From positions 39,947-103,946 of IMG/VR virus record IMGVR_UViG_3300044980_000010: DNA of 64,000 nucleotides; one strand, given 5' to 3'. The notes under the pieces were generated by a model. That model was not told the origin of the DNA. It worked only from the letters and a program-made list of their open reading frames with translations, and did no database searches. This DNA is from a virus. Positions within the stretch are counted from its first letter, which is position 1. The number at the start of each line of letters is the position of its first letter. A program made the translations under genes and the position numbers. Positions 1-64,000 of the stretch are shown piece by piece.

Positions 1-480
1 AAGTTTTACTCCAGCGTGCGACTCAGCATCAGCCGCAAGGAAGCGATCTGGGAAGGCACCAAGGAAAACATCATCGGGCACAGCATTGACCTTCGCTGCG
101 TCAAGAACGGCGGCGGCATTCCGTTCCGGCGCACGCAGATCAACCTGATCTACCCCGGCAAGGGGCGGCAACCGGGATTCGACAAGATCGACAACATGAT
201 CGAGTTCGCGGACGGTCGCGGCCTGTTCGACAAGCGCGGCAGTTGGTACTGGCTCGATCTCGGCAATGTCGAGACAAAAGAAGTGAAGGGCGTACCAGTG
301 CCTGCGCTGAAGGACGGAAAGCCCGTGCCTATAGGGCCAGAAAAAATCGCAAACGGAATGGACAACCTGAAGGCTTTTCTTGGGACCAGACCGGATGTGA
401 TTTCGCTATTGCAAAAACGTGTCACGGCGCTCATCCAGAAAGAAGAAGAGCAACCCGTGGGGGCGGTGCCAAGTGTCTGA
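1..480 (+). CDS. recA: RecA-like recombinase, C-terminal part (5' truncated by window)
   Basis: Frame reads KFYSSVRLSISR...VKN...PFR...KRGSWY, matching the RecA LKFYASVRL / VKNK..PF / GSWY motifs. Confidence 0.85.
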   Translation, partial: KFYSSVRLSISRKEAIWEGTKENIIGHSIDLRCVKNGGGIPFRRTQINLIYPGKGRQPGFDKIDNMIEFADGRGLFDKRGSWYWLDLGNVETKEVKGVPVPALKDGKPVPIGPEKIANGMDNLKAFLGTRPDVISLLQKRVTALIQKEEEQPVGAVPSV

Positions 481-1051
481 GCACAGAGGCATCCTCTACA
501 CGTACAGCGGTAAGATTGCGTTCCCCGGTGGAGCGCCCTCACTTCTCGATACAGCCGTCTCGCTGTCGAGAGAGGGACGCTTCGCCGGGGCGGGGCAGAG
601 ATTCTTCCCTGTCGCACTGCACTCATTCGTGGTGGCTGATCTGCTCCCCGTTGGTTTGCAGTTCGATGGACTGATGCACGACTCTCCAGAGGTCATCACT
701 GGCGACACACCGAAGCCAGCGAAGACTGACGAGATCGAACAGTTTGAAGAAGAACTGCTCGCTGCCAAATACACAGAGATGCGTGTAACTTTTCCGAACG
801 AAGGCATCCGGCACACCGTGAAGGAAGCGGATCGCAAGGTCATGCGCGGCGAGGTCTACACTGTGGGCAACCTGTGGCTACAGGAGTTTTACCAACCGTG
901 CCCAGAGGCAGAGGAGTTGATTTTCAAGTACGTCAAGGAATACACCTACGAGGACATGCTTGAGGCAAGCGGTCGAGTGCCCATGGAGTTCATGCGTAGG
1001 TTCCGGCTGTACAGGCTTCAGTTATCACCAGATCGTCTTGTGAAGACGTAA
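473..1051 (+). CDS. HD-domain deoxynucleotide phosphohydrolase (YfbR/YfdR-like)
   Basis: LSREGRFAG, VALHS, LMHDSPEVITGD, VKEAD motifs; GTG start overlaps the end of recA. Confidence 0.75.
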   Translation: MSEHRGILYTYSGKIAFPGGAPSLLDTAVSLSREGRFAGAGQRFFPVALHSFVVADLLPVGLQFDGLMHDSPEVITGDTPKPAKTDEIEQFEEELLAAKYTEMRVTFPNEGIRHTVKEADRKVMRGEVYTVGNLWLQEFYQPCPEAEELIFKYVKEYTYEDMLEASGRVPMEFMRRFRLYRLQLSPDRLVKT

Positions 1052-1070
1052 ACTCACACAAGGAGACCCA

Positions 1071-1628
1071 ATGTGCGCTCAACCCAATACCCCGAACACT
1101 CCCAGCACTTCCACCAAGCAGGCGTCCACCAAGCCGGAGCCGAAGTGGTTAACGTTGAAGAAGAAGAACTTGTCTTCAGCCGGAAGGAACGCAAAGCGTA
1201 CCGCCAAGCAATCCTCCAGCAGCGCACAGAAGCCAAACCAGCAGTCACGAAACGAAAAGCGAGCACGGTGGGCAAAGAAAAATAAGCCCACGGCTAAACG
1301 CCCAGCCGCGCCGCGTGGTCCCGTGAAGGAGTACCTGTGCGATTGCCATGGAGAACCCGCCCGAAAGCCCAGAGCCGGGACGAAGGTAGCAGTGCAAGAC
1401 CCCGAGTCGAAAAAGATGAAGGACAAGTTTCTCGGCCTCGGGAAGTGGCGCTGTGCCACTACTGGGAAACGCTGCAAGGTAACTCCTCAGGCTCCGAAGC
1501 CCAAAGAAGTGCCGCAGCCAACAATCGGAGGGACGGTGCCGGACATCATCTATCCGGCCAAGCTACAGACTCCGATGCTCGTTGTGCCACCACCCACGGA
1601 GGTGCTGGATGCGACAACTGCGGTCTAA
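1071..1628 (+). CDS. Basic hypothetical protein with Cys/His cluster
   Basis: AGGAG RBS; CDCH...C...C; start ambiguous with overlapping ORF 1073-1285. Confidence 0.5.
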   Translation: MCAQPNTPNTPSTSTKQASTKPEPKWLTLKKKNLSSAGRNAKRTAKQSSSSAQKPNQQSRNEKRARWAKKNKPTAKRPAAPRGPVKEYLCDCHGEPARKPRAGTKVAVQDPESKKMKDKFLGLGKWRCATTGKRCKVTPQAPKPKEVPQPTIGGTVPDIIYPAKLQTPMLVVPPPTEVLDATTAV

Positions 1629-1803
1629 CGATTGGGAGTATATCGTGGCGGGGGTCAATCTGATCCTCGCCTTCATCCTCATCGCGGCGTGGAAGCGTAC
1701 AGGCAGCGATGCCTACGCTATGGCCTCGGCGTGGTGCTCTGCAACATCAGTGGTCATGCTCGTTCAGATTCTACGGAGGGTTATCCATGACGGTAGGCAT
1801 TAA
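1609..1803 (+). CDS. Small 2-TM membrane protein
   Basis: GGAGG RBS, two hydrophobic segments. Confidence 0.55.
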   Translation: MRQLRSNDWEYIVAGVNLILAFILIAAWKRTGSDAYAMASAWCSATSVVMLVQILRRVIHDGRH

Positions 1804-2197
1804 AGGCCAACACATCTTCATCGTTCTGTTCTTCTTGCTCGCGTTGTTCCTGCTGTTTGAGGAAGAATCTAACGGAGCCGTGGGGAAGAGGCACGACAAC
1901 TCGCTTGGCACCATGATGTACATGGACAACCCAATGTCGTACGTAGCTGGCTTAGTCACTGCGATTGCCTACGTCGATGAGGGCAAAGGAATCGTGGTGC
2001 GCGTGCAGCCCATTGGGACGTACAGCCTGTACACCGACGAGAAGCTATTCTGCAATCCCGGCGCGGTCGAGAAGTTCAAGAACGTGGGGAACCCCATGGT
2101 GCTCACCTACCGCACCAAAGCAAGTCGCCTGATCGAAGGTATCGGATGCCACGAGCTAGTGAGCGTAGACGGCTTGAAGCCGAAGGAGATACAATGA
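1787..2197 (+). CDS. Membrane-anchored hypothetical protein
   Basis: GGAGG RBS; N-terminal TM helix IFIVLFFLLALFLLF. Confidence 0.65.
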   Translation: MTVGIKGQHIFIVLFFLLALFLLFEEESNGAVGKRHDNSLGTMMYMDNPMSYVAGLVTAIAYVDEGKGIVVRVQPIGTYSLYTDEKLFCNPGAVEKFKNVGNPMVLTYRTKASRLIEGIGCHELVSVDGLKPKEIQ

Positions 2198-2448
2198 ACG
2201 TCACACACACAATGTGCGACCGAGAGTTCTGCAAGCACGACCATGCTCTCAAGAACAGCTTGTTCAAAGAGAGGAAGGCTGATGGTGCCGGGAGCAGCGA
2301 GGACTGGTTCTATGTTTTCGATCTCTGTGCCACCTGTCAACAAACGCTGATCGACGAAATCTTTGAGATCGTTCGCGTACGCCCATTCACCGAAGTGGAT
2401 GCGCTGGCTCTGCTCAAGAAACTCCTTATCAAGTTCAGGGTGGGATAG
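2194..2448 (+). CDS. Hypothetical protein, possible Zn finger
   Basis: AGGAG RBS, ATGA overlap, CDREFC...DLCATC. Confidence 0.6.
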   Translation: MNVTHTMCDREFCKHDHALKNSLFKERKADGAGSSEDWFYVFDLCATCQQTLIDEIFEIVRVRPFTEVDALALLKKLLIKFRVG

Positions 2449-2601
2449 ATGCAAACACTGAGCGCAATAGGGAGCGTAGCCTCCATCTTGGGCCTGCTCG
2501 TTTCCCTATACGTTCTGTGGAGAGAGTTGGCTCTGCAAGCCGACGTGACAAAACTCAAGAAGGAAGAAGAGGATTGGCATGACCACAACCCTCGTCCGTA
2601 A
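2449..2601 (+). CDS. 50-aa single-TM protein (holin-like candidate)
   Basis: Hand-translated MQTLSAIGSVASILGLLVSLYVLWRELALQ...; abuts the previous stop; upstream of the lysozyme. Confidence 0.5.
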   Translation: MQTLSAIGSVASILGLLVSLYVLWRELALQADVTKLKKEEEDWHDHNPRP

Positions 2602-2815
2602 ACAAAGTTTGATCGAGCGGCTGCTTCGATGCAAGCATACCGCTGGAGAGTTCCGGTGCTGCAAGTACATCTGGCACCGCTGGTTTGGAACCGACATGAA
2701 CCGATGGAGCCACTGCTACTACGAAGGGTGGCACACGGACTGCAAAGGCAGCAGGAGATGGGACAATGAATATGCAGTACTCAAAGCAGGGCCTACAACT
2801 CACCGAATCGTTTGA
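2579..2815 (+). CDS. Hypothetical Cys/His/Trp-rich protein
   Basis: ORF fills the gap before the lysozyme; GAGG RBS. Confidence 0.4.
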   Translation: MTTTLVRKQSLIERLLRCKHTAGEFRCCKYIWHRWFGTDMNRWSHCYYEGWHTDCKGSRRWDNEYAVLKAGPTTHRIV

Positions 2816-3206
2816 GTCGTGCAGGCTGACAGCATACCCGGACATCAAAGGCATCTGGACAATCGGCTGGGGTCACACTGGGCCGGAAGTAGTCGAAGGC
2901 TTGGTGTGGACTCAGGACCAGGCCGACAGTCAACTCGTGATCGACCTGCAACGGGCCGAGAACATGGTGAACAACAACGTCACCGTCGATTTGACGCAGG
3001 GGCAGTTCGACGCTCTGGTTGACTTCGCGTTCAACCTCGGCACCAATGCAGAAAAGGGTTCTACGCTGCTAAAGCTGGTCAACGAAAATGACACGCCTGA
3101 TGCTGCGAAAGAGTTCGAGAAGTGGGATCATGCCTCAGGCGTCGTTGTGGCAGGATTGCTGCGCCGTCGCCTAGCGGAGAAGCAGGAGTTCATCAATGGC
3201 GTATAA
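2766..3206 (+). CDS. Phage lysozyme/endolysin (GH24)
   Basis: Catalytic E-x8-D-x5-T (FESCRLTAYPDIKGIWTIGWGHT), QGQFDALVDFAFNLG, GLLRRRLAE. Confidence 0.95.
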   Translation: MNMQYSKQGLQLTESFESCRLTAYPDIKGIWTIGWGHTGPEVVEGLVWTQDQADSQLVIDLQRAENMVNNNVTVDLTQGQFDALVDFAFNLGTNAEKGSTLLKLVNENDTPDAAKEFEKWDHASGVVVAGLLRRRLAEKQEFINGV

Positions 3207-3726
3207 TGAGAAGGCGTGGAAGATCGTCAAGAACTACCTGCCCACTCACTACATCGGAGCCACTGGACCTTGCTGCGACAGGTGCAGCATGATGCTCCGT
3301 GCTGTGGTTGAAGCACAGATGGTAGCCGAGGCCGATAACCGTACCAGTTGTGCTGTCTCCTACAGGCTGGGCTATGACGCTGGCAAGCACGATGCCCATG
3401 TGGACGATCCAGACATGGACGGCACAGACTTCGCGCATCCGGCATGGTGGCGCGGTCACGAGTACTCCTTTGCAATGATGTGCAGAGAAGTGAATGACAT
3501 TCTGGACGGCAAGAAAGCGAACGTGGGAACTGCCACGCAGCCATGGCAAGCATTGCGGCAACGGCTGTACGACATCCGCACGCTGCTAGGTTTAGCCGAG
3601 CGAGTCATCACGCAGATGCACTTCGACCGAATGAGCCAGTTCTACACGACCATTATGCAGTGGTACAAGGTTCGCCAAGACTACGCAAAGCGCGTGGCTC
3701 AAATCCAAAAGGAGAACACCAAGTGA
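3196..3726 (+). CDS. Hypothetical phage protein
   Basis: AGGAG RBS; DGTDFAHPAWWRG motif. Confidence 0.65.
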   Translation: MAYNEKAWKIVKNYLPTHYIGATGPCCDRCSMMLRAVVEAQMVAEADNRTSCAVSYRLGYDAGKHDAHVDDPDMDGTDFAHPAWWRGHEYSFAMMCREVNDILDGKKANVGTATQPWQALRQRLYDIRTLLGLAERVITQMHFDRMSQFYTTIMQWYKVRQDYAKRVAQIQKENTK

Positions 3727-4004
3727 TCGTTAAGCACATTGGAGCAGACGGCAGGGTGCGCCGGACGTTTGAAAACGTCAGTAGCATCTACCAGCACCAA
3801 AGCAATCACATCGTCACCGTTAACCGCGCACAACTCTATACCCAGACCGAGGGTGGCGTACCAACAGGGTTGACAGCCATGGAGGTGCCTCTGAAATACC
3901 GCACCGACAGTTTTGGGTGGAGCGTTGAGTACCCCATTTCTCTGATCCACTTGGCTGAAGGAGAATCAGTGGAGAGAGCAGACGATGAGCCTGCACGGGG
4001 TTAA
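3723..4004 (+). CDS. Hypothetical protein
   Basis: AGGAG RBS, GTGA overlap. Confidence 0.55.
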   Translation: MIVKHIGADGRVRRTFENVSSIYQHQSNHIVTVNRAQLYTQTEGGVPTGLTAMEVPLKYRTDSFGWSVEYPISLIHLAEGESVERADDEPARG

Positions 4005-4149
4005 CTGGGGCGTTGTCGGAGGCTGGGCCGGAGCGGTGCTCAGTCTCATCTCGGCAGTGGGCTATGCGTACGCCAGAGACTGGCGGCATGCTTTGTACTT
4101 CTTCTTCGCGTTTGGAATAACCGTTGTAGTCATCTGGCCGGGGAGGTAA
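3985..4149 (+). CDS. 54-aa 2-TM membrane protein
   Basis: Hand-translated MSLHGVNWGVVGGWAGAVLSLISAVGYAYARDWRHALYFFFAFGITVVVIWPGR. Confidence 0.55.
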   Translation: MSLHGVNWGVVGGWAGAVLSLISAVGYAYARDWRHALYFFFAFGITVVVIWPGR

Positions 4150-4150
4150 A

Positions 4151-4615
4151 ATGCCGAAGGGCGTGTACGAAAGATCGCCGGGACACCTAAAGAAACTGAC
4201 GGCGCAAGTACTCAGGATCAAGCCTGAGCAAATGCGTGGTGTGTCGCACGGCGGCAAGGCACCACGTGGCTCTGAAGCCTTCAAACAACTATTGCGCGAT
4301 GATCGAAACAGATACTCACGCACACCGAAGGGTCGCTACCAGCATTTGAAGTCCTCAGCGAAGTTACGAGGGCTTGAACTGAACCTCTCCTTGGAGGAGA
4401 TGGAGGAAGTCAGAGCTATAGCCATCTGCTTTTATTGCAGAGGGCCGCTTCCGCAATGTGGGCACGGGTTAGACCGACTCAACAGTGACAAGGGCTACAC
4501 CAAAGAGAACGTAGTGGCCTGCTGTAGCGGCTGCAACCGTAAGAAGGGCAGGCTTGAGGGGATAGGATTCAAGTTCCCACGGACTGTCGCTCTGATGAAG
4601 GAGCTAATGCAATGA
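4151..4615 (+). CDS. HNH homing endonuclease
   Basis: CFYC...GLDRLNSDKGYTKENVVACCSGCNRKK. Confidence 0.85.
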   Translation: MPKGVYERSPGHLKKLTAQVLRIKPEQMRGVSHGGKAPRGSEAFKQLLRDDRNRYSRTPKGRYQHLKSSAKLRGLELNLSLEEMEEVRAIAICFYCRGPLPQCGHGLDRLNSDKGYTKENVVACCSGCNRKKGRLEGIGFKFPRTVALMKELMQ

Positions 4616-5058
4616 ATCGCATATTTATCGACATGGATGGAGTGCTGGTGGACTTCCAGAAGCGCATGGAAGAACGCGGACTCACCGGAGACGAACTGAA
4701 GCGCGAGCAGGGTGCCTACCTTAGCATGCCTCCGTTCCCCGGTGGGCTGGAAGCGGTTCGCTCTCTCATTGGCGCAGGCTTCGAGGTATGGGTTGCCACC
4801 AAGCCGCCTACGGGAATCTGGTGGGCGTACGCGGACAAGGCTGAGTGGGTCATACAGCACCTGCCGGAGTTGAAGCGCCGCATCATCATCACGCATGACA
4901 AAGGTCTGCTGGGCGACGAAGGAGACATACTCGTCGATGACAGGCCACACAAAGCGAACTGCGAGAAGTTCCGTGGTACGCTGATCCGCTTCGGCCAGTT
5001 CCAATGGAAATCTTGGACCGAGGTGCTGGGATACCTGTTGAGCAGGAAGCCACAATGA
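4612..5058 (+). CDS. HAD-family 5'(3')-deoxyribonucleotidase (NT5C-like)
   Basis: IFIDMDGVLVDF, K..WV..HLP, DILVDD. Confidence 0.9.
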   Translation: MNRIFIDMDGVLVDFQKRMEERGLTGDELKREQGAYLSMPPFPGGLEAVRSLIGAGFEVWVATKPPTGIWWAYADKAEWVIQHLPELKRRIIITHDKGLLGDEGDILVDDRPHKANCEKFRGTLIRFGQFQWKSWTEVLGYLLSRKPQ

Positions 5059-5390
5059 TCGGAGAAGACATGGAGTATCCGAAGTGCCCCAAGTGTCCGT
5101 ACAATCAGGATGGACACATCGCACCGTCCACTGTTAAAATAGGAAGCTGGTACTGCCACAAGTGCGGCTCCTACTTCGACAAAATCTCAGGCATCGCTCC
5201 ACCTGCTCCCGAGTTGAAGTCTCTGGTCGTTCTGGAGACCGATGAGAACCTTCGCTGGGCCGCAGAGGAAGTGGAAGGCGCTATCGACAGGGCGCTGGCT
5301 CAGTTCTACGCCGGGATCAACAGCACAGACCGTGAACTGCTGGCGAGCAAGCACATCGCCGTCAATGGCGACTTCAGGAGACCCGAGTGA
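5055..5390 (+). CDS. Zn-ribbon hypothetical protein
   Basis: CPKC...WYCHKCG; ATGA overlap. Confidence 0.6.
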   Translation: MIGEDMEYPKCPKCPYNQDGHIAPSTVKIGSWYCHKCGSYFDKISGIAPPAPELKSLVVLETDENLRWAAEEVEGAIDRALAQFYAGINSTDRELLASKHIAVNGDFRRPE

Positions 5391-5596
5391 ACGCCAGACA
5401 GCGCACACCAGAGCAGAACGCACGGGTAGAGAGACTGGCGAAGGACTTGCATCGCCACTACCGCGCCGGAGAGAAGGCGCTAGGACCTCCATGGATGGAA
5501 CGCCCACGACCACGGCTGGGATGCGTGCAGCAAGCAGAAGTACTTCCGGCAGAGAGCCGTCAGAGAACTACGCGGCGTGCTATAATGAAGTTGTGA
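5387..5596 (+). CDS. Hypothetical protein, probably frameshifted near 5487
   Basis: AGGAG RBS, GTGA overlap; the +1 frame continuation looks more protein-like. Confidence 0.45.
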   Translation: MNARQRTPEQNARVERLAKDLHRHYRAGEKALGPPWMERPRPRLGCVQQAEVLPAESRQRTTRRAIMKL

Positions 5597-5603
5597 GGAG
5601 TAG

Positions 5604-5963
5604 ATGAAGAACCGTAAGAGTTGGAGACGTAAGAGGTGTGAAGGGTGCAAGAAGAAGTTCTGGGTGAGACTGTGCTACTTGCGCCGAAGGTGGAACGCCG
5701 GAAGATTTTGCAGCATACCATGCAGATCAAAGAAGCCACGCCTTTCGGAGTTGAGCAAGAAGATAGGAAAGAAAGTCGCAAGGCAGTACCGCCAGAAGGA
5801 ACTGTTTCAGAAAACTAGGATAAACGCTCTTAGGAGGCTAGTGCTACAACTCGGTAGCAAGGCTAGGAAGTTCTTCAACGTGAAGTGCAAGGTGTGTAAT
5901 CAACTAGAATACGTGGAACGATGCTTCGGAGTTCGTAAGCACAGCGTAATCTGGAGAGGATAA
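5604..5963 (+). CDS. Very basic Zn-finger protein (homing-endonuclease DNA-binding-type module)
   Basis: CEGC...RFCSIPC; GAGGAG RBS; extended -10 TGcTATAAT at 5578-5586. Confidence 0.55.
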   Translation: MKNRKSWRRKRCEGCKKKFWVRLCYLRRRWNAGRFCSIPCRSKKPRLSELSKKIGKKVARQYRQKELFQKTRINALRRLVLQLGSKARKFFNVKCKVCNQLEYVERCFGVRKHSVIWRG

Positions 5964-5967
5964 ATAT

Positions 5968-6552
5968 ATGCGTATTGGGATAGATTGCGACGACGTGTGT
6001 TGTGATTTCCAGAGTTCCTACGTGGCTCTGTTGAATAGGATTTTCGGGAAACCTCCATTGGGGACAGCACCCATTGACTGGGAAGGTTCCAATCTTCAAC
6101 TGAACGCAGAGGAAACAGCACGGTCATGGGCTGAGGTTGCCAAAGTGAAGAACTTCTGGTCAACTCTTGCCCCTCTCCCTTCTTTCGATACAGAGACCAT
6201 CAGGTTGCTACAGACTGCGTTAACTCTGCATGACGTGTTCTTCGTAACCAACCGCTTCGAGACACCGGGAGCCAGCCCGTTGAAGCAGACGAAGTACTGG
6301 CTGTACATCAACGCTTACATCCAAGCGCCAAACGTGCTGATCGCCAAGGACAAAGGCCCCATGGCTTCAGTCCTGCAACTCGATGCCTTCATCGACGACC
6401 GTCCGAAGAACTGCATCGACGTGCTGGCTGCGCGGCCTGCCTGCAAGATTTATCTGGCCGACTCCTCGCACAACCAAGCCTTCAACGATCCGCGCTTCCC
6501 GCGTGTGAAAGACCTGAAGGAGTTCTTGAAGCTGATCTTGGAGGCTAACTAA
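5968..6552 (+). CDS. Second HAD-family 5'-nucleotidase
   Basis: MRIGIDCDDVCCDF, FVTNR, AFIDDRPKN. Confidence 0.85.
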   Translation: MRIGIDCDDVCCDFQSSYVALLNRIFGKPPLGTAPIDWEGSNLQLNAEETARSWAEVAKVKNFWSTLAPLPSFDTETIRLLQTALTLHDVFFVTNRFETPGASPLKQTKYWLYINAYIQAPNVLIAKDKGPMASVLQLDAFIDDRPKNCIDVLAARPACKIYLADSSHNQAFNDPRFPRVKDLKEFLKLILEAN

Positions 6553-6722
6553 TGGCGAAGACGCCTGCCGAGAAGATCGCTGATTTGATTCGCAAGACGA
6601 GCACGGATAACCGTGGCGACTTGTTCCGCGAGATCGCGGTCGCACTGAAGACTAACGGCCAAGCGTACACGGCGAAGGGTTTTGATGTCCTCGCCGTGGT
6701 CTACGAGAAAGGATTCTGCTAA
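6552..6722 (+). CDS. 56-aa hypothetical protein
   Basis: GGAGG RBS; TAATG overlaps at both ends. Confidence 0.6.
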   Translation: MAKTPAEKIADLIRKTSTDNRGDLFREIAVALKTNGQAYTAKGFDVLAVVYEKGFC

Positions 6723-7291
6723 TGTTCGGAAACGACATTGAAGGTCGCTACAAGCATGACAGCACGTTCCGGCGCGTCGTGGATCAGATGCGTGCTCTGC
6801 TTAGTGCCTACCACATCACTCCCGGCGAACTGCGCGAGGCTTCCATCCTAGCCGCGACGATGCATGAGTCCGAGAACATACGGCCTCTCTACATCCTCAA
6901 GTATGACCGGGATGCAATGATTTATCCCATGCGCTTTGACATGAACCCTCCCGCTTTGTTTGGTGGCGACTCTCGTACAGGTCGGTGGGTGACGAGCACT
7001 CCCAACGTAACCGAGCAGGACAAGAAGTCTGAGCCTGAGAAACCCAAGTACAAATGCATCTGTAACTACACTGGCACGGTAGCTGCGCTGCATTCTCAGA
7101 CGTGCAAGGATTACAACTGGTCCGTGACTCACCCCTCGCTGTTCACCGAGCACGTGTATGGCGAATGGCACAAAGGTCTGGGCAACGACAATGAGTGGCG
7201 CATGTGTATACGGTGTCAGATGAGCAGCACCTACATCGAGCACAACAAGATCACCACCTGCACTGGCAAGTACGTTCAACCAAAATCATAG
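6722..7291 (+). CDS. Hypothetical protein
   Basis: Translationally coupled ORF; C-terminal Cys/His clusters. Confidence 0.6.
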   Translation: MFGNDIEGRYKHDSTFRRVVDQMRALLSAYHITPGELREASILAATMHESENIRPLYILKYDRDAMIYPMRFDMNPPALFGGDSRTGRWVTSTPNVTEQDKKSEPEKPKYKCICNYTGTVAALHSQTCKDYNWSVTHPSLFTEHVYGEWHKGLGNDNEWRMCIRCQMSSTYIEHNKITTCTGKYVQPKS

Positions 7292-7299
7292 GAGGCACC

Positions 7300-8376
7300 A
7301 TGGCACTCTTCGGCACAGCCGCTGCACCAAAGAAGCTGGACCTGACAAAACGAAATCCCATTCTCGACCCACTGCTCAAGAAGATGCAGGATCGCCTAGT
7401 AGGGCAAGGTAACGCCGCAGAGGTGCTGGTTGACATGGTGGCGACTCACCTGTCAGGTTTCGGTGCTCCCGGTAGGCCAGCAGGCAATGCGCTGCTCCTT
7501 GGGCCTACAGGCGCTGGCAAGACGCACGCCGTGGAGGTTCTGTGCGAGGGACTTGTAGGGGATGCAAAGGGTCTGATCAAAGTAGATTGTGCCGAGTTTC
7601 AACACTCGCACGAGATCGCCAAGCTGATAGGCTCGCCTCCCGGCTACCTAGGGCACCGCGAGACACCTCCTCTGTTGACTCAGGAGCGCATCAACGCGCT
7701 GCACAAAGAGGGCATGCCGTTATCTGTCATTCTCTTCGATGAGATCGAGAAGGCTTCGGACGCTCTGTGGCAGTTGCTGCTGGGCGTGCTCGACAAAGCC
7801 ACGCTGACTCTAGGTGACAACCGCGTGACTAACTTCGAGCACTGCATCATTCTGATGACCTCCAACCTTGGTGCTAAGGAGATGCACGCCAAGAAGTACG
7901 GCTTCAAACAGAGCGAAGAGATCGAAATCATCAACGATGAGAAGAACGAGGAGATCGCGCTCTCTGCCGCCAAGAAGCACTTCACGGCTGAGTTCATCAA
8001 CCGCCTCGATCACATCGTGACGTTCAATACGTTGACCAAGCCGCAGGTGGCTCAGGTTATGAAGATCGAACTGGACCTGATCCAGAAGATGTTCTGGGAC
8101 AAGGCGAAGTTCATCTACCAACTCACCCCTGCTGCGAAGTACACGATCTTGGAAGAGGGCTACAGCATCGAGTACGGCGCTCGCAATCTGAAGCGCGTCA
8201 TTGAGAAGCGCCTGCGGCTTCCGCTGGCTGGACTAGTGTCCTCTGGGCAGATTTCACCGGGAGCTACACTGGTCATCGACCAAGCCCACCCGAAGGACAA
8301 GCAGTTCGAGTTCATCTCGACCAAGCTGGCCGGGACGAACATCACATTCAAAGATGCCGAGGAGGCAATATTATGA
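7300..8376 (+). CDS. Stand-alone ClpA/ClpB D2-type AAA+ ATPase
   Basis: LVGQ, Walker A GPTGAGKT, KLIGSPPGYLGH, Walker B ILFDEIEKA, MTSNLG, EFINRLD, YGARNLKR. Confidence 0.9.
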   Translation: MALFGTAAAPKKLDLTKRNPILDPLLKKMQDRLVGQGNAAEVLVDMVATHLSGFGAPGRPAGNALLLGPTGAGKTHAVEVLCEGLVGDAKGLIKVDCAEFQHSHEIAKLIGSPPGYLGHRETPPLLTQERINALHKEGMPLSVILFDEIEKASDALWQLLLGVLDKATLTLGDNRVTNFEHCIILMTSNLGAKEMHAKKYGFKQSEEIEIINDEKNEEIALSAAKKHFTAEFINRLDHIVTFNTLTKPQVAQVMKIELDLIQKMFWDKAKFIYQLTPAAKYTILEEGYSIEYGARNLKRVIEKRLRLPLAGLVSSGQISPGATLVIDQAHPKDKQFEFISTKLAGTNITFKDAEEAIL

Positions 8377-8693
8377 AGAAAACAAAAGTAACCGTAAAGT
8401 CGCTGCGTGAGGAACTGAAGAACGTGCAAGAGAACTTCGACGTGTACCGCGAGAAGACTCGCGCTTACATCTTCGAGAACGCCAGTCTGGGAAACCGCCG
8501 TCGCCTGATGTCGATCACGCCTGCCAACGAAAAAGGCATGATCAACGGTATGACGATTCCAGAACTGGTCATGCTCGTCAACCTCAACGAAGGAACCGGA
8601 GAAGTGGTTCTGTTGGAGACTGAGAACAACAAGAAAGACCTCGTGGTCATAGCCAAGAAGAAAGGGCCGCGCACCCCGGTGGACCTCCTGTGA
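8373..8693 (+). CDS. Hypothetical protein
   Basis: GGAGG RBS, ATGA overlap. Confidence 0.6.
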   Translation: MKKTKVTVKSLREELKNVQENFDVYREKTRAYIFENASLGNRRRLMSITPANEKGMINGMTIPELVMLVNLNEGTGEVVLLETENNKKDLVVIAKKKGPRTPVDLL

Positions 8694-9550
8694 TAATCGA
8701 CCCTCTCTTCAAAGGAACCGCCCTCAGCAACGAAGGGCTGGACAAGGCAGTGGGCATCGGGGAAGCCTTCACGAAGCTGCTGCAAGTGCTGGACGAAGTT
8801 TGTCCAAAGAGCCGCGAGTTCTCCATCGCTCGCACCAAACTGGAAGAGGCTTCGTTCTACGCAAAGAAATCTCTCACCAACTACGAAGGCAACCGCCAAC
8901 CGTTGCCAGAAGGGAACTCTAACGTGGGATTCACTATCGAGTTCTCATACAACGACGCGCCTTTCACGGCATCCAGCAATGACTCTCTCACCACAAACGG
9001 AGAGAGTCTGGATAACGTGGTATTCCAAGATCGCGCAGCAGCGGAGAAAGAAGCAACTCTGCAAGAACACCAGATGGGAATACGCTACAAATACTGGGTG
9101 GTGAGCACTGGCATTACAGTTGCGCCTAGCACTGGTCTTAAAGTTGTGCCTCGCACTGCGATCTACGACGCCATTACCAAAGAAGATCAGTACGCGCAGG
9201 GCTGGGCAAAGGGCAAGCGCAGCGTGGATGGCACCGTGCCGGACCACCTCGTATCTCGCCAGACAGGCCAGCCGTTCTCTTCCATGGAGTGGGTTATCTT
9301 CGCAGAGAAGTACCTCAACGAAGCAAAGACGGCCTACGCAAACTTCCTGCCTGACATGAACGTGGTCAACATCCGTCTCCTCAAGGCAGCATCACTGCTA
9401 GTCAGTGCATTGCAGTGTTCTGCCTCCCAACAGGATTTGGACAAGATCGCGGGTGTGTCGAGCACTGGGTTCCCCATTCAACATGGAGGACTCTCCGCAT
9501 TCAAACAGTACGCGAAAGACAATCCAGAGTTCGCAGGAGACCGAGCATGA
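8690..9550 (+). CDS. Multidomain protein: Acb2/Tad1-like hairpin N-terminus plus MazG-like helical C-terminus
   Basis: CPKSREFSIARTKLEEASFYA resembles the Tad1/Acb2 hairpin; EWVIFAEKYLNEA...LLKAASLLVSAL. Confidence 0.55.
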   Translation: MIIDPLFKGTALSNEGLDKAVGIGEAFTKLLQVLDEVCPKSREFSIARTKLEEASFYAKKSLTNYEGNRQPLPEGNSNVGFTIEFSYNDAPFTASSNDSLTTNGESLDNVVFQDRAAAEKEATLQEHQMGIRYKYWVVSTGITVAPSTGLKVVPRTAIYDAITKEDQYAQGWAKGKRSVDGTVPDHLVSRQTGQPFSSMEWVIFAEKYLNEAKTAYANFLPDMNVVNIRLLKAASLLVSALQCSASQQDLDKIAGVSSTGFPIQHGGLSAFKQYAKDNPEFAGDRA

Positions 9551-10377
9551 GCGACGGAATAAAGACCATAGCATTTGACGAAGCCAGCAACTTTGCTTGC
9601 ACCGCTGCCGAAGAAGTTCGCGGCAAGCTGGTAGTGGGTGAGCCGGAGCAGGAAGAACTGACCATGGAAGAGGATGTCGTCGATGACTTCCTAACTCTGG
9701 AGAGCGACGGAGAGAAGCTGGTACTGGAGGCCGGGGATCAGCAACTGGTCCTAGCCGATTCCGAGTTCCACTCCAAACGCGACATCCGTGAGTTTGCAGA
9801 CGACGTTCGCAACGTGCTCGAATCGCTGGCGTACTCAGTGACCGAGCGCCTACGTCAGCGCATCAGTGCCGAGCGCCGGGAAGAGCAGGCGAAGAACCTC
9901 AGATTCCTGAAGTTCATGCGAAACGTTTACAAAGCGTTAACGGAGAACTCCATTGCAGCAGCACAGAAGAAGGCCCAGTTCAAGTTCGACTTCTTGACCA
10001 AGGTTGCCTCCTCGGCTTTGACTTCGCTCCGGCAGGAGTTGGAAGGTCTGAAGAACGCGCTGGCATCCGAGCGGCAAGAAGTGCGGCGTCTGCTGAACGT
10101 CATCAGCGAGAACAAGCGACCAGCGATCTACCTGATTGCTGAGGAACCATTCATGGGAGTTCGTCAGCCGGGATGGGTTGTGATCGACGCCACATGGAAG
10201 CGCGGCCCAATGCACCTGAACGAGAGCGGTTACTTGGCGACCGCCTCAGAGGACTTCAAGCCAACGGTGTTCTACAAGGAAGAAGACGCCCTGAAAGCCA
10301 TCGAGGACACGCGGAACTTCAACAACGGTTCGCACACGTGGAGCAACAACGTGTACTTCGCCGTCCAGATGGTGTAG
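9547..10377 (+). CDS. Acidic/coiled-coil hypothetical protein
   Basis: AGGAG RBS, ATGA overlap. Confidence 0.6.
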   Translation: MSDGIKTIAFDEASNFACTAAEEVRGKLVVGEPEQEELTMEEDVVDDFLTLESDGEKLVLEAGDQQLVLADSEFHSKRDIREFADDVRNVLESLAYSVTERLRQRISAERREEQAKNLRFLKFMRNVYKALTENSIAAAQKKAQFKFDFLTKVASSALTSLRQELEGLKNALASERQEVRRLLNVISENKRPAIYLIAEEPFMGVRQPGWVVIDATWKRGPMHLNESGYLATASEDFKPTVFYKEEDALKAIEDTRNFNNGSHTWSNNVYFAVQMV

Positions 10378-10404
10378 TCAAGTTTTCTTGCAAATAAACT
10401 GGAC

Positions 10405-10455
10405 AAAAAAAATAGCCCCACCGATTCCCGAAAGGGAGTTGGTGGGGCTTTTCTT
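10405..10455. terminator. Bidirectional intrinsic terminator between the converging arms
   Basis: AGCCCCACCGATTCCC-GAAA-GGGAGTTGGTGGGGCT flanked by an A tract and a T tract. Confidence 0.9.
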
Positions 10456-10804
10456 ATTTCCGCATCATTTCTTTGTACCACTGTGGAGGCCACGTGCCGA
10501 AGTGTTCCTGCTTCCAGTCATACAACCATGAAGTGGGATCGTTGGCTTCTACGTAGCGGAACCAGTCGTGGTGATCCAGTCCTTGCCAAGTCTGATGGCC
10601 GTCGCGGTTCCACGAATAGACCTCGTTGTGGGCGCACTGCAAACGGTGTGGGAGAACCACGTCGAACTCTTCAGTGTGAAGAGCGATGTGGAGGGCTTGG
10701 CGGTGAGCACGGCGTACGCCACGGGCTGCAAGGGTCTTGTCGTACTGTGCTGAGTTGTTGCCGCAGATCGCGGCGAAGGGTTGGTGCTTGTAGCTTCTGC
10801 TCAT
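10454..10804 (-). CDS. Hypothetical protein (MSRSYK.. basic N-terminus)
   Basis: AAGGAG RBS; ends at the terminator. Confidence 0.65.
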   Translation of the reverse strand: MSRSYKHQPFAAICGNNSAQYDKTLAARGVRRAHRQALHIALHTEEFDVVLPHRLQCAHNEVYSWNRDGHQTWQGLDHHDWFRYVEANDPTSWLYDWKQEHFGTWPPQWYKEMMRK

Positions 10805-10894
10805 GTGACTCCTTAGAAAATCTAAAGTGTCATTGTGAGCCTCCTGTTCTGTCTGCTACGCGAACCTTTAATAACGATTCGCCTTATTAAAGTT

Positions 10895-10972
10895 TGGTTG
10901 CGGTGGAAGGATTTGAACCTCCGTGATCAGGTTATGGGCCTGCGCTGGAACCGGACTCCAGTCTACACCGCA
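10895..10972 (-). tRNA. tRNA-Met(CAT), atypical C33
   Basis: TGCGGTG/CACCGCA acceptor, loop CCCATAA, GTTCAAATC, CCA. Confidence 0.8.
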
Positions 10973-10975
10973 TCA

Positions 10976-11053
10976 TGGTCAGGATGGCAGGATTTGAACC
11001 TGCGACCACTCGCATCCGAGGCGAGGACTCTGGCCAGACTGAGCTACATCCTG
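10976..11053 (-). tRNA. tRNA-Pro(CGG)
   Basis: Cloverleaf, CTCGC-CTCGGAT-GCGAG, C1-G72, A73, CCA. Confidence 0.9.
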
Positions 11054-11068
11054 TTGTTGAAAAAAAAA

Positions 11069-11144
11069 TGGTAGGCATGGATGGGATCGAACCACCAACC
11101 AGTGGAATCAGAGTCCACCGTTCTGCCAGTTGAACTACATGCCT
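11069..11144 (-). tRNA. tRNA-Gln(CTG)
   Basis: GTGGA-CTCTGAT-TCCAC, CCA. Confidence 0.85.
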
Positions 11145-11145
11145 G

Positions 11146-11221
11146 TGGTGGGGATGGATGGAATCGAACCACCGACGCGCAGCTTTTCAGACTGCCGCTC
11201 TACCAACTGAGCTACATCCCC
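11146..11221 (-). tRNA. tRNA-Phe(GAA)
   Basis: GCAGT-CTGAAAA-GCTGC, CCA. Confidence 0.92.
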
Positions 11222-11228
11222 GTGTTGC

Positions 11229-11606
11229 TTAGGAAACTTCCTGTGCCGATGTGACGTTGCCTGCGGCAGTGCTGATGCTGTTGCCGGACGTTGCCAGCTT
11301 AACAGTAAGTGTTGCGTTCTGGCCGGAGCCACTGATGGCGGTGACCACGCCGATTGCTGTGACCTGATTCCCGACAGCACCGTAGGACTTTCCGTCGATG
11401 CTCACTGCAACGTGGTTTGCGTCCGCCTGATGTTCGTTGGTGTAGGCGTCGTTAGCTTGGATGTTGAAGGTGCTCGCATCGAACGGTGCCTGTACAGTGA
11501 CTGTTGCTTTCGATCCCGTGCCGGACACGGACGATACTCTTGCTGTGATGGAGACGCTATCATTGACAGCGACCGTGGAGCCGTTCTTGTTGATTCCTGT
11601 GCTCAT
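11229..11606 (-). CDS. Small beta-rich protein with two SH3/KOW-like repeats
   Basis: NKNGSTVAVNDSV...V / SIDGKSYGAVGNQV...V repeats; inside the tRNA cluster. Confidence 0.65.
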   Translation of the reverse strand: MSTGINKNGSTVAVNDSVSITARVSSVSGTGSKATVTVQAPFDASTFNIQANDAYTNEHQADANHVAVSIDGKSYGAVGNQVTAIGVVTAISGSGQNATLTVKLATSGNSISTAAGNVTSAQEVS

Positions 11607-11624
11607 GTGTTGATCCTTTCAAAA

Positions 11625-11698
11625 TGGCACCCGAGGTTGGACTTGAACCAACAACGCAGCGTTTTGGAGACGCGCAGTTTGCTTGAGCCTACTCGGGC
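11625..11698 (-). tRNA. tRNA-Trp(CCA), irregular D-arm
   Basis: GCGT-CTCCAAA-ACGC, G73, CCA. Confidence 0.75.
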
Positions 11699-11708
11699 AA
11701 AACTTTTA

Positions 11709-11785
11709 TGGAGCGACCGGAGAGATTTGAACTCTCGACCTTCCCCATGGCAAGGGGACGCTCTACCAGACTGAGCTACGGTCGC
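11709..11785 (-). tRNA. tRNA-Gly(GCC)
   Basis: TCCCC-TTGCCAT-GGGGA, U73, CCA. Confidence 0.92.
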
Positions 11786-11864
11786 GGGGTGACGTGTGGA
11801 AGTCGAATCCACCAGAACTGGGTTCACAAGCCAGTGCAACAGTTCCCAGAGTTGCCAACGTCAC
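11786..11864 (-). tRNA. tRNA-His(GTG), no encoded G-1 and incomplete CCA
   Basis: GTGACGT/ACGTCAC acceptor, loop TTGTGAA, C73; abuts tRNA-Gly. Confidence 0.7.
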
Positions 11865-11902
11865 AGTTGGTGCGCCTGTCCGGCGCGAAGCGTCTCAAAA
11901 CG

Positions 11903-11931
11903 AGATTAAATAAGTCCTTTGTTTTCAACAA
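11903..11931 (-). promoter_or_regulatory. Possible weak sigma70 promoter for the tRNA cluster
   Basis: TTGTTG-17-TAATCT just downstream of a terminator. Confidence 0.3.
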
Positions 11932-11978
11932 ACCCTCATTGCGAGCGTTTGGTGGCGTTTTGGAGGGACTTTGGCTCC

Positions 11979-12025
11979 AAACAAGGAAAGCCCCATGCGG
12001 AGGCTAAACCTCTCTGCACGGGGCT
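11979..12025 (-). terminator. Intrinsic terminator
   Basis: AGCCCCGTGC...GCATGGGGCT followed by TTCCTTGTTT. Confidence 0.7.
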
Positions 12026-12047
12026 GGAATGTGGCCTAGCGTTAGGG

Positions 12048-12356
12048 TTATTCTATGGTGCCGATTGGGAATGGAGGCTCGTATTCCACATAAGTTGGAG
12101 CCACCCAAGCAAAGATGTCCTGACGGCCAGCATCACGGGCACTCTTGTTCCTGTAGATCGCGCCGGACGGGCTGACGGGTGCAGTCCTGACTTCCACACG
12201 CTTTACCACGGAACCTTTGACTATGATGAGATCGCAGCTTGCATCTGGCGAGACTGCACGGAACACTTCCCAGCCTCTCGCCATAAGATCGACACATGCA
12301 CGAAGTTCGCTCACTGCACCTGTCGTGCTTGTGTGTTTACGTTCTGGCATCTTCAT
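12048..12356 (-). CDS. PD-(D/E)XK endonuclease (homing-type)
   Basis: GAVSELRACVDL..GWEV...CDLII...RVEVRT. Confidence 0.7.
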   Translation of the reverse strand: MKMPERKHTSTTGAVSELRACVDLMARGWEVFRAVSPDASCDLIIVKGSVVKRVEVRTAPVSPSGAIYRNKSARDAGRQDIFAWVAPTYVEYEPPFPIGTIE

Positions 12357-12360
12357 TTGA

Positions 12361-13110
12361 TCACAGCCCTGTCTCTGTCTTGATGAACTGACGAGATACA
12401 AACCCTGCGACGTAGCCAATGATGAACCATCGGCGTTTAGAGCGCCTTGCCTCGGCCTTGACCGTGGCGATCTGCGCGGTGCATACCTTGGCGTCATCCA
12501 CAGCCTTCGCCTGAAGGCCCGTGATGAGCACGTCGCGGTCGGAGACCTGTTGGCCTTCTGCCGCAAGCAGGCTCTGTGCATTCTTCAGTTCTTCGGTCTC
12601 GGCGGTGAGTTGCTGCTGGAGCACTGGAGCCTTCTCCAGTTCTACCACTGTGGCAACCGCTCCGCTGTCCGGTAAAGTGACTTGTCCATTAGCCGAGGAC
12701 GCGCTCGCTTCGGGAACAAGCGTGTTCCAACGTTGCGTCAGTTCGGTGGGCGTCAGTGTTTTGTCCACCTGCTGTTGCTTGGAGAGCGCCGTCACCAGCG
12801 TAACCTGTAACTGTTGAAGCTGTGCATCACGCGCTTCGATCTTCGCGTTAAGCGCCGCCGTATCCGCGTCGTGCTGGGCAATCAACTTCGCGGTGGCATC
12901 GTTCTTCTCTTGCTGGACCTGTGCGACGATCTGGGCTTGCTGCGTCATAGCGCGGTCATGGTTAATCAGCAAGGTGTCTACCTTACCGAGGGCGAACCAC
13001 AGGATGAGACCAGCAAAGAACGTAAGAACCAGTCTCTCATGTGCTTTCAAATAAACGCTGATCGGGTGCAGCGAGGACACAATAGGTTGTGGTGTTGGCG
13101 TGGTGCTCAT
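12361..13110 (-). CDS. Spanin-like protein (N-terminal TM, long coiled coil, C-terminal hydrophobic helix)
   Basis: TM LVLTFFAGLILWFALG; Q/A-rich coiled coil; RRWFIIGYVAGF. Confidence 0.5.
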   Translation of the reverse strand: MSTTPTPQPIVSSLHPISVYLKAHERLVLTFFAGLILWFALGKVDTLLINHDRAMTQQAQIVAQVQQEKNDATAKLIAQHDADTAALNAKIEARDAQLQQLQVTLVTALSKQQQVDKTLTPTELTQRWNTLVPEASASSANGQVTLPDSGAVATVVELEKAPVLQQQLTAETEELKNAQSLLAAEGQQVSDRDVLITGLQAKAVDDAKVCTAQIATVKAEARRSKRRWFIIGYVAGFVSRQFIKTETGL

Positions 13111-13514
13111 TTGTTCTCCTTTACAAGTTCAAACATCAGTTCGACGGTTCGCGGATATTCAAAACCAATCTGCTCAAGTCTTCCCTTGCGAGCATTGCAG
13201 CTTTTGTCTCTGCTTCCCTCTTTCATTCCACAGCACGCTACTACGTTGTTCATTGTGTAGCCTTGGTGGTGATCGAGGCGATCTAGGTTGTATCCAAACT
13301 CCGACAATGGACCGGAGCAGTAGTAGCACACTGGGTGTTTCAACATGAAGAACTCGTAGTCCTCCATGGAGATTTCTAGCAGTCTTCCATCGCGTCTTGC
13401 TGCACGCTTCAGTTGTGCATACCTGCCGGGAAATGATCTGCGATACTTTGCAACTACGTCGGGATTTGCGTCCCTCCATTTCCTAGCGTAACTTGCTCCG
13501 AGTCCTTTGCCCAT
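13107..13514 (-). CDS. HNH homing endonuclease, paralog of 4151-4615
   Basis: CYYC..LDRLDHHQGYTMNNVVACC; shared tail KGRLE.IGF..PRTV.LM.EL. Confidence 0.85.
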   Translation of the reverse strand: MGKGLGASYARKWRDANPDVVAKYRRSFPGRYAQLKRAARRDGRLLEISMEDYEFFMLKHPVCYYCSGPLSEFGYNLDRLDHHQGYTMNNVVACCGMKEGSRDKSCNARKGRLEQIGFEYPRTVELMFELVKENK

Positions 13515-13523
13515 CTGAGTCTC

Positions 13524-14270
13524 CTAGTTGAATAAATCGAAAAAGCTGTGCGGTATTTTCTTAGGTTCCGGTTCTGTCTCACTCAGTGAGGCGTCACCTT
13601 TACCCACCGCGACGGCTGTGAGTTGTGTTGCGGTGAAGTTCACATCGAAGCTAGCACTAAGCCAGTTGTCGTCCTTTGGACCCCCGACCATGTACGTCGT
13701 GACCGCGATGATCCGTCCATCTTCTCCGTAGATAGCAGAGCCGCTGTCGCCGGGGATCACATGGATGGTGTAGTACACCAAGCCGTCCGCTTGATCCACT
13801 TCGCTGACATCTTGCACTGCAAACGACCTGTACCCTTCTTTGTACTGCGGAGGGTATGCACCACCACCAGAGCCGTAGAGGTAAACGTGCTCGAACGTCC
13901 CGGCTGGATGCGCTCCCGGCTGCAACGGTACGAAGTTGTGAAACTCCTGACCGTCCACGATGTAGATCACGTGGTCTCTACCGTCGATTGTTTTCGACAG
14001 CAGGTGGAACTTCTTCATAGAGAGATCGAGAGTGACCGTGGTGAGGTCAGACTCATTGCAGTGTGCTGCTGTGAGTAGAGCATGTGGTCCTACTGCTGTA
14101 GCTGTGCATTGTCCATCTGGAAACTTGATGCGGTGCTCTGCTCTCTGCTGGATCGTGATTGGGCGTTGAACTGCTACTGACTGAATGGGTCTGTGCTTAA
14201 CAGTGCCCACAACAAGGAGCGTAGCTGCTACAAAGAGCAGTGCGGTCCTGAGGAACTTCTTGAACTGCAT
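13524..14270 (-). CDS. Trypsin-like serine protease with signal/TM N-terminus
   Basis: LLTAAHC, DHVIY, GDSGS triad motifs. Confidence 0.85.
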   Translation of the reverse strand: MQFKKFLRTALLFVAATLLVVGTVKHRPIQSVAVQRPITIQQRAEHRIKFPDGQCTATAVGPHALLTAAHCNESDLTTVTLDLSMKKFHLLSKTIDGRDHVIYIVDGQEFHNFVPLQPGAHPAGTFEHVYLYGSGGGAYPPQYKEGYRSFAVQDVSEVDQADGLVYYTIHVIPGDSGSAIYGEDGRIIAVTTYMVGGPKDDNWLSASFDVNFTATQLTAVAVGKGDASLSETEPEPKKIPHSFFDLFN

Positions 14271-14441
14271 GGTGTAACCCCGGAAGCCGCTCAGTCCAGA
14301 GCACAACGGCTTCGGCCACGTCCGCGTTAAGCGGCCCTCTGTTCGTGGTCTAACGAAAGTCAAAGGCTCACCCGTCTCCGTCTGGGGTGAGCCGAAAGGC
14401 CGTAGAAGGTGGGAAAGGTTAACCACCAACGGAAAGCCATG

Positions 14442-14460
14442 CGTCCCCAACTTGGGGACG
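14442..14460. repeat. 19-bp palindrome, copy 1
   Basis: CGTCCCCAACTTGGGGACG, identical at 60884-60902. Confidence 0.85.
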
Positions 14461-14462
14461 GA

Positions 14463-15164
14463 TTACTGCTTGTTACATCCAAACGGGAAGTTGGTCATCA
14501 GTTCGTCGAACGCTGTGACTGCACCTTCCTTGAACTCTTCCAGTGTGCCGTTGTTTTCGAGGATGATGCTCCAGTCCTCAGGCGACGTGTCTGCAAGAGC
14601 CGTTTCCGAGGCATGCGTACTTGGCGGAAGGCCATCGCGCTGCACAAGGACAGTTTCTCCGTACTGCTTCACAAACGCCATCTCGTTCGGAAAGCGCATA
14701 TCCGTGATTAAAGCAATCTGCGGCTTCTCCAGTTCGATGCGCTGGGCCAGTTGCCGCACCCAGTAGTCTGTGTCGATGCTGCGACGATACTCGGTGCCCC
14801 ACCATTGGAGCAAAGGCCGCTGTTTGCCGAGAGGGTATTGTTCATTGAATTCTGGATTCTCATCCAGCACTACCCATTCCGGCAGTTCAATCAAGTTCTC
14901 ATTCGCCTGCACAAAGTGCGTAGGGCGATTTGCAACAAGAAGACTGAACGCGCCACCTGCTCTCGCAAGGGCACCGTCCACTTCTTTACGCAGTGCGTCT
15001 GCAAAGGAGTACTTGCGGATGTCGTAACGATCCACAGTGTTGAGCGTAAGACCTAAACCATCCACTGAGTACGTCAAACCGCGCTGCTTAATGATCTCGG
15101 CAACGGCTGTGTCCTTTCCGCTTCTCGCTCTGTAGCCGAACCCAAATACTACCGAATCTATCAC
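14463..15164 (-). CDS. Deoxynucleoside monophosphate kinase (T4 gp1-like)
   Basis: GYRARSGKDT, SFADALR, RPLLQWWGTE, ITDMRFPNE, HASE. Confidence 0.9.
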   Translation of the reverse strand: MIDSVVFGFGYRARSGKDTAVAEIIKQRGLTYSVDGLGLTLNTVDRYDIRKYSFADALRKEVDGALARAGGAFSLLVANRPTHFVQANENLIELPEWVVLDENPEFNEQYPLGKQRPLLQWWGTEYRRSIDTDYWVRQLAQRIELEKPQIALITDMRFPNEMAFVKQYGETVLVQRDGLPPSTHASETALADTSPEDWSIILENNGTLEEFKEGAVTAFDELMTNFPFGCNKQ

Positions 15165-15559
15165 TGAGTCTTCCTCCGTTTATGTGGGCAGTAGCCGTAT
15201 AGACCGCGTGCCGAGTTGCAATTGTGACACAACACACGGAAACCTTTTGGGTAACCGTTGCGTTTTAACCAGAACAAAAACTTAGAACCATAAGCATTGA
15301 GTTTCTTTCTATGCTTGTTGCCGCCTTTAATGTGGTCGAAGCACAGGAACTCATACCTTGGCTCACCACAGCACTTGCATTTATTTCCATAGTGTTTAAG
15401 AACCTCTGTTCTTATCCTACGGAGATATTTTGCATCATAGTGTGGATGGCGTTTACGAAAGCGAGCACGCTTGGCTACTAGTTTCTTCCTGTTCTTTTCC
15501 CAGTACTTCTTTTGGGCTTTTGCCATTGCTTTGGGGTGGAGTTTCTTCCACGCTCGCAT
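15161..15559 (-). CDS. HNH endonuclease (true start possibly GTG 15620 with a frameshift)
   Basis: YGNKCKCCGE...FDHI...RVLCHNCN. Confidence 0.8.
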   Translation of the reverse strand: MRAWKKLHPKAMAKAQKKYWEKNRKKLVAKRARFRKRHPHYDAKYLRRIRTEVLKHYGNKCKCCGEPRYEFLCFDHIKGGNKHRKKLNAYGSKFLFWLKRNGYPKGFRVLCHNCNSARGLYGYCPHKRRKTQ

Positions 15560-15616
15560 ATACGCATTGATTCGTGCTTTGTTCTTCTTGCGATATTTTA
15601 AGGTATGCCTTGCGGC

Positions 15617-15790
15617 TCACCGCAGTGTAACCTTTCCAAGCCGCTTCATCTCGGCGTTGAGTTGGTCTTTCGTTAAGCCGTAGTTGCCGGACTTGAACAA
15701 TGCCACGCCGGGGACCACGACCTCTCCCAGTCCGTACGTATAGGCTACGTCGGACTGGGTGCGGATGATGTATTCCTGTTGTTCGCTCAT
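15617..15790 (-). CDS. 57-aa hypothetical protein
   Basis: ATGA overlap with the upstream gene, GGAG RBS. Confidence 0.5.
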   Translation of the reverse strand: MSEQQEYIIRTQSDVAYTYGLGEVVVPGVALFKSGNYGLTKDQLNAEMKRLGKVTLR

Positions 15791-17448
15791 GCTCTCCATT
15801 TGCCGTTCTTCATAGTAACCACTGTGCGCTGCCCGTTTGGGTACTGAATCACGTGACTCCACGACCAGCTTGAAGGCCCCATCGTATAGTCCCAGTCCTG
15901 TGTCAGCTTTGTGGAAGTTCCCGCCACGAAAAGTCCGTGATAGATTCCTGCTGCATGGGTGTGGGCTGTGGTAGCTTTCTTTCCTATTTTTGAAAGACTT
16001 GCTGGGTTGCCGAACATACCGTTCGGACCAAGATGGCCATGACAGCCTAACTCTACTTCACCCACTGTGAAGGACTCATCAGGCAGCAAGAACGCTACTG
16101 CTCCCGGCTTCATTCCCGCTTCCTTCTCCATCACAAACTTCACGAGGTTCACGTTCTTAGCGGACTTCATCTTCTTCAGTTCTTTGAACATGAAGGTCTG
16201 CATACGTAAGAACACTTCGGTGTTTGGTGGATCGACGCGGTAGTCGTACTCTTGCAACCATGCCTTCAACCACGCACGGTCGTGATTCGCGTCTGGGGCG
16301 ACGGTCTTGCACCATGGACGAAGATACTGCTCAAGAACTTCTCTCGTGCGCTTGAACTCTTCCTCCACCCTGTGCAACCCACGCAGCCAGACAGTGAACT
16401 TCTCGTGGATGGCTTTGTGCTTCCGGTTGTGTCTGTTGAAGCCTGCCCCTTCAAAAAGATCATGGAGGAACTGGTACTCAGGTCTGAGTGCGTCCAACAT
16501 TTGCACAGATGCTTCTACCACTGCGGGGTGTGACATTGTTGCGTGCAGATCACCCCAAGTGATCGCAGAGACTCGGGCATCAGTTGCCACGACTTCTCCG
16601 TCTTTGATGCGAACATTCAAGTCTTGAATCTCTTTGCCGTTTTTCCTTGCGGCGACTTGTCGCACCCACCAGTTGCCGTCTGCATCGACCTCTACAACGA
16701 GGCACGCATAGCGGTGATGGTGTTCAGCTTTGATTCCCAGTTTCTTTTGCAGGTAGTTCATCAGTGTGACTGCGCCCGTCGTGTAGATCATCTTCACTGG
16801 AGTTCCCGGCATGGTTGCAATGGACCGCATCTCAATCTTCGTGTGAGGGAAGATAATGCTTGATGCGCCTTCATAGGTCTCCAGACCTGAGATCGGGTTG
16901 TCTTCCGTAGGAAGGATGTTCATGTTGCCACACCACTTCAACCCCGGTGCCAACTCCCGGCGTGCGTCACTGATGTAAGGCTTGATCGCTGGGTCAAACC
17001 ACAGTTCATCCTCGTACGGCCTCTTCGTGCCGTTCTTGACGGCCAAGTTTCCAAAGTTGTTCTGGTTGTACGAGAAGGTTCCCACCAGAATCTTTGCGTC
17101 GTAATACTTCGACAAGGCCAAGACGTTTTTCCAAAAATCTTCATGGACAAACGTGTTGTTCTGAGCAGAGGTCAGAATGTATCTCTTCACTCCCCCAGAG
17201 TTCGGTAACGTTTCTTTGATTTCAGCCGCACGTTGCTTACCGCCTGCAATGGGCTTTTTGATGCCCAGCTTTTGGAGGTGGTGCCACACAGTGCTGCGAG
17301 CCAGCCCTGCGGCTCTCGCAATCTCCGGCACTTTGCCAGCATACCGATCATACAGTTCGGCCACCTTCTTGCGTTGTTCCTCGCCGTGCTGCTGGTGCTT
17401 ACTCTTCTTTTCCTGCTTCATCGCGTCCTTAAAGTTGAGATATGCCAC
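15787..17448 (-). CDS. T5 A1-like metallophosphoesterase/nuclease with N-terminal HTH
   Basis: TSAQNNT, NILPT, TTGAVT..NY, WGDLH, NHD, HGHLGPNG, HTH, GPSSW..SH..YPNGQRT, collinear with T5 A1 as recalled. Confidence 0.8.
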   Translation of the reverse strand: MAYLNFKDAMKQEKKSKHQQHGEEQRKKVAELYDRYAGKVPEIARAAGLARSTVWHHLQKLGIKKPIAGGKQRAAEIKETLPNSGGVKRYILTSAQNNTFVHEDFWKNVLALSKYYDAKILVGTFSYNQNNFGNLAVKNGTKRPYEDELWFDPAIKPYISDARRELAPGLKWCGNMNILPTEDNPISGLETYEGASSIIFPHTKIEMRSIATMPGTPVKMIYTTGAVTLMNYLQKKLGIKAEHHHRYACLVVEVDADGNWWVRQVAARKNGKEIQDLNVRIKDGEVVATDARVSAITWGDLHATMSHPAVVEASVQMLDALRPEYQFLHDLFEGAGFNRHNRKHKAIHEKFTVWLRGLHRVEEEFKRTREVLEQYLRPWCKTVAPDANHDRAWLKAWLQEYDYRVDPPNTEVFLRMQTFMFKELKKMKSAKNVNLVKFVMEKEAGMKPGAVAFLLPDESFTVGEVELGCHGHLGPNGMFGNPASLSKIGKKATTAHTHAAGIYHGLFVAGTSTKLTQDWDYTMGPSSWSWSHVIQYPNGQRTVVTMKNGKWRA

Positions 17449-17454
17449 GTGTTG

Positions 17455-17483
17455 AGTATACCACGACTCGTGTTGGGTGTCAA
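17455..17483 (-). promoter_or_regulatory. Near-consensus sigma70 promoter
   Basis: TTGACA-17-TATACT with TGn extension, 6 nt before the GTG. Confidence 0.85.
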
Positions 17484-17487
17484 CGCC

Positions 17488-17820
17488 TTATTTCTTAGCT
17501 GTGCGGCGTCTGCGGATTGGCTGAACCATTGCTGCTTTCAAGTACCCTGTCTGTTCGGCAAGGTCTAACCGTACTCCGTCTAGGGCCGCTACGGTCTTTC
17601 CCAGCAGTTCTATCTGTTGCACTCCCTGCGATTGCAGCGTTGTGAGGCAGTTGGTACGCTGCTGCACCAGTTCGGCGTGAATAGAGGCTTGTTCAGTTTT
17701 CATGTTATCCCATTCCTTACGAACCTTCCTCACAGGCCACAGAAGAATAGCCATAGTAGCTCCCACCAAAATACTTACGGCTACCTTGTTCAACATTTGC
17801 AATAATTCTGGATTAAGCAT
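17488..17820 (-). CDS. Single-TM coiled-coil protein (holin-like candidate)
   Basis: TM VAVSILVGATMAILLWP; basic C-tail; follows tail genes. Confidence 0.55.
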   Translation of the reverse strand: MLNPELLQMLNKVAVSILVGATMAILLWPVRKVRKEWDNMKTEQASIHAELVQQRTNCLTTLQSQGVQQIELLGKTVAALDGVRLDLAEQTGYLKAAMVQPIRRRRTAKK

Positions 17821-18209
17821 TAGATTTGTGTCCATGGCACATCTGTTCCCGGTAGCAATCCTCCCGTAACATCTACGAAGGCTTCCAACTGGTTTCGCAA
17901 GGCAATGACATTCGTCTGTTGTGTAGTAAGAGGGGTTCCTGTTATGGTGCCCCCACCTGACTGCGTGCCATACGTGTAGCTCCATGCCCCGGTAGAGAGG
18001 TTGAACTGCACTGTAAGAGTGTAGCCATTTGCCAAAGCAGCAGGGCCTTGATTAAGGGAGTTGCCCACCAACGCTGTGCCTATTTTGTAGGTAACCGTCA
18101 GTGCTCTTGATTGAAAATCATACAGACAGCTTGTGGCTGCTCCTATCGTGTCTGTTTCTGTAACCCCATTGATTGTGAAAGATACTGGAGTAGTCAATGT
18201 TATACTCAT
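17820..18209 (-). CDS. Tail-associated beta protein
   Basis: T/G-rich, coupled to the tail fibre gene. Confidence 0.6.
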   Translation of the reverse strand: MSITLTTPVSFTINGVTETDTIGAATSCLYDFQSRALTVTYKIGTALVGNSLNQGPAALANGYTLTVQFNLSTGAWSYTYGTQSGGGTITGTPLTTQQTNVIALRNQLEAFVDVTGGLLPGTDVPWTQI

Positions 18210-20056
18210 TACAGGGCCTCACATTTCAAGTGTGCTGAAAAGGTTGCTGTACCAACTGTGCCTGTTAAAGCGATGGCGTATTGAATAGCAACACCTGTCT
18301 TTGCGTAAATGATGATTTCACCATTCAACGTTGAAGTGGTTGTGTTACCGCTGTTGCTTGTTGCCGATGCGCCTGCCTGCGTTGCTAACTGCATCACATC
18401 CGATTGTGCCACCGAATCGTCACCGTCAGTATATGTAATAGTGATTGGACCTAAAACCGGACTGGTCCCCGTGTGGGTGATCTTCAGCCTCGTTGATATA
18501 CGAAACATTCCTGTAACGGTCGGAGTGTAAAGCGTGGTTGCCGAGATAGCCGCAACCTGTCCTGTCAAATCAACCGTTGCCAGTTCAGATGGCACGCCAC
18601 CTGATACCGTCGCAATGTTGTTGTATTTGGTGATTGTTCCGCTTGCGTTGGCAAGTGTAATCTTTCCTACGCTACCGACCCCACCTCCAATGGTTACGTC
18701 AAAATTACCAGACACACTAGAGCTTGAGAACCTAGCAACTTCGGACCCACCGGACACAATGCCTACTTGATTGGTATTTCCTCCACCACCCGGACCAACT
18801 CCCCCAGTTCCTCCCGCCCATCCATACACGCCTAGGGTAGCGGGAGAGACGATCTTAGCAACGCCTATCGATCCGCTGTGCGTGATGTTAAGGCTAGGTA
18901 CTCCGTTCGTCCCAGCAGCAAGAGAAGAACCTATAGACCAAGTATCTTGTGCTGACGCTGAACCGTTCCAGTACTGACTTCCCAATTCTATTAGGGGAGA
19001 TGCGTTGGTAGTCCCTGAGGTAGCGACTGTTGTGTTGTTCCACAGCCAAATTGCATTTGAAGTTTGATTAAAAGTGGTAGTGAAAGCTGCATTCGATAAG
19101 GTTAGGTTGGCTCCGGCGTTGCCTAAAGCTGACCATAATACAGAACCCGATGGAGGTGTAGGTGTAGTTCCTGCAATATCTGCATAGTTTACCTGCGCCC
19201 ATGCTGGAGCAGCAGATATTGTACCATTCCCTGTTTGACTAAGGTACATCTTTGTAGCTGTGGTGTTACCTGCCAAACGCGCTGTAGCAGGTGTTGCGTT
19301 TTCATAAATTATGTCGCCCAGCGTTGTCAGCAAAGAGGTAGCTATGTAAGGAAGCGTTGGCACATCTGCCGCCACCAGTGATCTGTAAGCTGGCGCTCCA
19401 GTGCCGCTTGTAGGCCCTGCCAACACAGAGTTCTGCGCTGCGTTACTCAAAGAAAAAGACAACGCAGGAGTCGTAGCAGATGTAGCTACAGATGTTGTGA
19501 ACAAGGGGCTAAGGCTGCCTGCACTGAACGATGTAACGGTCCCTGATCCAAAACCTGAAATAGCTGAGGCAAGAACTACCGCCCCAGTGCCAGTTACTCC
19601 GTTTGACAAGTCTGAGGCTGATGGTTGAGTTTGTGTAAACACCCCAGTGCTGGAAGTGTACGATGTTAAGAATTGGTGGGATACGGCTGCAATCGTCACA
19701 GGAAGCTGCGGAGTACCTGATATGTCGCTGTACGCTGGTTGCGAAGCTGTGAACATCCCTGTAGTGGAATCATAGCTGCTTAACCAGTTTGAGGTCACCT
19801 CTGCTTTTGTGATTGGCAACTGGGGCGTACCGCTTATCTGAGCGTAGGAATAGTCACCAATCTGCGCTATGACTGCTCCGGTGCGTCCGAATACTGAGGT
19901 AACTGCCCCACCGCCTGTTCCTATAGCTGCATCCGCTAGTACAAAGTTCTCTGCAATTATAGGGTCCATACCTATGATTGTAAACCCTACGTTTAGTGTT
20001 TTTGGGTTTGAACTTTGAACGTAGTATGATGGTAGTCCATCGTAGCCTTGTGGCAT
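18209..20056 (-). CDS. Tail fibre-like protein
   Basis: S/T/G-rich, VTSVFGRTG motif, internal repeat ISGTPQLP...SY..STG.FT..QP. Confidence 0.75.
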   Translation of the reverse strand: MPQGYDGLPSYYVQSSNPKTLNVGFTIIGMDPIIAENFVLADAAIGTGGGAVTSVFGRTGAVIAQIGDYSYAQISGTPQLPITKAEVTSNWLSSYDSTTGMFTASQPAYSDISGTPQLPVTIAAVSHQFLTSYTSSTGVFTQTQPSASDLSNGVTGTGAVVLASAISGFGSGTVTSFSAGSLSPLFTTSVATSATTPALSFSLSNAAQNSVLAGPTSGTGAPAYRSLVAADVPTLPYIATSLLTTLGDIIYENATPATARLAGNTTATKMYLSQTGNGTISAAPAWAQVNYADIAGTTPTPPSGSVLWSALGNAGANLTLSNAAFTTTFNQTSNAIWLWNNTTVATSGTTNASPLIELGSQYWNGSASAQDTWSIGSSLAAGTNGVPSLNITHSGSIGVAKIVSPATLGVYGWAGGTGGVGPGGGGNTNQVGIVSGGSEVARFSSSSVSGNFDVTIGGGVGSVGKITLANASGTITKYNNIATVSGGVPSELATVDLTGQVAAISATTLYTPTVTGMFRISTRLKITHTGTSPVLGPITITYTDGDDSVAQSDVMQLATQAGASATSNSGNTTTSTLNGEIIIYAKTGVAIQYAIALTGTVGTATFSAHLKCEAL

Positions 20057-20061
20057 AGTAT

Positions 20062-20622
20062 TTAACCTCTGGTTGCTTGCCGGAGAATCTGCTTCAAGTG
20101 GTCCGACATCAATGGTGTGTCCGGCGTGTTGCCATCGGTGCCTTGTACGGCTTCGCCGGGGTTAGCGGCGTTGAGAGGTGGCACTGGGTGCTCCACGTTG
20201 ATCTCTGTGGTGCTAGAAGGTTCAGACGGTGGGGCCGTAGCCGCGCTCTGCATTGCCTTCTTGTGCTGCTCTTCAATGAACTCTTGTTTGTTGATCTCAT
20301 CGACCAACCACTGCAACTTTGATTCTTGCAGTTTGCGTGCCTCTTCGGCTGCGGCCAGAGAGTTTTCCAAAGCGATACGCGCTCTGGTTACTTCCTGAGC
20401 ACGCTCTTGAGCCTCGGCTTCTTCTTTGGCCTTCTTGGCTTCACGCTTCTTCTCTGCCTCTTGGTACTCTGCCAGCCGTTGCTGGCGTTCAGCTTCCGCG
20501 AGTTGTGCGCGTTCGGCCACTTCTTTGCTGAACTGCTCTGCTTGCTCTTTGCGCTGCTTGTCGAGTGCTTCGATGCGCTCTGAAAGCTGGCGCTGTAGTT
20601 CCTCTACGTTCACGTTTTCCAC
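20062..20622 (-). CDS. Coiled-coil hypothetical protein
   Basis: E/Q/A/R heptads; GGAG RBS. Confidence 0.7.
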   Translation of the reverse strand: MENVNVEELQRQLSERIEALDKQRKEQAEQFSKEVAERAQLAEAERQQRLAEYQEAEKKREAKKAKEEAEAQERAQEVTRARIALENSLAAAEEARKLQESKLQWLVDEINKQEFIEEQHKKAMQSAATAPPSEPSSTTEINVEHPVPPLNAANPGEAVQGTDGNTPDTPLMSDHLKQILRQATRG

Positions 20623-20694
20623 ACTGAGTCTCCTGAGTTAAATGTCTACCCCGGCTGTGACGGGGCTTGCTAGGAGTTTCACCTAATACCGAGA

Positions 20695-21447
20695 TTAAAT
20701 CTCGATCTTTCCTATTGCCAGACCTGAACCAATGATCGAAGTGAACTTGAATCGCAAGAAGCGATAGTTCACAATGTTTGCTCCACCGGGGTTCGATGTG
20801 ATCGTGCCGGGGGTTGCACTGGGGGCAATGTTGTCAGAGCCAGTCTGGAACGTTTCGCTGGTGCCTGCACCAGTGACTGCTGAGAACGTGTGGATGGTCT
20901 TGTACTCGCTGTCCACGTCGAAGTCCGATCCTTGCAGAACGGCTACGATGCCTGACAGGCTTCCACCTGAAGGCAGGTTCAATGTCGCAGTGAGGGACTT
21001 TCCTTCTTGCATCTCTGGGTTGTTGAACGGGATCGCAACCGGGACGGATGCGTACGAAGAACCAGAGACCGTTTCTCCAACTTCTGGCTGAGGGATGAAT
21101 ACCTGTCCGCCGTCTGGAGTCGAAGACTGAGTGGTGCTGGCGATGGTGTAGGTAACGGTGCAAATGCCAGCGTCCGTGGTAGACACAACGGTGATGGAGG
21201 CGTTTGTGACGTTGAAGTTCGCGCTGTTAGCGCAACCCACAACTGTGATCAGGGCACCAGTGACTGGCACGTTGCCAGACACAATGCGGAACACCAGAGT
21301 TCCAGTCGTGGTAGCCGCGCTGTTGCTCTGGACATACCCTAGAGTTGGTCCGGTCTTGTCGTTCCAGCTTCCCAGCAGGTACGACGGGGTTCCGGCTACA
21401 GCCAACTGAGGAGATGGCTTGAATGGTGATGCAATGTACTGAGACAT
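20695..21447 (-). CDS. Putative virion structural protein
   Basis: Beta-rich, S/T/G-rich, in the structural module. Confidence 0.6.
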   Translation of the reverse strand: MSQYIASPFKPSPQLAVAGTPSYLLGSWNDKTGPTLGYVQSNSAATTTGTLVFRIVSGNVPVTGALITVVGCANSANFNVTNASITVVSTTDAGICTVTYTIASTTQSSTPDGGQVFIPQPEVGETVSGSSYASVPVAIPFNNPEMQEGKSLTATLNLPSGGSLSGIVAVLQGSDFDVDSEYKTIHTFSAVTGAGTSETFQTGSDNIAPSATPGTITSNPGGANIVNYRFLRFKFTSIIGSGLAIGKIEI

Positions 21448-21519
21448 TTGTGTTGATTCCTTCCGACCGATTCTACGGTCTCATTCACGTTGTGGGGCTG
21501 GGTGAGCAGCCCCTTGCGG

Positions 21520-24500
21520 TTAGCGTACGCTTCCGAGTGGCGACTTCTTTTTCTTCTCACCAAGTTTGGTTAGACCAGACTCTTCATTCTCGAAGTCTGC
21601 TGGGTCGAACCGAGTCGCTTCATCACGGGGTTGGATCGTGTGTCCCGCGCCGGGGTTGTTTCGGTGCTCGAAGGCTGGGTTTTCTTTGAAGAGATTTCCT
21701 TGGACGCTTTTCGGTTCGGGGATTGCTCCTCGCCCTCTAGCTTCTTCGATGCGATCCCTAAGTTGCCCAACACTGTGAGCAGTAGTTGGCGAACCTCTGC
21801 CGGAGACTTGGGGCTTTTCTCCGATGGCTTCGAGTTTGCTGTCGAGTTGTTCAAGATTGACTCCTAGTCCTTTCAGAAGGTCTCGGGTTTCGAGATCGTT
21901 TGCAAGAAGGTCTTTGAAGTCCTCGGAGTAATGACGTACCAACTCTGGGTCTTCTGTTCCCTTCTCGGTTAAGGCTTGCGTGAATGACCAGATTGCGGCT
22001 TGCGCTTCTTCTGGCTCCCAACCCAGTTCTTCGGCTGCTGCGCGAGTTGCAACGGACAGTGGGTGATAGTTCTCCGGCTTCGACAGTGCTGATTTGTCGA
22101 TGCCTCCGAACAGTCCCATCCAGCTATCGTTCGTTACGTGCTTCGTACCCGTGCTCTTGCCGTCGATCCATTTTCTCAAGTTCTCCGCGAAGGATGGTGC
22201 CTTGAATGCCTGATTCTTCGTCAGGTCCGGCCACATCGGTTCTCCGTTAAGAGCCTTGATGATGTTGGGCACCTTGGTCTCAGGGAGGGTGAGATTCTTC
22301 AACAAAAGATTCTCAGCTTTCCACTTGGGTCCGGTAGGTGCGTAGTCCCAGTGCATTGAGGCACCTTTTGCCATGCCTCGTGCTCTTGGGCTACCATCTT
22401 CTTTCCACGCTTTGTCAGTCTCTTCACCAAACTTCTTCCACTTATCCAGATCGAACTTCGGACGACCAGCGTCGTTCCATTCTTTCCAGAAGCCAAGGGT
22501 CTCACGCAGGTTCATTGCTACGGACTGCTGTGGTGAACTGCCAGCCAGCACGCCCATGAACTTTTGCTTGTCACCCTCTTTGAAGTAGTCCGGTGCCTCT
22601 TCATGCATTGCGTCGAATGCCGCTGTGCTGCGGCTATACCATTTTCTAGCGCCTTCGCCCTGCTTGGCAATGTCCACATATTCTTGGACTGTCGGGATGT
22701 CCACCATGTTCTTGACGAACTTCTCGGTGCCAGCGTTGCGCGGTTTACCTGTTGCAGTGGTAGTGATGCTTGCCTTCTCTTCTGGTGTCAGGTGTTCTTG
22801 TGCCAGATCGGGGAGACGTTCCTGCAACTGCTCCGGCGTAAGGGGTGTGCCCTTCGCCATTTTCGTTCCTGCCTTAGCAGAGCCTACGCTTTGCTCACCA
22901 CCGGGACCAGTTCCGCCCTCGCGGTACTTGTCCATATCCACAGTGTACTGTACCTGACCGTCTTTGAAGTCCTTCTTGGTGATGGCTTCAGGATAGTCAG
23001 CAGCCAACTTAGACCAGACGCCTTTCTCGGCGTTGGAGTTGCTGATGTCACTGCGTACAGTGTGAGTATCTTCGCTCACGCTGTCCAGAAGGTGCTTCAT
23101 TTGGTCGTAGCCTCTGCCAGCACCTCTCAGGTTCTTGTCATACACCTGATCGGATCGAACAGTGACTTCGCCATCAGCCGTGTCTTGTGCAGACACTTCA
23201 CCAATCTTCTTTCCGCTGTCATCTTTTGTGGTGACACGGTGTTGTTGGTTGCTGTTCTCGATGCCCTCTGGTTTATGCTCGTAGGTCAAATCCTCGGCAT
23301 GTCGGTTGGTGGCTTGATACGTGGGCTTTGTGCGCGGTTCCTCTTCCTTGTCGAAGTCCACAGACACGCTGAATGGCTTTCCAGCCACGGTGCTGTGATA
23401 GTCCTGCTTCTCTGCCTCTGGACTCTCTAAGATTCCAGTGGAAGGATGAACAGTGTTCTTCGCTAGGTCGTGAATACCCTGCTTCGTCATCACAGAGGCT
23501 TGGCCGAACTTGCGGCTAACCTTTGCGGCGTCTTCAGGCGTAATGTCAGGAACGAAGAATGAGTTCTCCTTCTGTCCCTCTACATCTTTCACGTGGCCTT
23601 CGATTGGTGTGGGCTTGTAGCCCATCTTCTCCAACTCTGCCTTCATCTCTCGGTTCTTCTGCGCGTTCTGCTCAGGTGTCGCTCTTTCGTTGTTCGGGTT
23701 CTCGGCGGTGAGGAGAGCGTAGTCCTTACCAGACTTGATGTGGTCGATCACAGCTTTCGGATCGGGCGCATCTTCGTTGAATCGCTCAGGAAGTATTCCC
23801 GCCTTCTGCTCAGGAAACTCATTGCCGCCGTTGAAGAAGGCAGCTACTTGTCCTTTGGTCTCAGTGGTCATGGCAGGGATGGCTTCTTTGCTCATCGTCT
23901 GGCGGTGAGTGTCAAATGCGTTTTGCTCACCTTTCTCGCTGAAGTCGTTGTCATGCATCAGGTGCCCAATGGCATCATGCACGGCGCGGAACATCACGTT
24001 ATACGTCTCTCCAGTCTTGGGGTCAACTTGTGCCAGCGGGTGATCCTTCGGTAGCTCGTTGCCACCTCTGAACACCTTCAGACGCTTGTTATCCTTGAAG
24101 TCCTTCTTCATTTCGTCGTAGGACTTGTATGGGTCTTCGTCTTGTGGCTCCAGCTTGATTCCAGCTTTCGTCAGGGCGTCCCATTGCTTTTTGGCGTCGT
24201 CAATCAGCGCCGCGTAGCTTTTCTTCACCTCTGGATTGTTGGGATCATGCTTCATATCGTCATAGGCCCTTGCGATCTCTTTTCGCCGTGGGTCCACTTC
24301 GGTTTTGTTGTCCTTAACTTCTCCAAGACCTTGCTGCTTGTTGTACTCTTGGACGGTCTTCTTCAGATCAACAGGCTTTGCAGCTTCGGCCTTCATCTTC
24401 TGCGCTCTGTCCATAATGTCAGACAGCTTCGCATCAGGGCCTAACTCCTTCATAGCTGCTTGCACGTGGTCAGTATCTTTTGAGGAGGTCTCGGCAACAT

Positions 24501-27069
24501 GGTTCTTCAGTCGCTCTGCCTCTTCATCCACGCCTTGTGATCCTCCGCTGACTTTTGGGTTGCCATACTCACCGACTGGACCGCGCAACCGTGGGAACAA
24601 CTTAGCCGCACGATCTGCACGCGCTTTTGCCGATTGGTCACGGTTTGCAAAGCCCGGTTCTTTCTCGGCCTGTTCAGCAGCACGCCCGAGGTTGATTTTC
24701 TCATCCTCTCCTAGCTGCTCCGTGATGTCCTTGGCAAGCTGATCTCTCTCAGTGCGATGACGACCTGCGTCACGCGCTTTGAAGTCATACTCGTCAGGAT
24801 TCAACCCATGCGCTGTTGCCAGCTTTCTCAGGTTCTCGTCACTCAGTTCGTTTACTTTCTGTTGCACCGCTGGGTGATACTCAGCCGCGCTCTTTACAGG
24901 CTCGCGGCCCTCTACTCCAGCAGGTACGATCTCTTCTTTCTTGGCAGCATAGCCAGTTGGCTCTTCTTTTGGAAGAGTGGGTTTGCCTTTGGTCTCAGCG
25001 CGTGTTGGCTCAGGGTTTGCCTTGCGTGCTTGGTCCCCGATGTCTCCATTGGAACCTTTTGCCTCTGGAGAGACCAGTTCGTCGCGGCGTTTGATTACAC
25101 CCTTAACGCTGGCGTCAGGCCCTAACTCTTTGCGTGCTTGCTCCATCGCCTTAGCGTAGGCGTCCGTGTCGATGCGACCTTCGTCTTCTCCGCTTACTGC
25201 CTGCTGGAAGAGTTTGTCGTTCATCTGCTTCAGGACTCTGCGTTCAGACTGTCTCCGCTCTTCACCTTCGTGCGGTTCGTCTGTTACGCGCCGTTCGCTT
25301 GCTCGCTTCTCAGTGGGCGCTTCGTCAACCTTTGCGGCAGGGAAGTTCTTATTGGTCCCGGTGTCGGTCTTCAGTGCTTCCTGTAGAAGCCTTCCAACGC
25401 GACCTTCAAGTGTTTCATCGTTGTCGATTACTTTGCCCTCTTTGACCTTCAGTGAGCGTAGATCAGCGGCGGTGCCCGTCTGTGGCTTCGGTGCTTCAGG
25501 CTCCGGCAGTTTGATCTTTGGCAGTCCGCCTGCTGGTACTTTTGGCCCTTCTGGCGTCCCTTCGGTCAGTAGTAACGGTTTTCCCATCACACCCTGATCT
25601 CCGGCCAGAGCGATGCGACCGTATGATGGGCGTGGCGCTGGCTTCGGCTCTTGTGGGAACGTCTCTGGCTGCACTTGGCCGGGAGTCTTCACGTTGATCG
25701 GAGTCTTCTCTCCCAACTTAGTCAGCTTAGGCTCCTTGAGCACATTCTGCCAGCTTCCTTCTTTTCCCTCGACCCACTCCATGTCAGGGGAAGTCGGCTC
25801 AGGTCTTACTTGCCCTAAGCGAGACAGTACAGGCTTTGCTGCTACCGCCTCGGTGGGAACTTCTGGCTCTGGAGCAGGCGCTGGGATAACCTTAGCCGCC
25901 GTACGTCCTACCGCTCCACCTATCTGCTGTGGAATCGTAGGCTGTGCAGCTTTCTTCTTTGCTAGGTCTTCTTTTGCCAACTCATGGTGGGCCTCTGCCT
26001 CATCCAGTGCATCCTTCGCTTTGGTCACCTCGTTGACAATCTTCTCTGGTGATCCAATACCTTGTGCGTGGGACGCTTGGTATTTGTTGTGCTCTGCCAA
26101 CGCGGCTTTGTGTTTTGCTTCGGCTGCTTCTCGTACTTTTGCTAGTGCCTGTACGTTCTCTTCAGCCTGCTTCACTTCGGGAGTTTTTGTTAGCTCCTCC
26201 ACTTTTGCGTTGACTCGATCTTTGATTCCCTCTTTCAGTGCTCCGGTGCCCTTCTCGAACGCATACAGTGACGCGATCTGCGCTAGTGCTCCACCAAGGT
26301 CACCCTTTTGGGCTTGGCTGGTAATAGCCATTGCGAGTGGGCCGATGGCTGGGACATATTCACCCAGCGTACCGTGCAAGAATGCAGAGATTGCGTGGCC
26401 TGCGGCCTCTGGGCCTTGGCTCTTGAAGTACTCCTCCATCTCCTTTTCGGAGGCTTCGCGCTCTGCCATGGAAGGCGCTGTGACGTACTTCGCCATCAGT
26501 GTGTGTGCCTTGGGATCAGCAAACCCTGCTGTGTCTCCCTTATCGGGAACTACCACAGGAGCGTTGCCTGCTAAATCCTGCACGCCTTCCTTGATGAACT
26601 TTCCAATGCCGTGTGCGGCGCTGCCTACCTGATACCCTAGGTGCTCTGGGGTAAATCCCAAGTTGGCTGCTTCTGGTGAAGCTGTGGTCGTCTGCCCCTT
26701 AGAAGCATTCGACTCTTCATCACCCATGACGCCGTGATACAAACCTCGCACGCCTCGCGCAGCTTTCACCAGCATTGCTTGGTCTTGCGGTAGTGCTCCA
26801 CCTTCGTCCACCTGCGTCAGTAGGTCTTGCTTTGGCGCAGGTGGTGCGACGGCTCCCTTAACGACAGGCGGCGCTGTGTGCGTAGCGTGCGGTGTAGGAG
26901 TAGCCTTTGGTGCTGAAGGTGCAGCAGGAGGAGTTACAGGGCGCAGAGTGGCCCCCTCAGGCAATCCTTCTACCTGAGAGGGGTCAGACGCTGCTGGTTG
27001 GGCGGGCTGCACGGGGCGTAGCGTTGCACCTTCGGGTAGTCCCTCGATTTGCTGCTGGTCGTCTGCCAT
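21520..27069 (-). CDS. Giant ejection/polyvalent protein (zincin-like, DUF3293-like, GNAT-like and glycosylase-like domains)
   Basis: FRAVHDAIGH; LTAENP..N...ENSF...FGQ; LRGAGRG; WY...SPQ...VTNDSW...AQAAIW. Confidence 0.7.
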   Translation of the reverse strand: MADDQQQIEGLPEGATLRPVQPAQPAASDPSQVEGLPEGATLRPVTPPAAPSAPKATPTPHATHTAPPVVKGAVAPPAPKQDLLTQVDEGGALPQDQAMLVKAARGVRGLYHGVMGDEESNASKGQTTTASPEAANLGFTPEHLGYQVGSAAHGIGKFIKEGVQDLAGNAPVVVPDKGDTAGFADPKAHTLMAKYVTAPSMAEREASEKEMEEYFKSQGPEAAGHAISAFLHGTLGEYVPAIGPLAMAITSQAQKGDLGGALAQIASLYAFEKGTGALKEGIKDRVNAKVEELTKTPEVKQAEENVQALAKVREAAEAKHKAALAEHNKYQASHAQGIGSPEKIVNEVTKAKDALDEAEAHHELAKEDLAKKKAAQPTIPQQIGGAVGRTAAKVIPAPAPEPEVPTEAVAAKPVLSRLGQVRPEPTSPDMEWVEGKEGSWQNVLKEPKLTKLGEKTPINVKTPGQVQPETFPQEPKPAPRPSYGRIALAGDQGVMGKPLLLTEGTPEGPKVPAGGLPKIKLPEPEAPKPQTGTAADLRSLKVKEGKVIDNDETLEGRVGRLLQEALKTDTGTNKNFPAAKVDEAPTEKRASERRVTDEPHEGEERRQSERRVLKQMNDKLFQQAVSGEDEGRIDTDAYAKAMEQARKELGPDASVKGVIKRRDELVSPEAKGSNGDIGDQARKANPEPTRAETKGKPTLPKEEPTGYAAKKEEIVPAGVEGREPVKSAAEYHPAVQQKVNELSDENLRKLATAHGLNPDEYDFKARDAGRHRTERDQLAKDITEQLGEDEKINLGRAAEQAEKEPGFANRDQSAKARADRAAKLFPRLRGPVGEYGNPKVSGGSQGVDEEAERLKNHVAETSSKDTDHVQAAMKELGPDAKLSDIMDRAQKMKAEAAKPVDLKKTVQEYNKQQGLGEVKDNKTEVDPRRKEIARAYDDMKHDPNNPEVKKSYAALIDDAKKQWDALTKAGIKLEPQDEDPYKSYDEMKKDFKDNKRLKVFRGGNELPKDHPLAQVDPKTGETYNVMFRAVHDAIGHLMHDNDFSEKGEQNAFDTHRQTMSKEAIPAMTTETKGQVAAFFNGGNEFPEQKAGILPERFNEDAPDPKAVIDHIKSGKDYALLTAENPNNERATPEQNAQKNREMKAELEKMGYKPTPIEGHVKDVEGQKENSFFVPDITPEDAAKVSRKFGQASVMTKQGIHDLAKNTVHPSTGILESPEAEKQDYHSTVAGKPFSVSVDFDKEEEPRTKPTYQATNRHAEDLTYEHKPEGIENSNQQHRVTTKDDSGKKIGEVSAQDTADGEVTVRSDQVYDKNLRGAGRGYDQMKHLLDSVSEDTHTVRSDISNSNAEKGVWSKLAADYPEAITKKDFKDGQVQYTVDMDKYREGGTGPGGEQSVGSAKAGTKMAKGTPLTPEQLQERLPDLAQEHLTPEEKASITTTATGKPRNAGTEKFVKNMVDIPTVQEYVDIAKQGEGARKWYSRSTAAFDAMHEEAPDYFKEGDKQKFMGVLAGSSPQQSVAMNLRETLGFWKEWNDAGRPKFDLDKWKKFGEETDKAWKEDGSPRARGMAKGASMHWDYAPTGPKWKAENLLLKNLTLPETKVPNIIKALNGEPMWPDLTKNQAFKAPSFAENLRKWIDGKSTGTKHVTNDSWMGLFGGIDKSALSKPENYHPLSVATRAAAEELGWEPEEAQAAIWSFTQALTEKGTEDPELVRHYSEDFKDLLANDLETRDLLKGLGVNLEQLDSKLEAIGEKPQVSGRGSPTTAHSVGQLRDRIEEARGRGAIPEPKSVQGNLFKENPAFEHRNNPGAGHTIQPRDEATRFDPADFENEESGLTKLGEKKKKSPLGSVR

Positions 27070-27087
27070 AAATCCTCCTGCTAGATT

Positions 27088-29628
27088 TTACTGCTGTAGC
27101 GGAACATACTTCTTCTTGCCGTCTGGTCCCGCCACGGTGTGGCCTACCACTTTTCCGTTCACAACAACCTCGTCCTGCGCGTTGGCCGGAGCGGCTGGTG
27201 TGGTCTTCTCCTCCGCTTTCGGCTTATGGAAAGACACATTGTCAGAGTTACGCATTGCCACCTGATCCAGATAGTTCTGGAATGCAGGGCCTGACTCCTC
27301 AGCGTTGAGGAACGGTTTTGGAATGGTGTGCATCTCAGTCTGAATGATGACTGGGTTGCGAGGGATAGTGCCTTGCGATGCTTTCATGTTGGCGAAGTGA
27401 GCCATCATCGTTGTGTAGTAGTCCGCAATCAGTTGGCGACCAGCAGGACTCAAATCCTGATACTGGTTCTTGGTCAGCGTACCCTTCATCAACTTCTCAG
27501 AGTACCCAGTGACTGGGTGTCCTAGCAGATCATCGAACCCACCAGCGATCAACTTGCTGATGTAGTCGGGCTTCTCTGCGTCCTCTGTGATGGTCGTCAT
27601 CGTGGTGATGTCATCCGGCGTCAGCTTGCCTTCTCCAATGTGTTTCTGATACTGGGTAAGGGCCTTCTGAATCGTGTGGAATGTGCTGTCTTTCTCACGA
27701 TCCTTCTCAGCTTGACCAGCAGAGACTTCGTATCCCTGCTCAGGTGTTAGACCAGCAGTCTTTGCTTCGGCTGTGGTCATTGCCTTGCGTCCGGTGGGCG
27801 TGTCGTAGTAGTACAACTTGCCCTGCATCTTGTTCTCAGTCTTCGCTGCTGACTGTGTGGCCGGAGCGTTTCCGTTCGACCCTAGGTATCCGATTGCTTC
27901 TCGATACTCTTGGTCGTCGATGACTCCGCTGACGTGCGCGGCTTTGATTGCGTCCATCTGCTGGCCGGGATCGGCGGCTTCTGCTGTGCCGATCTTTGCC
28001 AGAGTTTTCTGGAAGGATGCTTTGGCTTCCCCAGCGTTCTGCTTTGGTGCCAGAGCGCCTTTGTAGATGATGTCGCCAGTCTTCTCGTTGTAGAAGGCCG
28101 TCTGTGGCACGCCTTTGAGTTCCCCATCAGCTTTGGGATCAATAGCGCCGCCTGTTACCTGCTTATACCCTGCGGTCTCCAGCTTTTTGTTGGCTGCATT
28201 CTCCGCTGCATTCTGCGCTGAGGCTTCCTTGACTTGCTCACGAGCGCCTTGGGCCTCTACTCCACGGTTAACTTCTGAGCCGGGAATAGTAGACACGATT
28301 GCTGACAAACCGGGAGCGCGTTGCGCCACCATCTCAGCCACATGTCCAATCTTTCCCAACACACCGGGGTGCGCTGACTCTTTGGAACCCCATGGGTGAG
28401 CCTGCTCGTAAGCCAGCTTCGCTTCTTTGATCCGCGCCGCTTGCTCTCGGTACTGTGGATCATTCGACTTCGCCGCCATGTCCATCGCTTCTTGGTAGGC
28501 TTTGTCGTACGTAGCGATCTTTTGCTGGTACGCTTCCTTTCCAGTTGGCGCTGGACCTGTTGGTTCCGGCGACACAATGGGCTTCAGTCCGCCCTGCGTT
28601 GCCGCTCCCTGATTGGGTGCTTTTGGAGCAGACATGTCGTCTTCAAATTTTCCCTGATATGGTGATCCTTGGTTAAACTCTTTTGGAGTTCTCAGGGATT
28701 CCATAGAAGGCATGCCGTTCTTCTGTAGCCACTTATCAGCTAGGATATGTCCATAGGTGACTTTGGGCTTCTCTTCTTTCGGTGCTGGGGATGCGCCTGT
28801 GGCTGTAGACGCGCCCTCTGCTGGGACTTCCTTAGCTCCCTGCTCTGCGGCCTTGGCAGTGGCTTTGTCGTCCATCACCTTGCTGTAGGGCTTCAACTTC
28901 AGAGATGCTTCCCTTAGCATGTCAGGCTGTACATCTGCCGCAACCGGGTTAGATATGTCTCCCTCTGGTGTTTTTAATGGAGCATTATCTATGTTTACTT
29001 TTGTGCCTTTTGGTAGGCGATCTGTATCAGAATACTTTGGTTCTAGGTTGTCGGAGTCTACTGCTTTTATGCCTTTTGGGTTTGGTATTACTCGTCCTTG
29101 GAAGTCTGCTGGGGCACCGTGGTCTTCCTCTGGGTGATCAATGCGGTACTGCTCTGCCTCTTCTGGTGTTAGCACCTTCTCGTCCTTGTGGACTACAGCT
29201 ACCTGATCCTCTGGAACATCTCCTCCACCATCGTACGATGGTAGCGGTTCCTTTAGGCTCTGAGGTATGATGGGCTTCATCGGAGACTTCATTGCTTCTT
29301 GTGCAAGCGATCTTCTAGCCGCTGGTGCAGGAGTTGCCGGGGCTTGAGGAACCTCTACTTGCGTGAGGTTTCCGTCTTTGTCTACATCAAATCGCTTTTC
29401 CCCCGGTCGTGATCCATACTTGTTAAGAGGATCGTTAGCCGAATGAGCAGGCTCAGTTCCCGGCTGCGGTGCCTCTTCTTTAGCAGGCTGGGCTGGCAAT
29501 GTCATGGCGTCGATCTGCTGCTGTTTTTCGCGCAGTGCCATTTGCTCACTCTCATTGGGAGGGATCGACTTCAGCGTAGAGATTGCGTTCTTCGCTGTGT
29601 CTCCTAATTTCTTCAAAACGTCTGCCAT
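27088..29628 (-). CDS. Putative DNA-ejection (internal virion) protein
   Basis: A/P/Q-rich; AGGAG RBS; position; GGGDVPEDQVAVVHKDEKV. Confidence 0.6.
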   Translation of the reverse strand: MADVLKKLGDTAKNAISTLKSIPPNESEQMALREKQQQIDAMTLPAQPAKEEAPQPGTEPAHSANDPLNKYGSRPGEKRFDVDKDGNLTQVEVPQAPATPAPAARRSLAQEAMKSPMKPIIPQSLKEPLPSYDGGGDVPEDQVAVVHKDEKVLTPEEAEQYRIDHPEEDHGAPADFQGRVIPNPKGIKAVDSDNLEPKYSDTDRLPKGTKVNIDNAPLKTPEGDISNPVAADVQPDMLREASLKLKPYSKVMDDKATAKAAEQGAKEVPAEGASTATGASPAPKEEKPKVTYGHILADKWLQKNGMPSMESLRTPKEFNQGSPYQGKFEDDMSAPKAPNQGAATQGGLKPIVSPEPTGPAPTGKEAYQQKIATYDKAYQEAMDMAAKSNDPQYREQAARIKEAKLAYEQAHPWGSKESAHPGVLGKIGHVAEMVAQRAPGLSAIVSTIPGSEVNRGVEAQGAREQVKEASAQNAAENAANKKLETAGYKQVTGGAIDPKADGELKGVPQTAFYNEKTGDIIYKGALAPKQNAGEAKASFQKTLAKIGTAEAADPGQQMDAIKAAHVSGVIDDQEYREAIGYLGSNGNAPATQSAAKTENKMQGKLYYYDTPTGRKAMTTAEAKTAGLTPEQGYEVSAGQAEKDREKDSTFHTIQKALTQYQKHIGEGKLTPDDITTMTTITEDAEKPDYISKLIAGGFDDLLGHPVTGYSEKLMKGTLTKNQYQDLSPAGRQLIADYYTTMMAHFANMKASQGTIPRNPVIIQTEMHTIPKPFLNAEESGPAFQNYLDQVAMRNSDNVSFHKPKAEEKTTPAAPANAQDEVVVNGKVVGHTVAGPDGKKKYVPLQQ

Positions 29629-29641
29629 GATCTCTCCTAGA

Positions 29642-30283
29642 TTATATATTCTGTAAAGCCTTTGCTGCCCCTGCTCCACCTGTGATGTCGCCTGCTACGC
29701 TACCACCAAAGTTAGCTAGCTGTGTAAGTTGGCCCAACCAGCTTTGTCCTTGTGTGGCTTGTTCTGTGGCTACGTCTTCATTCGCTTGTTTCATTGCTCC
29801 AAGCTGTCCGCTGACGTTGGTGCCATACAAACCTTGCATGCCTGCTGCGCCTTGTTGGCGCAACTGTTGAGCGCCCATCACATCCTGCGCTGCGATTCCT
29901 TCTGAAGTGCCTGCGGCAGACTTGGCTTTATCTCGTGCCATTTCGTCCAACGACTTCGTTAGAGTAGTGGCATTGCCTGTACGTGCTGCGTTGGCTTTCA
30001 TCTCTCCCTCTGCCCCACCGAATGCTCCACCTGCGCCAGCTTCTGCATGCGTCAGTAGTTCATTTTGTTGGTTGGGGTCCAGAGAGTGTGTTGCTCTCAT
30101 CTCTTGTGCGAAAAACGGGTTTAGCGTGGCACTCTCAGTGGCTGCATCGGAGCCTAAGTTTCCAGCAAGCTGCTGCGCTTGATTCTCGTTCGCTCTGGCC
30201 GTAGCGTTGTACTGACCCCCGCCTAGACCTAGGAACATCGGGATCACACCTTGAAATAGTAATGCCAAAATCAGTTTCATCAT
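29642..30283 (-). CDS. Putative pilot/ejection protein
   Basis: A/Q/G-rich, hydrophobic ends. Confidence 0.55.
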   Translation of the reverse strand: MMKLILALLFQGVIPMFLGLGGGQYNATARANENQAQQLAGNLGSDAATESATLNPFFAQEMRATHSLDPNQQNELLTHAEAGAGGAFGGAEGEMKANAARTGNATTLTKSLDEMARDKAKSAAGTSEGIAAQDVMGAQQLRQQGAAGMQGLYGTNVSGQLGAMKQANEDVATEQATQGQSWLGQLTQLANFGGSVAGDITGGAGAAKALQNI

Positions 30284-30293
30284 TGAAAGTTCC

Positions 30294-30929
30294 TTAGGAG
30301 ACGTTCCTTTTTGGGCCGGGGGCCGGACGGTCTAGCACAACACCCAGACCGTGACCACCTTGTTGCCCGTTTGGTGCTGCTGTTCCACTACCTGTGGATG
30401 TGAGAAGTGACGTAGCACTTGGGTTGGTTCCACCCGTCATCTTGATTTGAATAGCTCCTCCCAAGTTGCCATGAACTGTGGGAGCACATGGGTCTCCGCC
30501 CGGATATTGTGCATAGGAACGCAAATAATATACGTTTGGGGTAACCCCATCATTTTGGTTGGTGGGCAAATGCAGAAAAGCCGAACGTGAACATCCATGG
30601 TCTATAACATGTGGAGAAGGAAAGTTTGGGTCCGTATCAACTTCGCTGATGTACCTTACACCTTTTGAAATAGCTTGGTTATGGTTTAATGTCCAGTGCA
30701 AAATCTCAGATGGACAAGTCATAACAGAGCCTGACAGAGTGCCCTGAACATTAATACTATCAATACGAGGAGGTGGCGGGACTTTACCCACCGCCGCTAC
30801 ACCTGCATGCTTTGCGACCGCATTGATGGCGTCAATCATTTTACTCAACAACGAGCCATTATAAGGGTCTTTCTGGCTGATAAAGTTTAGCTCTCTACCA
30901 CCCTGAAGCACTTCATTCTCGCCGCGCAT
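30294..30929 (-). CDS. Putative structural protein
   Basis: Position after the nozzle gene; AGGAG RBS. Confidence 0.55.
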   Translation of the reverse strand: MRGENEVLQGGRELNFISQKDPYNGSLLSKMIDAINAVAKHAGVAAVGKVPPPPRIDSINVQGTLSGSVMTCPSEILHWTLNHNQAISKGVRYISEVDTDPNFPSPHVIDHGCSRSAFLHLPTNQNDGVTPNVYYLRSYAQYPGGDPCAPTVHGNLGGAIQIKMTGGTNPSATSLLTSTGSGTAAPNGQQGGHGLGVVLDRPAPGPKRNVS

Positions 30930-30973
30930 GTGTTCTCCTAAATGTGTGGGGAGGGCCTAGCCCTCCCTCGGTC

Positions 30974-33900
30974 TTACATGATGCCAGAGTTGCCTCCACC
31001 TGTTGGGTTGAGGGTGCTCCATGCATCCGCTTTGCCTGTCAACAACAGCTTACTGAGGTTGAACGACGATCCTACCGCGTTCGTAGACACCTCGATAAAT
31101 GCTCTGTTGCCTCTCACGTTGATGGGACGGAAGTAGTCATCCTGCACTGGGTCTACCAGAGGGATGCCAATAGGCACTTTGTACGGGTACTTCGGAGTCA
31201 GCGTGTTAGGTAGAATACGGATGCTCGCGTTCGTAGCCGCACTGTTGACCGTTTGCACGCCTGTGATCGAGGCTTGCAGCACGGTGTATCTCTTTGCGTG
31301 GAATCCGAAGATCGGCAGTGTTGCTGCCTTCGCTGCGTTCACAAACCCATACGTGGTGTACAAGCTGTTGATCGCTACGCCGTCGTCAGACAGTTGGTCT
31401 GTTGATAGTTGATAAATCTTCGAGGAGCCTATACCGTTGCAGATGTAGAGAGGTTGCGACTCTCCGTCTTCTTGCAAGATGAACTCCATGGCTGGTGTTG
31501 CAATCTGCCAGATCGCCCACTTACGTTTCATATCCACTGCTGCCAATGTTCCGAACATCGTGGTGTGGACTTCTGGAGAGGTTACCATCTCCTCGAATGT
31601 TGCCAGACCTTGGTAGTTCATCATCAGCATCACATTAGGTGATGTCGGCGTCGGGTTGTATGGAGCGTTGGGCAACCACTTCACTGAAGGCAGAGCCTTC
31701 CCGGTGGTCGGGTTGGTGCCCGTAGGTAGTGGGATTGCACAGTAGAGACGCTTGCTCACCACGTCGTTCCTAAGAACGATAGTGTTGCCTGCCTCCCAGT
31801 TGATTGCTTCCCAGAGGTTCCACAGTTCTTGTGAAATCTTTGTCGGTTGTCCGCCATTGAATCCGAAGATTCCGTTGCGACATGCCGTTACCATCCACTC
31901 TTCACCTACATCGTAGGAACTGATGCCGATTGTTCCAACCTTGTTGGAGACCTCGTGCAGTCCCCAACCTCCCGGTTCAGAGTTCGGGTTGTCTTGAGTG
32001 GAGTACATGCTGCCAGTCTTTAATAGATACAGAAGATCGTGCAGCACGAATGCACCCATTACAGGTTGAGCGTTTTCTGAAGTTGTGTCGATAACTCCTC
32101 CGGTAGAGGAACCATCAATCGACTCGGGCTGGCCCACATATGAACCGTAGACTTGAGCCTTCAAATATGGCGTAATCGTCTCGAATACTTCGACGCGATC
32201 AATCTCGCAGTCAACTTGGGGACCAGCGTTCTTCAAGTATACCCGCAGTAAAAGTCCTGTGGGCACACTTGTTGCGAATGGCGTCGTTAAAATCGTACCT
32301 TGAAACACTGCAACGTTGCTCGTCATGCTTGCCAGAGGGACTGTAAAAGTTCCGAAAGCAGCCGTCTGCAACGAAGGGTCAGCCAGATCAATAACCAAGC
32401 TACCAGTTGTGCGGCCAGACGGTGCGCTACATGCCACTCTTACTGAGTAGGTCGTAGCAGGCAGAATGATAGGAACCTGATATGCATCTTGGAAAGCCGA
32501 TTGCGAGATCAAGCCGATTGTAGGCTCGATAAAGCTAAGGCTTTGGTTCTGAATATACAGAGACATTCCTGTCACTGTGCTAATCAGAAGGGTTTGATCT
32601 GCTGTGTTGGCGATGTCCCAACCGAGCGGTTGTAGGTTGCCGCCGGGATTTGGAAGATAGCCGCCATCAAAGGTAAGATTGTTGAAGTTGTCAACTTTGT
32701 TCAGTTGCAGGCCATAGAACATTCGCTGTGCGTACGGAACACACCATGCCGAACTTCCTAGTTCGATAAGATTGAACAGATTGTCACCCTGCACGTCTAC
32801 TTCTCTAGAGTTCAGAAGTACGGCATCAGTAAAGCTGAAGTGAACAGGCCCTGTAGTTGTGTTGTCGTTGATGATGGTTGATGTGTACTGCTGAGGTGTT
32901 ATGCCAGCAATGGTGACTGGCTCCTCTATAACATAGAAGTTAGCTCCCGGTACTCCATCTTGTCCTGCCTCCGTAAGCGCAATGCCTCTTGCTATAACAT
33001 TTGGTGGCCCTATGGGGATGAACGACGCTGTGATGAAGTTAGCGTTTTGTGGAACAGTGAAGGTAATTGGTGGAGAAGGTGCCGTCTCATAACCGTTCTC
33101 TGTGATGAAGAAAACCACTCCCTGACGAATGCCAGAACTGATAGGCTGTAGTGCGCCGCCGACGATAGTAACTTGTCCGCCTGAACCAGTCCCGTATATC
33201 GGGTTGGTAGATGTTCCGACTGTAAGTGTTCCGGGGTCGAAGGTGAAGGACGTACCGTAGGTGACTGCGGTGCCGGACTCAGCTTGGAACGCTATTGCTC
33301 CCGGTGGGAAACCGTCGATGTCGAAGGTGCCAGAGCCTGAGCCAATAACGTTTGAGATCACACCTGTGGTGTTGAACACAGATGAGTTCGTACAACCTAA
33401 GATTGTTGCCAACTGCCCAGCGGTTGGTGCCGTTACTCCCGGCGCTGAACCGACTGCGATTGACCACCCATAGGTTGCCACACCAAGCGAAGACATGACG
33501 GTGGACGTGATGTCCAGAGTAGTCTCGGCCAGAGGTTGCACAACCTGCCAGTCAGAGTTCCAGCCTCCCGGAGTAGCGCCTGTGATCTGGAATCCTGCTC
33601 CACTGCTAATACCTGTTATGGCTGTGTCAGTGGTTACAGTTGCCAGTGTGATCTGCCAGCTACCTGTGTTTCCGGGGCCGTTCGGTCCTGACCCTCCGGG
33701 TCCACCGTATCTGGCATTACCAGAAGAGGTGAATTGTACAGTAAGGTAGGGAACACCGTGCACGCCACCAGATTCATGCGGTGGGTGATTCACACCGTGA
33801 CCTGTTAGCAGGTACGTACCGCCTCCAATGATGGGACAATCTGGTGTGAAATAGATGTATGGGTTAGGATATCCTTGCCCAATCAAGCGTAGAAGAGTTG

Positions 33901-35740
33901 GGTCTTCTGGAGAATCTTGCCCAGCGTAGTACACAGTGATGGTATCTCCCGGTGTGCTTGGGTTGCCTTGTGCGCTCCACAGAAGTTCCTGACCGTCGCA
34001 TGACACTGATGGATTCTGCGTGATCGTGGTGATCGTGTAGCTGTACGCCGGGATTGCGGTTCCGGTTACAGATGATCCGGGGTCGTCCGCATGCACCAAA
34101 CTGACTGAGAAAGATGTCAAAGTTGGAGCCGGAGTGCTGAGTACAGAGTATGAGTTTCCATTCAGGTAGCTCACTACGCCTGCAATCGTGTACAGCGATC
34201 CAACTACAGGAGTGAAGCCTGTGTTCGGAGTCGTGAAGGTAACTATGTCTGATGCCAGCACATACGCTGTGATGCTAAGTGTTCCTGTCCCCGAACCAGT
34301 AGATGCCTTGAACTGTGGCGGTGCGCCGGGGCCTACCTGAGACAGAGCGTCAAACGTCAAACCGTTGTAGACTCTCGGTCGATCTGTGCCGATTGATAGG
34401 TCAGAGAAACAGATGTTCTCCTTGCTGTTGAACGTCGCGCTCTTTGCGAACGAGTTTGGCAAGAACCCAGTCTGCAACACAGAAAGTTGATTAGGTAGGT
34501 TGGTTACATCTTCCTGCCACATGATCCCTGTGTCGTCCAGCGCGAGCGTGTATGTCTGTTCGTTGTTTTGTATGTAGGTCTTAACGTAGTTGAAGTTCGA
34601 CAGACCGGGAGTTAGGAACACTTTCAAGTTCGCATTTTGAACGTGAGTATTTCCGTTACCTGTGGCGACTATTTGGTATCCGAAATCAACGTTGTTGATG
34701 TCAGAGAACAACCAAGATGTTCCCCACTGGTCTGTGGGAGAGCCGATGTTTACAGTTTCTGGTGAAACCCCTATTGGACCGAAATCCTCAGGGGTGCCTA
34801 CTGGCACTCCACCTTTCAGCATCTGCACTGTGATATGATTTGCCCCTGTACTGCTTGAGACAGTTAGTGTCACCTGCAACCCCGCGATTCCAGAAGTAGA
34901 AGGAATGGCATAAGAAAAATCCGTAGCTTGCAGTGCATCGGATTGGGCGGTAATCGTGTAGTACACCGTGATGCTGACAGAATTCAGAGAAATCGTAGAT
35001 GTGCCTGACCCAGTAAGAGCCTGCGCTGTGAACAACACTTGGAAGTTGGTGCTGTTCAACAAAGCTAACATAGCTGTCTCACTCAGTGTCCACAGATCAT
35101 TGGCAGCGCCTAGGGTGTAAGATATAGGTATTGCATTTATGTTAGGTGTAAGTTCTTGAACACCTTGCACGACGCCTGCGTTTGCCAAGTTTACCAAAAT
35201 CTTTGTAGTGCCAGTTCCTCCAAATACTTTTGCTTTGAAATTGACCTGAACGCCCTGCACTAATGCTCCGGCTGGAAGACTTGAATTAAGCGCACCTGTG
35301 ATCAAAGGGTTAGATTGCACTGTGCCGCTTGTATGCGTAAGCACTACAGAGGCAAATGAAAAACCTGTACTTAGTGCGTCTGTAGGATTAGACCAACCTG
35401 TCCCTACTGAAGTGGTTGGTATATCTGTGGTGATCACAGAAGATGTAGCCTGAGCAGTTGCAAAAGAAGAGCTACCTAGAACCCCATCCGGGTTAGTCCA
35501 TGGAACTGTGCTTGGGTTAGTGACATCGGTTGCGATGCCAGCCAGTTTGCTTACTGACTCACCAGCGAACGAGTACACAGACTGTAGTCCGGCGCGAGTG
35601 AACACGCTGCCGATGATGAAGTCTACGTCCCAGCACCGAGGGCTGGCACCTTCGGGAAGGTCTTGCGGGTTGCAGTTGGTGATTAGACCGCCCATCGTAT
35701 CCAGTGTGGCAGTGCCCAACTGTTCTAAGTTGTGTCCCAA
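30974..35740 (-). CDS. Large tail nozzle/stabilisation-type protein with inserted beta domains
   Basis: GGLITN..P.DLPEGASP start typical of tail-tube B/nozzle proteins; TTG start with AGGAGG. Confidence 0.6.
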   Translation of the reverse strand: MGHNLEQLGTATLDTMGGLITNCNPQDLPEGASPRCWDVDFIIGSVFTRAGLQSVYSFAGESVSKLAGIATDVTNPSTVPWTNPDGVLGSSSFATAQATSSVITTDIPTTSVGTGWSNPTDALSTGFSFASVVLTHTSGTVQSNPLITGALNSSLPAGALVQGVQVNFKAKVFGGTGTTKILVNLANAGVVQGVQELTPNINAIPISYTLGAANDLWTLSETAMLALLNSTNFQVLFTAQALTGSGTSTISLNSVSITVYYTITAQSDALQATDFSYAIPSTSGIAGLQVTLTVSSSTGANHITVQMLKGGVPVGTPEDFGPIGVSPETVNIGSPTDQWGTSWLFSDINNVDFGYQIVATGNGNTHVQNANLKVFLTPGLSNFNYVKTYIQNNEQTYTLALDDTGIMWQEDVTNLPNQLSVLQTGFLPNSFAKSATFNSKENICFSDLSIGTDRPRVYNGLTFDALSQVGPGAPPQFKASTGSGTGTLSITAYVLASDIVTFTTPNTGFTPVVGSLYTIAGVVSYLNGNSYSVLSTPAPTLTSFSVSLVHADDPGSSVTGTAIPAYSYTITTITQNPSVSCDGQELLWSAQGNPSTPGDTITVYYAGQDSPEDPTLLRLIGQGYPNPYIYFTPDCPIIGGGTYLLTGHGVNHPPHESGGVHGVPYLTVQFTSSGNARYGGPGGSGPNGPGNTGSWQITLATVTTDTAITGISSGAGFQITGATPGGWNSDWQVVQPLAETTLDITSTVMSSLGVATYGWSIAVGSAPGVTAPTAGQLATILGCTNSSVFNTTGVISNVIGSGSGTFDIDGFPPGAIAFQAESGTAVTYGTSFTFDPGTLTVGTSTNPIYGTGSGGQVTIVGGALQPISSGIRQGVVFFITENGYETAPSPPITFTVPQNANFITASFIPIGPPNVIARGIALTEAGQDGVPGANFYVIEEPVTIAGITPQQYTSTIINDNTTTGPVHFSFTDAVLLNSREVDVQGDNLFNLIELGSSAWCVPYAQRMFYGLQLNKVDNFNNLTFDGGYLPNPGGNLQPLGWDIANTADQTLLISTVTGMSLYIQNQSLSFIEPTIGLISQSAFQDAYQVPIILPATTYSVRVACSAPSGRTTGSLVIDLADPSLQTAAFGTFTVPLASMTSNVAVFQGTILTTPFATSVPTGLLLRVYLKNAGPQVDCEIDRVEVFETITPYLKAQVYGSYVGQPESIDGSSTGGVIDTTSENAQPVMGAFVLHDLLYLLKTGSMYSTQDNPNSEPGGWGLHEVSNKVGTIGISSYDVGEEWMVTACRNGIFGFNGGQPTKISQELWNLWEAINWEAGNTIVLRNDVVSKRLYCAIPLPTGTNPTTGKALPSVKWLPNAPYNPTPTSPNVMLMMNYQGLATFEEMVTSPEVHTTMFGTLAAVDMKRKWAIWQIATPAMEFILQEDGESQPLYICNGIGSSKIYQLSTDQLSDDGVAINSLYTTYGFVNAAKAATLPIFGFHAKRYTVLQASITGVQTVNSAATNASIRILPNTLTPKYPYKVPIGIPLVDPVQDDYFRPINVRGNRAFIEVSTNAVGSSFNLSKLLLTGKADAWSTLNPTGGGNSGIM

Positions 35741-35799
35741 GGTATCCTCCTATAAATGTTTGGGCCGATTCTCACGGCCCTTCCTGTCTCTACAGGTGA

Positions 35800-36033
35800 T
35801 TATGCCTGCTGCGAGTTACCTGCGCGTCGGCACTGCACAGGCGACACAATCAACGTCACGTTTGCCTGCTCGCCAACGTTGCCGGGAGTTTCAACAGTCA
35901 GTGTTACCTGATCTGCTGCTCCACCCGTTCCGTTTGCGCCAGAGGTGGCGATTGATGTGACTATGCACCGAACCATAACGTAGTCTCCTACGATGAACGG
36001 TGCTCCGAAGATGTCTCGTTCTTGAACTGCCAT
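35800..36033 (-). CDS. Small SH3/KOW-like protein
   Basis: DIFGAPFIVGDYV...IVTSI. Confidence 0.6.
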   Translation of the reverse strand: MAVQERDIFGAPFIVGDYVMVRCIVTSIATSGANGTGGAADQVTLTVETPGNVGEQANVTLIVSPVQCRRAGNSQQA

Positions 36034-36045
36034 GATCCATCCTCC

Positions 36046-36426
36046 TTACAACCGAATCCAAGTTGCCTTGCCAATGACAACATCGTTCAGAACTCCGGCT
36101 GGAAGAAGCTGACTCTGTGTCAATTCGACTCCTGCGGCAGTGAAAATCTGAATGGTGTCGCTTGGGTAGCAGTAGTGGTACAAATACCCACCCTGCTCGA
36201 AGGAACCAGTGAACACTGAATCCTCACCCTGAATGGTGGCTTGCAAGAACTGCCCTGCCGCCGTGTCAATACTGAGAGAGTTTGCCAGTGCTACGAGTCC
36301 AGCGGGAAGCCCACCAGTGTCGTAGAAATCTGATCCACCAAAAGTCACTTGGAAGAACAGCGAGGTGGTCTTGCTGTCGAACGTCGGCCCACAAACGGGC
36401 GTGAGTGTTACTGAGGCTAATGCCAT
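36046..36426 (-). CDS. Putative virion structural protein
   Basis: YDTGG motif, beta-rich. Confidence 0.55.
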   Translation of the reverse strand: MALASVTLTPVCGPTFDSKTTSLFFQVTFGGSDFYDTGGLPAGLVALANSLSIDTAAGQFLQATIQGEDSVFTGSFEQGGYLYHYCYPSDTIQIFTAAGVELTQSQLLPAGVLNDVVIGKATWIRL

Positions 36427-36497
36427 AATGCACTTCTTTCCCCGATTTACGAGATGGTTCTCGATTTACGGATACTAGGAGAGTCGGACCCTCCCGG

Positions 36498-37211
36498 TTA
36501 TTTCTTCGCAGTCACTTCGACCGCGAAAACTCGATAGAACTCTTTGATCTTGTCCGCAGTGCTGTACTTCGTTCCGCCGTTAGGCTCAAAGTAGATGCAC
36601 CATGCAAACGTCCCCGGCACAGGCTCTCGGCGGATGCGTGTTGCAACCCGTCCCGGCACTGTGCGCTTGTCGATACTTGGTAAGGTCCGGCACACAGTCA
36701 CGTAATAACGAGGATCGCACGTTAGAGTGACCTCGTACTTGTACAGTGTTCCTGCCACCCAGCCTTCGTCGTAGTTGTCATTTGGCAACGGTTCACTTGC
36801 TACCAACTCCATGCCGATCCTGTTCAGCCAGTAGGCGAACCCGCTAGGTACAAAGTATGGGCGCTGCGGGTTTGGTCTGTGTCCATCCGCTCCGGTGAAC
36901 ACATTGTTCTCGTAGCCGGACGCCAGAAGCAGGGCTGGGTCTAAGACCACATCGTCGTCCAGCTTCAGCATGAAATCGTAGCCTTCGGCCACTGCCCACT
37001 TCGCAATGCTCTGTACTTTCTCTGGGAGACCTTGGTATGAGTCGTCGCAGTCCAGAACTACTTCTCCGGGTGAGTAAACTGAGTCTCCGCGACCTAGAAA
37101 GAAGCGCACGTCAGTTCCCTGCGGAACCAAAGGCAACCACGTTCTTCGTATCGCTTCTTGCCACTCTTTTCTTACGTGGCAACTAACTACTGCAATCAAA
37201 CTTCGCGCCAT
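36498..37211 (-). CDS. GT31/Fringe-like glycosyltransferase
   Basis: AIRRTW, RFFLG, DDSYQGLPEK, KLDDD, GFAYWL, DEGWV. Confidence 0.8.
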   Translation of the reverse strand: MARSLIAVVSCHVRKEWQEAIRRTWLPLVPQGTDVRFFLGRGDSVYSPGEVVLDCDDSYQGLPEKVQSIAKWAVAEGYDFMLKLDDDVVLDPALLLASGYENNVFTGADGHRPNPQRPYFVPSGFAYWLNRIGMELVASEPLPNDNYDEGWVAGTLYKYEVTLTCDPRYYVTVCRTLPSIDKRTVPGRVATRIRREPVPGTFAWCIYFEPNGGTKYSTADKIKEFYRVFAVEVTAKK

Positions 37212-38155
37212 GATCCTCCTCCGAAACATCTCCGGTCAAACCAGACGATACTCGGATCGGCGTAAACCTTTCGGAACTCAGCAATCACTTCCTCCGGTGG
37301 AGTGCAGTGGTAGCCTTTCCAAACAAGGTGCATGCAAAACGCAAATGTGCCGGGAGTAGCTTGCACCTCTGTGAACTTGCTTCGCACCAGCCATCCGTCT
37401 TTACGGTGTGCCTCATTTGGCGACACTGACATTCCAGACGGTGAAGGTTCCGTGAGTGGGACAAGAGTTCGTTCGCGTACAGATCGAACCCTTCCGAGTC
37501 GTCCAGCCCTTGGTACTATGTGTTGAACTTCTTTCCAGACGTACTGTGTGTTGAGCGGTGCCTCTTGCGGCATCGGCTCCTCTGGATTGTAGCCTGTGTG
37601 GATGAAGTAGCGATTGTCGTGGAACATGTTTATTCCCTGTTCCCCAAGCACATGCGCTACCCAGCACTCATCGTTGCGACCATGCGCTGGCAAAGCTGCG
37701 TCACGTAGAAGAGCCATGCCTTTGCGACTGACCCAATAGCAGAATCCCCAAGGTGTGATGTACTTGCCTGTGGTCTGTCTGCAATCATTTCGTCCGCAGG
37801 TGCTGCACGTATCTTTGTGGAAATCGCCGTTGTCGCTGCCAACAAAATCATGCTGCTCAAAACCTGAGGCTAGCAACTCCGTGGGCTTGACCACAACATC
37901 GTCGTCGCACTTCAAAAAGTAGTCGTACCCGTTATCGTAGGCCCACCGAGCAACGGCTCTGACTTTTTCAATCAGCCCGTTATAAGTGTCGTCCACAGGT
38001 AAGAAAACCTCGTCGCCATTCATGTGCTCGCAGCCCTCTGTTCCAAGGAAGAACCTGTAGTCCACTCCTTTTGGCAACTGCGTAAGCCACGTCTCTCTGA
38101 TCACATCGCGCATCTGAGATTTGCTATGTGAAATGATCGCAATCAGTGGCTTCAT
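37196..38155 (-). CDS. GT31/Fringe-like glycosyltransferase
   Basis: VIRETW, RFFLG, DDTYNGLIEK, KCDDD, GFCYWVS, DECWV. Confidence 0.8.
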   Translation of the reverse strand: MKPLIAIISHSKSQMRDVIRETWLTQLPKGVDYRFFLGTEGCEHMNGDEVFLPVDDTYNGLIEKVRAVARWAYDNGYDYFLKCDDDVVVKPTELLASGFEQHDFVGSDNGDFHKDTCSTCGRNDCRQTTGKYITPWGFCYWVSRKGMALLRDAALPAHGRNDECWVAHVLGEQGINMFHDNRYFIHTGYNPEEPMPQEAPLNTQYVWKEVQHIVPRAGRLGRVRSVRERTLVPLTEPSPSGMSVSPNEAHRKDGWLVRSKFTEVQATPGTFAFCMHLVWKGYHCTPPEEVIAEFRKVYADPSIVWFDRRCFGGGSWREV

Positions 38156-39696
38156 TTTGAATATCTCCGTTGGATTCTTCCATCCGGCCTTCGTACGATT
38201 GGTCCGATACGTAGGATCGGCCTAGGTGCAGCCTTCCTCTCCCTCGGCGTACATTCCGGCATGATAGTGACCGGGACCGCGCCTTCTCGTACAGGCAGTG
38301 TGTTCATGTCCACAGGCCACTTCTCTGCTGTGATCCTCATCCATTCCGGTTTGTAGGTTCCGGGGAGAAAGGTCATGTGCATCGCAATGGTATCGTCCTG
38401 TAGAACGTCGCTGTCGTAAGCGTACCGAGTGTCATGGTGACCGTAGATGCCGTGCTCTGCCAGAACCATGCCTACCCACTCATCATCGTGAGTGCTGGTG
38501 ACTGGTGCATTGGCGATGATCTCACACGCTTTTCGACTGAGCCAAAATCCCGGTCCTCCGTGCGCGTAAGGGTTGCCATTCCAAAGGTTCCCGATGTAGT
38601 CGTGACCTTTGAACTCGCTGGTGCTCAAGCGGTACACATCGACGTAAACATCGTCGCATGGAGTGAAGACGTAATCGTACCCTTCACGGATGGCGTATCT
38701 GCAAATCTCCCGCAGCTTGTAGGGCATGTGAAAATAATCGTCTGGACAAGGCACAATCTCTTCGTCGATTTTTGGTGTGATCTCTGTGATCACCTCTTGT
38801 CGTCTGCCTACATAACAGCTTCCGTACTCTGAAGTCTTTGTCACCGTGGTCTCATCGACAGGTGTGCCATCGCCAATGAAGAACCTGTACTCGTAGTTGT
38901 ACAGGCGCACGTCTTTTGCCCACGTGTCCCTTACTGCTTGATTGTCGCCGCGAATGGCATCGCGCACGCAACTGCGTATTGCAATCAGAACTTGGTTCTC
39001 CAAGAAGTTTCCGTCCGTTCCTCGTCCCCACTTTTTAGTGTAGGCTCTGCGGTTCATTTCAGCCAGAACGTCTTGATTAGGGAGGCGCTTGTAGCTAGAA
39101 CTGCACTCACCCTTTCCATGGCCGTGTTTTACGATGGAAGAGGAGGTGACGGCCAACTTGAAACCTTCGCTCTTAGCTCTGCGGCAGAAATCAACATCAT
39201 CACTGCCGTATCCTGTGAACCTCTCATCGAGAAACCCAACCTTCTCGAACACTTTTCTGGTGATGAGAACACAGACGAACGTTACGAACATGTCGTTCAC
39301 CACTTGCAGTTCCGCTTGCGGATATGCCTGTGCTGGGTTGCATGCGTAGCCTTCGATTGCTGGAGAAAGAATGCCAACTGAAGGGTTGGATTGAAGGGCC
39401 TCGTACATGCACCGCAACGTGGTGTCATGCGTGAAGATCACGTCATCGTTCAGCAACATCACAGCGTCCACTGCTGGGTCTTTTAGAGCCTCGCTGACGC
39501 CTTGGTTCACATTGCGTGCGTAGACGAACCCCTCAGGAGACCCTTGCAGGCAGAGCCAGTCAGGGTGCTGAGGGGTTGTGATCTCGTTCCCGTCGCGCAC
39601 CAGAATCTTGCGTACGCCGGGAGTGTTCGTGTTCAGGTTTTCGTAGCACACAGAGAAAATGTCTGCGTGCTTTGATGGGATTACGATTGCCAGCAT
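38152..39696 (-). CDS. GT2 + GT31 fusion glycosyltransferase
   Basis: YARNVNQG, LLNDD, LDERF.GYGSDDVD; then VRDTW, DDY...K, CDD, GGPGFWLS, DDEWVG. Confidence 0.8.
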   Translation of the reverse strand: MLAIVIPSKHADIFSVCYENLNTNTPGVRKILVRDGNEITTPQHPDWLCLQGSPEGFVYARNVNQGVSEALKDPAVDAVMLLNDDVIFTHDTTLRCMYEALQSNPSVGILSPAIEGYACNPAQAYPQAELQVVNDMFVTFVCVLITRKVFEKVGFLDERFTGYGSDDVDFCRRAKSEGFKLAVTSSSIVKHGHGKGECSSSYKRLPNQDVLAEMNRRAYTKKWGRGTDGNFLENQVLIAIRSCVRDAIRGDNQAVRDTWAKDVRLYNYEYRFFIGDGTPVDETTVTKTSEYGSCYVGRRQEVITEITPKIDEEIVPCPDDYFHMPYKLREICRYAIREGYDYVFTPCDDVYVDVYRLSTSEFKGHDYIGNLWNGNPYAHGGPGFWLSRKACEIIANAPVTSTHDDEWVGMVLAEHGIYGHHDTRYAYDSDVLQDDTIAMHMTFLPGTYKPEWMRITAEKWPVDMNTLPVREGAVPVTIMPECTPRERKAAPRPILRIGPIVRRPDGRIQRRYSK

Positions 39697-39707
39697 CTGA
39701 GTCTCCG

Positions 39708-40007
39708 TTACTTCTTTTCTTCTTCCACTTCTGCGATCTTGTCCCCGGTCTTTTTGAACATCTCCGTGAACTTCATAATGCCGTACGGTGATGCCGCAAA
39801 GGTTGCCAGAGCACCGATGATGAGAGGAAGACCACCTACCCAAACCTGTAGCTTGTCTACAGGCTGGCTCATCATGTGCCTGACCATCCACCAGATCAGA
39901 GCCATGGAAGATACCGACAACCACGCGCTGGTGATGCGAGAGGAACTGGGGCCGTTCTCATCGCTGAAGGCTTTACCTAGCCACGGCCAAACTTTACTAA
40001 TATCCAT
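39708..40007 (-). CDS. 2-TM holin-like membrane protein
   Basis: FSDENGPSSSR followed by two TM helices and a charged tail. Confidence 0.55.
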   Translation of the reverse strand: MDISKVWPWLGKAFSDENGPSSSRITSAWLSVSSMALIWWMVRHMMSQPVDKLQVWVGGLPLIIGALATFAASPYGIMKFTEMFKKTGDKIAEVEEEKK

Positions 40008-40015
40008 ATTCCTCC

Positions 40016-42034
40016 TTACGCCACTGTTATGCTTTTGTAAAACACATAAGTGTCTGACGTAGGTGTTGCCGGGGTATTAAGAATGTTAGTTGGGTTGGTG
40101 TTGTTTATACTGGAGTATATAGCACCAAGGTTAGCGTTAAACGGACCATTCTGCCAGTATCCGGGGTCTCCAGTTGTGTTGTCAAAGTAAATCAAAAGAT
40201 AGTAATCGTGATTTACGTCCACTTGGATGTTTATAGGATCAGTGGTCACAGTTGTGGTGTACGTAGCAGATGCAGAACCGCTGTTAAATGTTACTGGAAC
40301 TACTGAGGTCACTACTCCGCTGTCGGCAGGGCAAATTGCTATGCTGCATGCGTCTAGTTTTACAGTGTTTCCATTAAACGATGAGAGTGTAACTTTCCAA
40401 CTTGCAGGTAGACAAATAGCCATTCTACCTGAAAGCATATTAGAACAAGTGTTTCCACCAAAAGCACCCTGTGCAAAATTGCCTGTGCTCCAACCGCTAT
40501 ATGCTCCCAACCACACATTGCTGCCAGAGGTAGGTGTATTGACCCACTTTACACCTGAAACAGTCGATGACAGTTGCTGTCCGTATGTACCAACACTGCC
40601 TGTAGAGTCCTCAATGGGTCCACCAAAGTGAGAAGGCCCACCTGCAACCCATATTGAATAAGGGCTTGGTGTAGCTGGTGTTACAGGTTGATTCTCTATG
40701 TACAGTCCAAAATATGCACTAGCCACACCAGAAAATGTAAAATTCCCTGTATCGGCTGCTGGCCCGTAGTTGCTGTGGGAAAAATTTGCAACTACTGTAG
40801 TATTACTTGTTGTGCCTGTTACTTGCACTGTTTGGCCATTAAGGAATGTAGCTGTACCCACGTTGTAGAAGGTAATAAAATCGTTAACTTGAGCAAACCC
40901 AAAAGGGTTCAAACCTACGATTGTAAGTACTCCTCCTGAAACCTGAACAGAACTTATAGTTCCTTGTAGTTCATTTGTAGCTGCTTCCACATACAGCCCA
41001 GCATACTGCGTTATTCCTCCGCGCCCTAGGTTTACATGTGTCTGCACGCCTCGTGCTGTTCCTAGGTTTCCTCCGTGCGTAGTAAACTCTGCTTGATGGC
41101 CAATGGCTGTGGTGATTGGAGAACCGTAATCAAGATCACTTCCTATGTTAGATAGGAAAACTACCGCACTGCCCATTGTTCCTGCACCGTCATTGACTAC
41201 GCTTACGTTAACTCCGAACACATTTGCAACTGACCCGCTTGTAGAGGAGAATATATTCGCAGTAAAGGCTTGGATTGTGGAAACTGTGTCGGTAGCAGTG
41301 TGGTTTAAAGCTAGGCTTATACCTTCAATGCTTTGTGGCCCGTATACACCAGTCTCTTGATACTGTGCAGACCAAAATGTATAACTGTTATCGTCACCTG
41401 CCGCAGTGTTTTCGCACTTTAGGCTTGTCTTTAGTACTGTGTACCCGTTGTCGTCGTTTGAAATCTGACGTAGGTATATACCAGTATCCTGAGAAGTTCC
41501 TGAATCGCTGCCAATCAACAGTGTGGAGTTGGTGTAGTCCCAAGCAAACGCCGAGCTAGCAGCAAAAACTCCAGTACTGTTATATTGTATCTGCGTGTCT
41601 GCCCCAGCCGCTGCTCCCCCTCCGCTAATGGTTACTCCCCCTGCACCGTCTGCCGTTACAGAGATTTGTCCTGACCCTTTTATGTTTAGCAAAGACTGAA
41701 CTGTGTTGGGCACTCCGTTGGTTTGTAGAATAAGAGAACTGCCTGCTCCGGCACCAATGAGCTGATCTGGGAAAACTTGTTGTGTCTTACCGAACTGAAT
41801 CAGAACTATTGTGTAGAGTCCTGACGCCACATATCCGTAGGCGTGCCCGAAGCCATCAGCCACTAGCGGCTGCGTAATAGGAGTGACAGAGCCAGAATCA
41901 GCGTAAAGCTGTGCGAGTGGGCTAGGCGGTACTGTAGTGGTCACGGCAGGCTGTGTGCAGATATAGACCTGAGTCCCGGCTGCTGCGGGTCCAACTGCGG
42001 AACGGACCCATGTATCAAATCTTGCTAAAGGCAT
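40016..42034 (-). CDS. Tailspike/fibre with N-terminal head-binding-like domain
   Basis: LAQLYAD...TQPLVADGFG, GADTQIQYN fibre motif; lower GC. Confidence 0.7.
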   Translation of the reverse strand: MPLARFDTWVRSAVGPAAAGTQVYICTQPAVTTTVPPSPLAQLYADSGSVTPITQPLVADGFGHAYGYVASGLYTIVLIQFGKTQQVFPDQLIGAGAGSSLILQTNGVPNTVQSLLNIKGSGQISVTADGAGGVTISGGGAAAGADTQIQYNSTGVFAASSAFAWDYTNSTLLIGSDSGTSQDTGIYLRQISNDDNGYTVLKTSLKCENTAAGDDNSYTFWSAQYQETGVYGPQSIEGISLALNHTATDTVSTIQAFTANIFSSTSGSVANVFGVNVSVVNDGAGTMGSAVVFLSNIGSDLDYGSPITTAIGHQAEFTTHGGNLGTARGVQTHVNLGRGGITQYAGLYVEAATNELQGTISSVQVSGGVLTIVGLNPFGFAQVNDFITFYNVGTATFLNGQTVQVTGTTSNTTVVANFSHSNYGPAADTGNFTFSGVASAYFGLYIENQPVTPATPSPYSIWVAGGPSHFGGPIEDSTGSVGTYGQQLSSTVSGVKWVNTPTSGSNVWLGAYSGWSTGNFAQGAFGGNTCSNMLSGRMAICLPASWKVTLSSFNGNTVKLDACSIAICPADSGVVTSVVPVTFNSGSASATYTTTVTTDPINIQVDVNHDYYLLIYFDNTTGDPGYWQNGPFNANLGAIYSSINNTNPTNILNTPATPTSDTYVFYKSITVA

Positions 42035-42058
42035 TGTATCTCCTTGGGACTGCCTCCC

Positions 42059-42907
42059 TTACCATGAGAGGAATGTGAACTCGTTGTTGAGGTCGCCGTC
42101 GCTGTTGCCGTACGGGATGCGTGCGAAGTCTTGATTTTGCATCCGGCGAACGTTGGCGTTCTTCAACTGGAACATCTGATTTTTTGACTCTGCCAGTAGA
42201 TCAGCAAGCCCCGGTGATCCCAACATTCTTGCATACTTCACGGCTGTGAGGTAGGCGATTGCGTCTGTGCAATCTGGGATGGGCACGTATGTCGAATCGA
42301 AATCCAAATCCGAACTGAAGAACTGAGGCAGTGAGCAGTAGTAGCGAAGACGAATGTCGCGCTGTGTAGTTGCTCCTCTGAAGTTAAGCCGTCCATTGCG
42401 CCACTCCCACTGCGCGAAGATCGGACCTTGGAAGCAACTGTCCAAACCACCGGACGGTGCATCCATTAGAACAAAAGGATTATTGGTGCCAGTGCTGCGC
42501 TCCCAAACTTTTGTTGGGTATAAGCAGTCTGCCGGGAGAATGAGATTCGGCCATAGCTCAAGGCCATCGAAGTACCCCTCAGGTGCCAAGAACGTCTGCA
42601 CGGTGGGATCGCACTGCCCTAGTCCTTGAGATGGACTGTTGATTATAGGGAGGCCAGTGAGTATCACATTGTCTTTGATGAGCACTGGATCACCAACGTT
42701 GCGGAGTTCTCTGTAGACCTCTCGGATGGAACTGTTGAGGAACGGCTGGGTGAATGGTGAGATCGTTGGATCGTTCGTGAAGATTTGACCTTCACCGGGA
42801 GTGTCGGTCGCGCCTGCTTGGGTATCGTTCACCAAGGATCGTACGAGGTCCATGATCGTTGCTAAACTCGTGGTCTGTTGACCTACGTTGATTGTCGGGC
42901 TAGACAT
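42059..42907 (-). CDS. Head-tail adaptor-like protein
   Basis: LVRSLVND...FLNSSIRE...DAIAYLTA pattern; position. Confidence 0.6.
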   Translation of the reverse strand: MSSPTINVGQQTTSLATIMDLVRSLVNDTQAGATDTPGEGQIFTNDPTISPFTQPFLNSSIREVYRELRNVGDPVLIKDNVILTGLPIINSPSQGLGQCDPTVQTFLAPEGYFDGLELWPNLILPADCLYPTKVWERSTGTNNPFVLMDAPSGGLDSCFQGPIFAQWEWRNGRLNFRGATTQRDIRLRYYCSLPQFFSSDLDFDSTYVPIPDCTDAIAYLTAVKYARMLGSPGLADLLAESKNQMFQLKNANVRRMQNQDFARIPYGNSDGDLNNEFTFLSW

Positions 42908-42929
42908 GTTGTCTCCTATAAACTAACAA

Positions 42930-43087
42930 AGGGGAGTGGATCAAAGATTACGGCCACTGGACTCAGATCAGCGACGGGTCTTCTCTCCACTCCCCTAAGA
43001 TTGATACAGAAATAGCATGGCACCACCAAACCCCACCGAAGGCGGGGGACTCAGAACCCAGCGTTGCGGGTGGAGTCGGTAATGCCA
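42930..43087 (-). ncRNA. Tandem long-hairpin RNA with loops UUCUGAGUC and AUCUGAGUC
   Basis: Hand folding; G-U pairs favour the minus strand; loops are antisense to the recurring RBS motif. Confidence 0.65.
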
Positions 43088-43134
43088 AGATCGTGTTACC
43101 AAAATGTGCGCGGCGTTGTTCTGCCGCGACTGAC

Positions 43135-43950
43135 TTACTGCTGCACCTTTGGTTGCTTTGGTGCGTACTTCTCGTTTTCCGTCGCTTCGTAGGCTTGAGC
43201 GCGGCTGCGTACACCAGCCTTGATCGCTGCATCCCAATCCCCGACGCACAGGCCACCGCCTTCGAGGGCGTGGAACGGTGCTCCAACGTTTGCAGGCGAG
43301 CCGCAACGTGGGCAGTTCTCTTTGTGGACGGCCTTGTTGTGCCACGTGAACGTCTCGTGGAAGTAGTCCGCTGCGGCGTGATGCGCCGGACTCAGGACCG
43401 CTGACAGGCTCTGTGGGTTCGATACCTCAACCGCACGCGCTTCTTGCAGCAGGCTCTTGTAGTGTGCTTCCAAGCGCCGCGTTGCTGCCGCCAGTTCCTT
43501 CTCCGTTGGCTCTTCCTTCAGAGACCAGAACACTCCCAGCTTTCCAAGGTTGTTTCCAACCGTGAACGTCTGCGTGATCACAGCGTCCTGATCCAGTGAA
43601 AGGTTGTCAGGATTGATGATGTCCATCGCCATGCGCCGTCCGTCGATCACAACGATGTCGATGTCGTTGGAGTCGATGTTGCCCTTCGGGAACTTGAAGG
43701 GCGAAGGCAGCTTGGTGATTCGAGCGTATTTCTCGCTCTCAGCGCGAGCCGGGATGATCATTTCTTTGATCAGCGGCAGGCGCGATACTTTGTACTCCTG
43801 CTTTGCGATGTTGAACAGGTAGACGAAGAAATCGGCTGGACGACTCAACATATAATCTGCTGTTGAGAAGTTCCAATCGACGTTGTTCGCCCTAGTCATT
43901 GCCGTGCTGAGATCACCACGGGTAGTAGGTGCGCTACAGGTTGGTTCCAT
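43135..43950 (-). CDS. Hypothetical protein with C-terminal Zn ribbon; paralog of 45807-46571
   Basis: DGRRMAMDIINP.NL.LDQD shared. Confidence 0.75.
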   Translation of the reverse strand: MEPTCSAPTTRGDLSTAMTRANNVDWNFSTADYMLSRPADFFVYLFNIAKQEYKVSRLPLIKEMIIPARAESEKYARITKLPSPFKFPKGNIDSNDIDIVVIDGRRMAMDIINPDNLSLDQDAVITQTFTVGNNLGKLGVFWSLKEEPTEKELAAATRRLEAHYKSLLQEARAVEVSNPQSLSAVLSPAHHAAADYFHETFTWHNKAVHKENCPRCGSPANVGAPFHALEGGGLCVGDWDAAIKAGVRSRAQAYEATENEKYAPKQPKVQQ

Positions 43951-43985
43951 TGTGAGTCCTTCTGACGCTGTGCGTCATTCTGAGT

Positions 43986-44717
43986 TTATACCGGATCAGG
44001 AGATACAGAGAGACCGCGCCCGAGTCGGCTCGCGTTGGTCATCATCTTGTTCCAGTTCCGTTGCATCTGTTCGATCTTCTTGTCAACCAGAGCAGTTCTG
44101 CACCCCTGCTTCTGGTAGGACACTGCGTTGCCTTTGAATGCCAGAGAGTTTGATCGCATCACATCTTCAATCATGTCGATGTCTGCTTTGTCTTCTCTCT
44201 CCTTCAAATCATCCATCACAGCTTTGGTCTTTTCCCAACTGATGTCTTTGGCTTGTGTGATGATTGGCACTACCGTGTCCAGCAGGAACGTGTTGAGCGG
44301 CATCATTTCAAAGTACATCCTGCCGTTTCTCATCTCGCTCCAGCGTAGGTTGTACAGCATCTGGTATCGACCACTGTATGGGTACTCTCCCAGAGTTTGC
44401 AACCCAGAGTCTTCGTCGTAGTTCTGGACGTAGTAGAGTTCTGGTGTTCCATACTCAAGAGAGTCATGCCATTGCAGCAGCGCCCAGCATGGTACGCCAC
44501 CTCCGATTAGAAGGTCTCGGTATCCTGTGTAGGACACTTGATCTTCTCCGGCCCACGCACCGCCTGCGCGATACATGGAATGTGGGTCACCACCTTGCGA
44601 CCATACCAACAAAAAGTTTGGCTCGTCGTATCGGTTAACCCCTCCGATGTCTGTGAGGCGTTCTTGGAACTCCTCAGGGCATAGGTACTGCTGATAGCTA
44701 GCTGTTGGGCTGGGCAT
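43986..44717 (-). CDS. Hypothetical protein (head module)
   Basis: Long ORF, GGVNRYDEPNF.LVW. Confidence 0.7.
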   Translation of the reverse strand: MPSPTASYQQYLCPEEFQERLTDIGGVNRYDEPNFLLVWSQGGDPHSMYRAGGAWAGEDQVSYTGYRDLLIGGGVPCWALLQWHDSLEYGTPELYYVQNYDEDSGLQTLGEYPYSGRYQMLYNLRWSEMRNGRMYFEMMPLNTFLLDTVVPIITQAKDISWEKTKAVMDDLKEREDKADIDMIEDVMRSNSLAFKGNAVSYQKQGCRTALVDKKIEQMQRNWNKMMTNASRLGRGLSVSPDPV

Positions 44718-45054
44718 CTGTCGCCTGTCCCTGCTGTGGAGACTCCTCGTTAGGGGGCGTTGGGTTCTCTCCACGGGCTACTGCGGCTTTCAGCGCCGCA
44801 CGCTGTGCCTTCAACTGTTCAGTCTTGACCAGCACGTAGGCATCGACCTCTGTGCGATCCACGATGCCGAGTTTCTTTTCACAGATGAAGTTAATCAAGA
44901 TGGCTGCTGTGTCTGCCATTCCCATCAACTCGTTGTCGTTTGAGGCCAGCTTCATAAACAACTTATGAGCCTCGCGCCGCGTCATCGGTGCATCCCAGTA
45001 CTTATCGTAGGGTTGTGTGATGGGTGAATCGCTGCTGAGAATGAGGTTAGACAT
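44698..45054 (-). CDS. Hypothetical protein
   Basis: GGAAGG RBS, overlap with neighbours. Confidence 0.6.
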   Translation of the reverse strand: MSNLILSSDSPITQPYDKYWDAPMTRREAHKLFMKLASNDNELMGMADTAAILINFICEKKLGIVDRTEVDAYVLVKTEQLKAQRAALKAAVARGENPTPPNEESPQQGQATDAQPNS

Positions 45055-45790
45055 TGTTGCCTTCCAATCCCGGCTCAGAAGCAGCCGTTTCCCGCTCGAT
45101 TCCACGGACATCCTGTACACGCACTACGCGCAAACCTTCTGGGTCTGGCTCATAGTTCATCTGTACCGAGTCACAGAGGACTTTTACTTTCTCTTCGTCC
45201 ATGTGGAAGACTTCTGAGTTGTAGTCACCATAAGTGACCTTATCTCCCACGCAAACCACTTCGCTCATCTGAATGCGCTGCCCACCAAGGATTACGAACT
45301 GCCCTGTGGCCAAGACGATGCCGATGTTTGAGTGCTGCCTGTACTTTGCTGCGATGACCAGTCCTGTTTTCGTGTTGAGAACGCTTCCGTCCTCCATGAT
45401 CTTCATGTCTGGGCTGTCAGCACACCGCTTGATGAGGATGCGGTCGAGAATGGGTGTGAACGAGTCATACTTCTTCTCAGGCCATTTCTTTTCAGCTACA
45501 GGAGCGGCTTTTACTTCTTCCACTTCCTGCGAGTAGCTTCTGCGGCGGTCGATGACTTCGATTCCTGCCCCCAACTCTTCCACGAGGGCGATGGGCTGAC
45601 GCTCAAAGCGTTCACCCTTCAGAATCTTCTCGTCATACTCCGCGATATCTGCGTCTGTGACGCCGTACTTTTCCTTCACGATGTCCCGGCGAACCCTGAG
45701 ATCATACTCAAAGTCCGAAAGTTCACCACCACCCGCAGCAAACTGTGCGCTGCGTGCGCCGCGTGCCAATACATCTCCACCGTTGTTCAT
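45047..45790 (-). CDS. groES: Co-chaperonin GroES/Cpn10 with N-terminal extension
   Basis: TPILDRILIK, TKTGLVI, GIVLATG, VGDKVTYGDY, RVQDVRGI. Confidence 0.8.
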   Translation of the reverse strand: MNNGGDVLARGARSAQFAAGGGELSDFEYDLRVRRDIVKEKYGVTDADIAEYDEKILKGERFERQPIALVEELGAGIEVIDRRRSYSQEVEEVKAAPVAEKKWPEKKYDSFTPILDRILIKRCADSPDMKIMEDGSVLNTKTGLVIAAKYRQHSNIGIVLATGQFVILGGQRIQMSEVVCVGDKVTYGDYNSEVFHMDEEKVKVLCDSVQMNYEPDPEGLRVVRVQDVRGIERETAASEPGLEGNNV

Positions 45791-45806
45791 TGAGTCTCCT
45801 GAGTCG

Positions 45807-46571
45807 TTACCGAGTTGATCTCGGACCTTCTACGTAGTCCACTGCTGCCTTCACTTCCACCACGGGTACGCCAAGTGTTCCGGCTGCTGCTGTGATTCGC
45901 ACGATGTTTGCGCGATCAATAACTTCTTGGTAGTACTTCTTCAAACGCTTGTGTGCCGCCTTGATTTCTTTCTTCAAGGGAGGGTTGTGAGTAGAGAAGA
46001 ATACACCCTTTTTTCCGAAGTCGTTTCCTACAGCGGACGACCACTGCAAGTAAGAGGCTTGATCCTGATCTTGATCTAAGCCCAAGTTGGAGGGGTTGAT
46101 CAAGTCCATGGCAACCCTTCGTCCGTCCATGAAGAAGTAATCTGTCTCTCCACTCTCCACGTTCGGCTTTGGTTGCACCACAACTAGCGGAAGGCTTGTG
46201 GCTACCGTGTACTCTTCATCAGGAGGGCATGCTGGAATCTTCAACCTCTTGATGAGGGCGTTCCCTAAGCTGTGCTCTTGTCTGCTGATGTTGTAAATCC
46301 AAACTTTTTCTGCTCTGCCTAAGATGTCGAACAGATTCAACTGATTGATACACAGATCAGTGTGAAGGTTCGTTGAGTCAGTCATAGCTTTAGACAGTTG
46401 CTCGTCGCGCAACTTCGTTACAGTCATTGTGGCGACGATCTCTGAGTTTATTGAGGCGCTTTCACTTGGCAGCGGCTCGATTGGGTCAATGATCAGTTCC
46501 GCTGCTGATTGTCCGGCGATTAGGTTGTACATCTCGGCGGCTTTACTGCGGATTAGTTCTAGTCCAGTCAT
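45807..46571 (-). CDS. Hypothetical protein; paralog of 43135-43950
   Basis: DGRRVAMDLINPSNLGLDQD, GNDFGKKGVF. Confidence 0.75.
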   Translation of the reverse strand: MTGLELIRSKAAEMYNLIAGQSAAELIIDPIEPLPSESASINSEIVATMTVTKLRDEQLSKAMTDSTNLHTDLCINQLNLFDILGRAEKVWIYNISRQEHSLGNALIKRLKIPACPPDEEYTVATSLPLVVVQPKPNVESGETDYFFMDGRRVAMDLINPSNLGLDQDQDQASYLQWSSAVGNDFGKKGVFFSTHNPPLKKEIKAAHKRLKKYYQEVIDRANIVRITAAAGTLGVPVVEVKAAVDYVEGPRSTR

Positions 46572-46724
46572 CTGAGTCTCTTTTCCTTACCTAGAGTTTA
46601 CGTCTAACCGATGTTTTGGCTTCTATCCTCCCCGGCCAACCAGACCCGCACGTTTGCGCGAGAGGTCTGGGGCCAAGGAAATCGCTCGCTCCATCGCAAA
46701 ATGGCCGAGACGAAGATCGAGTAC

Positions 46725-46760
46725 AAAGCGTTAGGGGCCTGTTGCAACAAGCCCCTCGCT
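46725..46760 (-). terminator. Probable terminator after the capsid gene
   Basis: AGGGGCTTGTT-GC-AACAGGCCCCT followed by CTTTGT. Confidence 0.5.
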
Positions 46761-46769
46761 AGGGTTCCA

Positions 46770-48101
46770 TTAGACCGTTGGAACAGCGGCGTTCTGGATG
46801 TACAAACCAGCGCGTGGAGCCGCGTTCGCCAAGTTGAAGCAGGTGTTGTAGGCGAACATGTGGCTCGTCAGGTACGTGCCATTTGTGGTGCCCACGTCTG
46901 GGACTGGGGCCACAACGTTGCCGCCGCCGAAATCGTACAGTTCCAGAGGAGACAACTCACCGATGTACCAGTTCTCCATGATCAGGAGGTCCATGCGGTT
47001 TGCAGTCGCGGTCGCGCTCTTGTGGTACTTGCGTCCACCGAACGTGTCCGAGAAGTAACGCTTGGACATATCCAGAGTCTTGTCGCCCTTGACTTCCTGA
47101 GCGTTCACGATCTGGACGTTGTACATCAGGTTGCTCTGAGCAAATGCCTGCTCAAGAGGACCGTACCAAATGCCAGACTTCAGGGACTCTGCGTCTGGAC
47201 CGAGTGCGCGGGTCAGGAGCACTTCGGCGCGTTGTGCGATGCCGGGGGTCAGTGCCGCACCGTTCAGGTTGATGGTGGGGGTGCTGAGACGACCGGGGTA
47301 CGCATTGCGGTTCAGTCCACCGATGGTTCCGGTGTTGCTGTTCACGTTCCAAGCCTTGATGCCCAGAATCGAGTTGCCGCTGCCGTACGACGCACCAGCC
47401 ACAACGATGTAGTCGGTCACAACGACATCGGAAGGAAGAACGGTGCTGAAGTACAGGGTGTTGCTGGGGCCGTCAGAGTAGCTGATGGTTGCCGAGGTGA
47501 CTCCACCAGTGCGCTGCACACCACCCGTGCTGTAGAACTTCACGACCTGTTGGTCGGTGAAGGCCACGGCGACGTTGATGCCAGTGATGCTGGCGGTCTG
47601 GGCTGCGGGAGAACCGCCGCTCAGAACGATGGTCGCAGTCGAGGGAATCTGGTCGATCATGCCCGTACCGTCCGAGTTGATCAAGCCTTCAATGCCCTGC
47701 ATCGCGCTGTCCAGCGAGTTCTTCATTTCCTGCGCCTTCACGGCGAACAGGCCCTTCTGCTTCGAGTCGGTGGAAGCCTGAGCTAGCCACGAAATCTCGC
47801 AGACGTTGAAGAGATACACTGGGGCCAGAGCAAAGGAAGCCCACTGCGAACCGCTGCCACGGAGCATGCTGTCTGCGTTGCCCGTGCCTTGTGTGATTGC
47901 CGCACCCGCCTGTACCCGGAAAGGCACGCGGAAGGATGCACGCTGAGTCCCGCCAGCGTTCGACTGGTTGGACACAGGAATTTTGGTCGCTTCATTCTTG
48001 AAGAGACTGTATGCGGTGCTGCCATGGAAAACCAGATCGGGGATTTCCTTTGCAAACGCATCGAGTTCAACTGCTTCTACTGCTGCTTCTAGTAATGCCA
48101 T
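46770..48101 (-). CDS. Major capsid protein
   Basis: 443 aa after portal and scaffold; DGTG, GLNR..YP, C-terminal PRAG; strongly biased codons. Confidence 0.75.
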   Translation of the reverse strand: MALLEAAVEAVELDAFAKEIPDLVFHGSTAYSLFKNEATKIPVSNQSNAGGTQRASFRVPFRVQAGAAITQGTGNADSMLRGSGSQWASFALAPVYLFNVCEISWLAQASTDSKQKGLFAVKAQEMKNSLDSAMQGIEGLINSDGTGMIDQIPSTATIVLSGGSPAAQTASITGINVAVAFTDQQVVKFYSTGGVQRTGGVTSATISYSDGPSNTLYFSTVLPSDVVVTDYIVVAGASYGSGNSILGIKAWNVNSNTGTIGGLNRNAYPGRLSTPTINLNGAALTPGIAQRAEVLLTRALGPDAESLKSGIWYGPLEQAFAQSNLMYNVQIVNAQEVKGDKTLDMSKRYFSDTFGGRKYHKSATATANRMDLLIMENWYIGELSPLELYDFGGGNVVAPVPDVGTTNGTYLTSHMFAYNTCFNLANAAPRAGLYIQNAAVPTV

Positions 48102-48406
48102 AAAACTTACCTACTGGTGTTGCGAAAGTTCCACGTAAAATGGTTGAGCCTCTGAGCGAGTTCTACCGGAACTGTTCCGCTGAGTCATTCAACTGCGTTT
48201 GCTTCAACAAAGTTTGTCGCGCCCATTTTATTAGGCGTTGTCGCCGCCGTCGCGCCAACCTTTGGCATAGAGATGTGTCTCCGAAGTGCCCTGTCTGCTA
48301 TCACTCGTTTTCACGCGCTGCTTAGATAGAGAACTTCGGAGGCACATTTCGGTGTCTCCTGCGTAACTGACCAACACGCTTTCAACGCTGCGTGCTTTCC
48401 AGCTTG

Positions 48407-48649
48407 TTATGCCGCTGGAGTTGCTGGTGCGGCAGGTGCTGCTGATGCAGCGGGAGCAATGGCTGCAACTACAGTTGCATTCAGTGCGACCACTGTGGCA
48501 TCTGCTGCGTCAACTTCAGACTGTGGAACAGATGCTTCGGATTGTGCGACCAAAGCCGCAACGTTTGCAGACAAAGTTGCAATGTCTGAGTTCAGTTGTG
48601 TAATTGCCATTGTTAATCTCCTAAGTTCTTCTAACAGTTTTTTGAACAT
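48407..48649 (-). CDS. Small Ala-rich coiled-coil protein
   Basis: TAATG overlap with the scaffold gene. Confidence 0.6.
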   Translation of the reverse strand: MFKKLLEELRRLTMAITQLNSDIATLSANVAALVAQSEASVPQSEVDAADATVVALNATVVAAIAPAASAAPAAPATPAA

Positions 48650-50151
48650 TATTTCCGCCAAGTTATGAACTTGAACGACTTGCCGTCGCCGGACTTCACA
48701 AATCCACGCCCCATGATCTGGAGAGTGATGAGGTCCGATGCTGAGTAGTCTTTCCCGCCAACCTTGATAGCTTCGCGGACAAGATTCTCTGGACGGCTGG
48801 CGACGTAGATCGGTTTGCCAGTGGCTACCGACTGCACCGCTGCCTTTGTGGCTGTTTCTTTCTTCACCACAGCAGCCGCTGCCTTGCCTGCTGCACTGCC
48901 GCCCTTTGCGTAGCCGGGGTAGCGGTTCTGAATGGTCTTGGTCACGATGTCCGTTGCGATGGAGTCCACCTTTGCTTGGTGGTACTGGAGCATCTTCGCA
49001 CGGTCTGGGTTTTTCGATTTCCACATCGCGTTCATCTGTGTCTGATAAGCCTTGTCGGCTTTCAGCGCAGCGTACAGACGGTCCTTGATTCCGTTTCCGA
49101 GATCAACCTTCGTCTCATACGGGAAGTCCTTGAAGAATGGCATCTTCAGGAAGCCGCCAAGAACTTTGCCCAGAGAACGGTTGTTGTGTTTGTCACACTC
49201 TTCCGCAACTCCAGACTCGAACTTCTTGCGATCTTCCGTGGCCGCATCGGTCTTGGTCTTCTCAAACGCCGCTTTCTCAGCGAGGAACTTCTTGCGCTCT
49301 GGCGTTTCTGCTGGTGTAGCTGTACGCGCTTTCGCATCCTTGTCCAGATCGGTGTACCAATCTGTGATGCTCTTCACGAGGTCCGTGATTTTTGCAATGT
49401 TCGGGACTACTTTTCCCGTTCCATCTTTCTCCGTTAGCGCAGCATTGAACTGGCTAACAAAGGAGTCCATGTGGACTTCCTTCAGCGCGTCTGCAACCAC
49501 TGGAATAGTGGTGTTATAGAACGCATCGGAGTCGTGCGCTTTCAACTTCTGCAACAGAGACGGAGCCAACTGCCCAAGAGCCTCTGGATGGTTGTTGGCT
49601 TTCAAATCTTCGATCACGTTGTCCCACAGCTTGGGGTCTGCCGCGTAGAGCAGTTCGTCCGTCGCTGTAACCGTGTCGATCATACCTTGCATCTTCTCGT
49701 AGCCTTCGGGTCCACCTACTGAGTCGATGAACGCTTTGGCTTCCTGCATCTCAGAAACACCTTTGGGGAAGATTTGCTTTGCAGCATTCCACCGCTCAAA
49801 GGAGCCGTGCAGTTGCTTCACCACTTCTGCATTTTTTGGATCGGCGTCACGCATCGCTTTCAAAGCTGCGCGAACGTTGGCGGGTGTGGCGTCTGTCGGA
49901 GTCGTGTTTGCTTTCGCAGCAGCTTCGGTCTTGAACTTCTCCTGCTCTTCTGGAGTCTTCTCGGTGCCGTCTGCGTTGTGTGTTTCGGTCTCTTTGCCCT
50001 CAGTGGGTTCAGTAGAGGGTGTTTCCTCACTGCCTGCTGCTGGGGTCACTTCTGAGTCTACTTCAGGGGCTGGAGTTGAGTCCACTTCAGCGGCTGGTGT
50101 CGCATCCACTGTTGCATCCAGTGAAGCGAAATCTACTAAGGCGTCTGCCAT
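48649..50151 (-). CDS. Putative capsid scaffolding protein
   Basis: Acidic N-terminus, helical body, between portal and capsid. Confidence 0.6.
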   Translation of the reverse strand: MADALVDFASLDATVDATPAAEVDSTPAPEVDSEVTPAAGSEETPSTEPTEGKETETHNADGTEKTPEEQEKFKTEAAAKANTTPTDATPANVRAALKAMRDADPKNAEVVKQLHGSFERWNAAKQIFPKGVSEMQEAKAFIDSVGGPEGYEKMQGMIDTVTATDELLYAADPKLWDNVIEDLKANNHPEALGQLAPSLLQKLKAHDSDAFYNTTIPVVADALKEVHMDSFVSQFNAALTEKDGTGKVVPNIAKITDLVKSITDWYTDLDKDAKARTATPAETPERKKFLAEKAAFEKTKTDAATEDRKKFESGVAEECDKHNNRSLGKVLGGFLKMPFFKDFPYETKVDLGNGIKDRLYAALKADKAYQTQMNAMWKSKNPDRAKMLQYHQAKVDSIATDIVTKTIQNRYPGYAKGGSAAGKAAAAVVKKETATKAAVQSVATGKPIYVASRPENLVREAIKVGGKDYSASDLITLQIMGRGFVKSGDGKSFKFITWRK

Positions 50152-50217
50152 TGTGAGTCCTTCTGTTCTGAGTTTTGGAGCCTCGGGGCCACGTTGTTCT
50201 GTGGCCCCTCGTTGGTA

Positions 50218-52815
50218 TTACTCTTGCACTACAGGTTGCTTCAGTGCCTCGGGGATAGCCTTGCTTGCCACTTTGTGGTTCAGGGCTGTCTCCTGCTGCT
50301 GGTCGAACATCTGAGGCGTGGCGTTGATATTCATCTTCGCCAAAGCCTGAGCAGCAATGGGTGGTGGCATTTTCGACACATCGACGCTGATCGACTCGCT
50401 GGGTGGTTTTCCCGGTGGTTGATTTGCTGCCGCGATCTTCTTTGCCATCGCCACGTGTTCCGTCCAGTGCAGGTGAACGTTCTCGTAGCCTGCACGTTGT
50501 TTCTCTGTACCGTGTTTGAATTTCTGTCCCTCGGTGGAGTTCATCCACTCGAAACATTCGTTCGCTTCTACGGCGTGGTTCTCGCTCTCGTCCTGTGCAA
50601 CTGGAATGGTGCTCACAAGCTGAGGCAAAGACTGCATGCCCTGCGTGACTTTATCCACCATAGCCAACGCTTCGGGTGGAACCTGTTGTCCACTCTGCGC
50701 GTGCTGTTGCATCTCACCCTTGATCTTATCCAGACCTTGCTGCATCTGTAGAACCTGAGGGTTGGGCATTGGCCCTTGTCGCAGCAGTAGCTCAAACTCG
50801 CTCTGCTGTTTAGTGACGGACGATGCTCCTGCCACCTTGTAGTTCTTCATGCGTAATGCGCTAGCGGTCTCAGCCAAGTTAGACGGGCTGAAAATCCACT
50901 GAGCCAACGCTGGATTCGAGGCGCTCTTGTCCACCAGACCCATGATCTTCGTCTCTTTCTGCTGCCAAGACTCAGGGAACGCAGGGTTGCTCTCGGCGTA
51001 GCAAAGAACGTTGCCGCCAAGCAGGTTTGCTGTGTTCACCGAAACGTTTCCACGTCCCGGTCCAAGGTTCTGTGTGATCTGTTTGCCGTCACGGCACTCT
51101 GCGGCGCAGCGTACAGCTTGACCAGCGGCCTGCGCGAACATGTCCTGAATGTTGTTCCATGGACAACCTACGCGCTGTAATGCTTGGTCTCTCTGAATAA
51201 CTGCGTTGCCTACTGTGTTCTCTCCTGTGTTGTTTCCAAACAGAGATGGCAGTGCGCCCGAGATTTCCTCAGACAGAGTTGTGATGAACCATTTGATGAA
51301 GTCCGGCAGCGCAGGTTGATGCTGCGGTGTAGGCTCCACCATGATGTACTGTGACTCTACGGTCAATCCCGGTTGTGGCTGGAATGGGCCGATGCTGCCG
51401 GGAACGTTGGGTTCAGTTTTGATAGCATCCATGTCGAACGCTTCGGCATTCATCCATTTCTTGGGGATGGTTCTTTTGAAGAAGTCATCCAACAAGTCTA
51501 CCCAGTCGTTGATTCTCTTCTGGACAGAGATGAGGGCCGTTCCCATCGCTCTTCGGTTCTGGCCTTTACCCGCTGTCGGGTGGCCGATGACCAAGTGGTC
51601 ATCCATCTTCTCATTGCGGGAGAAGGCGTATTCTTGTCCTGCACGCGCCAGTAAGCACCCGTCTGGGAATGCCTCCAGCAGTTCTGCTTTGGCTTCGTCA
51701 CCCACCGATGCATCCAAGAACATTGAAGGCCGTAGCCAAGTGAACTTGACTGTGGTGTGACGACTTAGTGAGTCGCCTGTGACGTACGCTCCTAATACCG
51801 CTTGTCGAACGTTCTCGCGTGCAATGCGGTCCAGTTGTGTTGACGATTGACCATCAGTTCCTGTGGTGATCTTTGAAGCTATCCACGGGAACATTCCGCG
51901 CACCAGAGCAACGTCGTAGTCCAAAAACAACTGGACGAACGGCATCTCGGAGAAGTTATCTACGGAAATGGGAACTTTGTGATCCAGCTTCCCGTGTACC
52001 GTTGTCACTTCCATACCGAGTGGTTTCTTTGCTCCGTTGCCTACTCCACTTTCAGAGAGTAGACCGTCGATCTCGTCTCCACCAGTTGACTCGGACTCTG
52101 TAACCTCTAGAAAGTCTTCTTGTCCTTCTTGGCCTGTTGGCTCGTCGTCTGGAGGCGCTAGCTCGTCTTGTGGAACGGTTGGTGTAGTTCTGTCCTCTTC
52201 AAACCCATACTTCTGACCGTTCAGTTCGTACCGTGTCCACATGAGGACTCGATCTTCATTCCAGAAAACTCTGGCGCACTGAACTAGGAGGTCGTGAAGG
52301 TTATTGTTGCGTGCCCAGATGTCTTTGAATCTATCGGCCTCTTCCGCCGCGATCTTGTCTGGACCCCACTCTGGGTTTGCTGGGAAGAACTCTACCTTTG
52401 GCACCTCACGAGATAAAGCCGAGACGATGATGTCGCCTTTCGGGCCGTATACGTTGGTGTCATAAATGCTGTTGTGATTTCTCTCGTTGGCTTTCTTTCC
52501 CTGACCGCCACCGGGGAGTTCCCAGCCACCGCGCTTACCGCGCAGTAGGTGCTGGTAGCCGCGCTCAAAATGCAACGCCTCCCAAGCCTGCTCAACTTCC
52601 ATGCGTCGTGCTGCTACATCGCACTTAGACACTAGATCATCTAAGCCGAGGAGCGCACCGCGTGCTGTTTCACTCAAATCCGCGAAAGGCTCAGGGCTGT
52701 ACGGGAAAGGAGCATACACGCCGAGGGGACTGTCGTTCGGGTTTTCCGGTTGTTCGGAACCCTTCTTGCCTTCTGTCCCTGCCCCTGTAACTTCGGGCAC
52801 GTCGTTTTCAGCCAT
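50218..52815 (-). CDS. Portal protein
   Basis: 865 aa downstream of the terminase; EISGALPSLFG, Q-rich barrel-like C-terminus (P22-type). Confidence 0.75.
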   Translation of the reverse strand: MAENDVPEVTGAGTEGKKGSEQPENPNDSPLGVYAPFPYSPEPFADLSETARGALLGLDDLVSKCDVAARRMEVEQAWEALHFERGYQHLLRGKRGGWELPGGGQGKKANERNHNSIYDTNVYGPKGDIIVSALSREVPKVEFFPANPEWGPDKIAAEEADRFKDIWARNNNLHDLLVQCARVFWNEDRVLMWTRYELNGQKYGFEEDRTTPTVPQDELAPPDDEPTGQEGQEDFLEVTESESTGGDEIDGLLSESGVGNGAKKPLGMEVTTVHGKLDHKVPISVDNFSEMPFVQLFLDYDVALVRGMFPWIASKITTGTDGQSSTQLDRIARENVRQAVLGAYVTGDSLSRHTTVKFTWLRPSMFLDASVGDEAKAELLEAFPDGCLLARAGQEYAFSRNEKMDDHLVIGHPTAGKGQNRRAMGTALISVQKRINDWVDLLDDFFKRTIPKKWMNAEAFDMDAIKTEPNVPGSIGPFQPQPGLTVESQYIMVEPTPQHQPALPDFIKWFITTLSEEISGALPSLFGNNTGENTVGNAVIQRDQALQRVGCPWNNIQDMFAQAAGQAVRCAAECRDGKQITQNLGPGRGNVSVNTANLLGGNVLCYAESNPAFPESWQQKETKIMGLVDKSASNPALAQWIFSPSNLAETASALRMKNYKVAGASSVTKQQSEFELLLRQGPMPNPQVLQMQQGLDKIKGEMQQHAQSGQQVPPEALAMVDKVTQGMQSLPQLVSTIPVAQDESENHAVEANECFEWMNSTEGQKFKHGTEKQRAGYENVHLHWTEHVAMAKKIAAANQPPGKPPSESISVDVSKMPPPIAAQALAKMNINATPQMFDQQQETALNHKVASKAIPEALKQPVVQE

Positions 52816-52838
52816 TGCTCATCTCCTGTGTGCCGCGC

Positions 52839-53045
52839 TTAGTGCTTCATTGCCTTGAAGCCTTTTGCACTGGCTTTCATGTGCTTCAAGTGCGAACTGT
52901 CACCAGCGTGTGGTGTGAGGTCGCTCGCCGGAATCTTTTCATCCTTGGGAATGCCAAGGGCTTCGTGCAGCCCACCGGGATGCTTGACGGTAAATCCGCC
53001 CTTATCTCCCAGATTGACTTTGTGTGCTTTGTGGCCGATTGCCAT
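52839..53045 (-). CDS. Small basic phage protein
   Basis: KHPGGLHEALGIP.DEKIP motif. Confidence 0.7.
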   Translation of the reverse strand: MAIGHKAHKVNLGDKGGFTVKHPGGLHEALGIPKDEKIPASDLTPHAGDSSHLKHMKASAKGFKAMKH

Positions 53046-53053
53046 ACCTTCTC

Positions 53054-53233
53054 CTACGCGGCTCGAAGAGAGCCTTTTACCAACTGACCACCGGAGTCAA
53101 CTTTTGGTTTCTTCCGGCGCGGAGGCGTCATAGGCGCTTCGCCTTCCAACCAGCTTGGTAGTGGAGTGGAGTTCAGTGAAGCGGTCTCCGCAGGTACATC
53201 TTGTTTCTTCTTTGGGTATCCGAGGCCAATCAT
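53054..53233 (-). CDS. 59-aa hypothetical protein
   Basis: Hand-translated MIGLGYPKKK...; TAATG overlap. Confidence 0.5.
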   Translation of the reverse strand: MIGLGYPKKKQDVPAETASLNSTPLPSWLEGEAPMTPPRRKKPKVDSGGQLVKGSLRAA

Positions 53234-53463
53234 TACTTCTTCTCCTTGGCGTCCCAGAAACGGCAGTAAGCAACTGCGTGAACTTTAACGTCTCCGTTCG
53301 GCAAGCGTGGCCGCTCAGACAACTCTTTCATCTTGGGTCCATCGCAGCCGCTCTCCTCGCGTTTGAAATGCTCGCAGTTGAAGCAGTGCTCAGAACTTCC
53401 GGGGTGATGAGACTGGTAGCCAGTCTTTGGTTCTTTGATGATGGAGAATGCATACTTAGCCAT
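53233..53463 (-). CDS. HiPIP-like 4-Cys protein
   Basis: GYQ...HCFNCEHF...GC...V...YCRFW. Confidence 0.55.
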   Translation of the reverse strand: MAKYAFSIIKEPKTGYQSHHPGSSEHCFNCEHFKREESGCDGPKMKELSERPRLPNGDVKVHAVAYCRFWDAKEKK

Positions 53464-53626
53464 TGCTGTTCTCCTTCTTCCGACCGAATCCCGGTGCTTT
53501 GCGTTTCCGCTCTGGCAGATTCTTGAAATCAGTGGCGCGGTCCCACTCTGCCAGCTTTCCTTCACCGCCTACTTTTTCAGGGTGCGCGTGGAGGAACCGC
53601 TGTTGTGCTCCAGAAACGAACGGCAT
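53456..53626 (-). CDS. Small phage protein (MPF.S.AQ.R type)
   Basis: AAGGAG RBS; MPFVSGAQQRF...EWD..T...LPE. Confidence 0.7.
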   Translation of the reverse strand: MPFVSGAQQRFLHAHPEKVGGEGKLAEWDRATDFKNLPERKRKAPGFGRKKENSNG

Positions 53627-53636
53627 AAACCGCTCC

Positions 53637-53831
53637 TTAGGACTTGATCTTCTGCTGCCGAATGTCACAACAGGAGACATTGACGGTGACCGTTTCGGGA
53701 CCGTATGCTTCAGTCAGTAGAATGGTAGCCACTCCGTTGCTCACGGACTGCACGACTCCTGACAACTGCACACCGTTACCGACCGAAACCAATCGACCGT
53801 TTGCATCTGTGTTTGTGGTTGGTGCTGCCAT
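53637..53831 (-). CDS. Small SH3/KOW-like protein
   Basis: DANGRLVSVGNGV...GVVQSV. Confidence 0.6.
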   Translation of the reverse strand: MAAPTTNTDANGRLVSVGNGVQLSGVVQSVSNGVATILLTEAYGPETVTVNVSCCDIRQQKIKS

Positions 53832-53841
53832 GTGATTCTCC

Positions 53842-54321
53842 TTAGCTTAGGTCTGGCATTGCAAAGCCGTCTTCCTCAGACGTTGCGCTCTGCTGTGCTT
53901 TTCCTTTGCTGAGATACGGGCTGTCCTTCTCTTCGTTCTCTTCTTTGCCTGCGGGTGGTACTGCTGCAAGCTGGCGAGCCTCTTCGTGCGCTTTGTGCGC
54001 GTGCTCGTGAACGTTGGTGTGGGTGTGTCCGTCCTTGTGATGAGAAGTCACAGTGTGGCGTCCGGCCTCTTCATCGTGGTGGATGATGACCTTGTGCGCC
54101 TTTCCGTGCTCCGCAACCACGGGATGCTGCTCTTCCTCGTGCTCGTGCTGTTCAGAAGGTTCGCCACCCTCTTTTTCACCAGCCTCGAACTCGGGCGTCT
54201 CTTTGGCTTCGTGCTCAGGCGACTCACTGTGCATACCGTCTTCGGTGTGGTCTTCATCATACTTCTTACCAGCGAAGATTGACCCAAAGCGTTTGCCGGG
54301 AGTTTTCTTAGATTCGTACAT
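53842..54321 (-). CDS. His/Glu-rich protein
   Basis: GGAG RBS; many His and Glu residues. Confidence 0.65.
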   Translation of the reverse strand: MYESKKTPGKRFGSIFAGKKYDEDHTEDGMHSESPEHEAKETPEFEAGEKEGGEPSEQHEHEEEQHPVVAEHGKAHKVIIHHDEEAGRHTVTSHHKDGHTHTNVHEHAHKAHEEARQLAAVPPAGKEENEEKDSPYLSKGKAQQSATSEEDGFAMPDLS

Positions 54322-54706
54322 GTTGTTCTCCATGCTTCTCAAGATACTCTGCTGCTAAACGGCAGAGGTTTGGATCGTCCTCAAGTAAACCTATCGCCAA
54401 ATTGCAATCCCTATGAATGAAGTCTCTCAATTTGTTTGTTCGATGGTCGTGATCCAAATGAGCACGTTCTTTGCCCAGAGGTCTCTTGCAGAGACCACAT
54501 AGGTCTCCATCTTTTCTTTGCTTCTCACGCTTTTCAGCGTATTGCTTGGGAGTCAACCCGAAGCGTTCTCCTCGGCGGTCTCTTTTGACTAAGTGTGCAG
54601 GTCGGTACTTCTTCTGATAGCACCTCTTACATAAGCCTTTGGCTTGGTAAGGAAGTCTTGGGTGACACTTTGGAATGCTTCTTGATCCCGGTATTCCTGT
54701 TGGCAT
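54308..54706 (-). CDS. Endonuclease VII-type homing endonuclease
   Basis: CGLC...LDHDHRT..LR..IH..CNLAIG..EDD. Confidence 0.85.
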   Translation of the reverse strand: MPTGIPGSRSIPKCHPRLPYQAKGLCKRCYQKKYRPAHLVKRDRRGERFGLTPKQYAEKREKQRKDGDLCGLCKRPLGKERAHLDHDHRTNKLRDFIHRDCNLAIGLLEDDPNLCRLAAEYLEKHGEQHVRI

Positions 54707-54785
54707 TTCTAACTCCTATACAGTTCGAGCCGGAAGTGGTATAGGCACTCCCGGCTCTACGCTGGGTAATTAGTCCAGCGTTTCC

Positions 54786-55001
54786 TTATTTCTTGTCGTT
54801 CCCAAGCAGTTCGCTCACCTTTGCAGCGAGAGCGGCCTTGGTGTTGCAAACGTACTTGTCAGGCTCGACCCAAGGAGAAGGAACCCAACCCTTTTTCTGG
54901 GATAAGGTCTTCTTCGGTTCGTAGCTTGCTTCGATCTCAAAACCGTTCTTTGCAACGGTGATGCAGATGCGAGTCAGCTTGCCTTTATCTTTCTCTGCCA
55001 T
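54786..55001 (-). CDS. Hypothetical protein
   Basis: ITVAKNGFEI motif. Confidence 0.6.
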   Translation of the reverse strand: MAEKDKGKLTRICITVAKNGFEIEASYEPKKTLSQKKGWVPSPWVEPDKYVCNTKAALAAKVSELLGNDKK

Positions 55002-55050
55002 GGTTCTTCCCCCGGCGCAGCTTGGCGCTTCACAACAGTCCATGCTTCAC

Positions 55051-55434
55051 CTATTTCTTGGCGGCTGCTGCCGCTGCTTCTGCTGCCTCTTGCTCTTCAG
55101 CAAGTTCTTTCTCGATCCTTGCGTTGTGCTCGTCTTGCTCTGCCTGCCACGAGGTTTTAACAGGTGGTGCAGTAAAGCTAGCGAAGCTGGGCTTCTCTGG
55201 TTTCTTTGCAGTAGGGTCAATGCCTACGCGCCGATTGATATTCAGTTCGTACATACCAATCTTTGCAGTCAGCAGTGCTTTCTCTGCACGCAGATCAGCA
55301 ATCACTCCGTCCTTGTCCTGACGAAGCTGCTGCATGTCCGTACGGAGCAACATTAAATCCTGCTCCAGACGTTGGACTAAGGAAGAGTAAAATAACTCAT
55401 CCCATGTGTCTCTGATCCATGCGCCGATGTTCAT
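55051..55434 (-). CDS. Coiled-coil hypothetical protein
   Basis: ATGA overlap with the terminase. Confidence 0.65.
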   Translation of the reverse strand: MNIGAWIRDTWDELFYSSLVQRLEQDLMLLRTDMQQLRQDKDGVIADLRAEKALLTAKIGMYELNINRRVGIDPTAKKPEKPSFASFTAPPVKTSWQAEQDEHNARIEKELAEEQEAAEAAAAAAKK

Positions 55435-57110
55435 CCCTGATCCTGCTTTCCCATCCACACGGGTTGTTCCGGTGGTCTGAATGATGCGGTCCTGTTCGCA
55501 GCTTCAGCGTCCAGTTTCATCTTCAAAAAGTGTGCGGCCAGAGGATCAGTCTTTTTCAGCTTATCGACTCGCTCTTTCTCTGCTTGTGCGGCTGGCTTCT
55601 TGCGTGCGGCTAGGTGTCCGTACAATCCGTAACGGAAACCGTCGTAGCAGTCGTCGCCTTTAGCATCGACTTTGAGCACGTCATCAAGTAGGTCTGGGTT
55701 TCGCATCAACGACGGGATTGCAAGAATGATTTCCTTGCAGGTGTCGAGGATTACTAGCTCACCCTTCTTAATGGCGTTGTACATCAGGGACGCGGAACCG
55801 ATACGATCTCGCGTAGCTGACGTGACTGGCGGGAGTCCCACTTGCTTCAACGCTCGTGAGTACTCATCCGCAGGTGTTCTGTTGTCCATCTGGCGATTGA
55901 ACTTTTCGTGAGAGAAGTAAATCGCGTTCAGTTTGACGGGTTGACCGTTAGGGAGGTGGCATTTCGATTTGATGAGAGATGCTAACTCATCCATCGTTTT
56001 TCCACCCGTCACTACCAGTTCAGCAAAACACACAGTCTTGAGTCTGTAGTTTTCTCCAACTGAGTCCTTGACCATCGCCTTTGTGAATAGATAAGTGGCG
56101 TTGGCGTGCTGCATTCCCCAGTCTTCTCCTGCCCACACTGGCTGGTAGTCTTGCCAGACGATTGAGTCAGGGTCTTCTCTGAGGTTGATTACGTGGTAAG
56201 AAGGATCGAAGCAGTCGAAGTATTGTCCCTCGACAGAACCATCGTACCCGTATAGAACTTTGTCGCGCTTCGCCTTCGGCATCGACATGAGACGTGCGAT
56301 GATGCCGGGGTCGCGTGCGAGCAGTTCTGGGTTGTCCATTACTGTCGAACGCTGATAGGCGTATTTGCTTGGGTCATAAATCTTGACCCACTCACCAGAT
56401 TCCTGAACCCACCATGTGCCATCCACAGGATCGCGCTTGGCTTCCTCGCCGGGATTCCAAGGCTCCTGCTGTACAAACAAGGTGCGGTAGTATTCGTAGT
56501 GAGGGCCTAACGGGTTTGTGCAGCCCACGATTGCCGGGATGGGCAGGTTACCTGCTTCATCTCTCTCGCAACCTGCGTTGACGATGTTTCTGGAGTAGAG
56601 CATCATCCATGCATCGGGTGAGAACTGTCCACACTCGTCAACGAGAATAGCTGGGTACGCTTGGCCTAAGTACTGCTCGATGTCTCGATCTTTGTTGTTC
56701 TGACAGTGACCGAACACGATGCGCGATCCATTCTTCAACGTCGCTACGTGCTTTGTTTGGTCGTAGTCATATAGTTCCGGTGGCATGAAGGTTTTGAAAT
56801 CTGAGATAGCACCAGACTCCAACTCCTTAAACGTACGCCGCAGCACAAGCAGGTTGCAGTTATTCCACTGCAAGCAGTAGTGCATCACGAAGTACATTAA
56901 CCAACCACACGTTTTGCCTGAACGGATGCCGCCAGTACTGAGGCACTGTTCTGCCGCAGGCTGTACGTACACTTTGCCGTTACGCATCACGTTCCGTAGC
57001 AGTTCTGTCTGCTTCGCTTGGAACCTGAAAATCTTGTCAAAGTTCAGCGTCCCGTCCGCGTTCAGGTACGGCTTTGTTTCTACCGCGTCTGTAATCTTTT
57101 TTCGGGGCAC
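55431..57110 (-). CDS. terL: Terminase large subunit
   Basis: GGIRSGKT, LRRTF.EL, ILVDE, CTNPLG, DWG, DDCYDGFRY. Confidence 0.92.
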   Translation of the reverse strand: MPRKKITDAVETKPYLNADGTLNFDKIFRFQAKQTELLRNVMRNGKVYVQPAAEQCLSTGGIRSGKTCGWLMYFVMHYCLQWNNCNLLVLRRTFKELESGAISDFKTFMPPELYDYDQTKHVATLKNGSRIVFGHCQNNKDRDIEQYLGQAYPAILVDECGQFSPDAWMMLYSRNIVNAGCERDEAGNLPIPAIVGCTNPLGPHYEYYRTLFVQQEPWNPGEEAKRDPVDGTWWVQESGEWVKIYDPSKYAYQRSTVMDNPELLARDPGIIARLMSMPKAKRDKVLYGYDGSVEGQYFDCFDPSYHVINLREDPDSIVWQDYQPVWAGEDWGMQHANATYLFTKAMVKDSVGENYRLKTVCFAELVVTGGKTMDELASLIKSKCHLPNGQPVKLNAIYFSHEKFNRQMDNRTPADEYSRALKQVGLPPVTSATRDRIGSASLMYNAIKKGELVILDTCKEIILAIPSLMRNPDLLDDVLKVDAKGDDCYDGFRYGLYGHLAARKKPAAQAEKERVDKLKKTDPLAAHFLKMKLDAEAANRTASFRPPEQPVWMGKQDQG

Positions 57111-57120
57111 TGAGTTGCCT

Positions 57121-57630
57121 CTAGTTCTGTTGGATGACCACAGCGTCTACGAACGACGGCTGAGTCTTCTCTGCCAGCTTCTTGCTTTCGTCCACTACTT
57201 GTGGGTGCATGAGTTCTGGTGAGACAACGATGATCGTCTTCACGGGTTGATTCGTGAGTTTGTCTAACTCCTGCTCTGAGGGTGCAGGTTTTCCGAGTGC
57301 GCTGAGTCGCATAATCTCGAATGCTTTTACTGCCGCCATCATTGCCTTTGGATCGTCGCTGTCATTCTGAGCGATGCGGACGATGTTCAAAAAGGCATGC
57401 ATGTACTCCGTGAGTCCTTCTTTGGTTGGACTCGCTGAGTTTAGAAGTTTGCGCTCTGCGCGTGTGAACTCTATCGTGGGGAGCAGGGGCTTCGGCTTCT
57501 TTGCGAAGGTGCCTCCTTTGGTCCTCACCATCTCTCGTGTTCCGCCTTCTTTGGTCTTGACGATAACGAGTGATGTCTCAGGCGGGGTTGATTCCGCCTG
57601 AGTTTTATCTTTTGCTACTGAGTCCGGCAT
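57121..57630 (-). CDS. Putative terminase small subunit
   Basis: Immediately upstream of terL; GGTFAK, GKP. Confidence 0.5.
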   Translation of the reverse strand: MPDSVAKDKTQAESTPPETSLVIVKTKEGGTREMVRTKGGTFAKKPKPLLPTIEFTRAERKLLNSASPTKEGLTEYMHAFLNIVRIAQNDSDDPKAMMAAVKAFEIMRLSALGKPAPSEQELDKLTNQPVKTIIVVSPELMHPQVVDESKKLAEKTQPSFVDAVVIQQN

Positions 57631-57638
57631 GGTGCTCC

Positions 57639-58088
57639 TTACAGTTTCTTGAACACATTGACTGCGCCGTCAAACACGTACTCGGCTTTGCTGAGACCGT
57701 ACTTCACGAACAGGTTCTCCACAAACTCCGTGTAGGCTTTCGACTTTGCATCCGCGATCTTCTGGAGGCGCTGGATTTCCATCTGCGCTTTCAGGAACTC
57801 CAGTTCCGCTTCACGAAGGAACAACTTCTCATCCGTGACGACGTTGACCAGAGCGGCCTTCACTTTCTCTTCGACCTTCTCTACAACCGCGACTGCTTCG
57901 CCTTCGACTTTCTTGGCTTCGGCCACAACGGCTGCGGCTACGGTCTTCACTTCGCCTTCAGCGGCTGCGACGGTTCCTTCTACGGCCTTTTCGACTTCGC
58001 TGGTCTTCGTTTCAACTTCAGTCTCGACGGTTTTGACTTCTCCGGCGACGGCTGCTTCTGCTGCCTTCACTTCGGTTTCGATGCTCAT
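57639..58088 (-). CDS. Acidic V/A/E-rich coiled-coil protein
   Basis: AAGGAG RBS; low-complexity N-terminus. Confidence 0.7.
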   Translation of the reverse strand: MSIETEVKAAEAAVAGEVKTVETEVETKTSEVEKAVEGTVAAAEGEVKTVAAAVVAEAKKVEGEAVAVVEKVEEKVKAALVNVVTDEKLFLREAELEFLKAQMEIQRLQKIADAKSKAYTEFVENLFVKYGLSKAEYVFDGAVNVFKKL

Positions 58089-58109
58089 TCTGAGTCTCCT
58101 TGTGTTTTA

Positions 58110-58526
58110 TTAGAAGAGCGTAACGCCCTTCCGTACCGCACCTTTCCTGAACAAACCCCGTGCAGTAAGGGTCTCGTGCCAATCTGAAAACGCTTTTCCG
58201 TGCTCGTCGCGGTTGTCTGTCGCAACATGTACCATCTCGTGCGCCAGAGTGTTAAGGACTGCGGTGAGTCCGGGGTTCTTAGGTTTGCTGATCACGATGA
58301 TCCATTTGTGTCGGCCTTCTCCCGGCCACAGCCACCCGAAGTATTTCTTATCACAGCCTTCTTCTTCAAGGTTGTCTTGCTCGTTCGCCCAGCGCACGCA
58401 TACGTTGCTTGGCAATACGTCGAAGAAAAATCTGTGCCTGATGAGGTTGTACCAACGCTTGAGACTTTTAGTGGATCGCACTGCTCTGTCCCCAGCCCAC
58501 AGCGTCTTCGACGCATTCGGGTCCAT
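58110..58526 (-). CDS. SprT-like zinc metalloprotease
   Basis: NTLAHEMVH...HGKAF. Confidence 0.75.
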   Translation of the reverse strand: MDPNASKTLWAGDRAVRSTKSLKRWYNLIRHRFFFDVLPSNVCVRWANEQDNLEEEGCDKKYFGWLWPGEGRHKWIIVISKPKNPGLTAVLNTLAHEMVHVATDNRDEHGKAFSDWHETLTARGLFRKGAVRKGVTLF

Positions 58527-58531
58527 AAACG

Positions 58532-58561
58532 ACAAAACCCACACCTCGAAAGGTGTGGGTT
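58532..58561 (-). terminator. Intrinsic terminator
   Basis: AACCCACACCT-TTCG-AGGTGTGGGTT-TTGT. Confidence 0.85.
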
Positions 58562-58572
58562 AGATTTGTTAC

Positions 58573-59042
58573 GCAAAGGAGATCGCTTTCGCGCCCTCCA
58601 AGCTAAGAATGTTTCCTGTTACCAGCCAGAGGTGCTTCGCCAGCACTTGGTCTCACATAGTTTTCGGGACAGGGTACTCCCGATAGGAGAGTGACTAACG
58701 GCTCTGCGCGAACTCTTTGCGGATACGCCGCGTGAGGATCGCTGCCGCTTCATCTCAACGCCCTTTCGTACGCTCCGGGTCCAGAGCACAGATTCAGTTG
58801 GCCTCGGCGGAATCTTTACGCCTTGTGCAGCACCGTGGGTGATCTTTCCCAGCAACTGCTGCGTGCATGCTTACGGTGAACCGAGGTTAGCTCCTGCCGG
58901 AGTATCGACTGTCACTCAACATGCTTGCGCGTTCATCACGCGACTTTCGATGTATGCCTCTACCTCGGAGTGAGGTGCGTGCCAGACTACACCAACATCG
59001 AATATCTTTGGGAGCCGATTGCTCGACTGTTGCCTCCTTTGC
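58573..59042 (-). ncRNA. Large (~470 nt) ornate structured RNA candidate, ROOL/GOLLD-class
   Basis: No credible ORF; 9-bp closing helix GCAAAGGAG/CTCCTTTGC; GNRA loops; lies between tRNA-Asn and a terminator. Confidence 0.65.
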
Positions 59043-59076
59043 TTTCGCATTGGACCCACTCTTGGTACTAAACTTT

Positions 59077-59152
59077 TGGCTGGCCCCAGAGGTCTCGAAC
59101 CTCCACCACACGTGTTAACAGCACGTTGCTCTGCCGATTAAGCTAGAGGCCA
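59077..59152 (-). tRNA. tRNA-Asn(GTT)
   Basis: ACGTG-CTGTTAA-CACGT, U1-A72, G73, CCA. Confidence 0.9.
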
Positions 59153-59439
59153 TCCTCTACTTCACGATGACAGTTCGCGCAGATAAGAACACATTTCTTC
59201 GCCTCTGCTAAAAGTCTGGACCAACTGTAGGTCAAGCCCTCAGAGCATATCGCAAAAGATTTGTCTTCAGGATTCGTGTGATGAAACTCCAGTGCTCTCC
59301 AACACCTGCTATATCCACAGATGCTGCATTTGCCACCGAACAGTTCCTTCAACTTCCTAATCTTGTTCTTCCTCCACCGCTGAACGTTCTCAGTCAACTT
59401 CTTTTTCTGTTCAGGTGAAGAATCTTTCCATCTAGACAT
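59143..59439 (-). CDS. HNH endonuclease
   Basis: GGKCSICGY...ALEFHH..P..K...KCVLICANCHRE. Confidence 0.88.
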   Translation of the reverse strand: MSRWKDSSPEQKKKLTENVQRWRKNKIRKLKELFGGKCSICGYSRCWRALEFHHTNPEDKSFAICSEGLTYSWSRLLAEAKKCVLICANCHREVEDGL

Positions 59440-59534
59440 CGAAACACCTTTCTTCGATGCCTGCCGTCACAGCCACTCGGTTTGAGTCCGAGAACTCACC
59501 ACGCTCCGTTCGTTAGTCGGAGCACTTCAATCTT

Positions 59535-59614
59535 TGGTCGGCTGGGCGAGGGGCGTGTCTCGCATACGTCCGGCCCATCGCCGGATGCTTACCACATATT
59601 CAGCTACTCAGCCG
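59535..59614 (-). ncRNA. tRNA-like cloverleaf with CCA but non-canonical loops (Pro-derived?)
   Basis: CGGCTG/CAGCCG-A-CCA, TCCGG/CCGGA, GCGAG/CTCGC; T loop ACACGCCC. Confidence 0.6.
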
Positions 59615-59795
59615 TCATAAACTTTATCGGTGGATTATTGTACCGTTCGCCACCGTTGACGTGTTTTCCCCTGTCCGCACAGGGCCGCTTAGGTATACAC
59701 GCTTGCAACTCAAACTCTGCCTCGCCTCCTCACGGACTGGCTGGGCGTCAGGCTTCGGCTATGGCGCTTTCACGCGAGCCGTCTGAAGCTAAGAC

Positions 59796-59930
59796 ATCAA
59801 GGGGAATGCTCTACCAGACTGAGCTACGTCGCGCATCCGCGAGTCCGCGTTGCTCTCGCTTTAACGGGAGACATTGGATGCTGGAGGCGACGACAGGATT
59901 TGAACCTGCGACCTTTCCCAGATCGTTGAC
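59796..59930 (-). ncRNA. Circularly permuted tRNA-like RNA (YrlA/Y-RNA-like)
   Basis: T-arm plus acceptor 3' strand plus CCA (59919-59882) precede the acceptor 5' strand plus D-arm (59833-59802). Confidence 0.75.
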
Positions 59931-59947
59931 CATTTCTGGTCGAACTT

Positions 59948-60021
59948 TGGTGGACCCTAAGGGAATCGAACCCATATTCGCCGCGTGCAAGGCGGCAGTC
60001 CTCCCGTTAAACGAAAGGCCC
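59948..60021 (-). tRNA. tRNA-Ala(TGC)
   Basis: GCCGC-CTTGCAC-GCGGC, G3-U70, CCA. Confidence 0.9.
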
Positions 60022-60304
60022 ACGTGTAAACTTTTAATGAGTGCGCGACGAAGGCCGCTAGGGCAACAACGTCGCGCTCCTCGGTGCATCTATGTCGTAT
60101 GCGTCTCTTTGGTTGCGCTAGACTGATGCAAACTTTGGACGTGGCGGCTTGTTGCGCCGCCTGCTGTACAGCTACGTCTCAGTGATCTCTATGCCGGGGC
60201 CTCACTACTCTGAAAGGAGAATGACAGAGGAGACCCCGGCGTGCTTCGCGGCATTACGCCGCAGGTGCGGAAGAGAACTTGGCCGTGTTTTTCGGCTCAC
60301 ATCC

Positions 60305-60333
60305 AGTATACAGCCAGCCACCATCATTGTCAA
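60305..60333 (-). promoter_or_regulatory. Near-consensus sigma70 promoter driving the RNA array
   Basis: TTGACA-17-TATACT. Confidence 0.85.
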
Positions 60334-60473
60334 GCACAAAGTTTCTCAGGTTGAGACATGTCGGCGGCGCAGGATATTTCGGACATGCTTTTTAGGACCG
60401 CAGCGTTTATTTTCAATGACTTGTGTGAACCATCTCGACCGTAAGTCTGCGTTCTAAAGAACTTAACCCCGGT

Positions 60474-60502
60474 TTGACAGGTTGGGAAACGCATGATACT
60501 CT
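60474..60502 (+). promoter_or_regulatory. Divergent sigma70 promoter
   Basis: TTGACA-17-TACTCT with TGn extension. Confidence 0.6.
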
Positions 60503-60614
60503 AATCCTGTCCCTCCCCGGCAGACACTATGCATGTACTAGCAGGGTCATAACTTAGACCCTTTTGAACCCTTTATTATCAATCTGTTAGAGGATTACTG
60601 GGATTGCTAAGTCA

Positions 60615-60881
60615 TTGAAAGGAAAGGCAACATATAAGCTGATGACTGCAAAAGAGCGGCAAACCCGCAGCAAACACAGGCAGAAGCTGGGATTGAAGCT
60701 GGCTCTCTGGCGGCAGCGCGTGAAGGACATGGAAGTCGCGCTAGCCCGAGGTGCGCCGGACGCTGCAAAGAAGATGGCCTTCTGTCGGCAGGAACAGGCG
60801 AAGGCCGAGAAGGCCCTGAGAAATCTCGAAGTCGGTGTCCGGCTCCAGCGCGTCTGGGCTAGCGGAACTTCCGACATGTGA
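60615..60881 (+). CDS. Small basic hypothetical protein (start uncertain, ATG 60642 possible)
   Basis: First ORF after the promoter. Confidence 0.5.
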   Translation: MKGKATYKLMTAKERQTRSKHRQKLGLKLALWRQRVKDMEVALARGAPDAAKKMAFCRQEQAKAEKALRNLEVGVRLQRVWASGTSDM

Positions 60882-60883
60882 TC

Positions 60884-60902
60884 CGTCCCCAACTTGGGGA
60901 CG
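60884..60902. repeat. 19-bp palindrome, copy 2
   Basis: Identical to 14442-14460. Confidence 0.85.
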
Positions 60903-60920
60903 CATACCCACCCACACCAT

Positions 60921-60949
60921 TTCCCAAAAGTCAACTAGGAGTGTACAAT
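60921..60949 (+). promoter_or_regulatory. Possible promoter giving a leaderless polymerase mRNA
   Basis: TTCCCA-17-TACAAT, 6 nt before ATG 60956. Confidence 0.5.
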
Positions 60950-60955
60950 AACTGC

Positions 60956-63571
60956 ATGCCCGAACTTGTGAAACAACTGCGTGCGCTTGATTTGAGCACA
61001 CTGCAACCTCATCTCAATGTGACTGTTATCCATGATGAGGCAGGACTGCTGTTGCTGAAGGATTACATCGCTCGTAAAAGAGCGAAGGGAGATTTTGCAC
61101 TGGGCCTCGATACTGAGACCAACATGTGCGACGACTTCTGGTTTCGACGTGTACGTACAATCCAGATTGGTGATCGAGAAGAGCAGTTCGTAATCGACCT
61201 CTTGAGTTTTGCGAAGACCAAAGAAAGATTGATGGCTACGCAGGGAGAATACGGCGTTAACTGCGCCGGGGTGTACGATGCGATCTTTGCTGTGCTTGAC
61301 CCAGTGTTGTGCGGCGACGAGTTCCTGAAAGTTGGGCAGAACCTTTCATTTGAGTACATGGTGTTCTGGTTCAACTTTGGAAAACGCATCTGGCATCTGT
61401 ACTCGACAGATTTTGCAGAGCGCGTGATTCAAGCTGGCACGATCTCTCTGAAGAAGATGGCTGAGTTCTCCATGGCGTCTATCGCCGCTCGTCACTTTGG
61501 CCTGCTGATCGACAAGACCGAGCAGGAAGGTTTCGATCTGGAAACCCCGCTGACTCAGAAGCAGATCGACTACGCTGCATTCGACGTTCGCTTTCCTCAC
61601 GCCATGCGTCAGGCACAAGTGAACATTATGACTGCGGACCAACTGCTCACTACCGCGCAGATCGAGAACGATGCGCTGGGCACGTTCGCAGACATGCATC
61701 TCAACGGTCAGAACTTGGACGACGAACGCTGGAAGCTGCGTATTCAGCACACAGTGGAGCGCCGCGTCGAAGAGTTAAAGATTCTCGATGCTGGGTTCAT
61801 GCCTATTGTGGGCAACAAGCACAACCAAATCGACGAGCCGGAGATCGAACGGCGTTACAAGCATTGGAAGGAAGACTTCGAGTTGCCAACGCAGCAAGAA
61901 GTTGACCTTGCTGCCCAGAAACGACTGGAACCAGACAAAACGAAGAAGGCCGAGATTGGCTTGCTCTTGAAGGCAGAGGAAAAGAAACGCGCCGCCGAGA
62001 AAGCAAAAGCCCGTGAGTCGTACAGCGAACTCAGCAAGGCTCGCACCAAAGTGAACAACAAGTTGGAGTCGTGCGAGGGCGAAGCCTACATCAACTACGA
62101 CTCACGAGATCAGTTGCTCGCGGCATTGCAACAGATGCTGGGAATGCGAACGATCAAGGACACGACGGACGATACGCTGCTGCGTTTCAACGACCGACCG
62201 TTGATCCAGACTCTCAGAAAATACAAGAAGGGAAAAAAGGATACAGGCACCTACGGGTTGCAGTGGACTCAGCGTTGGATTACGAAGCCTCTGTCAAAAG
62301 AAGGCTGGCGTCACCCAATCGACGGTCGCCTGCATTGTTTGTTCAATCAGCTTGAGGCTGAAACCGGACGCACATCTTCATCGAAGCCTAACGCGCAGAA
62401 CTTGCCGAAGGACGATGAGGTTCGCGCATGTTTCATCTGCGATCCTCCAAACCCCCTGATTCGTGTTTCTGTATGCCACGATGCGGACACGTATTTGGTC
62501 GATAGCAAGTACACTTGCACAGTGTGTAAGGAATACTGCGATACCAAAGACGAAGAGATGTGTATCGTCACGTGCGACATGTCTGGTGCCGAACTCCGCA
62601 TCATTGCGGAACTGGCGCAAGCTAAGACATGGATTATGGCCTTCAACAAGGGCTGGGACGTTCACTCTGTTTCCACGGAGATTCTGGAGCCGGAGAAGTG
62701 GCCTGCACTTGCTTGCAAAGGTGGAGAGAAGTTCTTCGACAAGGAGAAGGGCAAAGAAGTGACTTTGCCGCCCTGCGCCTACTATGCCTTAGATGGCAAC
62801 GGCGAGATGAAGCGGCAGAAGTGCAAGTGCCCTGAGCACGGAGAACTGCGCCAGAAAACAAAGTCCATCAACTTCCTACTGTGCTACGGTGGTGGTCCTG
62901 ATGCGCTGGCTGATGAACTTGGGATCACCGTAGACGCTGCAAAAGAACTGATGCGCCAGCACGAGGTGGCATTCCCCGATGTCTGGGGATACCTAGAACG
63001 TTCTGGTCGTCTGGCTCAACAAGAAAAGCAAGCGCGTGACATGTTTGGTCGCCGCCGCTCATTCCCAACTCCTACCGAGGAGATGGCGAAGGAGTGGTTT
63101 GAAGCTGAGAACGAAGAGAAGCTGAGACTGCCGGAGGAATCCGCAGCCCAGAACGTCTTCAACTTCAAAGCTGCTCAGTTGCGCGAGCCTACGAAGGAAG
63201 AGGAATACAAGCTGACGCACCGTTCTCCTGATTACAAGGAGATCAAGTGGGGAATCCGAGCACTCATCGGCTCCATTGGGCGTCGTGGAAAGAATCACTG
63301 CATTCAGGGAACGAATGCATCCATCATCAAACGCGCCATGGGATGTGGTTTTGACAAAGACCACAAGCCTTACTTGTGGCACACACTACCGCAGTTCCGC
63401 GCAAAGGTGCAGAACATGGTTCACGACGAACTGGTCATCGGGTGCCCAAAGAGATTCGGGAAGCTGGTGGCAGAACTCATCGCAGATGCATTCAAACGCG
63501 CTGCTGCTGAGGTCATGCATCAAGTAGTGATGGAAGCTGACTACCACATCGCAAATCGCTGGATGAAATAG
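60956..63571 (+). CDS. polA: Family A DNA polymerase (3'-5' exonuclease plus polymerase)
   Basis: LDTET, GQNLSFE, YAAFD; ETGRTSSSKPNAQN, DMSGAELR, R..K..NF...YG, NHCIQGT, VHDE. Confidence 0.93.
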   Translation: MPELVKQLRALDLSTLQPHLNVTVIHDEAGLLLLKDYIARKRAKGDFALGLDTETNMCDDFWFRRVRTIQIGDREEQFVIDLLSFAKTKERLMATQGEYGVNCAGVYDAIFAVLDPVLCGDEFLKVGQNLSFEYMVFWFNFGKRIWHLYSTDFAERVIQAGTISLKKMAEFSMASIAARHFGLLIDKTEQEGFDLETPLTQKQIDYAAFDVRFPHAMRQAQVNIMTADQLLTTAQIENDALGTFADMHLNGQNLDDERWKLRIQHTVERRVEELKILDAGFMPIVGNKHNQIDEPEIERRYKHWKEDFELPTQQEVDLAAQKRLEPDKTKKAEIGLLLKAEEKKRAAEKAKARESYSELSKARTKVNNKLESCEGEAYINYDSRDQLLAALQQMLGMRTIKDTTDDTLLRFNDRPLIQTLRKYKKGKKDTGTYGLQWTQRWITKPLSKEGWRHPIDGRLHCLFNQLEAETGRTSSSKPNAQNLPKDDEVRACFICDPPNPLIRVSVCHDADTYLVDSKYTCTVCKEYCDTKDEEMCIVTCDMSGAELRIIAELAQAKTWIMAFNKGWDVHSVSTEILEPEKWPALACKGGEKFFDKEKGKEVTLPPCAYYALDGNGEMKRQKCKCPEHGELRQKTKSINFLLCYGGGPDALADELGITVDAAKELMRQHEVAFPDVWGYLERSGRLAQQEKQARDMFGRRRSFPTPTEEMAKEWFEAENEEKLRLPEESAAQNVFNFKAAQLREPTKEEEYKLTHRSPDYKEIKWGIRALIGSIGRRGKNHCIQGTNASIIKRAMGCGFDKDHKPYLWHTLPQFRAKVQNMVHDELVIGCPKRFGKLVAELIADAFKRAAAEVMHQVVMEADYHIANRWMK

Positions 63572-63578
63572 GAGACCC

Positions 63579-63818
63579 ATGGCCTACGTAAACTGCGCTC
63601 AATGCCCAGCACAAGCCTTCTCAACGGGAAGGTTTGTGTATCTGGGGTATTTGGAAGAGTTCCTTTGCATCTCAAAGCACAAGACCTACATCGAGAAGGA
63701 GAACCATGTCGAACGAGACTCAGTACCGGACGGAAGAGAGGGCATTGAAGGTGTTCCACAGCGATCTGGAGACGAAGCAACACTGGATCAGCCACGAGTT
63801 AGTGGCGCAGGCGATTAA
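63579..63818 (+). CDS. Small hypothetical Cys-containing protein
   Basis: AGGAG RBS; CAQC; overlaps the next ORF. Confidence 0.4.
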   Translation: MAYVNCAQCPAQAFSTGRFVYLGYLEEFLCISKHKTYIEKENHVERDSVPDGREGIEGVPQRSGDEATLDQPRVSGAGD

Positions 63819-64000
63819 CACCATCGCCGGAGTCTGCCGCGTAGAGGGCGACAAGTGGTACTACGATGCACTGAGAAACCCTTTGCCTCGTCCTCGACCG
63901 TTCGATCAACGCGCAGCACTCATCCACAGCGAAATCTCAGAAGCCTTCGAGGGGTGGCGTAAGGATTTGATGGACGAACACCTGCCTCATCGCAAAGCCA
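63706..64000 (+). CDS. MazG-like NTP pyrophosphohydrolase (3' truncated by window)
   Basis: Hand-translated ...ALIHSEISEAFEGWRKDLMDEHLPHR; AAGGAG RBS. Confidence 0.75.
   Translation, partial: MSNETQYRTEERALKVFHSDLETKQHWISHELVAQAINTIAGVCRVEGDKWYYDALRNPLPRPRPFDQRAALIHSEISEAFEGWRKDLMDEHLPHRKA

What the first reader, a model, noticed from the sequence alone, without database searches (positions are those of the whole stretch)
13515..58096. Conserved (G/A)ACTCA box between Shine-Dalgarno and start codon of 10 late-arm genes
Seen (mRNA sense, | marks the start): GGAGACTCAG|ATG 13514; GGAAGACTCA|GTG 15164; AACTCAGGAGACTCAGT|GTG 20622; GGAGACTCAG|ATG 39696; AAGGACTCACA|ATG 43950 (second AACTCAGAA upstream); GACTCAGGAGACTCA|ATG 45790; GAGACTCAG|ATG 46571; AACTCAGAACAGAAGGACTCACA|ATG 50151; GGCAACTCA|GTG 57110; GGAGACTCAGA|ATG 58088. 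It also occurs just inside gene 57630 and in the capsid leader (48181). SD-start spacers are normally unconstrained, and this motif is not the usual anti-SD complement. The genes are mostly assembly or accessory factors (terminase, scaffold, GroES, glycosyltransferase, dNMP kinase), not portal or tail proteins. Inference: shared post-transcriptional control, by the antisense RNA or by a RegA/RegB-like protein.
Basis: seen in the sequence. Interest (0 to 1): 0.8.

Follow-up and report, generated by a model that had tools for sequence, protein, structure and literature searches.

The report
Phage small RNA matching start boxes
A short box next to the start codons of about ten late genes of an uncultured soil phage is the exact complement of the two loops of a small structured RNA encoded in the same gene block. 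RNA and box have changed together in four related phage lineages, which points to a phage-made antisense RNA that controls translation of the phage's own late genes.

Summary
All ten sites read as stated. ACTCA occurs 12 times in the last 10 nt before my 135 gene starts, against 0.65 expected.

The box is not a mere Shine-Dalgarno spacer. In about 100 metagenomic relatives it persists at orthologous genes, often in 2-3 copies on either side of the SD.

It is two long hairpins with 9-nt loops UUCUGAGUC and AUCUGAGUC, exact complements of GACUCAGAA and GACUCAG+AU(G). In relatives the loops are invariant and the stems covary. G-U pairs show the late-gene strand is the RNA.

Three further lineages carry, after the same orthologous gene, an RNA with a different exposed box, and a matching start box:
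- UUGAGACUCC with GGAGUCUCAA
- UCCGUCC with GGACGGA
- CAUGUCUCC with GGAGACAUG

The boxes are mutually exclusive between the three lineages counted.

Best reading: a phage-encoded trans-acting antisense RNA that pairs with translation initiation regions, most likely repressing them. Expression and direction of effect are untested. It is a new variant of a known kind and gives a testable mechanism for "start-associated sequences".

The parts
43018..43087 (-). Hairpin 1 of the candidate small RNA. The outer stem is UGGCAUUACC...GGUGGUGCCA. The apical 9-nt loop UUCUGAGUC lies at 43056-43048.
   Evidence: Sequence. The intergenic fold has z = -5.8. There are 17 homologous hairpins in relatives with an invariant loop and covarying stems.
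42931..42986 (-). Hairpin 2 of the candidate small RNA. The stem is AGGGGAGUGGA...UCCACUCCCC. The apical loop AUCUGAGUC lies at 42968-42960. It is followed by UUUGUUAGUUU and then the SD and start of gene 42059-42907.
   Evidence: Terminator-like by eye, but not called by the consensus scan.
43101..43128 (-). Terminator-like hairpin CGCGGC-agaacaac-GCCGCG plus CACAUUUU, directly after the stop of gene 43135-43950. The segment CACAUUUUAGUAACA before hairpin 1 is conserved in relatives.
   Evidence: Its role (terminator, processing site or promoter) is not determined.
13513..13521 (-). Box GACUCAGAU (the last two letters are the AU of the AUG) at the start of the endonuclease VII-like gene 13107-13514. 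It matches loop 2 at 9 of 9 positions.
15164..15170 (-). Box GACUCAG (the G belongs to the GUG start) at the dNMP kinase gene 14463-15164.
20624..20639 (-). AACUCAGGAGACUCAG: two box copies flanking the SD of gene 20062-20622 (186 aa, no family).
39695..39703 (-). Box GACUCAGAU at the start of glycosyltransferase gene 38152-39696. It matches loop 2 at 9 of 9 positions.
43953..43986 (-). 5' UTR of gene 43135-43950, the gene that precedes the RNA. It reads AACUCAGAA (43986-43978), then a small hairpin GACGCacaGCGUC, then GGACUCA (43959-43953).
   Evidence: In relatives both copies are kept and the hairpin shows compensatory changes (GGCGC/GCGCC).
45791..45805 (-). GACUCAGGAGACUCA: two box copies around the SD of the GroES-like gene 45047-45790.
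   Evidence: Conserved in about 20 orthologous leaders.
46570..46578 (-). Box GACUCAGAU at the start of gene 45807-46571, the first gene after the capsid gene. It matches loop 2 at 9 of 9 positions.
   Evidence: The gene in this position carries the lineage-specific box in lineages 2-4.
48180..48186 (-). GACUCAG about 80 nt upstream of the capsid start (48101).
   Evidence: A lineage-specific box sits at the same relative position in lineage 1 (RACUCAGC) and lineage 2 (GGAGUCUCC).
50154..50174 (-). AACUCAGAA (50174-50166) and GGACUCA (50160-50154) in the leader of gene 48649-50151 (500 aa).
   Evidence: Conserved with 2-3 copies in about 35 orthologous leaders. Orthologues or positional equivalents carry the lineage-specific box in lineages 2-4.
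57111..57116 (-). AACUCA abutting the GUG start of the large terminase gene 55431-57110.
   Evidence: Conserved in 6 of 7 orthologous leaders.
57618..57625 (-). GGACUCAG in codons 2-5 of gene 57121-57630; a possible further site.
   Evidence: Relatives keep GACUCA there.
58088..58096 (-). Box GACUCAGAA (the last A is the A of the AUG) at gene 57639-58088. It matches loop 1 at 9 of 9 positions.
46770..48101 (-). Major capsid protein gene (HK97 fold), used as the anchor to collect relatives. Its own SD-start spacer lacks the box.
   Evidence: Model pLDDT 87. The listed best Foldseek hits (E <= 6e-7) are all phage, GTA or PICI capsid proteins, the best at E 4.9e-11. Profile hit to 7f38_A.

Best explanation
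The (G/A)ACUCA(G/A) box is the target site of a phage-encoded, trans-acting antisense small RNA.

The RNA lies at window 42931-43087 and is read in the late-gene direction, directly after gene 43135-43950. It consists of two long hairpins, each presenting a 9-nt apical loop. UUCUGAGUC is complementary to GACUCAGAA. AUCUGAGUC is complementary to GACUCAG plus the AU of the AUG.

The loops would pair (loop to single strand, 6-9 bp) with the boxes in the translation initiation regions of at least nine or ten late-arm genes, and with a box in the capsid leader. Because the pairing covers the SD, the SD-start spacer and/or the start codon, the most likely effect is occlusion of 30S binding. That would turn down a subset of late proteins (terminase, GroES-like, glycosyltransferase, dNMP kinase, endonuclease and several unknowns) relative to genes without the box.

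Shown here: the box and its positional enrichment; the conserved structured RNA; the complementarity; the strand; the joint change of RNA box and start box in four lineages.

Inferred: that the RNA accumulates as a discrete molecule; that pairing occurs in vivo; that the outcome is repression rather than activation or processing.
For: 1. Positional enrichment of the box. It is conserved at orthologous starts down to about 40% protein identity, with 1-3 copies whose position relative to the SD moves. De novo, GACTCA is the top non-SD hexamer in 820 distinct initiation regions of lineage 1 (143 observed vs 8 expected).

2. The partner RNA. All 26 lineage-1 loci that span the slot between the two flanking genes hold CUGAGU there. 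Twenty-eight hairpins have the invariant loop CUGAGUC. The loop-closing helix is 90% paired vs 48.5% in shuffles, with covariation score 1.02 vs 0.21 (0 of 500 shuffles) and at most 0.29 for slid registers; all 5 pairs show double changes.

3. Strand. The late-sense strand folds better in 22 of 28 hairpins (mean -4.8 kcal/mol, Wilcoxon P = 1.5e-5), with 86 G-U pairs against 31. The loops are therefore antisense to the box, not copies of it.

4. An unbiased seed finder asked which 7-mer of the intergenic region has its reverse complement most often elsewhere on the sense strand. It returned a 7-mer of the loop (CTGAGTC, TCTGAGT or an overlapping word) as the top hit in 15 of 19 distinct lineage-1 loci.

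5. Joint change across lineages:
- Lineage 2: RNA box UUGAGACUCC, start box GGAGUCUC.
- Lineage 3: loop UCCGUCC, start box GGACGGA.
- Lineage 4: loop CAUGUCUCC, start box GGAGACAUG.
Box use is mutually exclusive in the three lineages counted. Initiation regions carrying box 1 / box 2 / box 3 number 184/1/2 of 820, 0/28/2 of 148 and 1/0/31 of 206.

6. Synteny. The RNA always follows the same orthologous gene of about 270-300 aa. The boxes mark the same gene positions in every lineage: the gene upstream of the capsid gene, the first gene after it, and the gene before the RNA.

7. In lineages 2-4 the complementarity includes the SD core and/or the AUG, which fits occlusion of the ribosome-binding site.
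Against: - There is no expression evidence. The phage is an uncultured soil-metagenome virus. The one metatranscriptome contig that maps covers 43861-44027, not the RNA.
- No promoter or terminator was called around the RNA by the consensus scan. It may be part of a longer mRNA: the 3' UTR of gene 43135-43950 or the 5' UTR of gene 42059-42907.
- The duplexes are short (6-9 bp). A duplex-energy count against shuffled loops was not discriminating (16 genes at or below -10 kcal/mol, with 28 of 200 controls at least as high).
- Within lineage 1 the loop variants (UUC vs UCC) do not significantly track the 3' flank of the box in initiation regions (Fisher P = 0.29).
- The four lineages give only three independent switches.
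- In hairpin 1 of the window the minimum-energy fold pairs GAGUC with an upstream GACUC, so the loop may be partly masked.
- Many box copies read GGACUCA(A/C), which pairs through only 6-7 nt.
- The capsid-leader site, about 80 nt upstream of the start, does not fit simple occlusion.
Confidence: 0.75

Rival explanations
1. The same RNA-mRNA pairing occurs, but the outcome is positive or concerns RNA processing. The RNA might open inhibitory leader structure, recruit or position ribosomes, protect mRNAs from RNases, guide cleavage of the polycistronic late transcript, or prevent termination in the capsid leader.
For: The capsid leader carries the lineage-specific box about 80 nt upstream of the start, inside a terminator-like hairpin followed by CAUUUU; occlusion of the ribosome site cannot explain this. 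Many copies lie 9-40 nt upstream of the start. The RNA is encoded within, and probably co-transcribed with, the genes it would act on.
Against: In lineage 4 the loop covers SD + spacer + AUG (GGAGACAUG). In lineage 2 it covers the SD core. In the window three sites include the AU of the AUG. By established knowledge of sRNA action near start codons, such pairing blocks initiation.
Confidence: 0.15
2. The box is the binding or cleavage site of a protein, such as a RegA-like translational repressor, a RegB-like endoribonuclease or a host factor. Its complementarity to the RNA is then incidental, or the RNA acts only as an antagonist that masks the site.
For: Known precedent in T4: RegA binds initiation regions and RegB cuts GGAG in SD sequences (review PMC3014915, listed; its content is recalled from my own knowledge). 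The box is short and purine-flanked.
Against: Four lineages each changed the start box and the RNA box in a complementary way. A protein site gives no reason for a complementary copy to be displayed in a covarying hairpin loop. No RegA (PF01818) or RegB (PF10715) match was found in the genome, but the controls were silent, so this is weak.
Confidence: 0.05
3. The box is an intrinsic translation signal: an optimised ribosome-binding context or enhancer that pairs with rRNA or binds S1. It spread by selection for strong initiation, and the RNA is unrelated or a secondary anti-enhancer.
For: C/A-rich unstructured leaders enhance translation (own knowledge). The copies are tandem and C/A-rich. The host 16S rRNA is unknown, so pairing with it could not be tested.
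Against: Four quite different boxes (GACUCAG, GGAGUCUC, GGACGGA, GGAGACAUG) serve at the same gene positions in related phages. That fits a private partner better than a conserved ribosomal one. Each box has its complement in the phage's own RNA. Only 15-22% of initiation regions carry it.
Confidence: 0.04
4. The box acts on DNA: a binding site of a late transcription factor, a promoter element, or a GANTC (CcrM-type) methylation site. On that reading the loop copies are simply the same double-stranded site in the other orientation.
For: GACTC is a GANTC site. On double-stranded DNA, GACTCAG and CTGAGTC are one site.
Against: Of the four GANTC variants only GACTC is enriched at starts (11, vs 1, 3 and 1). 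About 26% of copies at starts in relatives are AACTCA, which has no GANTC. GANTC is neither depleted nor enriched genome-wide. The orientation is strictly mRNA-sense at starts. The complementary copies sit in apical loops of hairpins whose stems covary and use G-U pairs on one strand only. The boxes abut or include start codons.
Confidence: 0.02

Closest known systems
c4 antisense RNA of phages P1 and P7 (Citron & Schuster 1990, cited in PMC8198154; Rfam C4, RF01695)
   Same: A phage-encoded small antisense RNA that acts on a ribosome-binding region elsewhere on phage mRNA, is encoded in the same operon as its target, and has complementary sequence differences between related phages. The loop display and the P1/P7 specificity differences are recalled from my own knowledge. 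PMC8198154 confirms only that C4 antisense RNA is needed to repress ant expression and has a binding site in the immI operon.
   Different: There is no sequence or structure relationship: no C4 match in the genome (controls silent) and no Rfam match at the locus. c4 controls one operon (icd-ant) for lysogenic immunity. Here at least ten dispersed late, virion and assembly genes carry the site, in a phage whose lifestyle was not examined.
Start-associated sequences (SAS/ESAS) of Cluster K mycobacteriophages (PMC3203893)
   Same: An asymmetric conserved box a few nt upstream of the start codons of a subset of genes. It occurs in one orientation, overlaps or adjoins the SD, is conserved across subclusters and is absent from the host. 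The authors left open whether it binds an RNA or a protein.
   Different: The sequence differs (GGGATAGGAGCCC vs GACUCAG and the other boxes here), as do the phage group, host phylum and gene class (non-structural half there; the late arm here). No partner has been identified for SAS. Here a complementary RNA is identified by comparative analysis.
Seed-in-loop multi-target sRNAs of bacteria (S. aureus RNAIII and RsaE; AbcR1 of Rhizobiales, PMC4152367)
   Same: Several hairpin loops or single-stranded modules carry short conserved motifs that pair with SD and start regions of many mRNAs. AbcR1 has two separate modules (title and abstract). The RNAIII and RsaE details are from my own knowledge.
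   Different: Those are host RNAs controlling host regulons, with C-rich anti-SD seeds. Here the RNA and all its proposed targets are viral, the targets carry a dedicated box rather than only the SD, and the box and seed differ between lineages.
SviR, the sRNA of the Vibrio cholerae phage satellite PLE (bioRxiv 10.1101/2022.04.08.487710)
   Same: A trans-acting sRNA of a mobile element that lowers translation of phage structural-gene targets and affects processing of its own mRNAs (abstract).
   Different: SviR is encoded by a satellite and acts against the phage. Here the phage RNA would act on the phage's own genes through a repeated dedicated box.

Membership tests
Trans-acting base-pairing small RNA (functional class) | Conserved RNA secondary structure supported by compensatory changes | tested here: met
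   Loop-closing helix: 90% paired vs 48.5% in shuffles, covariation score 1.02 vs 0.21, 0 of 500 shuffles reach it. All 8 predicted outer-stem pairs show double changes. Lineages 2 and 3.
Trans-acting base-pairing small RNA (functional class) | Conserved, exposed seed sequence | tested here: met
   CUGAGUC is invariant in 28 hairpin loops. GAGACUCC is invariant in 5 lineage-2 RNAs. (N)CCGUCC loops occur in 7 lineage-3 RNAs. In the window's hairpin 1 the minimum-energy fold partly masks the loop.
Trans-acting base-pairing small RNA (functional class) | Seed complementarity to several mRNAs at functionally relevant sites, beyond chance | tested here: met
   Nine late-arm genes have at least 7 nt of perfect match in -40..+12, four of them 9 of 9. 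The unbiased seed finder returned the loop. The energy-based control was not discriminating.
Trans-acting base-pairing small RNA (functional class) | Seed and target change together in evolution | tested here: met
   Four lineage-specific complementary pairs; box use is mutually exclusive in the three lineages counted. Finer covariation within lineage 1 is not significant (P = 0.29).
Trans-acting base-pairing small RNA (functional class) | Accumulates as a discrete small transcript | not testable with these tools
   Only Logan contigs of soil runs were available. The single RNA contig covers 43861-44027. No promoter or terminator was called.
Trans-acting base-pairing small RNA (functional class) | Changes translation or stability of its targets | not testable with these tools
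   Needs reporter, toeprint or infection experiments.
C4 antisense RNA (Rfam RF01695) | Match to the family covariance model | tested here: not met
   No match in the genome at E <= 0.001 (the controls did not ring). No Rfam family reaches its threshold at 42700-43300.
Cluster K start-associated sequence (SAS) | Consensus 5'-GGGATAGGAGCCC 3-7 bp upstream of starts | tested here: not met
   The boxes here are GACUCAG, GGAGUCUC, GGACGGA and GGAGACAUG. The position and orientation rules are alike.
T4 RegA / RegB control | Presence of a RegA (PF01818) or RegB (PF10715) homologue | tested here: inconclusive
   No match in the genome, which is 94% complete by CheckV, but the control genomes did not ring either.
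CcrM/GANTC methylation-dependent control | All GANTC variants used, regardless of strand, with site depletion or enrichment genome-wide | tested here: not met
   Only GACTC is enriched at starts. 26% of copies at starts are AACTCA. Genome counts are near expectation.

The most novel reading that the evidence does not exclude
The RNA/box pair may be a private, re-programmable translation 'address code' for a block of late genes. Each lineage uses its own seed/box pair, so the RNA of one phage would act only on its own kind. That could work as a dosage or timing governor, and also as an incompatibility or exclusion determinant between co-infecting relatives, as in P1/P7 heteroimmunity but applied to virion genes. 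It would also supply the missing partner type for start-associated sequences in other phages, for example Cluster K mycobacteriophages, where a lone opposite-orientation copy of the box was noted but not explained (PMC3203893).
Probability: 0.25. Interest if true: 0.9.

Novelty: new variant of a known kind. Interest (0 to 1): 0.82.

Why it matters
According to a 2025 review, known phage small RNAs are mostly cis-antisense RNAs or regulators of host genes. A phage RNA with a multi-gene regulon of the phage's own late genes, defined by a dedicated box at the start codons, does not appear there.

The four co-varying seed/box pairs amount to a natural set of orthogonal RNA-target pairs. They can be tested directly with reporters and could serve as translation switches.

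The finding also turns an old puzzle into a concrete search. Where a subset of phage genes carries a conserved 'start-associated sequence', look for a complementary exposed box in a structured intergenic RNA.

The family is widespread in soil metagenomes: 416 terminase homologues at E <= 1e-20 and more than 200 related loci fetched here.

Tried and rejected
- **RNA evidence.** The look-up of sequencing runs and read laying returned only contigs. One soil metatranscriptome contig covers 43861-44027 and none covers the RNA, so this says nothing either way.
- **Known families.** Rfam scan of the locus: only chance-level hits. The phage database gave no DNA or protein match. PHROG and Pfam gave no match for most late proteins, including the gene next to the RNA. 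The ESM Atlas look-up of gene 43135-43950 scored at chance level (0.82).
- **Promoter/terminator scan** around the RNA: nothing called.
- **GANTC/CcrM methylation idea:** rejected.
- **Other CUGAGUC sites** in the genome (11830+, 37617-, 19158-, 10079-) are not loop-displayed.
- **Duplex-energy enrichment** against shuffled loops was not discriminating, because shuffles often create anti-SD words.
- **Within-lineage-1 covariation** of the loop 5' flank with the box 3' flank showed a trend over whole loci but was not significant in initiation regions (P = 0.29).
- **First capsid model** from 7 sequences was useless (pLDDT 29); the second, from 67 sequences, worked.
- **Cluster L192** (15 loci) has a candidate box AUCGGGAGGA, but I found no partner RNA.
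- **Anticodon-loop idea:** the likeness of the loop UUCUGA to a tRNA-Gln(CUG) anticodon loop, with CAG just before the AUG, was considered and dropped. Conservation extends beyond CUG and the distance to the AUG varies.


Full report
**Setting.** The window is bases 39947-103946 of a single 103,946-bp virus record, estimated 94% complete. It comes from a soil metagenome: the best holders are soil runs, one probably the source. It has no match in the cultured-phage collection. Genes run rightward up to about window 10,400. A long leftward arm (about 10,450-58,550) holds the virion and assembly genes. The 443-aa protein at 46770-48101 is an HK97-fold major capsid protein: model pLDDT 87, the listed best Foldseek hits all capsid proteins of phages, a GTA or a PICI (best E 4.9e-11), and a profile hit to 7f38_A. 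Pfam and PHROGs support five annotations: large terminase (55431-57110), dNMP kinase (14463-15164), a GroES-like domain (45047-45790), a glycosyltransferase (38152-39696) and an endonuclease VII-like protein (13107-13514). Most other late proteins match nothing.

All ten quoted contexts are present as written. RACTCA is not enriched overall, but its position is far from random. ACTCA is the strongest non-SD 5-mer in -14..-1 of my 135 gene calls (13 vs 1.9 expected). There are 12 occurrences in -10..-1, against 0.65 in column-preserving shuffles; none of 20,000 shuffles reached 12. GACTCAG is twice as frequent in the window as in dinucleotide shuffles (28 vs 13.7).

**It is more than an SD spacer.** Using the capsid protein I collected 75 viral-contig loci and 80 metagenome loci.
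- At orthologous starts of genes 43950, 45790, 50151, 57110 and, in some relatives, 55434, the box persists down to about 40% protein identity.
- It often occurs as two or three copies of (A/G)ACUCAG(A/G)A. These may lie upstream of the SD, downstream of it, or both.
- The leaders of the capsid gene and of genes 42034, 42907, 52815, 53045 and 54321 lack it next to the start.
- Of 218 box-bearing initiation regions in this lineage, 117 have two or more copies. One class ends -1 to 4 nt from the start; others lie 9-40 nt upstream.
- De novo, GACTCA is the top non-SD hexamer in 820 distinct initiation regions (143 vs 8 expected).

**The partner RNA.** I checked it.
- On the late strand the 227-nt gap folds far better than shuffles (z = -5.8).
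- It contains two long hairpins with 9-nt apical loops: UUCUGAGUC (43056-43048) and AUCUGAGUC (42968-42960).
- All 26 lineage-1 loci that span this slot hold CUGAGU there, in one or two hairpins about 90 nt apart.
- Across 28 hairpins CUGAGUC is invariant, while the closing stems differ entirely (GGGG/CCCC, UUUUG/CAAAA, GCGUG/CACGC and so on).
- The closing helix is 90% paired vs 48.5% in shuffles, with covariation score 1.02 vs 0.21 (0 of 500) and at most 0.29 for slid registers; all five pairs show double changes.
- The outer stems covary too.
- The late-sense strand folds better than its complement in 22 of 28 hairpins (P = 1.5e-5) and uses 86 G-U pairs against 31. The RNA is therefore read in the late-gene direction and its loops are antisense to the box.
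- No Rfam family matches.

**Complementarity in the window.** Loop 2 (AUCUGAGUC) is a 9-of-9 complement of GACUCAG+AU at genes 13514, 39696 and 46571. This explains why ACUCAG abuts the AUG there. Loop 1 (UUCUGAGUC) is a 9-of-9 complement of GACUCAGAA at 58088 and an 8-nt complement of the upstream ACUCAGAA copies at 43950 and 50151. The base after the loop is usually C, so GGACUCA also pairs through 7 nt. Nine late-arm genes have at least 7 nt of perfect match in -40..+12. An unbiased test asked which 7-mer of the intergenic region has its reverse complement most often elsewhere on the sense strand. It returned a 7-mer of the loop as the top hit in 15 of 19 distinct lineage-1 loci (10-17 copies per 21 kb or less where about 1.3 is expected).

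**Joint change in four lineages.** This is the decisive evidence.

| Lineage | Capsid identity to window | Exposed box in the RNA | Start box |
|---|---|---|---|
| 1 (window) | reference lineage | YCUGAGUC(C) | (G)GACUCAG(A/U) |
| 2 | about 58% | UUGAGACUCC | (A)GGAGUCUC(A) |
| 3 | about 40-47%, not measured directly | UCCGUCC | (A)GGACGGA |
| 4 | about 40-47%, not measured directly | CAUGUCUCC | GGAGACAUG |

- Lineage 2 lacks both CUGAGUC hairpins and ACUCAG enrichment. In the same slot it has a structured RNA with the same frame (AUCUU, outer stem, then AUG). AGTCTC occurs in 28 of 148 initiation regions against 0.9 expected.
- Lineage 3 was reached through a capsid profile search. AGGACG occurs 35 times against 1.5 expected in 206 initiation regions. 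Its loop is closed by GCG/CGC.
- Lineage 4 has a long hairpin with a 9-nt loop whose complement includes the start codon.
- Box use is mutually exclusive in the three lineages counted. Regions with box 1 / box 2 / box 3 number 184/1/2 of 820, 0/28/2 of 148 and 1/0/31 of 206.
- In all four lineages the RNA directly follows the same orthologous gene (24-36% identity by tblastn in lineage 2; 30%, E 3e-31; 29%, E 7e-28).
- In all four the box marks the same gene positions: the gene upstream of the capsid gene, the first gene after it, and the gene before the RNA. For the first two of these, orthology in lineages 3-4 rests on position and size only.
- The capsid leader carries the lineage-specific box about 80-95 nt upstream of the start in lineages 1 and 2.

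**Mechanism.** The evidence shows a conserved structured RNA whose exposed box is kept complementary to a start-associated box through at least three switches of sequence. I infer that the RNA pairs in trans with these initiation regions. The complementarity covers the SD core (lineages 2, 3, 4), the spacer (1, 2, 4) and the start codon (1, 4). The most likely effect is therefore occlusion of the ribosome-binding site, which would lower the output of a subset of late genes relative to box-free neighbours transcribed with them. The two loops and the tandem boxes allow two-point binding. The capsid-leader site and the far-upstream copies do not fit simple occlusion, so a second mode (processing, antitermination or activation) remains possible. 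Whether the RNA is a free small RNA or part of a flanking mRNA is open. A terminator-like hairpin and a conserved CACAUUUUAGUAACA precede it, and hairpin 2 is followed by a U-rich run, but the consensus scan called nothing.

**Rivals.**
- A protein site (RegA- or RegB-like) gives no reason for complementary copies in covarying loops. No RegA or RegB homologue was found (weak, controls silent).
- A DNA-level site, including GANTC methylation, is contradicted on four counts: only GACTC is enriched at starts, 26% of copies are AACTCA, GANTC counts are normal, and the structure evidence is strand-specific.
- An intrinsic enhancer is hard to square with four different boxes at the same genes.

**Known relatives by function.** The closest are the P1/P7 c4 antisense RNA (not a family member), the unexplained start-associated sequences of Cluster K mycobacteriophages, seed-in-loop bacterial sRNAs such as AbcR1, and the satellite sRNA SviR. 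A 2025 review of phage sRNAs lists nothing like a self-directed multi-gene late regulon.

**Limits.**
- There are no expression data.
- Gene calls are my own heuristic.
- The duplexes are short, and an energy-based control was not discriminating.
- Finer covariation within lineage 1 is not significant.
- The four lineages give only three independent switches.
- One further cluster (L192) shows a candidate box without a partner found.

Noticed in passing
window 46770-48101 and loci L006-L009, L013, L018, L021, L023, L039, L042, L064 and others: In many relatives the capsid gene match spans 1,470-1,955 nt instead of 1,329 nt, which points to insertions (intron, intein or homing element) inside the capsid gene. 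Several terminase homologues are about 800 aa and carry an intein domain (PF14890).
   Followed up: no
whole genome, coding regions: GACUCAG is also enriched on the sense strand inside genes of both arms (21 vs 7 expected by a third-order Markov model; antisense 3 vs 4). Most copies are in the frame xxG-ACU-CAG. This may reflect extra pairing sites or a codon-pair bias; it is unexplained.
   Followed up: partly
window 48400-48610 (- strand): The 548-nt gap upstream of the capsid gene is not all leader. It holds a small Ala-rich ORF with a good SD (GGAGAUUAACA-AUG) and an AACUCAG at codons 6-9.
   Followed up: no
genome C1:19152-19162 (+ strand, outside the window): One early-arm gene (102 aa) has UUGGACUCAGG-AUG, the best predicted duplex with loop 1 in the whole genome (-15.4 kcal/mol). 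It may be a target outside the late arm, or chance.
   Followed up: no
window 54322-54360 and orthologous leaders in relatives: Orthologues of gene 53842-54321 in relatives carry a small hairpin just upstream of the SD, with compensatory changes between relatives (CGGCAUGGCCG, CGGCACUGCCG, CGGCUUUGCCG). The window's own leader was not examined for it.
   Followed up: no
loci L006, L013, L016, L019, L020, L043, L050, L071: In some relatives 500-1,700 nt of extra DNA sits between the RNA and one of its flanking genes, on either side. The RNA therefore behaves as its own module.
   Followed up: no
window 10895-11785, 59077-59152, 59948-60021: Eight tRNA genes, including tRNA-Gln(CUG). Hairpin-1 loop UUCUGA resembles an anticodon loop with anticodon CUG, and CAG precedes the AUG at several boxes. 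I judged this a coincidence.
   Followed up: partly
loci L192-L207 (cluster L192): A further related cluster has AUCGGGAGGA(A) enriched at starts (TCGGGAG in 13 of 134 initiation regions), including the gene upstream of the capsid gene. I found no complementary structured RNA.
   Followed up: partly
L178 11405-11420: In lineage 4 the box is tandemly duplicated at the first gene after the capsid gene (CGAGACAUGAGACAUG), which hints at how box copies arise.
   Followed up: no

What the first reader, a model, noticed from the sequence alone, without database searches (positions are those of the whole stretch)
42930..43087. Tandem-hairpin RNA whose two loops are exact antisense to a recurring translation-start motif: candidate phage sRNA regulon
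Seen: on the minus (late) strand this intergenic gap folds into two long hairpins, 43087-43018 (UGGCAUUACCGACUCCACC...GGUGGGGUUUGGUGGUGCCA) and 42996-42930 (AGGGGAGUGGA...UCCACUCCCCU, then UUGUU). The stems differ in sequence. Both apical loops are 9 nt and nearly identical: UUCUGAGUC (43056-43048) and AUCUGAGUC (42968-42960). These are the reverse complements of GACUCAGAA and GACUCAGAU, the spacer-plus-start sequences at genes starting 58088, 13514, 39696 and 46571. G-U pairs fit only the minus-strand fold. Several targets have two ACTCA sites, matching the two loops. Inference: a trans-acting antisense RNA, processed from the late transcript, that pairs across the start regions of about 10 mRNAs to set their translation or timing. 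Hairpin B has an alternative fold that hides GAGUC, which could act as a switch. I know of no described equivalent.
Basis: partly seen in the sequence, partly recalled or inferred. Interest (0 to 1): 0.92.

Follow-up and report, generated by a model that had tools for sequence, protein, structure and literature searches.

The report
Phage RNA hairpins mirroring start-site tag
An uncultured soil phage and dozens of relatives keep a folded RNA, placed just before the head-to-tail adaptor gene, whose exposed loops are the exact mirror of a short private tag next to the start codons of about a tenth of their late genes. It is therefore probably an RNA that pairs with those start sites to tune protein synthesis, but no expression data exist.

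Summary
The 227-nt gap between a 271-aa gene and the adaptor gene folds far better than shuffles (z -5.8). It contains two long hairpins with 9-nt loops UUCUGAGUC and AUCUGAGUC.

It is a real, conserved RNA. I found 67 distinct versions in related viral and soil or peat metagenome contigs. The loop core CUGAGUC never changes, while the stems change freely and stay paired: 92.6% of cells paired, 13 of 14 pairs with compensatory changes, and many G-U pairs on the gene strand only. There is no Rfam match.

The loop complement GACUCA(G) is the most enriched non-Shine-Dalgarno word at start regions in two complete genomes (11 seen, about 1 expected), almost all on the late strand. The hairpin and the tag occur together: 61 of 429 start regions carry the tag in the hairpin clade, against 0 of 76 in the clade without it. 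In one distant relative the tag and its mirror changed together.

Not shown: that a discrete small RNA exists, that it is processed, or which way it regulates. The kind is known (Cuckoo/CcsR RNAs; c4 of P1/P7), so this is a new variant. The scan has noted similar anti-start-site RNAs in other phages.

The parts
43106..43130 (-). Hairpin 0, directly after the stop codon of the upstream gene. It has a GC stem, the loop AGAACAAC and then ACAUUUU. In about 11 single-hairpin relatives the loop of this hairpin instead reads (A)CUCAG(A), complementary to loop A.
43088..43105 (-). Conserved A/U-rich single-stranded lead-in (consensus AUUUYAGUAAC..CUU). A copy of it precedes hairpin B as well. It is found nowhere else in the genomes upstream of genes.
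43018..43087 (-). Hairpin A. It consists of an outer stem, a purine-rich internal region, a 3-bp upper stem and a 9-nt loop. It is framed by the conserved CUU (43090-43088) and AUG (43017-43015).
   Evidence: R1 model 51.8 bits
43048..43056 (-). Loop A, UUCUGAGUC. It is the exact complement of GACUCAGAA.
42997..43017 (-). Linker between hairpins A and B. It repeats the lead-in motif (AUUUCUGUAUCAAUCUU).
42930..42996 (-). Hairpin B. It consists of an 11-bp outer stem, a 5-bp middle helix, a 7-bp upper stem and a 9-nt loop.
   Evidence: 33.4 bits
42960..42968 (-). Loop B, AUCUGAGUC. It is the exact complement of GACUCAGAU, that is, the tag plus the A and U of a start codon.
42908..42929 (-). U-rich tail after hairpin B, then the Shine-Dalgarno GGAG (42916-42913) of the adaptor gene. 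This leaves no room for a promoter.
42059..42907 (-). Downstream gene of 282 aa, a podovirus head-to-tail adaptor.
   Evidence: Foldseek hits: N4 tail complex 9lc0_H (E 5e-5) and T7 gp11 7box_N. The model is of moderate quality, pLDDT 60.
43135..43950 (-). Upstream gene of 271 aa, function unknown, with a conserved C-terminal CxxC..H..C. Its own start region carries the tag (GGACUCACAAUG, 43958-43950).
58089..58096 (-). Tagged start region of the 149-aa gene that starts at 58088 (9 nt complementary to loop A).
57111..57116 (-). Variant tag AACUCA before the GTG start (57110) of the terminase large subunit.
50154..50159 (-). Tag before the start at 50151 (500-aa gene). A second AACUCAG lies 17 nt upstream.
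46571..46578 (-). Tagged start region of the 254-aa gene (9 nt complementary to loop B).
45791..45805 (-). Double tag flanking the Shine-Dalgarno of the 247-aa gene with a GroES-like domain (start 45790).
39696..39703 (-). Tagged start region of the glycosyltransferase gene (start 39696).
20625..20639 (-). Double tag before the start at 20622 (186-aa gene).
15165..15170 (-). Tag before the GTG start at 15164 (dNMP kinase-like gene).
13514..13521 (-). Tagged start region of the endonuclease VII-like gene (start 13514).

Best explanation
The gap before the adaptor gene encodes a conserved, structured RNA element on the late-gene strand. Its job is to present the invariant single-stranded word CUGAGUC, in one or two hairpin loops, for base pairing with the tag GACUCA(G). 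This phage clade places that tag directly beside the Shine-Dalgarno sequence or the start codon of roughly one late gene in ten.

Pairing of 6-9 nt would cover the spacer, often the first two bases of the start codon, or the 5' edge of the SD. It would therefore change ribosome loading on those messages.

By precedent (c4, Cuckoo/CcsR, DicF) the most likely outcome is repression. It could act either in trans, after the hairpins are cut out of or terminated from the late transcript, or while they are still part of it.

Shown: the RNA structure, loop invariance, complementarity, tag enrichment, co-occurrence, and one case of co-change.

Inferred: that pairing happens in the cell, the form of the RNA, and the sign of the effect.
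For: 1. Structure under selection. In 51 distinct A-type hairpins, 92.6% of pair cells are standard pairs, against 32-46% when the partners are slid. There are 207 double-change cells against 58 +/- 6 in shuffles, and 13 of 14 pairs show compensatory changes. In 15 distinct B-type hairpins a 7-bp upper stem covaries under an invariant loop.

2. Strand. There are about 45 G-U cells but only a few A-C cells, so the fold belongs to the gene-strand RNA.

3. Loop. CUGAGUC is identical in 67 distinct hairpins. Only the two 5' loop bases vary: UU 31, AU 21, UC 11.

4. Tag. GACTCA and ACTCAG are the top non-SD words in positions -24 to -1 of predicted starts. G000: 11 against 1.16 expected, p 4e-8. 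G001: GACTCA 11 against 0.88 (p 3e-9) and ACTCAG 13 against 1.04 (p 1e-10). Nine of the 10 tagged starts in G000 and all 12 in G001 are on the late strand.

5. Predicted duplexes of -10 kcal/mol or better: 7 of 74 and 10 of 92 late start regions, against about 1% of random late-strand windows and 0-1 early-strand starts. Shuffled loops reach this in 0 of 150 and 1 of 150 trials.

6. The three common loop variants are the complements of three of the four commonest contexts after the tag: GGA 20, GAU 19, GAA 14 of 117.

7. Co-occurrence. 61 of 429 distinct start regions are tagged in the hairpin clade, against 0 of 76 in relatives without it (not corrected for phylogeny).

8. Co-change. In the distant relative G004 the tag reads AACUCAGGAG, and the same gap carries its exact 10-12-nt complement.

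9. Regulon partly conserved. The tag is kept at 4 of 33 late-strand orthologue pairs between G000 and G001 (3 tagged in G000 only, 1 in G001 only, 25 in neither), although its position relative to the SD moved (p 0.004).

10. In about 11 lineages the neighbouring hairpin 0 has (A)CUCAG(A) as its loop, on covarying stems. This is a second, independent occurrence of the complement.

11. There is one locus per genome, and homing-endonuclease genes are inserted on either side of it but never inside it.
Against: - There are no transcript data of any kind, so neither a discrete RNA nor its ends are known.
- No promoter or clear intrinsic terminator was found by the consensus scan. The adaptor gene starts about 22 nt after hairpin B, so B cannot be an efficient terminator.
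- In this phage, hairpin A's loop is predicted to be mostly paired with an internal GACUC.
- C/U-rich loops pair with purine-rich start regions rather easily. At a -8 kcal/mol cut-off, shuffled loops do as well as the real ones.
- A third of the tags (35 of 117) have A rather than G after GACUCA, leaving only 6 bp.
- Co-occurrence rests on essentially one evolutionary split, and co-change on one genome.
- No phage Hfq or ProQ was found.
- The elaborate conserved scaffold (purine-rich internal loops, conserved flanks) is more than a simple seed-presenting sRNA needs, and could point to a protein or ribosome partner.
Confidence: 0.55

Rival explanations
1. The element is a cis-acting leader of the adaptor-nozzle (tail) genes. 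Its hairpins set how much transcription or message stability passes from the head genes into the low-copy tail genes, by attenuation, nuclease processing or 5' protection. The invariant loop is the binding site of a protein, or forms an internal kissing contact with hairpin 0. Its complementarity to the start-site tag would then be secondary.
For: - The position is fixed directly before the adaptor gene in all relatives.
- Hairpin 0 and hairpin B (or the plain GC hairpin that replaces B) are each followed by U-rich tails.
- In about 11 lineages the loop of hairpin 0 is complementary to loop A, which would give an intramolecular kissing pair.
- Conserved purine-rich internal loops ((A/U)GUA(A/G)...GA(A/G) in 18 of 50) and conserved flanks suggest a defined 3D fold or a protein site.
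- Two identical loops would suit a dimeric binder.
- The conserved neighbouring 271-aa protein has a CxxC..H..C motif.
Against: - It does not explain why the loop is the exact complement of the most enriched non-SD word at late start sites.
- It does not explain why the tag and the hairpin appear together.
- It does not explain why they changed together in G004.
- The window's own hairpin 0 lacks the complementary loop.
- No terminator passes the consensus scan.
Confidence: 0.25
2. The RNA pairs with the tags but acts as an activator: a helper RNA that favours loading of ribosomes on tagged late messages. It could do this by stacking its loop-tag helix onto the adjacent SD/anti-SD helix, or by opening local structure.
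For: - The tag abuts the SD on either side and shares one G with it (GGAGACUCA or GACUCAGGAG). That geometry would allow coaxial stacking.
- Tagged genes include proteins needed late (terminase, head proteins).
- The scaffold is more elaborate than a plain seed presenter.
Against: - I know of no bacterial or phage precedent for this.
- In about 45 of 117 cases the tag ends 1-2 nt before the start codon. A duplex there would sit inside the ribosome footprint, which normally blocks initiation.
Confidence: 0.08
3. A DNA-level signal: GACTC/GAGTC is a GANTC site (the CcrM-type methylation site, and also a nicking or restriction site), and the hairpins are cruciforms or single-strand DNA structures presenting it.
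For: - The motif contains GANTC.
- The same double-stranded site occurs in both orientations.
- An earlier scan note reports a two-piece tmRNA in this phage, which would fit hosts that use CcrM (not checked by me).
Against: - GANTC is neither avoided nor enriched (408 seen against 401 expected in G000).
- The tag is strongly strand-biased towards the coding strand (22:8, 13:4 and 12:4 in relatives).
- The tag is locked to within a few bases of the SD and start codon.
- The stems contain many G-U pairs, which work only as RNA on one strand.
Confidence: 0.03
4. Chance: ordinary stabilising hairpins whose loops happen to match a common spacer word.
For: The exact 8-mer count alone is weak (8 against 3.4 expected; 1 of 100 shuffles reaches it).
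Against: - The loop is invariant over 67 distinct hairpins with covarying stems.
- Shuffled loops fail to reproduce the target enrichment.
- Co-occurrence and co-change.
Confidence: 0.02

Closest known systems
Cuckoo / CcsR (ar14, NfeR) RNAs of Alphaproteobacteria
   Same: - Each RNA has two hairpins, and each loop carries the same conserved word complementary to ribosome binding sites.
- They occur in tandem copies.
- In Rhodobacter they are cut out of the 3'UTR of an mRNA by RNase E (PMC8034643).
- They have many mRNA targets.
   Different: - Their loop is the anti-SD itself (CCUCCUCCC). Here the loop mirrors a private tag beside the SD, not the SD.
- The element here is phage-encoded, inside a late structural operon, and aimed at the phage's own genes.
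- There is no Rfam match to ar14 or any other family.
- The scaffold here is longer (about 70 nt per hairpin, three helices).
c4 antisense RNA of phages P1 and P7
   Same: - It is phage-encoded.
- Its complementary sequences are placed in loops.
- It pairs around a ribosome binding site of a phage mRNA and blocks translation (PMC12197685).
- It is made from the same operon as its target (my own knowledge).
   Different: - c4 has one target (ant/icd), and it serves immunity in a temperate phage.
- Here about 10 dispersed late-gene targets share a tag.
- There is no sequence or structure similarity.
DicF (Qin prophage), and StxS / lambda 6S RNA
   Same: These are small RNAs generated from within phage operons, by processing or early termination. 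They pair with start regions (DicF-ftsZ, PMC12197685; StxS, PMC7547250).
   Different: - Their targets are host genes.
- They have no conserved tag-and-mirror system across a phage's own genes.
- They have no tandem identical loops.
Loop-presenting plasmid antisense RNAs (CopA, Inc RNA, Sok) with a YUNR U-turn
   Same: The recognition loop contains a YUNR word (CUGA here), which in those systems speeds loop-to-target pairing (my own knowledge; not tested here).
   Different: Those RNAs are cis-encoded, fully complementary to one target, and control replication or killing.
CsrB / RsmZ-type multi-hairpin RNAs
   Same: They have several hairpins with one repeated loop word related to ribosome binding sites.
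   Different: Their loops copy the mRNA site (GGA) in the same sense in order to soak up a protein. Here the loops are antisense to the mRNA site, so the logic is the opposite.

Membership tests
Base-pairing anti-start-site RNA (functional class: c4, Cuckoo/CcsR, DicF) | Single-stranded loop or seed complementary to the translation start regions of its targets | tested here: met
   6-9 nt exact complementarity to about 10 start regions. Enrichment holds against random windows and shuffled loops.
Base-pairing anti-start-site RNA (functional class: c4, Cuckoo/CcsR, DicF) | Seed conserved while the scaffold varies, with the seed and targets co-evolving | tested here: met
   The loop is invariant in 67 hairpins with covarying stems. 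One distant genome has the tag and its mirror changed together. Co-occurrence is 61/429 against 0/76.
Base-pairing anti-start-site RNA (functional class: c4, Cuckoo/CcsR, DicF) | Exists as a discrete, stable small transcript (own promoter and terminator, or processing) | not testable with these tools
   No RNA runs hold this DNA. The consensus scan finds no promoter or terminator here. The A/U-rich lead-ins are compatible with nuclease sites, but that is inference.
Base-pairing anti-start-site RNA (functional class: c4, Cuckoo/CcsR, DicF) | Changes translation or stability of the targets | not testable with these tools
   Needs toeprinting or reporter assays.
Rfam families c4, ar14/CcsR, DicF, or any other of the 4227 models | Match to the family covariance model | tested here: not met
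   Nothing reaches gathering score. At E up to 10 there are only chance miRNA, snoRNA and sroD hits far below threshold.
tRNA / tmRNA-like element | Cloverleaf or tRNA-like domain detectable by ARAGORN or the Rfam tRNA model | tested here: not met
   ARAGORN and Rfam find 8 and 7 tRNAs elsewhere in the window and none here.
Intrinsic (Rho-independent) terminator | Short GC-rich stem, small loop, and an immediately following run of U | tested here: inconclusive
   The scan reports no terminator in 42908-43134. Hairpins 0 and B do have U-rich tails (ACAUUUU; UUUGUUAGUUU), but B is 67 nt long and the adaptor gene must be read through it.
CsrB/RsmZ-type protein sponge | Loops carry a same-sense copy of the mRNA site bound by the protein | tested here: not met
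   The loops are the reverse complement of the mRNA motif, not a copy of it.

The most novel reading that the evidence does not exclude
The clade runs a private translation address system. A tag beside the SD marks a subset of late messages, and a dedicated structured RNA reads that tag. The RNA would act not as a simple blocker but as an adaptor that docks on the ribosome or a phage factor through its conserved purine-rich internal loops. It would extend the SD/anti-SD helix by coaxial stacking, giving tagged messages priority.
Probability: 0.07. Interest if true: 0.95.

Novelty: new variant of a known kind. Interest (0 to 1): 0.72.

Why it matters
If the pairing is real, a whole clade of large soil podoviruses controls about a tenth of its late genes through one short RNA word and its mirror. 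That would be a compact post-transcriptional regulon written into the phage's own start sites.

Published phage small RNAs mostly hit single targets or host genes. A self-directed regulon based on a tag and its mirror has not, to my knowledge, been described in print.

The RNA itself is a new, well-supported structured family: 67 variants, strong covariation and no Rfam entry. It could be added to RNA databases now.

The system is easy to test. The loop and the tag are 7 nt each, so compensatory mutations in reporters would settle it.

Earlier notes of this scan report analogous anti-start-site RNAs in several unrelated phages. This suggests a general strategy that has been overlooked, and this case has one of the larger comparative data sets.

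Tried and rejected
- RNA evidence: the look-up of sequencing runs listed no RNA holder, only soil and aquatic metagenome DNA runs. Expression could not be examined, and read laying was not used.
- Annotated phage database: blastn of 42000-44000 found no match.
- PHROGs and Pfam gave nothing for the flanking genes.
- A loose DNA pattern scan of viral contigs returned mostly chance hits and was dropped in favour of a three-block pattern and a protein-anchored metagenome scan.
- The genome contigs pattern scan gave one chance hit, in a Bacteroidetes MAG coding region with no hairpin. No host or prophage copy was found.
- The lead-in motif as a general late promoter: it occurs upstream of genes only at this element. 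Rejected.
- GANTC methylation or avoidance: observed counts equal expected. Rejected.
- Phage-encoded Hfq or ProQ/FinO: none found.
- Structure of the 271-aa neighbour: AlphaFold pLDDT was 43, too poor to search with.
- tRNA-like reading of GGUUCUGAGUCCC as a T-arm: the loop is one base too long, the arm order is wrong, and neither ARAGORN nor Rfam supports it. Rejected.
- RNAalifold on the MAFFT alignment recovered only the outer stem. I entered the upper stem by hand, anchored on the loop, so that part leans on my own structure.
- Loops of the most distant clade (GGUCUCC against GGAGACC, 9 nt) are near the chance level (about 0.3 expected per locus). I do not count them as evidence.

Full report
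**Setting**

The window is the right-hand 64 kb of a 103,946-bp IMG/VR virus record, about 94% complete. The DNA is held by soil metagenome runs. Most genes from 12 kb to 58 kb lie on the minus strand and form the late, structural arm:
- terminase large subunit at 55431-57110;
- a 282-aa gene at 42059-42907 whose predicted fold matches podovirus head-to-tail adaptors. Foldseek hits are the N4 tail complex 9lc0_H (E 5e-5), VP1, crAss001 and T7 gp11. The model has pLDDT 60, so this is a moderate call.

The finding lies in the 227-nt gap (42908-43134) between a 271-aa gene of unknown function and this adaptor gene.

**Checking the observation**

- The sequence is as described. Hairpin A is at 43087-43018 and hairpin B at 42996-42930, with loops UUCUGAGUC and AUCUGAGUC.
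- The gap folds at -98.5 kcal/mol, against -70.2 +/- 4.9 for shuffles (z -5.84).
- One correction. For this phage's hairpin A the energy minimum is a three-way junction in which GAGUC pairs with an internal GACUC (-38.6 kcal/mol).
- Hairpin B has the open loop as its minimum.
- The exact 8-mer count alone is unimpressive (8 against 3.4 expected).
- The underlying start-site motif is real. Ten minus-strand starts carry (G/A)ACUCA between or beside the SD and the start codon.

**Is the RNA conserved?**

Yes, strongly.
- Protein-anchored searches with the two flanking genes found relatives in viral contigs and 80 metagenome loci.
- Upstream of the adaptor gene I found 64 distinct hairpin units with an exact-word search, and 67 once three near-miss loci were added. 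In every one the loop core CUGAGUC is unchanged.
- The closing stems differ freely, for example GGG/CCC, CGG/CCG, GCGU/ACGC, CUUUUG/CAAAAG and CUAACG/CGUUAG.
- On an alignment of 51 distinct A-type hairpins, an outer stem of 9 pairs and an upper stem of 5 pairs are 92.6% paired, against 32-46% when the partners are slid by 1-3 columns. There are 207 double-change cells against 58 +/- 6 in shuffles, and 13 of 14 pairs show compensatory changes.
- RNAalifold found the outer stem unaided. I entered the upper stem by hand, anchored on the loop.
- Fifteen distinct B-type hairpins show a covarying 7-bp upper stem.
- About 45 G-U cells (A type), against a handful of A-C, place the structure on the gene-strand RNA.
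- A covariance model built from the alignment finds A and B in the window (51.8 and 33.4 bits) and the equivalent sites in three relatives' genomes. It finds nothing elsewhere in them. An exact-word scan agrees.
- Rfam has no match.

**Architecture across the clade**

- Close relatives (65% adaptor identity or more) have two loop-bearing hairpins, about 150 and 58 nt before the start codon.
- More distant relatives (55-63%) have one such hairpin. It is followed by a plain GC-rich hairpin with its own conserved loop (CGUGAACAGCG) and a U-rich tail just before the SD.
- Each loop-bearing hairpin is framed by a conserved CUU...AUG and preceded by an A/U-rich lead-in. That lead-in occurs nowhere else upstream of genes.
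- Under the upper stem many members have a purine-rich internal loop, (A/U)GUA(A/G)...GA(A/G), in 18 of 50. It is flipped to the other strand in 3. It resembles a bulged-G / loop-E module, but I could not test that.
- HNH-type homing endonuclease genes have landed in this gap in several relatives, upstream or downstream of the element but never inside it. This supports the element being a unit.

**The tag**

- In the two complete genomes, GACTCA and ACTCAG are the most enriched words at -24 to -1 of predicted starts, after the SD words themselves. G000: 11 against 1.16 expected, p 4e-8. G001: 11 against 0.88 and 13 against 1.04, p 3e-9 and 1e-10.
- Nearly all tags are on the late strand, and GACTCAG is strand-biased in the relatives.
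- Across 117 distinct tagged start regions, the tag sits either 0-4 nt before the start codon or directly 5' of the SD, sharing a G with it.
- Tagged genes in the window are a mixed late set: small and large terminase, three or four head-region genes, a glycosyltransferase, a dNMP kinase and an endonuclease VII-like gene.

**Linking the loop and the tag**

1. The loop is the exact complement of the tag.
2. Predicted duplexes of -10 kcal/mol or better occur at 7 of 74 and 10 of 92 late start regions, against about 1% of random late-strand windows and 0-1 early-strand starts. Shuffled loops match this in 0 of 150 and 1 of 150 trials, and those that come close are shifted versions of the same word. 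At a looser cut-off (-8) shuffled C/U-rich loops do as well, because they hit the SD. The signal is therefore in the exact word.
3. The only variable loop positions take three common values (UU, AU, UC). Their complements are three of the four commonest contexts after the tag: GAA, GAU (running into AUG) and GGA (running into the SD).
4. The hairpin and the tag occur together. 61 of 429 distinct start regions are tagged in loci with the hairpin, against 0 of 76 in the clade without it. This is essentially one evolutionary split, so it is supportive but not independent.
5. In the 48-kb distant relative G004 the model finds no hairpin. Even so, the same gap holds a 12-nt exact complement of one start region and a 10-nt complement of two others. 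The tag there reads AACUCAGGAG, so the tag and its mirror changed together. Chance expectation for a 12-mer is about 0.002-0.02.
6. Between G000 and G001 the tag is retained at 4 of 33 late-strand orthologue pairs even where it moved from one side of the SD to the other. This argues for selection on the tag itself.
7. In about 11 single-hairpin lineages the hairpin just upstream (hairpin 0) has (A)CUCAG(A) as its loop, on covarying stems. It is complementary to loop A. It could be a kissing partner or a built-in decoy. The window's own hairpin 0 has AGAACAAC instead.

**What is not known**

- I could not show that a discrete small RNA exists. No RNA run holds this DNA (see Tried and rejected).
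- The consensus scan finds neither a promoter nor a terminator in the gap.
- The adaptor gene begins about 22 nt after hairpin B, so transcription must read through B at least some of the time.
- The element may therefore act as part of the late polycistronic message, as a processed fragment, or as a prematurely terminated one.
- The sign of regulation is unknown. By precedent, and because many duplexes would include the first bases of the start codon, repression is the more likely direction.

**Rivals**

- A purely cis role (attenuation, processing or stabilisation at the head-to-tail gene boundary, with a protein on the loop or a loop-loop contact with hairpin 0) fits the fixed position and the elaborate scaffold. 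It leaves the complementarity, co-occurrence and co-change unexplained. I give it 0.25.
- An activating 'adaptor' role is possible but has no precedent (0.08).
- A DNA-level GANTC reading is disfavoured by unbiased GANTC counts, the strand bias and the G-U pairs.
- Chance is excluded by conservation.

**Comparison with known systems**

- The closest published analogues are the Cuckoo/CcsR RNAs. They have two hairpins per RNA, each loop an anti-SD word, and they are RNase E-processed from a 3'UTR (PMC8034643).
- The next closest is the c4 RNA of P1/P7, whose loops pair around a ribosome binding site of a phage message (PMC12197685).
- DicF and StxS show that phage operons yield small RNAs by processing or early termination (PMC12197685, PMC7547250).
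- This element is not a member of any of those families (no model match).
- It differs in four ways: it targets a private tag beside the SD rather than the SD itself; it is aimed at the phage's own late genes; it has a larger conserved scaffold; and it carries a possible internal decoy.
- I therefore rate it a new variant of a known kind.
- Earlier notes of this scan (for example e1-5741258, e1-5644734, e1-6034955) describe similar tag-and-mirror RNAs in unrelated phages. I did not test those, but they suggest the strategy is widespread.

**Verdict**

- The conserved RNA family and its statistical tie to the start-site tag are solid.
- Pairing in vivo, the form of the RNA and its effect remain to be shown.

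Noticed in passing
L015:4010-4700, L005:2400-3000, L007:2400-3000, L011:3830-4520: HNH-type homing endonuclease genes are inserted into this same gap in several relatives. They sit either downstream (L015, L005, L007) or upstream (L011, L153, L157) of the RNA element, always leaving it intact. The gap is a hotspot for mobile genes.
   Followed up: partly
L178, L180, L190, L191, L193, L196, L201 (last hairpin before the adaptor start); window 43115-43122: A third conserved loop. In single-hairpin lineages, the GC hairpin just before the adaptor SD has the loop CGUGAACAGCG on covarying stems. The window's hairpin 0 loop, AGAACAAC, shares GAACA with it. The U-rich tail (UGUU..) before the SD could pair with it. 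Its function is unknown.
   Followed up: no
G004 (L232-L234), about 25240-25260 and starts at 20168, 23227, 24365: A 48-kb distant relative lacks the hairpin family. It has a 10-12-nt exact complement of three of its own start regions (tag AACUCAGGAG) in the same gap before its adaptor gene.
   Followed up: partly
L224:3300-3500, L225:2340-2540: In the most distant clade the gap holds a long hairpin framed by AUCUU...AUG, like the window's element. Its apical GGUCUCC is complementary to GGAGACC start regions in the same loci (9 nt). This is near the chance level, so it is only a hint.
   Followed up: partly
window 43135-43950 (-): The 271-aa protein encoded just upstream has invariant C213, C216, H227 and C235 (a zinc-ribbon-like motif). 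It is syntenic with the RNA element in all clades. There is no family match, and the AlphaFold model is unusable (pLDDT 43).
   Followed up: partly
window 43070-43078 (-): Hairpin A of this phage contains an internal GACUC that can pair with the loop's GAGUC. This gives a more stable closed form (-38.6 against -35.4 kcal/mol). It is absent in relatives. It is either a private self-masking switch or a coincidence.
   Followed up: partly
alignment A4, internal loop below the upper stem: The signature (A/U)GUA(A/G) ... GA(A/G) flanks the upper stem in 18 of 50 hairpins. The same pair of words is swapped between strands in 3 of them. It is reminiscent of a bulged-G / loop-E module.
   Followed up: no
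window 45047-45790 (-): A 247-aa late protein has a C-terminal GroES/Cpn10-like domain (Pfam PF00166, E 5e-8). It lies among the head genes and has a double tag at its start.
   Followed up: no
window 10895-11785 and 59077-60021 (-): There are eight tRNA genes in two clusters (Arg, Pro, Gln, Phe, Trp, Gly; Asn, Ala). Rfam confirms seven of them.
   Followed up: no

Follow-up and report, generated by a model that had tools for sequence, protein, structure and literature searches.

What occupies the roughly 500 nucleotides that separate a tRNA-Asn gene from an intrinsic terminator in the genome of an uncultured soil phage? The window that we analysed is the last 64 kb (64,000 nucleotides) of a 103,946-bp IMG/VR virus record whose completeness is estimated at 94%. 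A sequence-only reading had proposed that this stretch carries no credible ORF and represents a structured noncoding RNA adjoining a phage tRNA gene, either a divergent member of the GOLLD and ROOL RNAs or a new class. Strong covariation among homologs bears out the structured RNA. The RNA represents a new family, well supported as genuine, of the 'large ornate phage RNA' kind; its distribution is narrow, and we consider it rather probable that the locus is a gene for a previously unclassified, modular and pseudoknot-rich noncoding RNA that acts in trans as a stable molecule.

Genomic setting and distribution

The RNA stretch is encoded on the minus strand, with the replication module of the phage on one side and the packaging module on the other. 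Here the DNA polymerase A (PolA) gene is followed by an island of ~1.8 kb, the RNA stretch, the terminator, a SprT-like gene, two unknown genes and the gene for the large terminase (TerL), which lies 1.5 kb downstream of the RNA stretch (coordinates are collected in Table 1). The island is mostly noncoding and includes tRNA-Ala, tRNA-like elements, an HNH-type ORF and tRNA-Asn. The latter is directly upstream of the RNA in the window copy and in the related loci L002 and L035 (a tRNA match in L035). Both boundaries described by the sequence-only reading are present, namely the CCA-AAAGUUU end of tRNA-Asn at the start and a terminator with a UUCG-type loop at the end. The 11 base pairs of this terminator are followed by UUUUGUCGUUU, consistent with Rho-independent termination, and its position is the same in all relatives, including those that lack the RNA, while its stems vary. 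The RNA is the last element of a tRNA-rich transcription unit and precedes an ancestral terminator.

Only one sigma70-like promoter was found upstream on the minus strand, and from its match to the consensus it is presumed to start a tRNA/structured-RNA operon that ends with the RNA. The SprT-like gene starts ~10 nt past the U tract of the terminator and has an in-frame GTG inside the terminator stem (58527-58544, minus strand), which leaves no room for a promoter between the two. Two other short elements of this region also stand out. A 59-nt noncoding stretch downstream of the promoter (60073-60131, minus strand) retains 85-96% identity among six distinct related loci, including L002, L003, L011, L052 and L057, and is better conserved than the neighbouring genes. 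In addition, CCA-AGUUUUG separates tRNA-Ala from tRNA-Asn in two loci that lack the RNA (L036, 805-1040; L040, 1195-1440). The word AGUUU also punctuates the RNA operon of the window, and it may be a conserved processing site.

In four soil metatranscriptome studies, contigs from runs chosen for holding the RNA stretch match 58751-58991 at 100% identity and are 150-240 nt each; the flanking 5 kb is sparsely represented. Since such contigs reveal neither the strand nor the level of the RNA and may stem from carried-over DNA, we take them as a hint of an abundant RNA, not as proof. The segments 59005-59171 and 58614-58750 are without contig cover, and this absence carries no weight; contigs of two studies that end near 58990 are a weak hint at best. 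One further RNA-library contig (58408-58613) bridges the terminator, which suggests that some transcription may read through into the late genes.

To define the family, related viral loci were retrieved through TerL, which yielded 62 of them, and a profile of the region then located homologous stretches at the same site in many of these loci. A pattern built from the RNA only independently retrieved further copies from metagenome contigs, where the gene order is the same: PolA, RNA island, RNA, terminator and usually the SprT-like gene, p149, p169 and TerL. After removal of duplicates, ~27 distinct sequences share a conserved core that corresponds to 59007-58614 (~394 nt) of the window and ranges from ~330 to 745 nt among homologs (331-744 nt measured). 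All come from one clade of uncultured ~100-kb soil and peat phages. TerL has at most 26% identity to any cultured phage, which gives no lead to a host. A blastn search of the region against cultured phages matched the tRNA-Asn genes and nothing else, and the SprT-like protein as a query for related loci found nothing. The conserved 14-mer of the RNA is too common in viral contigs to serve as a search pattern by itself. Fourteen pattern matches in bacterial genome contigs, which gave no profile hit, and three more matches to a looser viral pattern, which scored 14-16 bits or not at all, were set aside as chance.

Every related locus that covers the site and has a TerL identity of at least 68% carries the RNA, and it is absent from more distant relatives (TerL identity of 60-67%). 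Two of the latter, L036 and L040, keep tRNA-Asn, a spacer of ~90-120 nt, the terminator and the SprT-like gene. Thus, the RNA is cargo inserted between tRNA-Asn and the ancestral terminator, and it is dispensable for the junction between the terminator and the late genes.

Architecture of the RNA

The RNA stretch is not coding. Its ORFs of 41-78 amino acids, compared with 20 homologous loci, found nothing (best E value of 0.04), whereas the flanking SprT-like gene gave 3e-42 as a control in the same search. All six frames are broken by stop codons in nearly all homologs, and lengths do not change in steps of three, in agreement with the lack of a credible ORF noted earlier. Folding energies are unexceptional (z-score of -2.1 for the whole stretch with the terminator and closing helix, +0.33 for the core alone); the argument for structure is built on covariation.

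The core is made up of a multi-helix domain at the 5' end, the H-type pseudoknot PK-A, variable modules and a 3' pseudoknot core, all of which are maintained by compensatory changes. Four blocks are conserved in sequence: AAAGAUUCGA opens the core, GAAAGUCG follows the first domain, AAGGCCAACU is central and GGCUGGUAACAGGA comes near the end. The G-U pairs fit the minus strand as the strand that folds as RNA.

Table 1. Positions of genes, signals and RNA substructures in the window; paired strands are joined by 'with'.
Feature	Position	Strand	Remarks
DNA polymerase A gene	60878-63571	plus	
Sigma70-like promoter, TTGACA-17-TATACT	60305-60333	minus	11 of 12 consensus matches
tRNA-Asn (GUU), CCA encoded	59077-59152	minus	ARAGORN; Rfam tRNA, 54.5 bits
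Lineage-specific 5' extension	59008-59076	minus	AAAGUUU at 59076-59070; 5' arm of 9-bp helix at 59042-59034
5' domain	58946-59007	minus	Conserved word AGAU(A)UUCGA, followed by conserved GAAAGUC
Helix P1 (UUCGAUGU/ACAUCGAA)	59002-58995 with 58953-58946	minus	Closes the 5' domain; compensatory changes
Inner hairpin ACCUC/GAGGU	58976-58972 with 58966-58962	minus	
Hairpin P2 (CGCGU/ACGCG)	58928-58942	minus	Variants in homologs
Module V1a, closed by GCAUG/CAUGC	58865-58924	minus	Predicted local fold (MFE and centroid); holds GAGUGAC
Module V1b	58827-58862	minus	6-bp stem GCAGCA/UGCUGC around a hairpin with a GAUCA-containing loop
Pseudoknot PK-A, H-type	58790-58822	minus	Stem GGCG/CGCC, 58822-58819 with 58809-58806
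Hairpin GCUCUG/CGGAGC	58772-58787	minus	MFE and sequence comparison; weak
Module V2	58699-58747	minus	CGGC/GCCG, GCGA/UCGC and CUC/GAG nested around a GCGG-CGUAU-CCGC hairpin
3' core	58614-58683	minus	Pa, PK-B, conserved A-rich joiner, Pb and 14-mer
Hairpin Pa (CGGGA/UCCCG)	58683-58679 with 58668-58664	minus	Eight stem variants
Pseudoknot PK-B	58673-58669 with 58619-58615	minus	Pa loop CCUGU with ACAGG
Helix Pb	58653-58649 with 58627-58624	minus	Variable apical hairpin, 58646-58632
Invariant 14-mer GGCUGGUAACAGGA	58627-58614	minus	
Lineage-specific 3' extension	58562-58613	minus	CGC-GAAA-GCG hairpin; 3' arm of 9-bp helix at 58581-58573
Intrinsic terminator	58527-58561	minus	Hairpin 58561-58536; 11-bp stem, UUCG-type loop, U tract

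Helix P1 of the 5' domain changes on both sides between lineages (...GAUGU/ACAUC..., ...GAUGC/GCAUC..., ...GACA/UGUC... and UUUGC/GCAAA). In another, commoner type of 5' domain, pairing in P1 together with an inner helix, P1a, reaches 93.6%, compared with 15-53% when the partner strand is slid. The position of P2 is occupied in homologs by CGUGGA/UCCACG, CGUCC/GGACG or CGCC/GGCG.

The sequence-only reading missed the better-supported pseudoknot, PK-A. A 4-bp hairpin holds the loop AGAUUC (58815-58810), whose partner GAAUCU (58795-58790) stands beyond the conserved linker GAGGCCAACU (58805-58796). The AAGGCCAACU linker is displayed by the pseudoknot. Among 16 sequences, PK-A is 90.2% paired, compared with 30-44% in slid registers. 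Both sides change in seven of the ten base pairs, and the covariation score was reached by none of 500 shuffles, a statistic that overstates significance since the family is small and phylogenetically narrow.

The 3' core carries the second invariant pseudoknot, PK-B, which the sequence-only reading had suggested as a possible pairing of CCUGU with ACAGG. It is formed in all 27 sequences of a covariance-model alignment, occurs in seven sequence variants and changes on both sides in three of its five pairs. The hairpin Pa that presents the PK-B loop appeared only 65% paired in a MAFFT alignment, which placed it out of register; a register-aware parse finds it formed in 27 of 27. A model of the 3' core (R1) matches each related locus at a single site and matches nothing in unrelated control loci or in the rest of the window. 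Its only other matches are weak, at 18.7-23.8 bits, and come from three loci, all of which had been preselected by a pattern taken from the 3' core. Two additional tandem H-type pseudoknots, PK-C and PK-D, separate PK-A from the 3' core in seven relatives; pairing reaches 91% in them, compared with 30-61% in slid registers, and compensatory changes occur at 10 of 23 pairs. With PK-A and PK-B, and with PK-C and PK-D in these relatives, the RNA has the form of a series of H-type pseudoknots.

The modules that separate the fixed blocks vary among lineages, and some look tRNA-derived. Homologs have different modules at the position of V1a. The V1b stem varies to GCAGAU/AUCUGC in L003 and L008 and to GCAACA/UGUUGC in L002, and a hairpin related to the one that follows PK-A (CUCUG...CAGAG) is found elsewhere in L035, L216 and L219. 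Changed versions of the inner hairpin of V2 and of the 3-bp helix beside it (GCG/CGC, GCC/GGC; CCC/GGG) are found in L002, L006, L057, L062, L218 and L222. At the ends, the 5' extension of ~70 nt is missing in relatives, where the core of L002 begins ~5 nt past tRNA-Asn and that of L035 likewise a few bases past it. The 3' extension is replaced in relatives by unrelated hairpins or is nearly gone. The window copy is without a close relative, and thus its variable modules and both extensions remain predictions.

These comparisons sort the helices that had been proposed from the single sequence. Covariation in homologs sustains UUCGAUGU/ACAUCGAA, ACCUC/GAGGU, GCAGCA/UGCUGC and CGGGA/UCCCG. In contrast, GAGUGAC/GUCACUC competes with the local module preferred by MFE and finds no support among homologs. 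The CGC-GAAA-GCG hairpin exists but falls inside the lineage-specific 3' extension and is not conserved. Similarly, the perfect 9-bp helix said to close the RNA is present, but a closing role is not upheld, as a perfect 9-mer pair also arises in 29% of dinucleotide shuffles and the arms are absent from relatives. The proposed outline of the RNA must therefore be narrowed: the RNA is real, but only 59007-58614 is conserved, and both ends of the original interval are lineage specific.

Known RNA families and alternative explanations

The checks that the sequence-only reading had proposed included a search with the ROOL, GOLLD, OLE, RNase P and intron models and a collection of homologs; the latter, with its ~27 sequences, shows helices that covary and no conserved ORF. 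Rfam 15 (4227 models) was searched at the gathering threshold over the whole window and at E<=10 over 3 kb, a 571-nt slice and the homologs L011 and L035 (slices of 571-941 nt for the three family members). Nothing was found at E<=10 inside the RNA of the window or of the two homologs; matches in the searched slices were to flanking tRNAs, to the terminator look-alike 'sar' and to noise. This holds for OLE, HEARO, riboswitches and ribozymes, and for group I and group II introns. An intron reading also fails because the core of L002 starts just after a complete tRNA and ends before the terminator, which leaves no exons. The tRNA cluster of phage T4 encodes the stable RNAs C and D, roughly 120-140 nt long, which are co-transcribed and processed with tRNAs. 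Compared by description only, these resemble the soil-phage RNA in being stable non-tRNA RNAs from a region visited by homing endonucleases, but they are much smaller. A catalogue of structured RNAs predicted by covariation from the same kind of IMG/VR viral contigs lists motifs of 29-151 nt, and therefore at most a fragment of the soil-phage RNA could be among them (PMC10690425).

ROOL and GOLLD are large RNAs that are found beside tRNA genes in phage DNA and are probably co-transcribed with them (PMC5737381). The soil-phage RNA shares this context, as a large structured RNA that adjoins a tRNA gene in a virus record of 104 kb, but the context does not define membership. All three are large, multi-junction, pseudoknotted RNAs of bacteria or phages that have no assigned function and often reside near tRNA genes. 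However, the ROOL model (RF03087) gives no match at the gathering threshold or at E<=10, nor does the GOLLD model (RF01998) at E<=10, in the window copy, L011 or L035. Moreover, the soil-phage RNA is a string of H-type pseudoknots with swappable modules and occurs in one clade of soil and peat phages only, whereas ROOL and GOLLD come from Lactobacillales, rumen and lake organisms. Of the two options originally offered, the new class is the one that agrees with the covariation and the lack of Rfam matches, and a divergent ROOL or GOLLD member is very improbable. We also regard as quite improbable a disguised RNA of a translation- or tRNA-linked ribonucleoprotein, such as a tmRNA-like rescue RNA, or an RNase P-like or other ribozyme that acts on phage tRNA transcripts. 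The tRNA-operon position and the phage-encoded RtcB RNA ligase would suit such a role, and tmRNA copies are encoded among the tRNA genes of phages. A run of H-type pseudoknots whose number varies by lineage recalls PK1-4 of tmRNA, but this likeness is insufficient for membership: neither ARAGORN nor Rfam detects a tmRNA, and the core ends without a T-arm, acceptor or CCA and has no conserved tag frame or peptide. For RNase P RNA, which would have the conserved regions CR-I to CR-V in order around helix P4, Rfam likewise gives no match. Three conserved words do recur in Escherichia coli rnpB, but their order and pairing differ and the local alignment scores no better than shuffles, which indicates coincidence.

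The remaining alternatives assign the stretch a role in cis, no role or a role as DNA. As a cis-acting leader of the packaging/late operon, the RNA would modify RNA polymerase or the transcript and so promote read-through of the terminator into the genes from the SprT-like gene to TerL, in a manner like that of HK022 put or of Q/6S. This suits an RNA that is always directly upstream of the terminator, with no promoter room before the SprT-like gene and with one RNA-library contig that spans the terminator. We nevertheless find it unlikely, since the terminator-gene junction is the same in relatives without the RNA, a whole gene for a probable homing endonuclease intervenes between RNA and terminator in L057, L062 and L222, no conserved alternative pairing with the terminator is seen, and the size and modularity of the RNA are far above those of known antiterminator RNAs. 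The great variation of modules among relatives, the D-arm-like words in L009, L035 and L062, the homing endonucleases that flank the site and the more distant relatives without the RNA could also reflect a functionless mosaic of tRNA fragments, hairpins and endonuclease debris left in a recombination hotspot. Against this improbable reading, the three core blocks keep their order, sequence and compensatory pairing while the neighbouring SprT-like protein is only 27-53% identical, and all loci of the subclade that cover the site have the RNA. Finally, a place between the modules for replication and packaging, with TerL 1.5 kb downstream, would be suitable for a DNA-level element such as a pac/cos site or an origin. 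Covariation in pseudoknots and the presence of G-U pairs are traits of single-stranded RNA, and the stretch is inside a tRNA transcription unit and present in RNA libraries, which together render a DNA element hardly credible.

Proposed role and the phage RNA island

If the stretch is indeed a gene for a trans-acting structured RNA, the sigma70-like promoter upstream would drive its transcription along with that of the phage tRNAs, and the RNA would be released by tRNA 3' processing or by RNase E-type cleavage at the recurrent AG/UUU sites, with its 3' end formed at the terminator. The folded RNA would be stable and act in trans, and the conserved single strands held by its pseudoknots could bind a partner. 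Candidates for this partner are a protein, a tRNA-related RNA or copies of the RNA itself, for a kind of role like that of ROOL and GOLLD. A search for antisense targets showed that complements of the two conserved single-stranded segments are not enriched within the window. More tentatively, the RNA could be the founding example of a class of large phage RNAs that are built as chains of H-type pseudoknots, matured from tRNA operons and endowed with a biochemical role of their own, beyond that of a leader or a relic. Such a role might be self-assembly into a particle as for ROOL and GOLLD, the capture of a host factor for tRNA-directed defence or processing, or catalysis. For self-assembly, two self-complementary words, GGCC in the PK-A linker and GAUC in the V1b loop, are candidate contact sites.

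Other elements of the island and its surroundings also relate to RNA. At 59782-59933 (minus strand) there is a sub-threshold Rfam match to YrlA (Y RNA-like; 34.7 bits versus a gathering threshold of 69), in which a T-arm and 3' acceptor strand are followed by a 53-nt linker and then by a 5' acceptor strand and D-arm. This layout reads as a putative circularly permuted tRNA-like element, and it is missing from the close relative L002. The same virus record encodes a full-length RtcB RNA ligase outside the window (G000:C1:17231-18358; 370 bits), and no TROVE/Ro60 gene was found in the record. The combination of RtcB with a tRNA island suggests RNA repair or joining during infection.

Genes resembling those of homing endonucleases also vary in place around the RNA. 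In the window, an HNH-type ORF (59143-59439, minus strand) extends over the 5' end of tRNA-Asn; L003-type phages have an HNH-like ORF just upstream of the RNA (L003, ~5964-6176); and in L057 (~6040-6650), L062 (~5100-5330) and L222 an ORF judged by eye to be AP2-like, and probably coding for a homing endonuclease, lies between RNA and terminator. Homing-endonuclease genes thus flank the RNA on a side that depends on the relative, a behaviour that they also show around conserved targets. The TerL gene is itself interrupted in some relatives, by ~250 nt in L059-L061 and by 600-750 nt in L035, L052, L053, L063, L203 and L208. In all of these the tblastn matches are split, in most of them with overlapping query residues 91-136. 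The insertion is a candidate intron, intein or endonuclease insertion, and TerL of the window is uninterrupted.

The flanking homing endonucleases, RtcB and the YrlA-like element fit the reading of the locus as a conserved, selected RNA gene within an RNA toolkit. Large and intricate RNAs of bacteria and phages are rare, and ribosomal RNAs, RNase P, group I and group II introns, tmRNA, OLE, GOLLD and ROOL each showed unusual biochemistry or architecture. With the soil-phage RNA, this list would gain a class from a source that has hardly been explored. The construction of this RNA is unusually easy to read, as invariant pseudoknots provide a frame and interchangeable modules are set between them, and the two covarying pseudoknots offer immediate handles for probing, mutagenesis and structure determination. 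Together with the YrlA-like element of the island and the RtcB encoded elsewhere in the genome, the RNA bears on the purpose of phage tRNA islands and points to an RNA toolkit that goes beyond simple codon supply.
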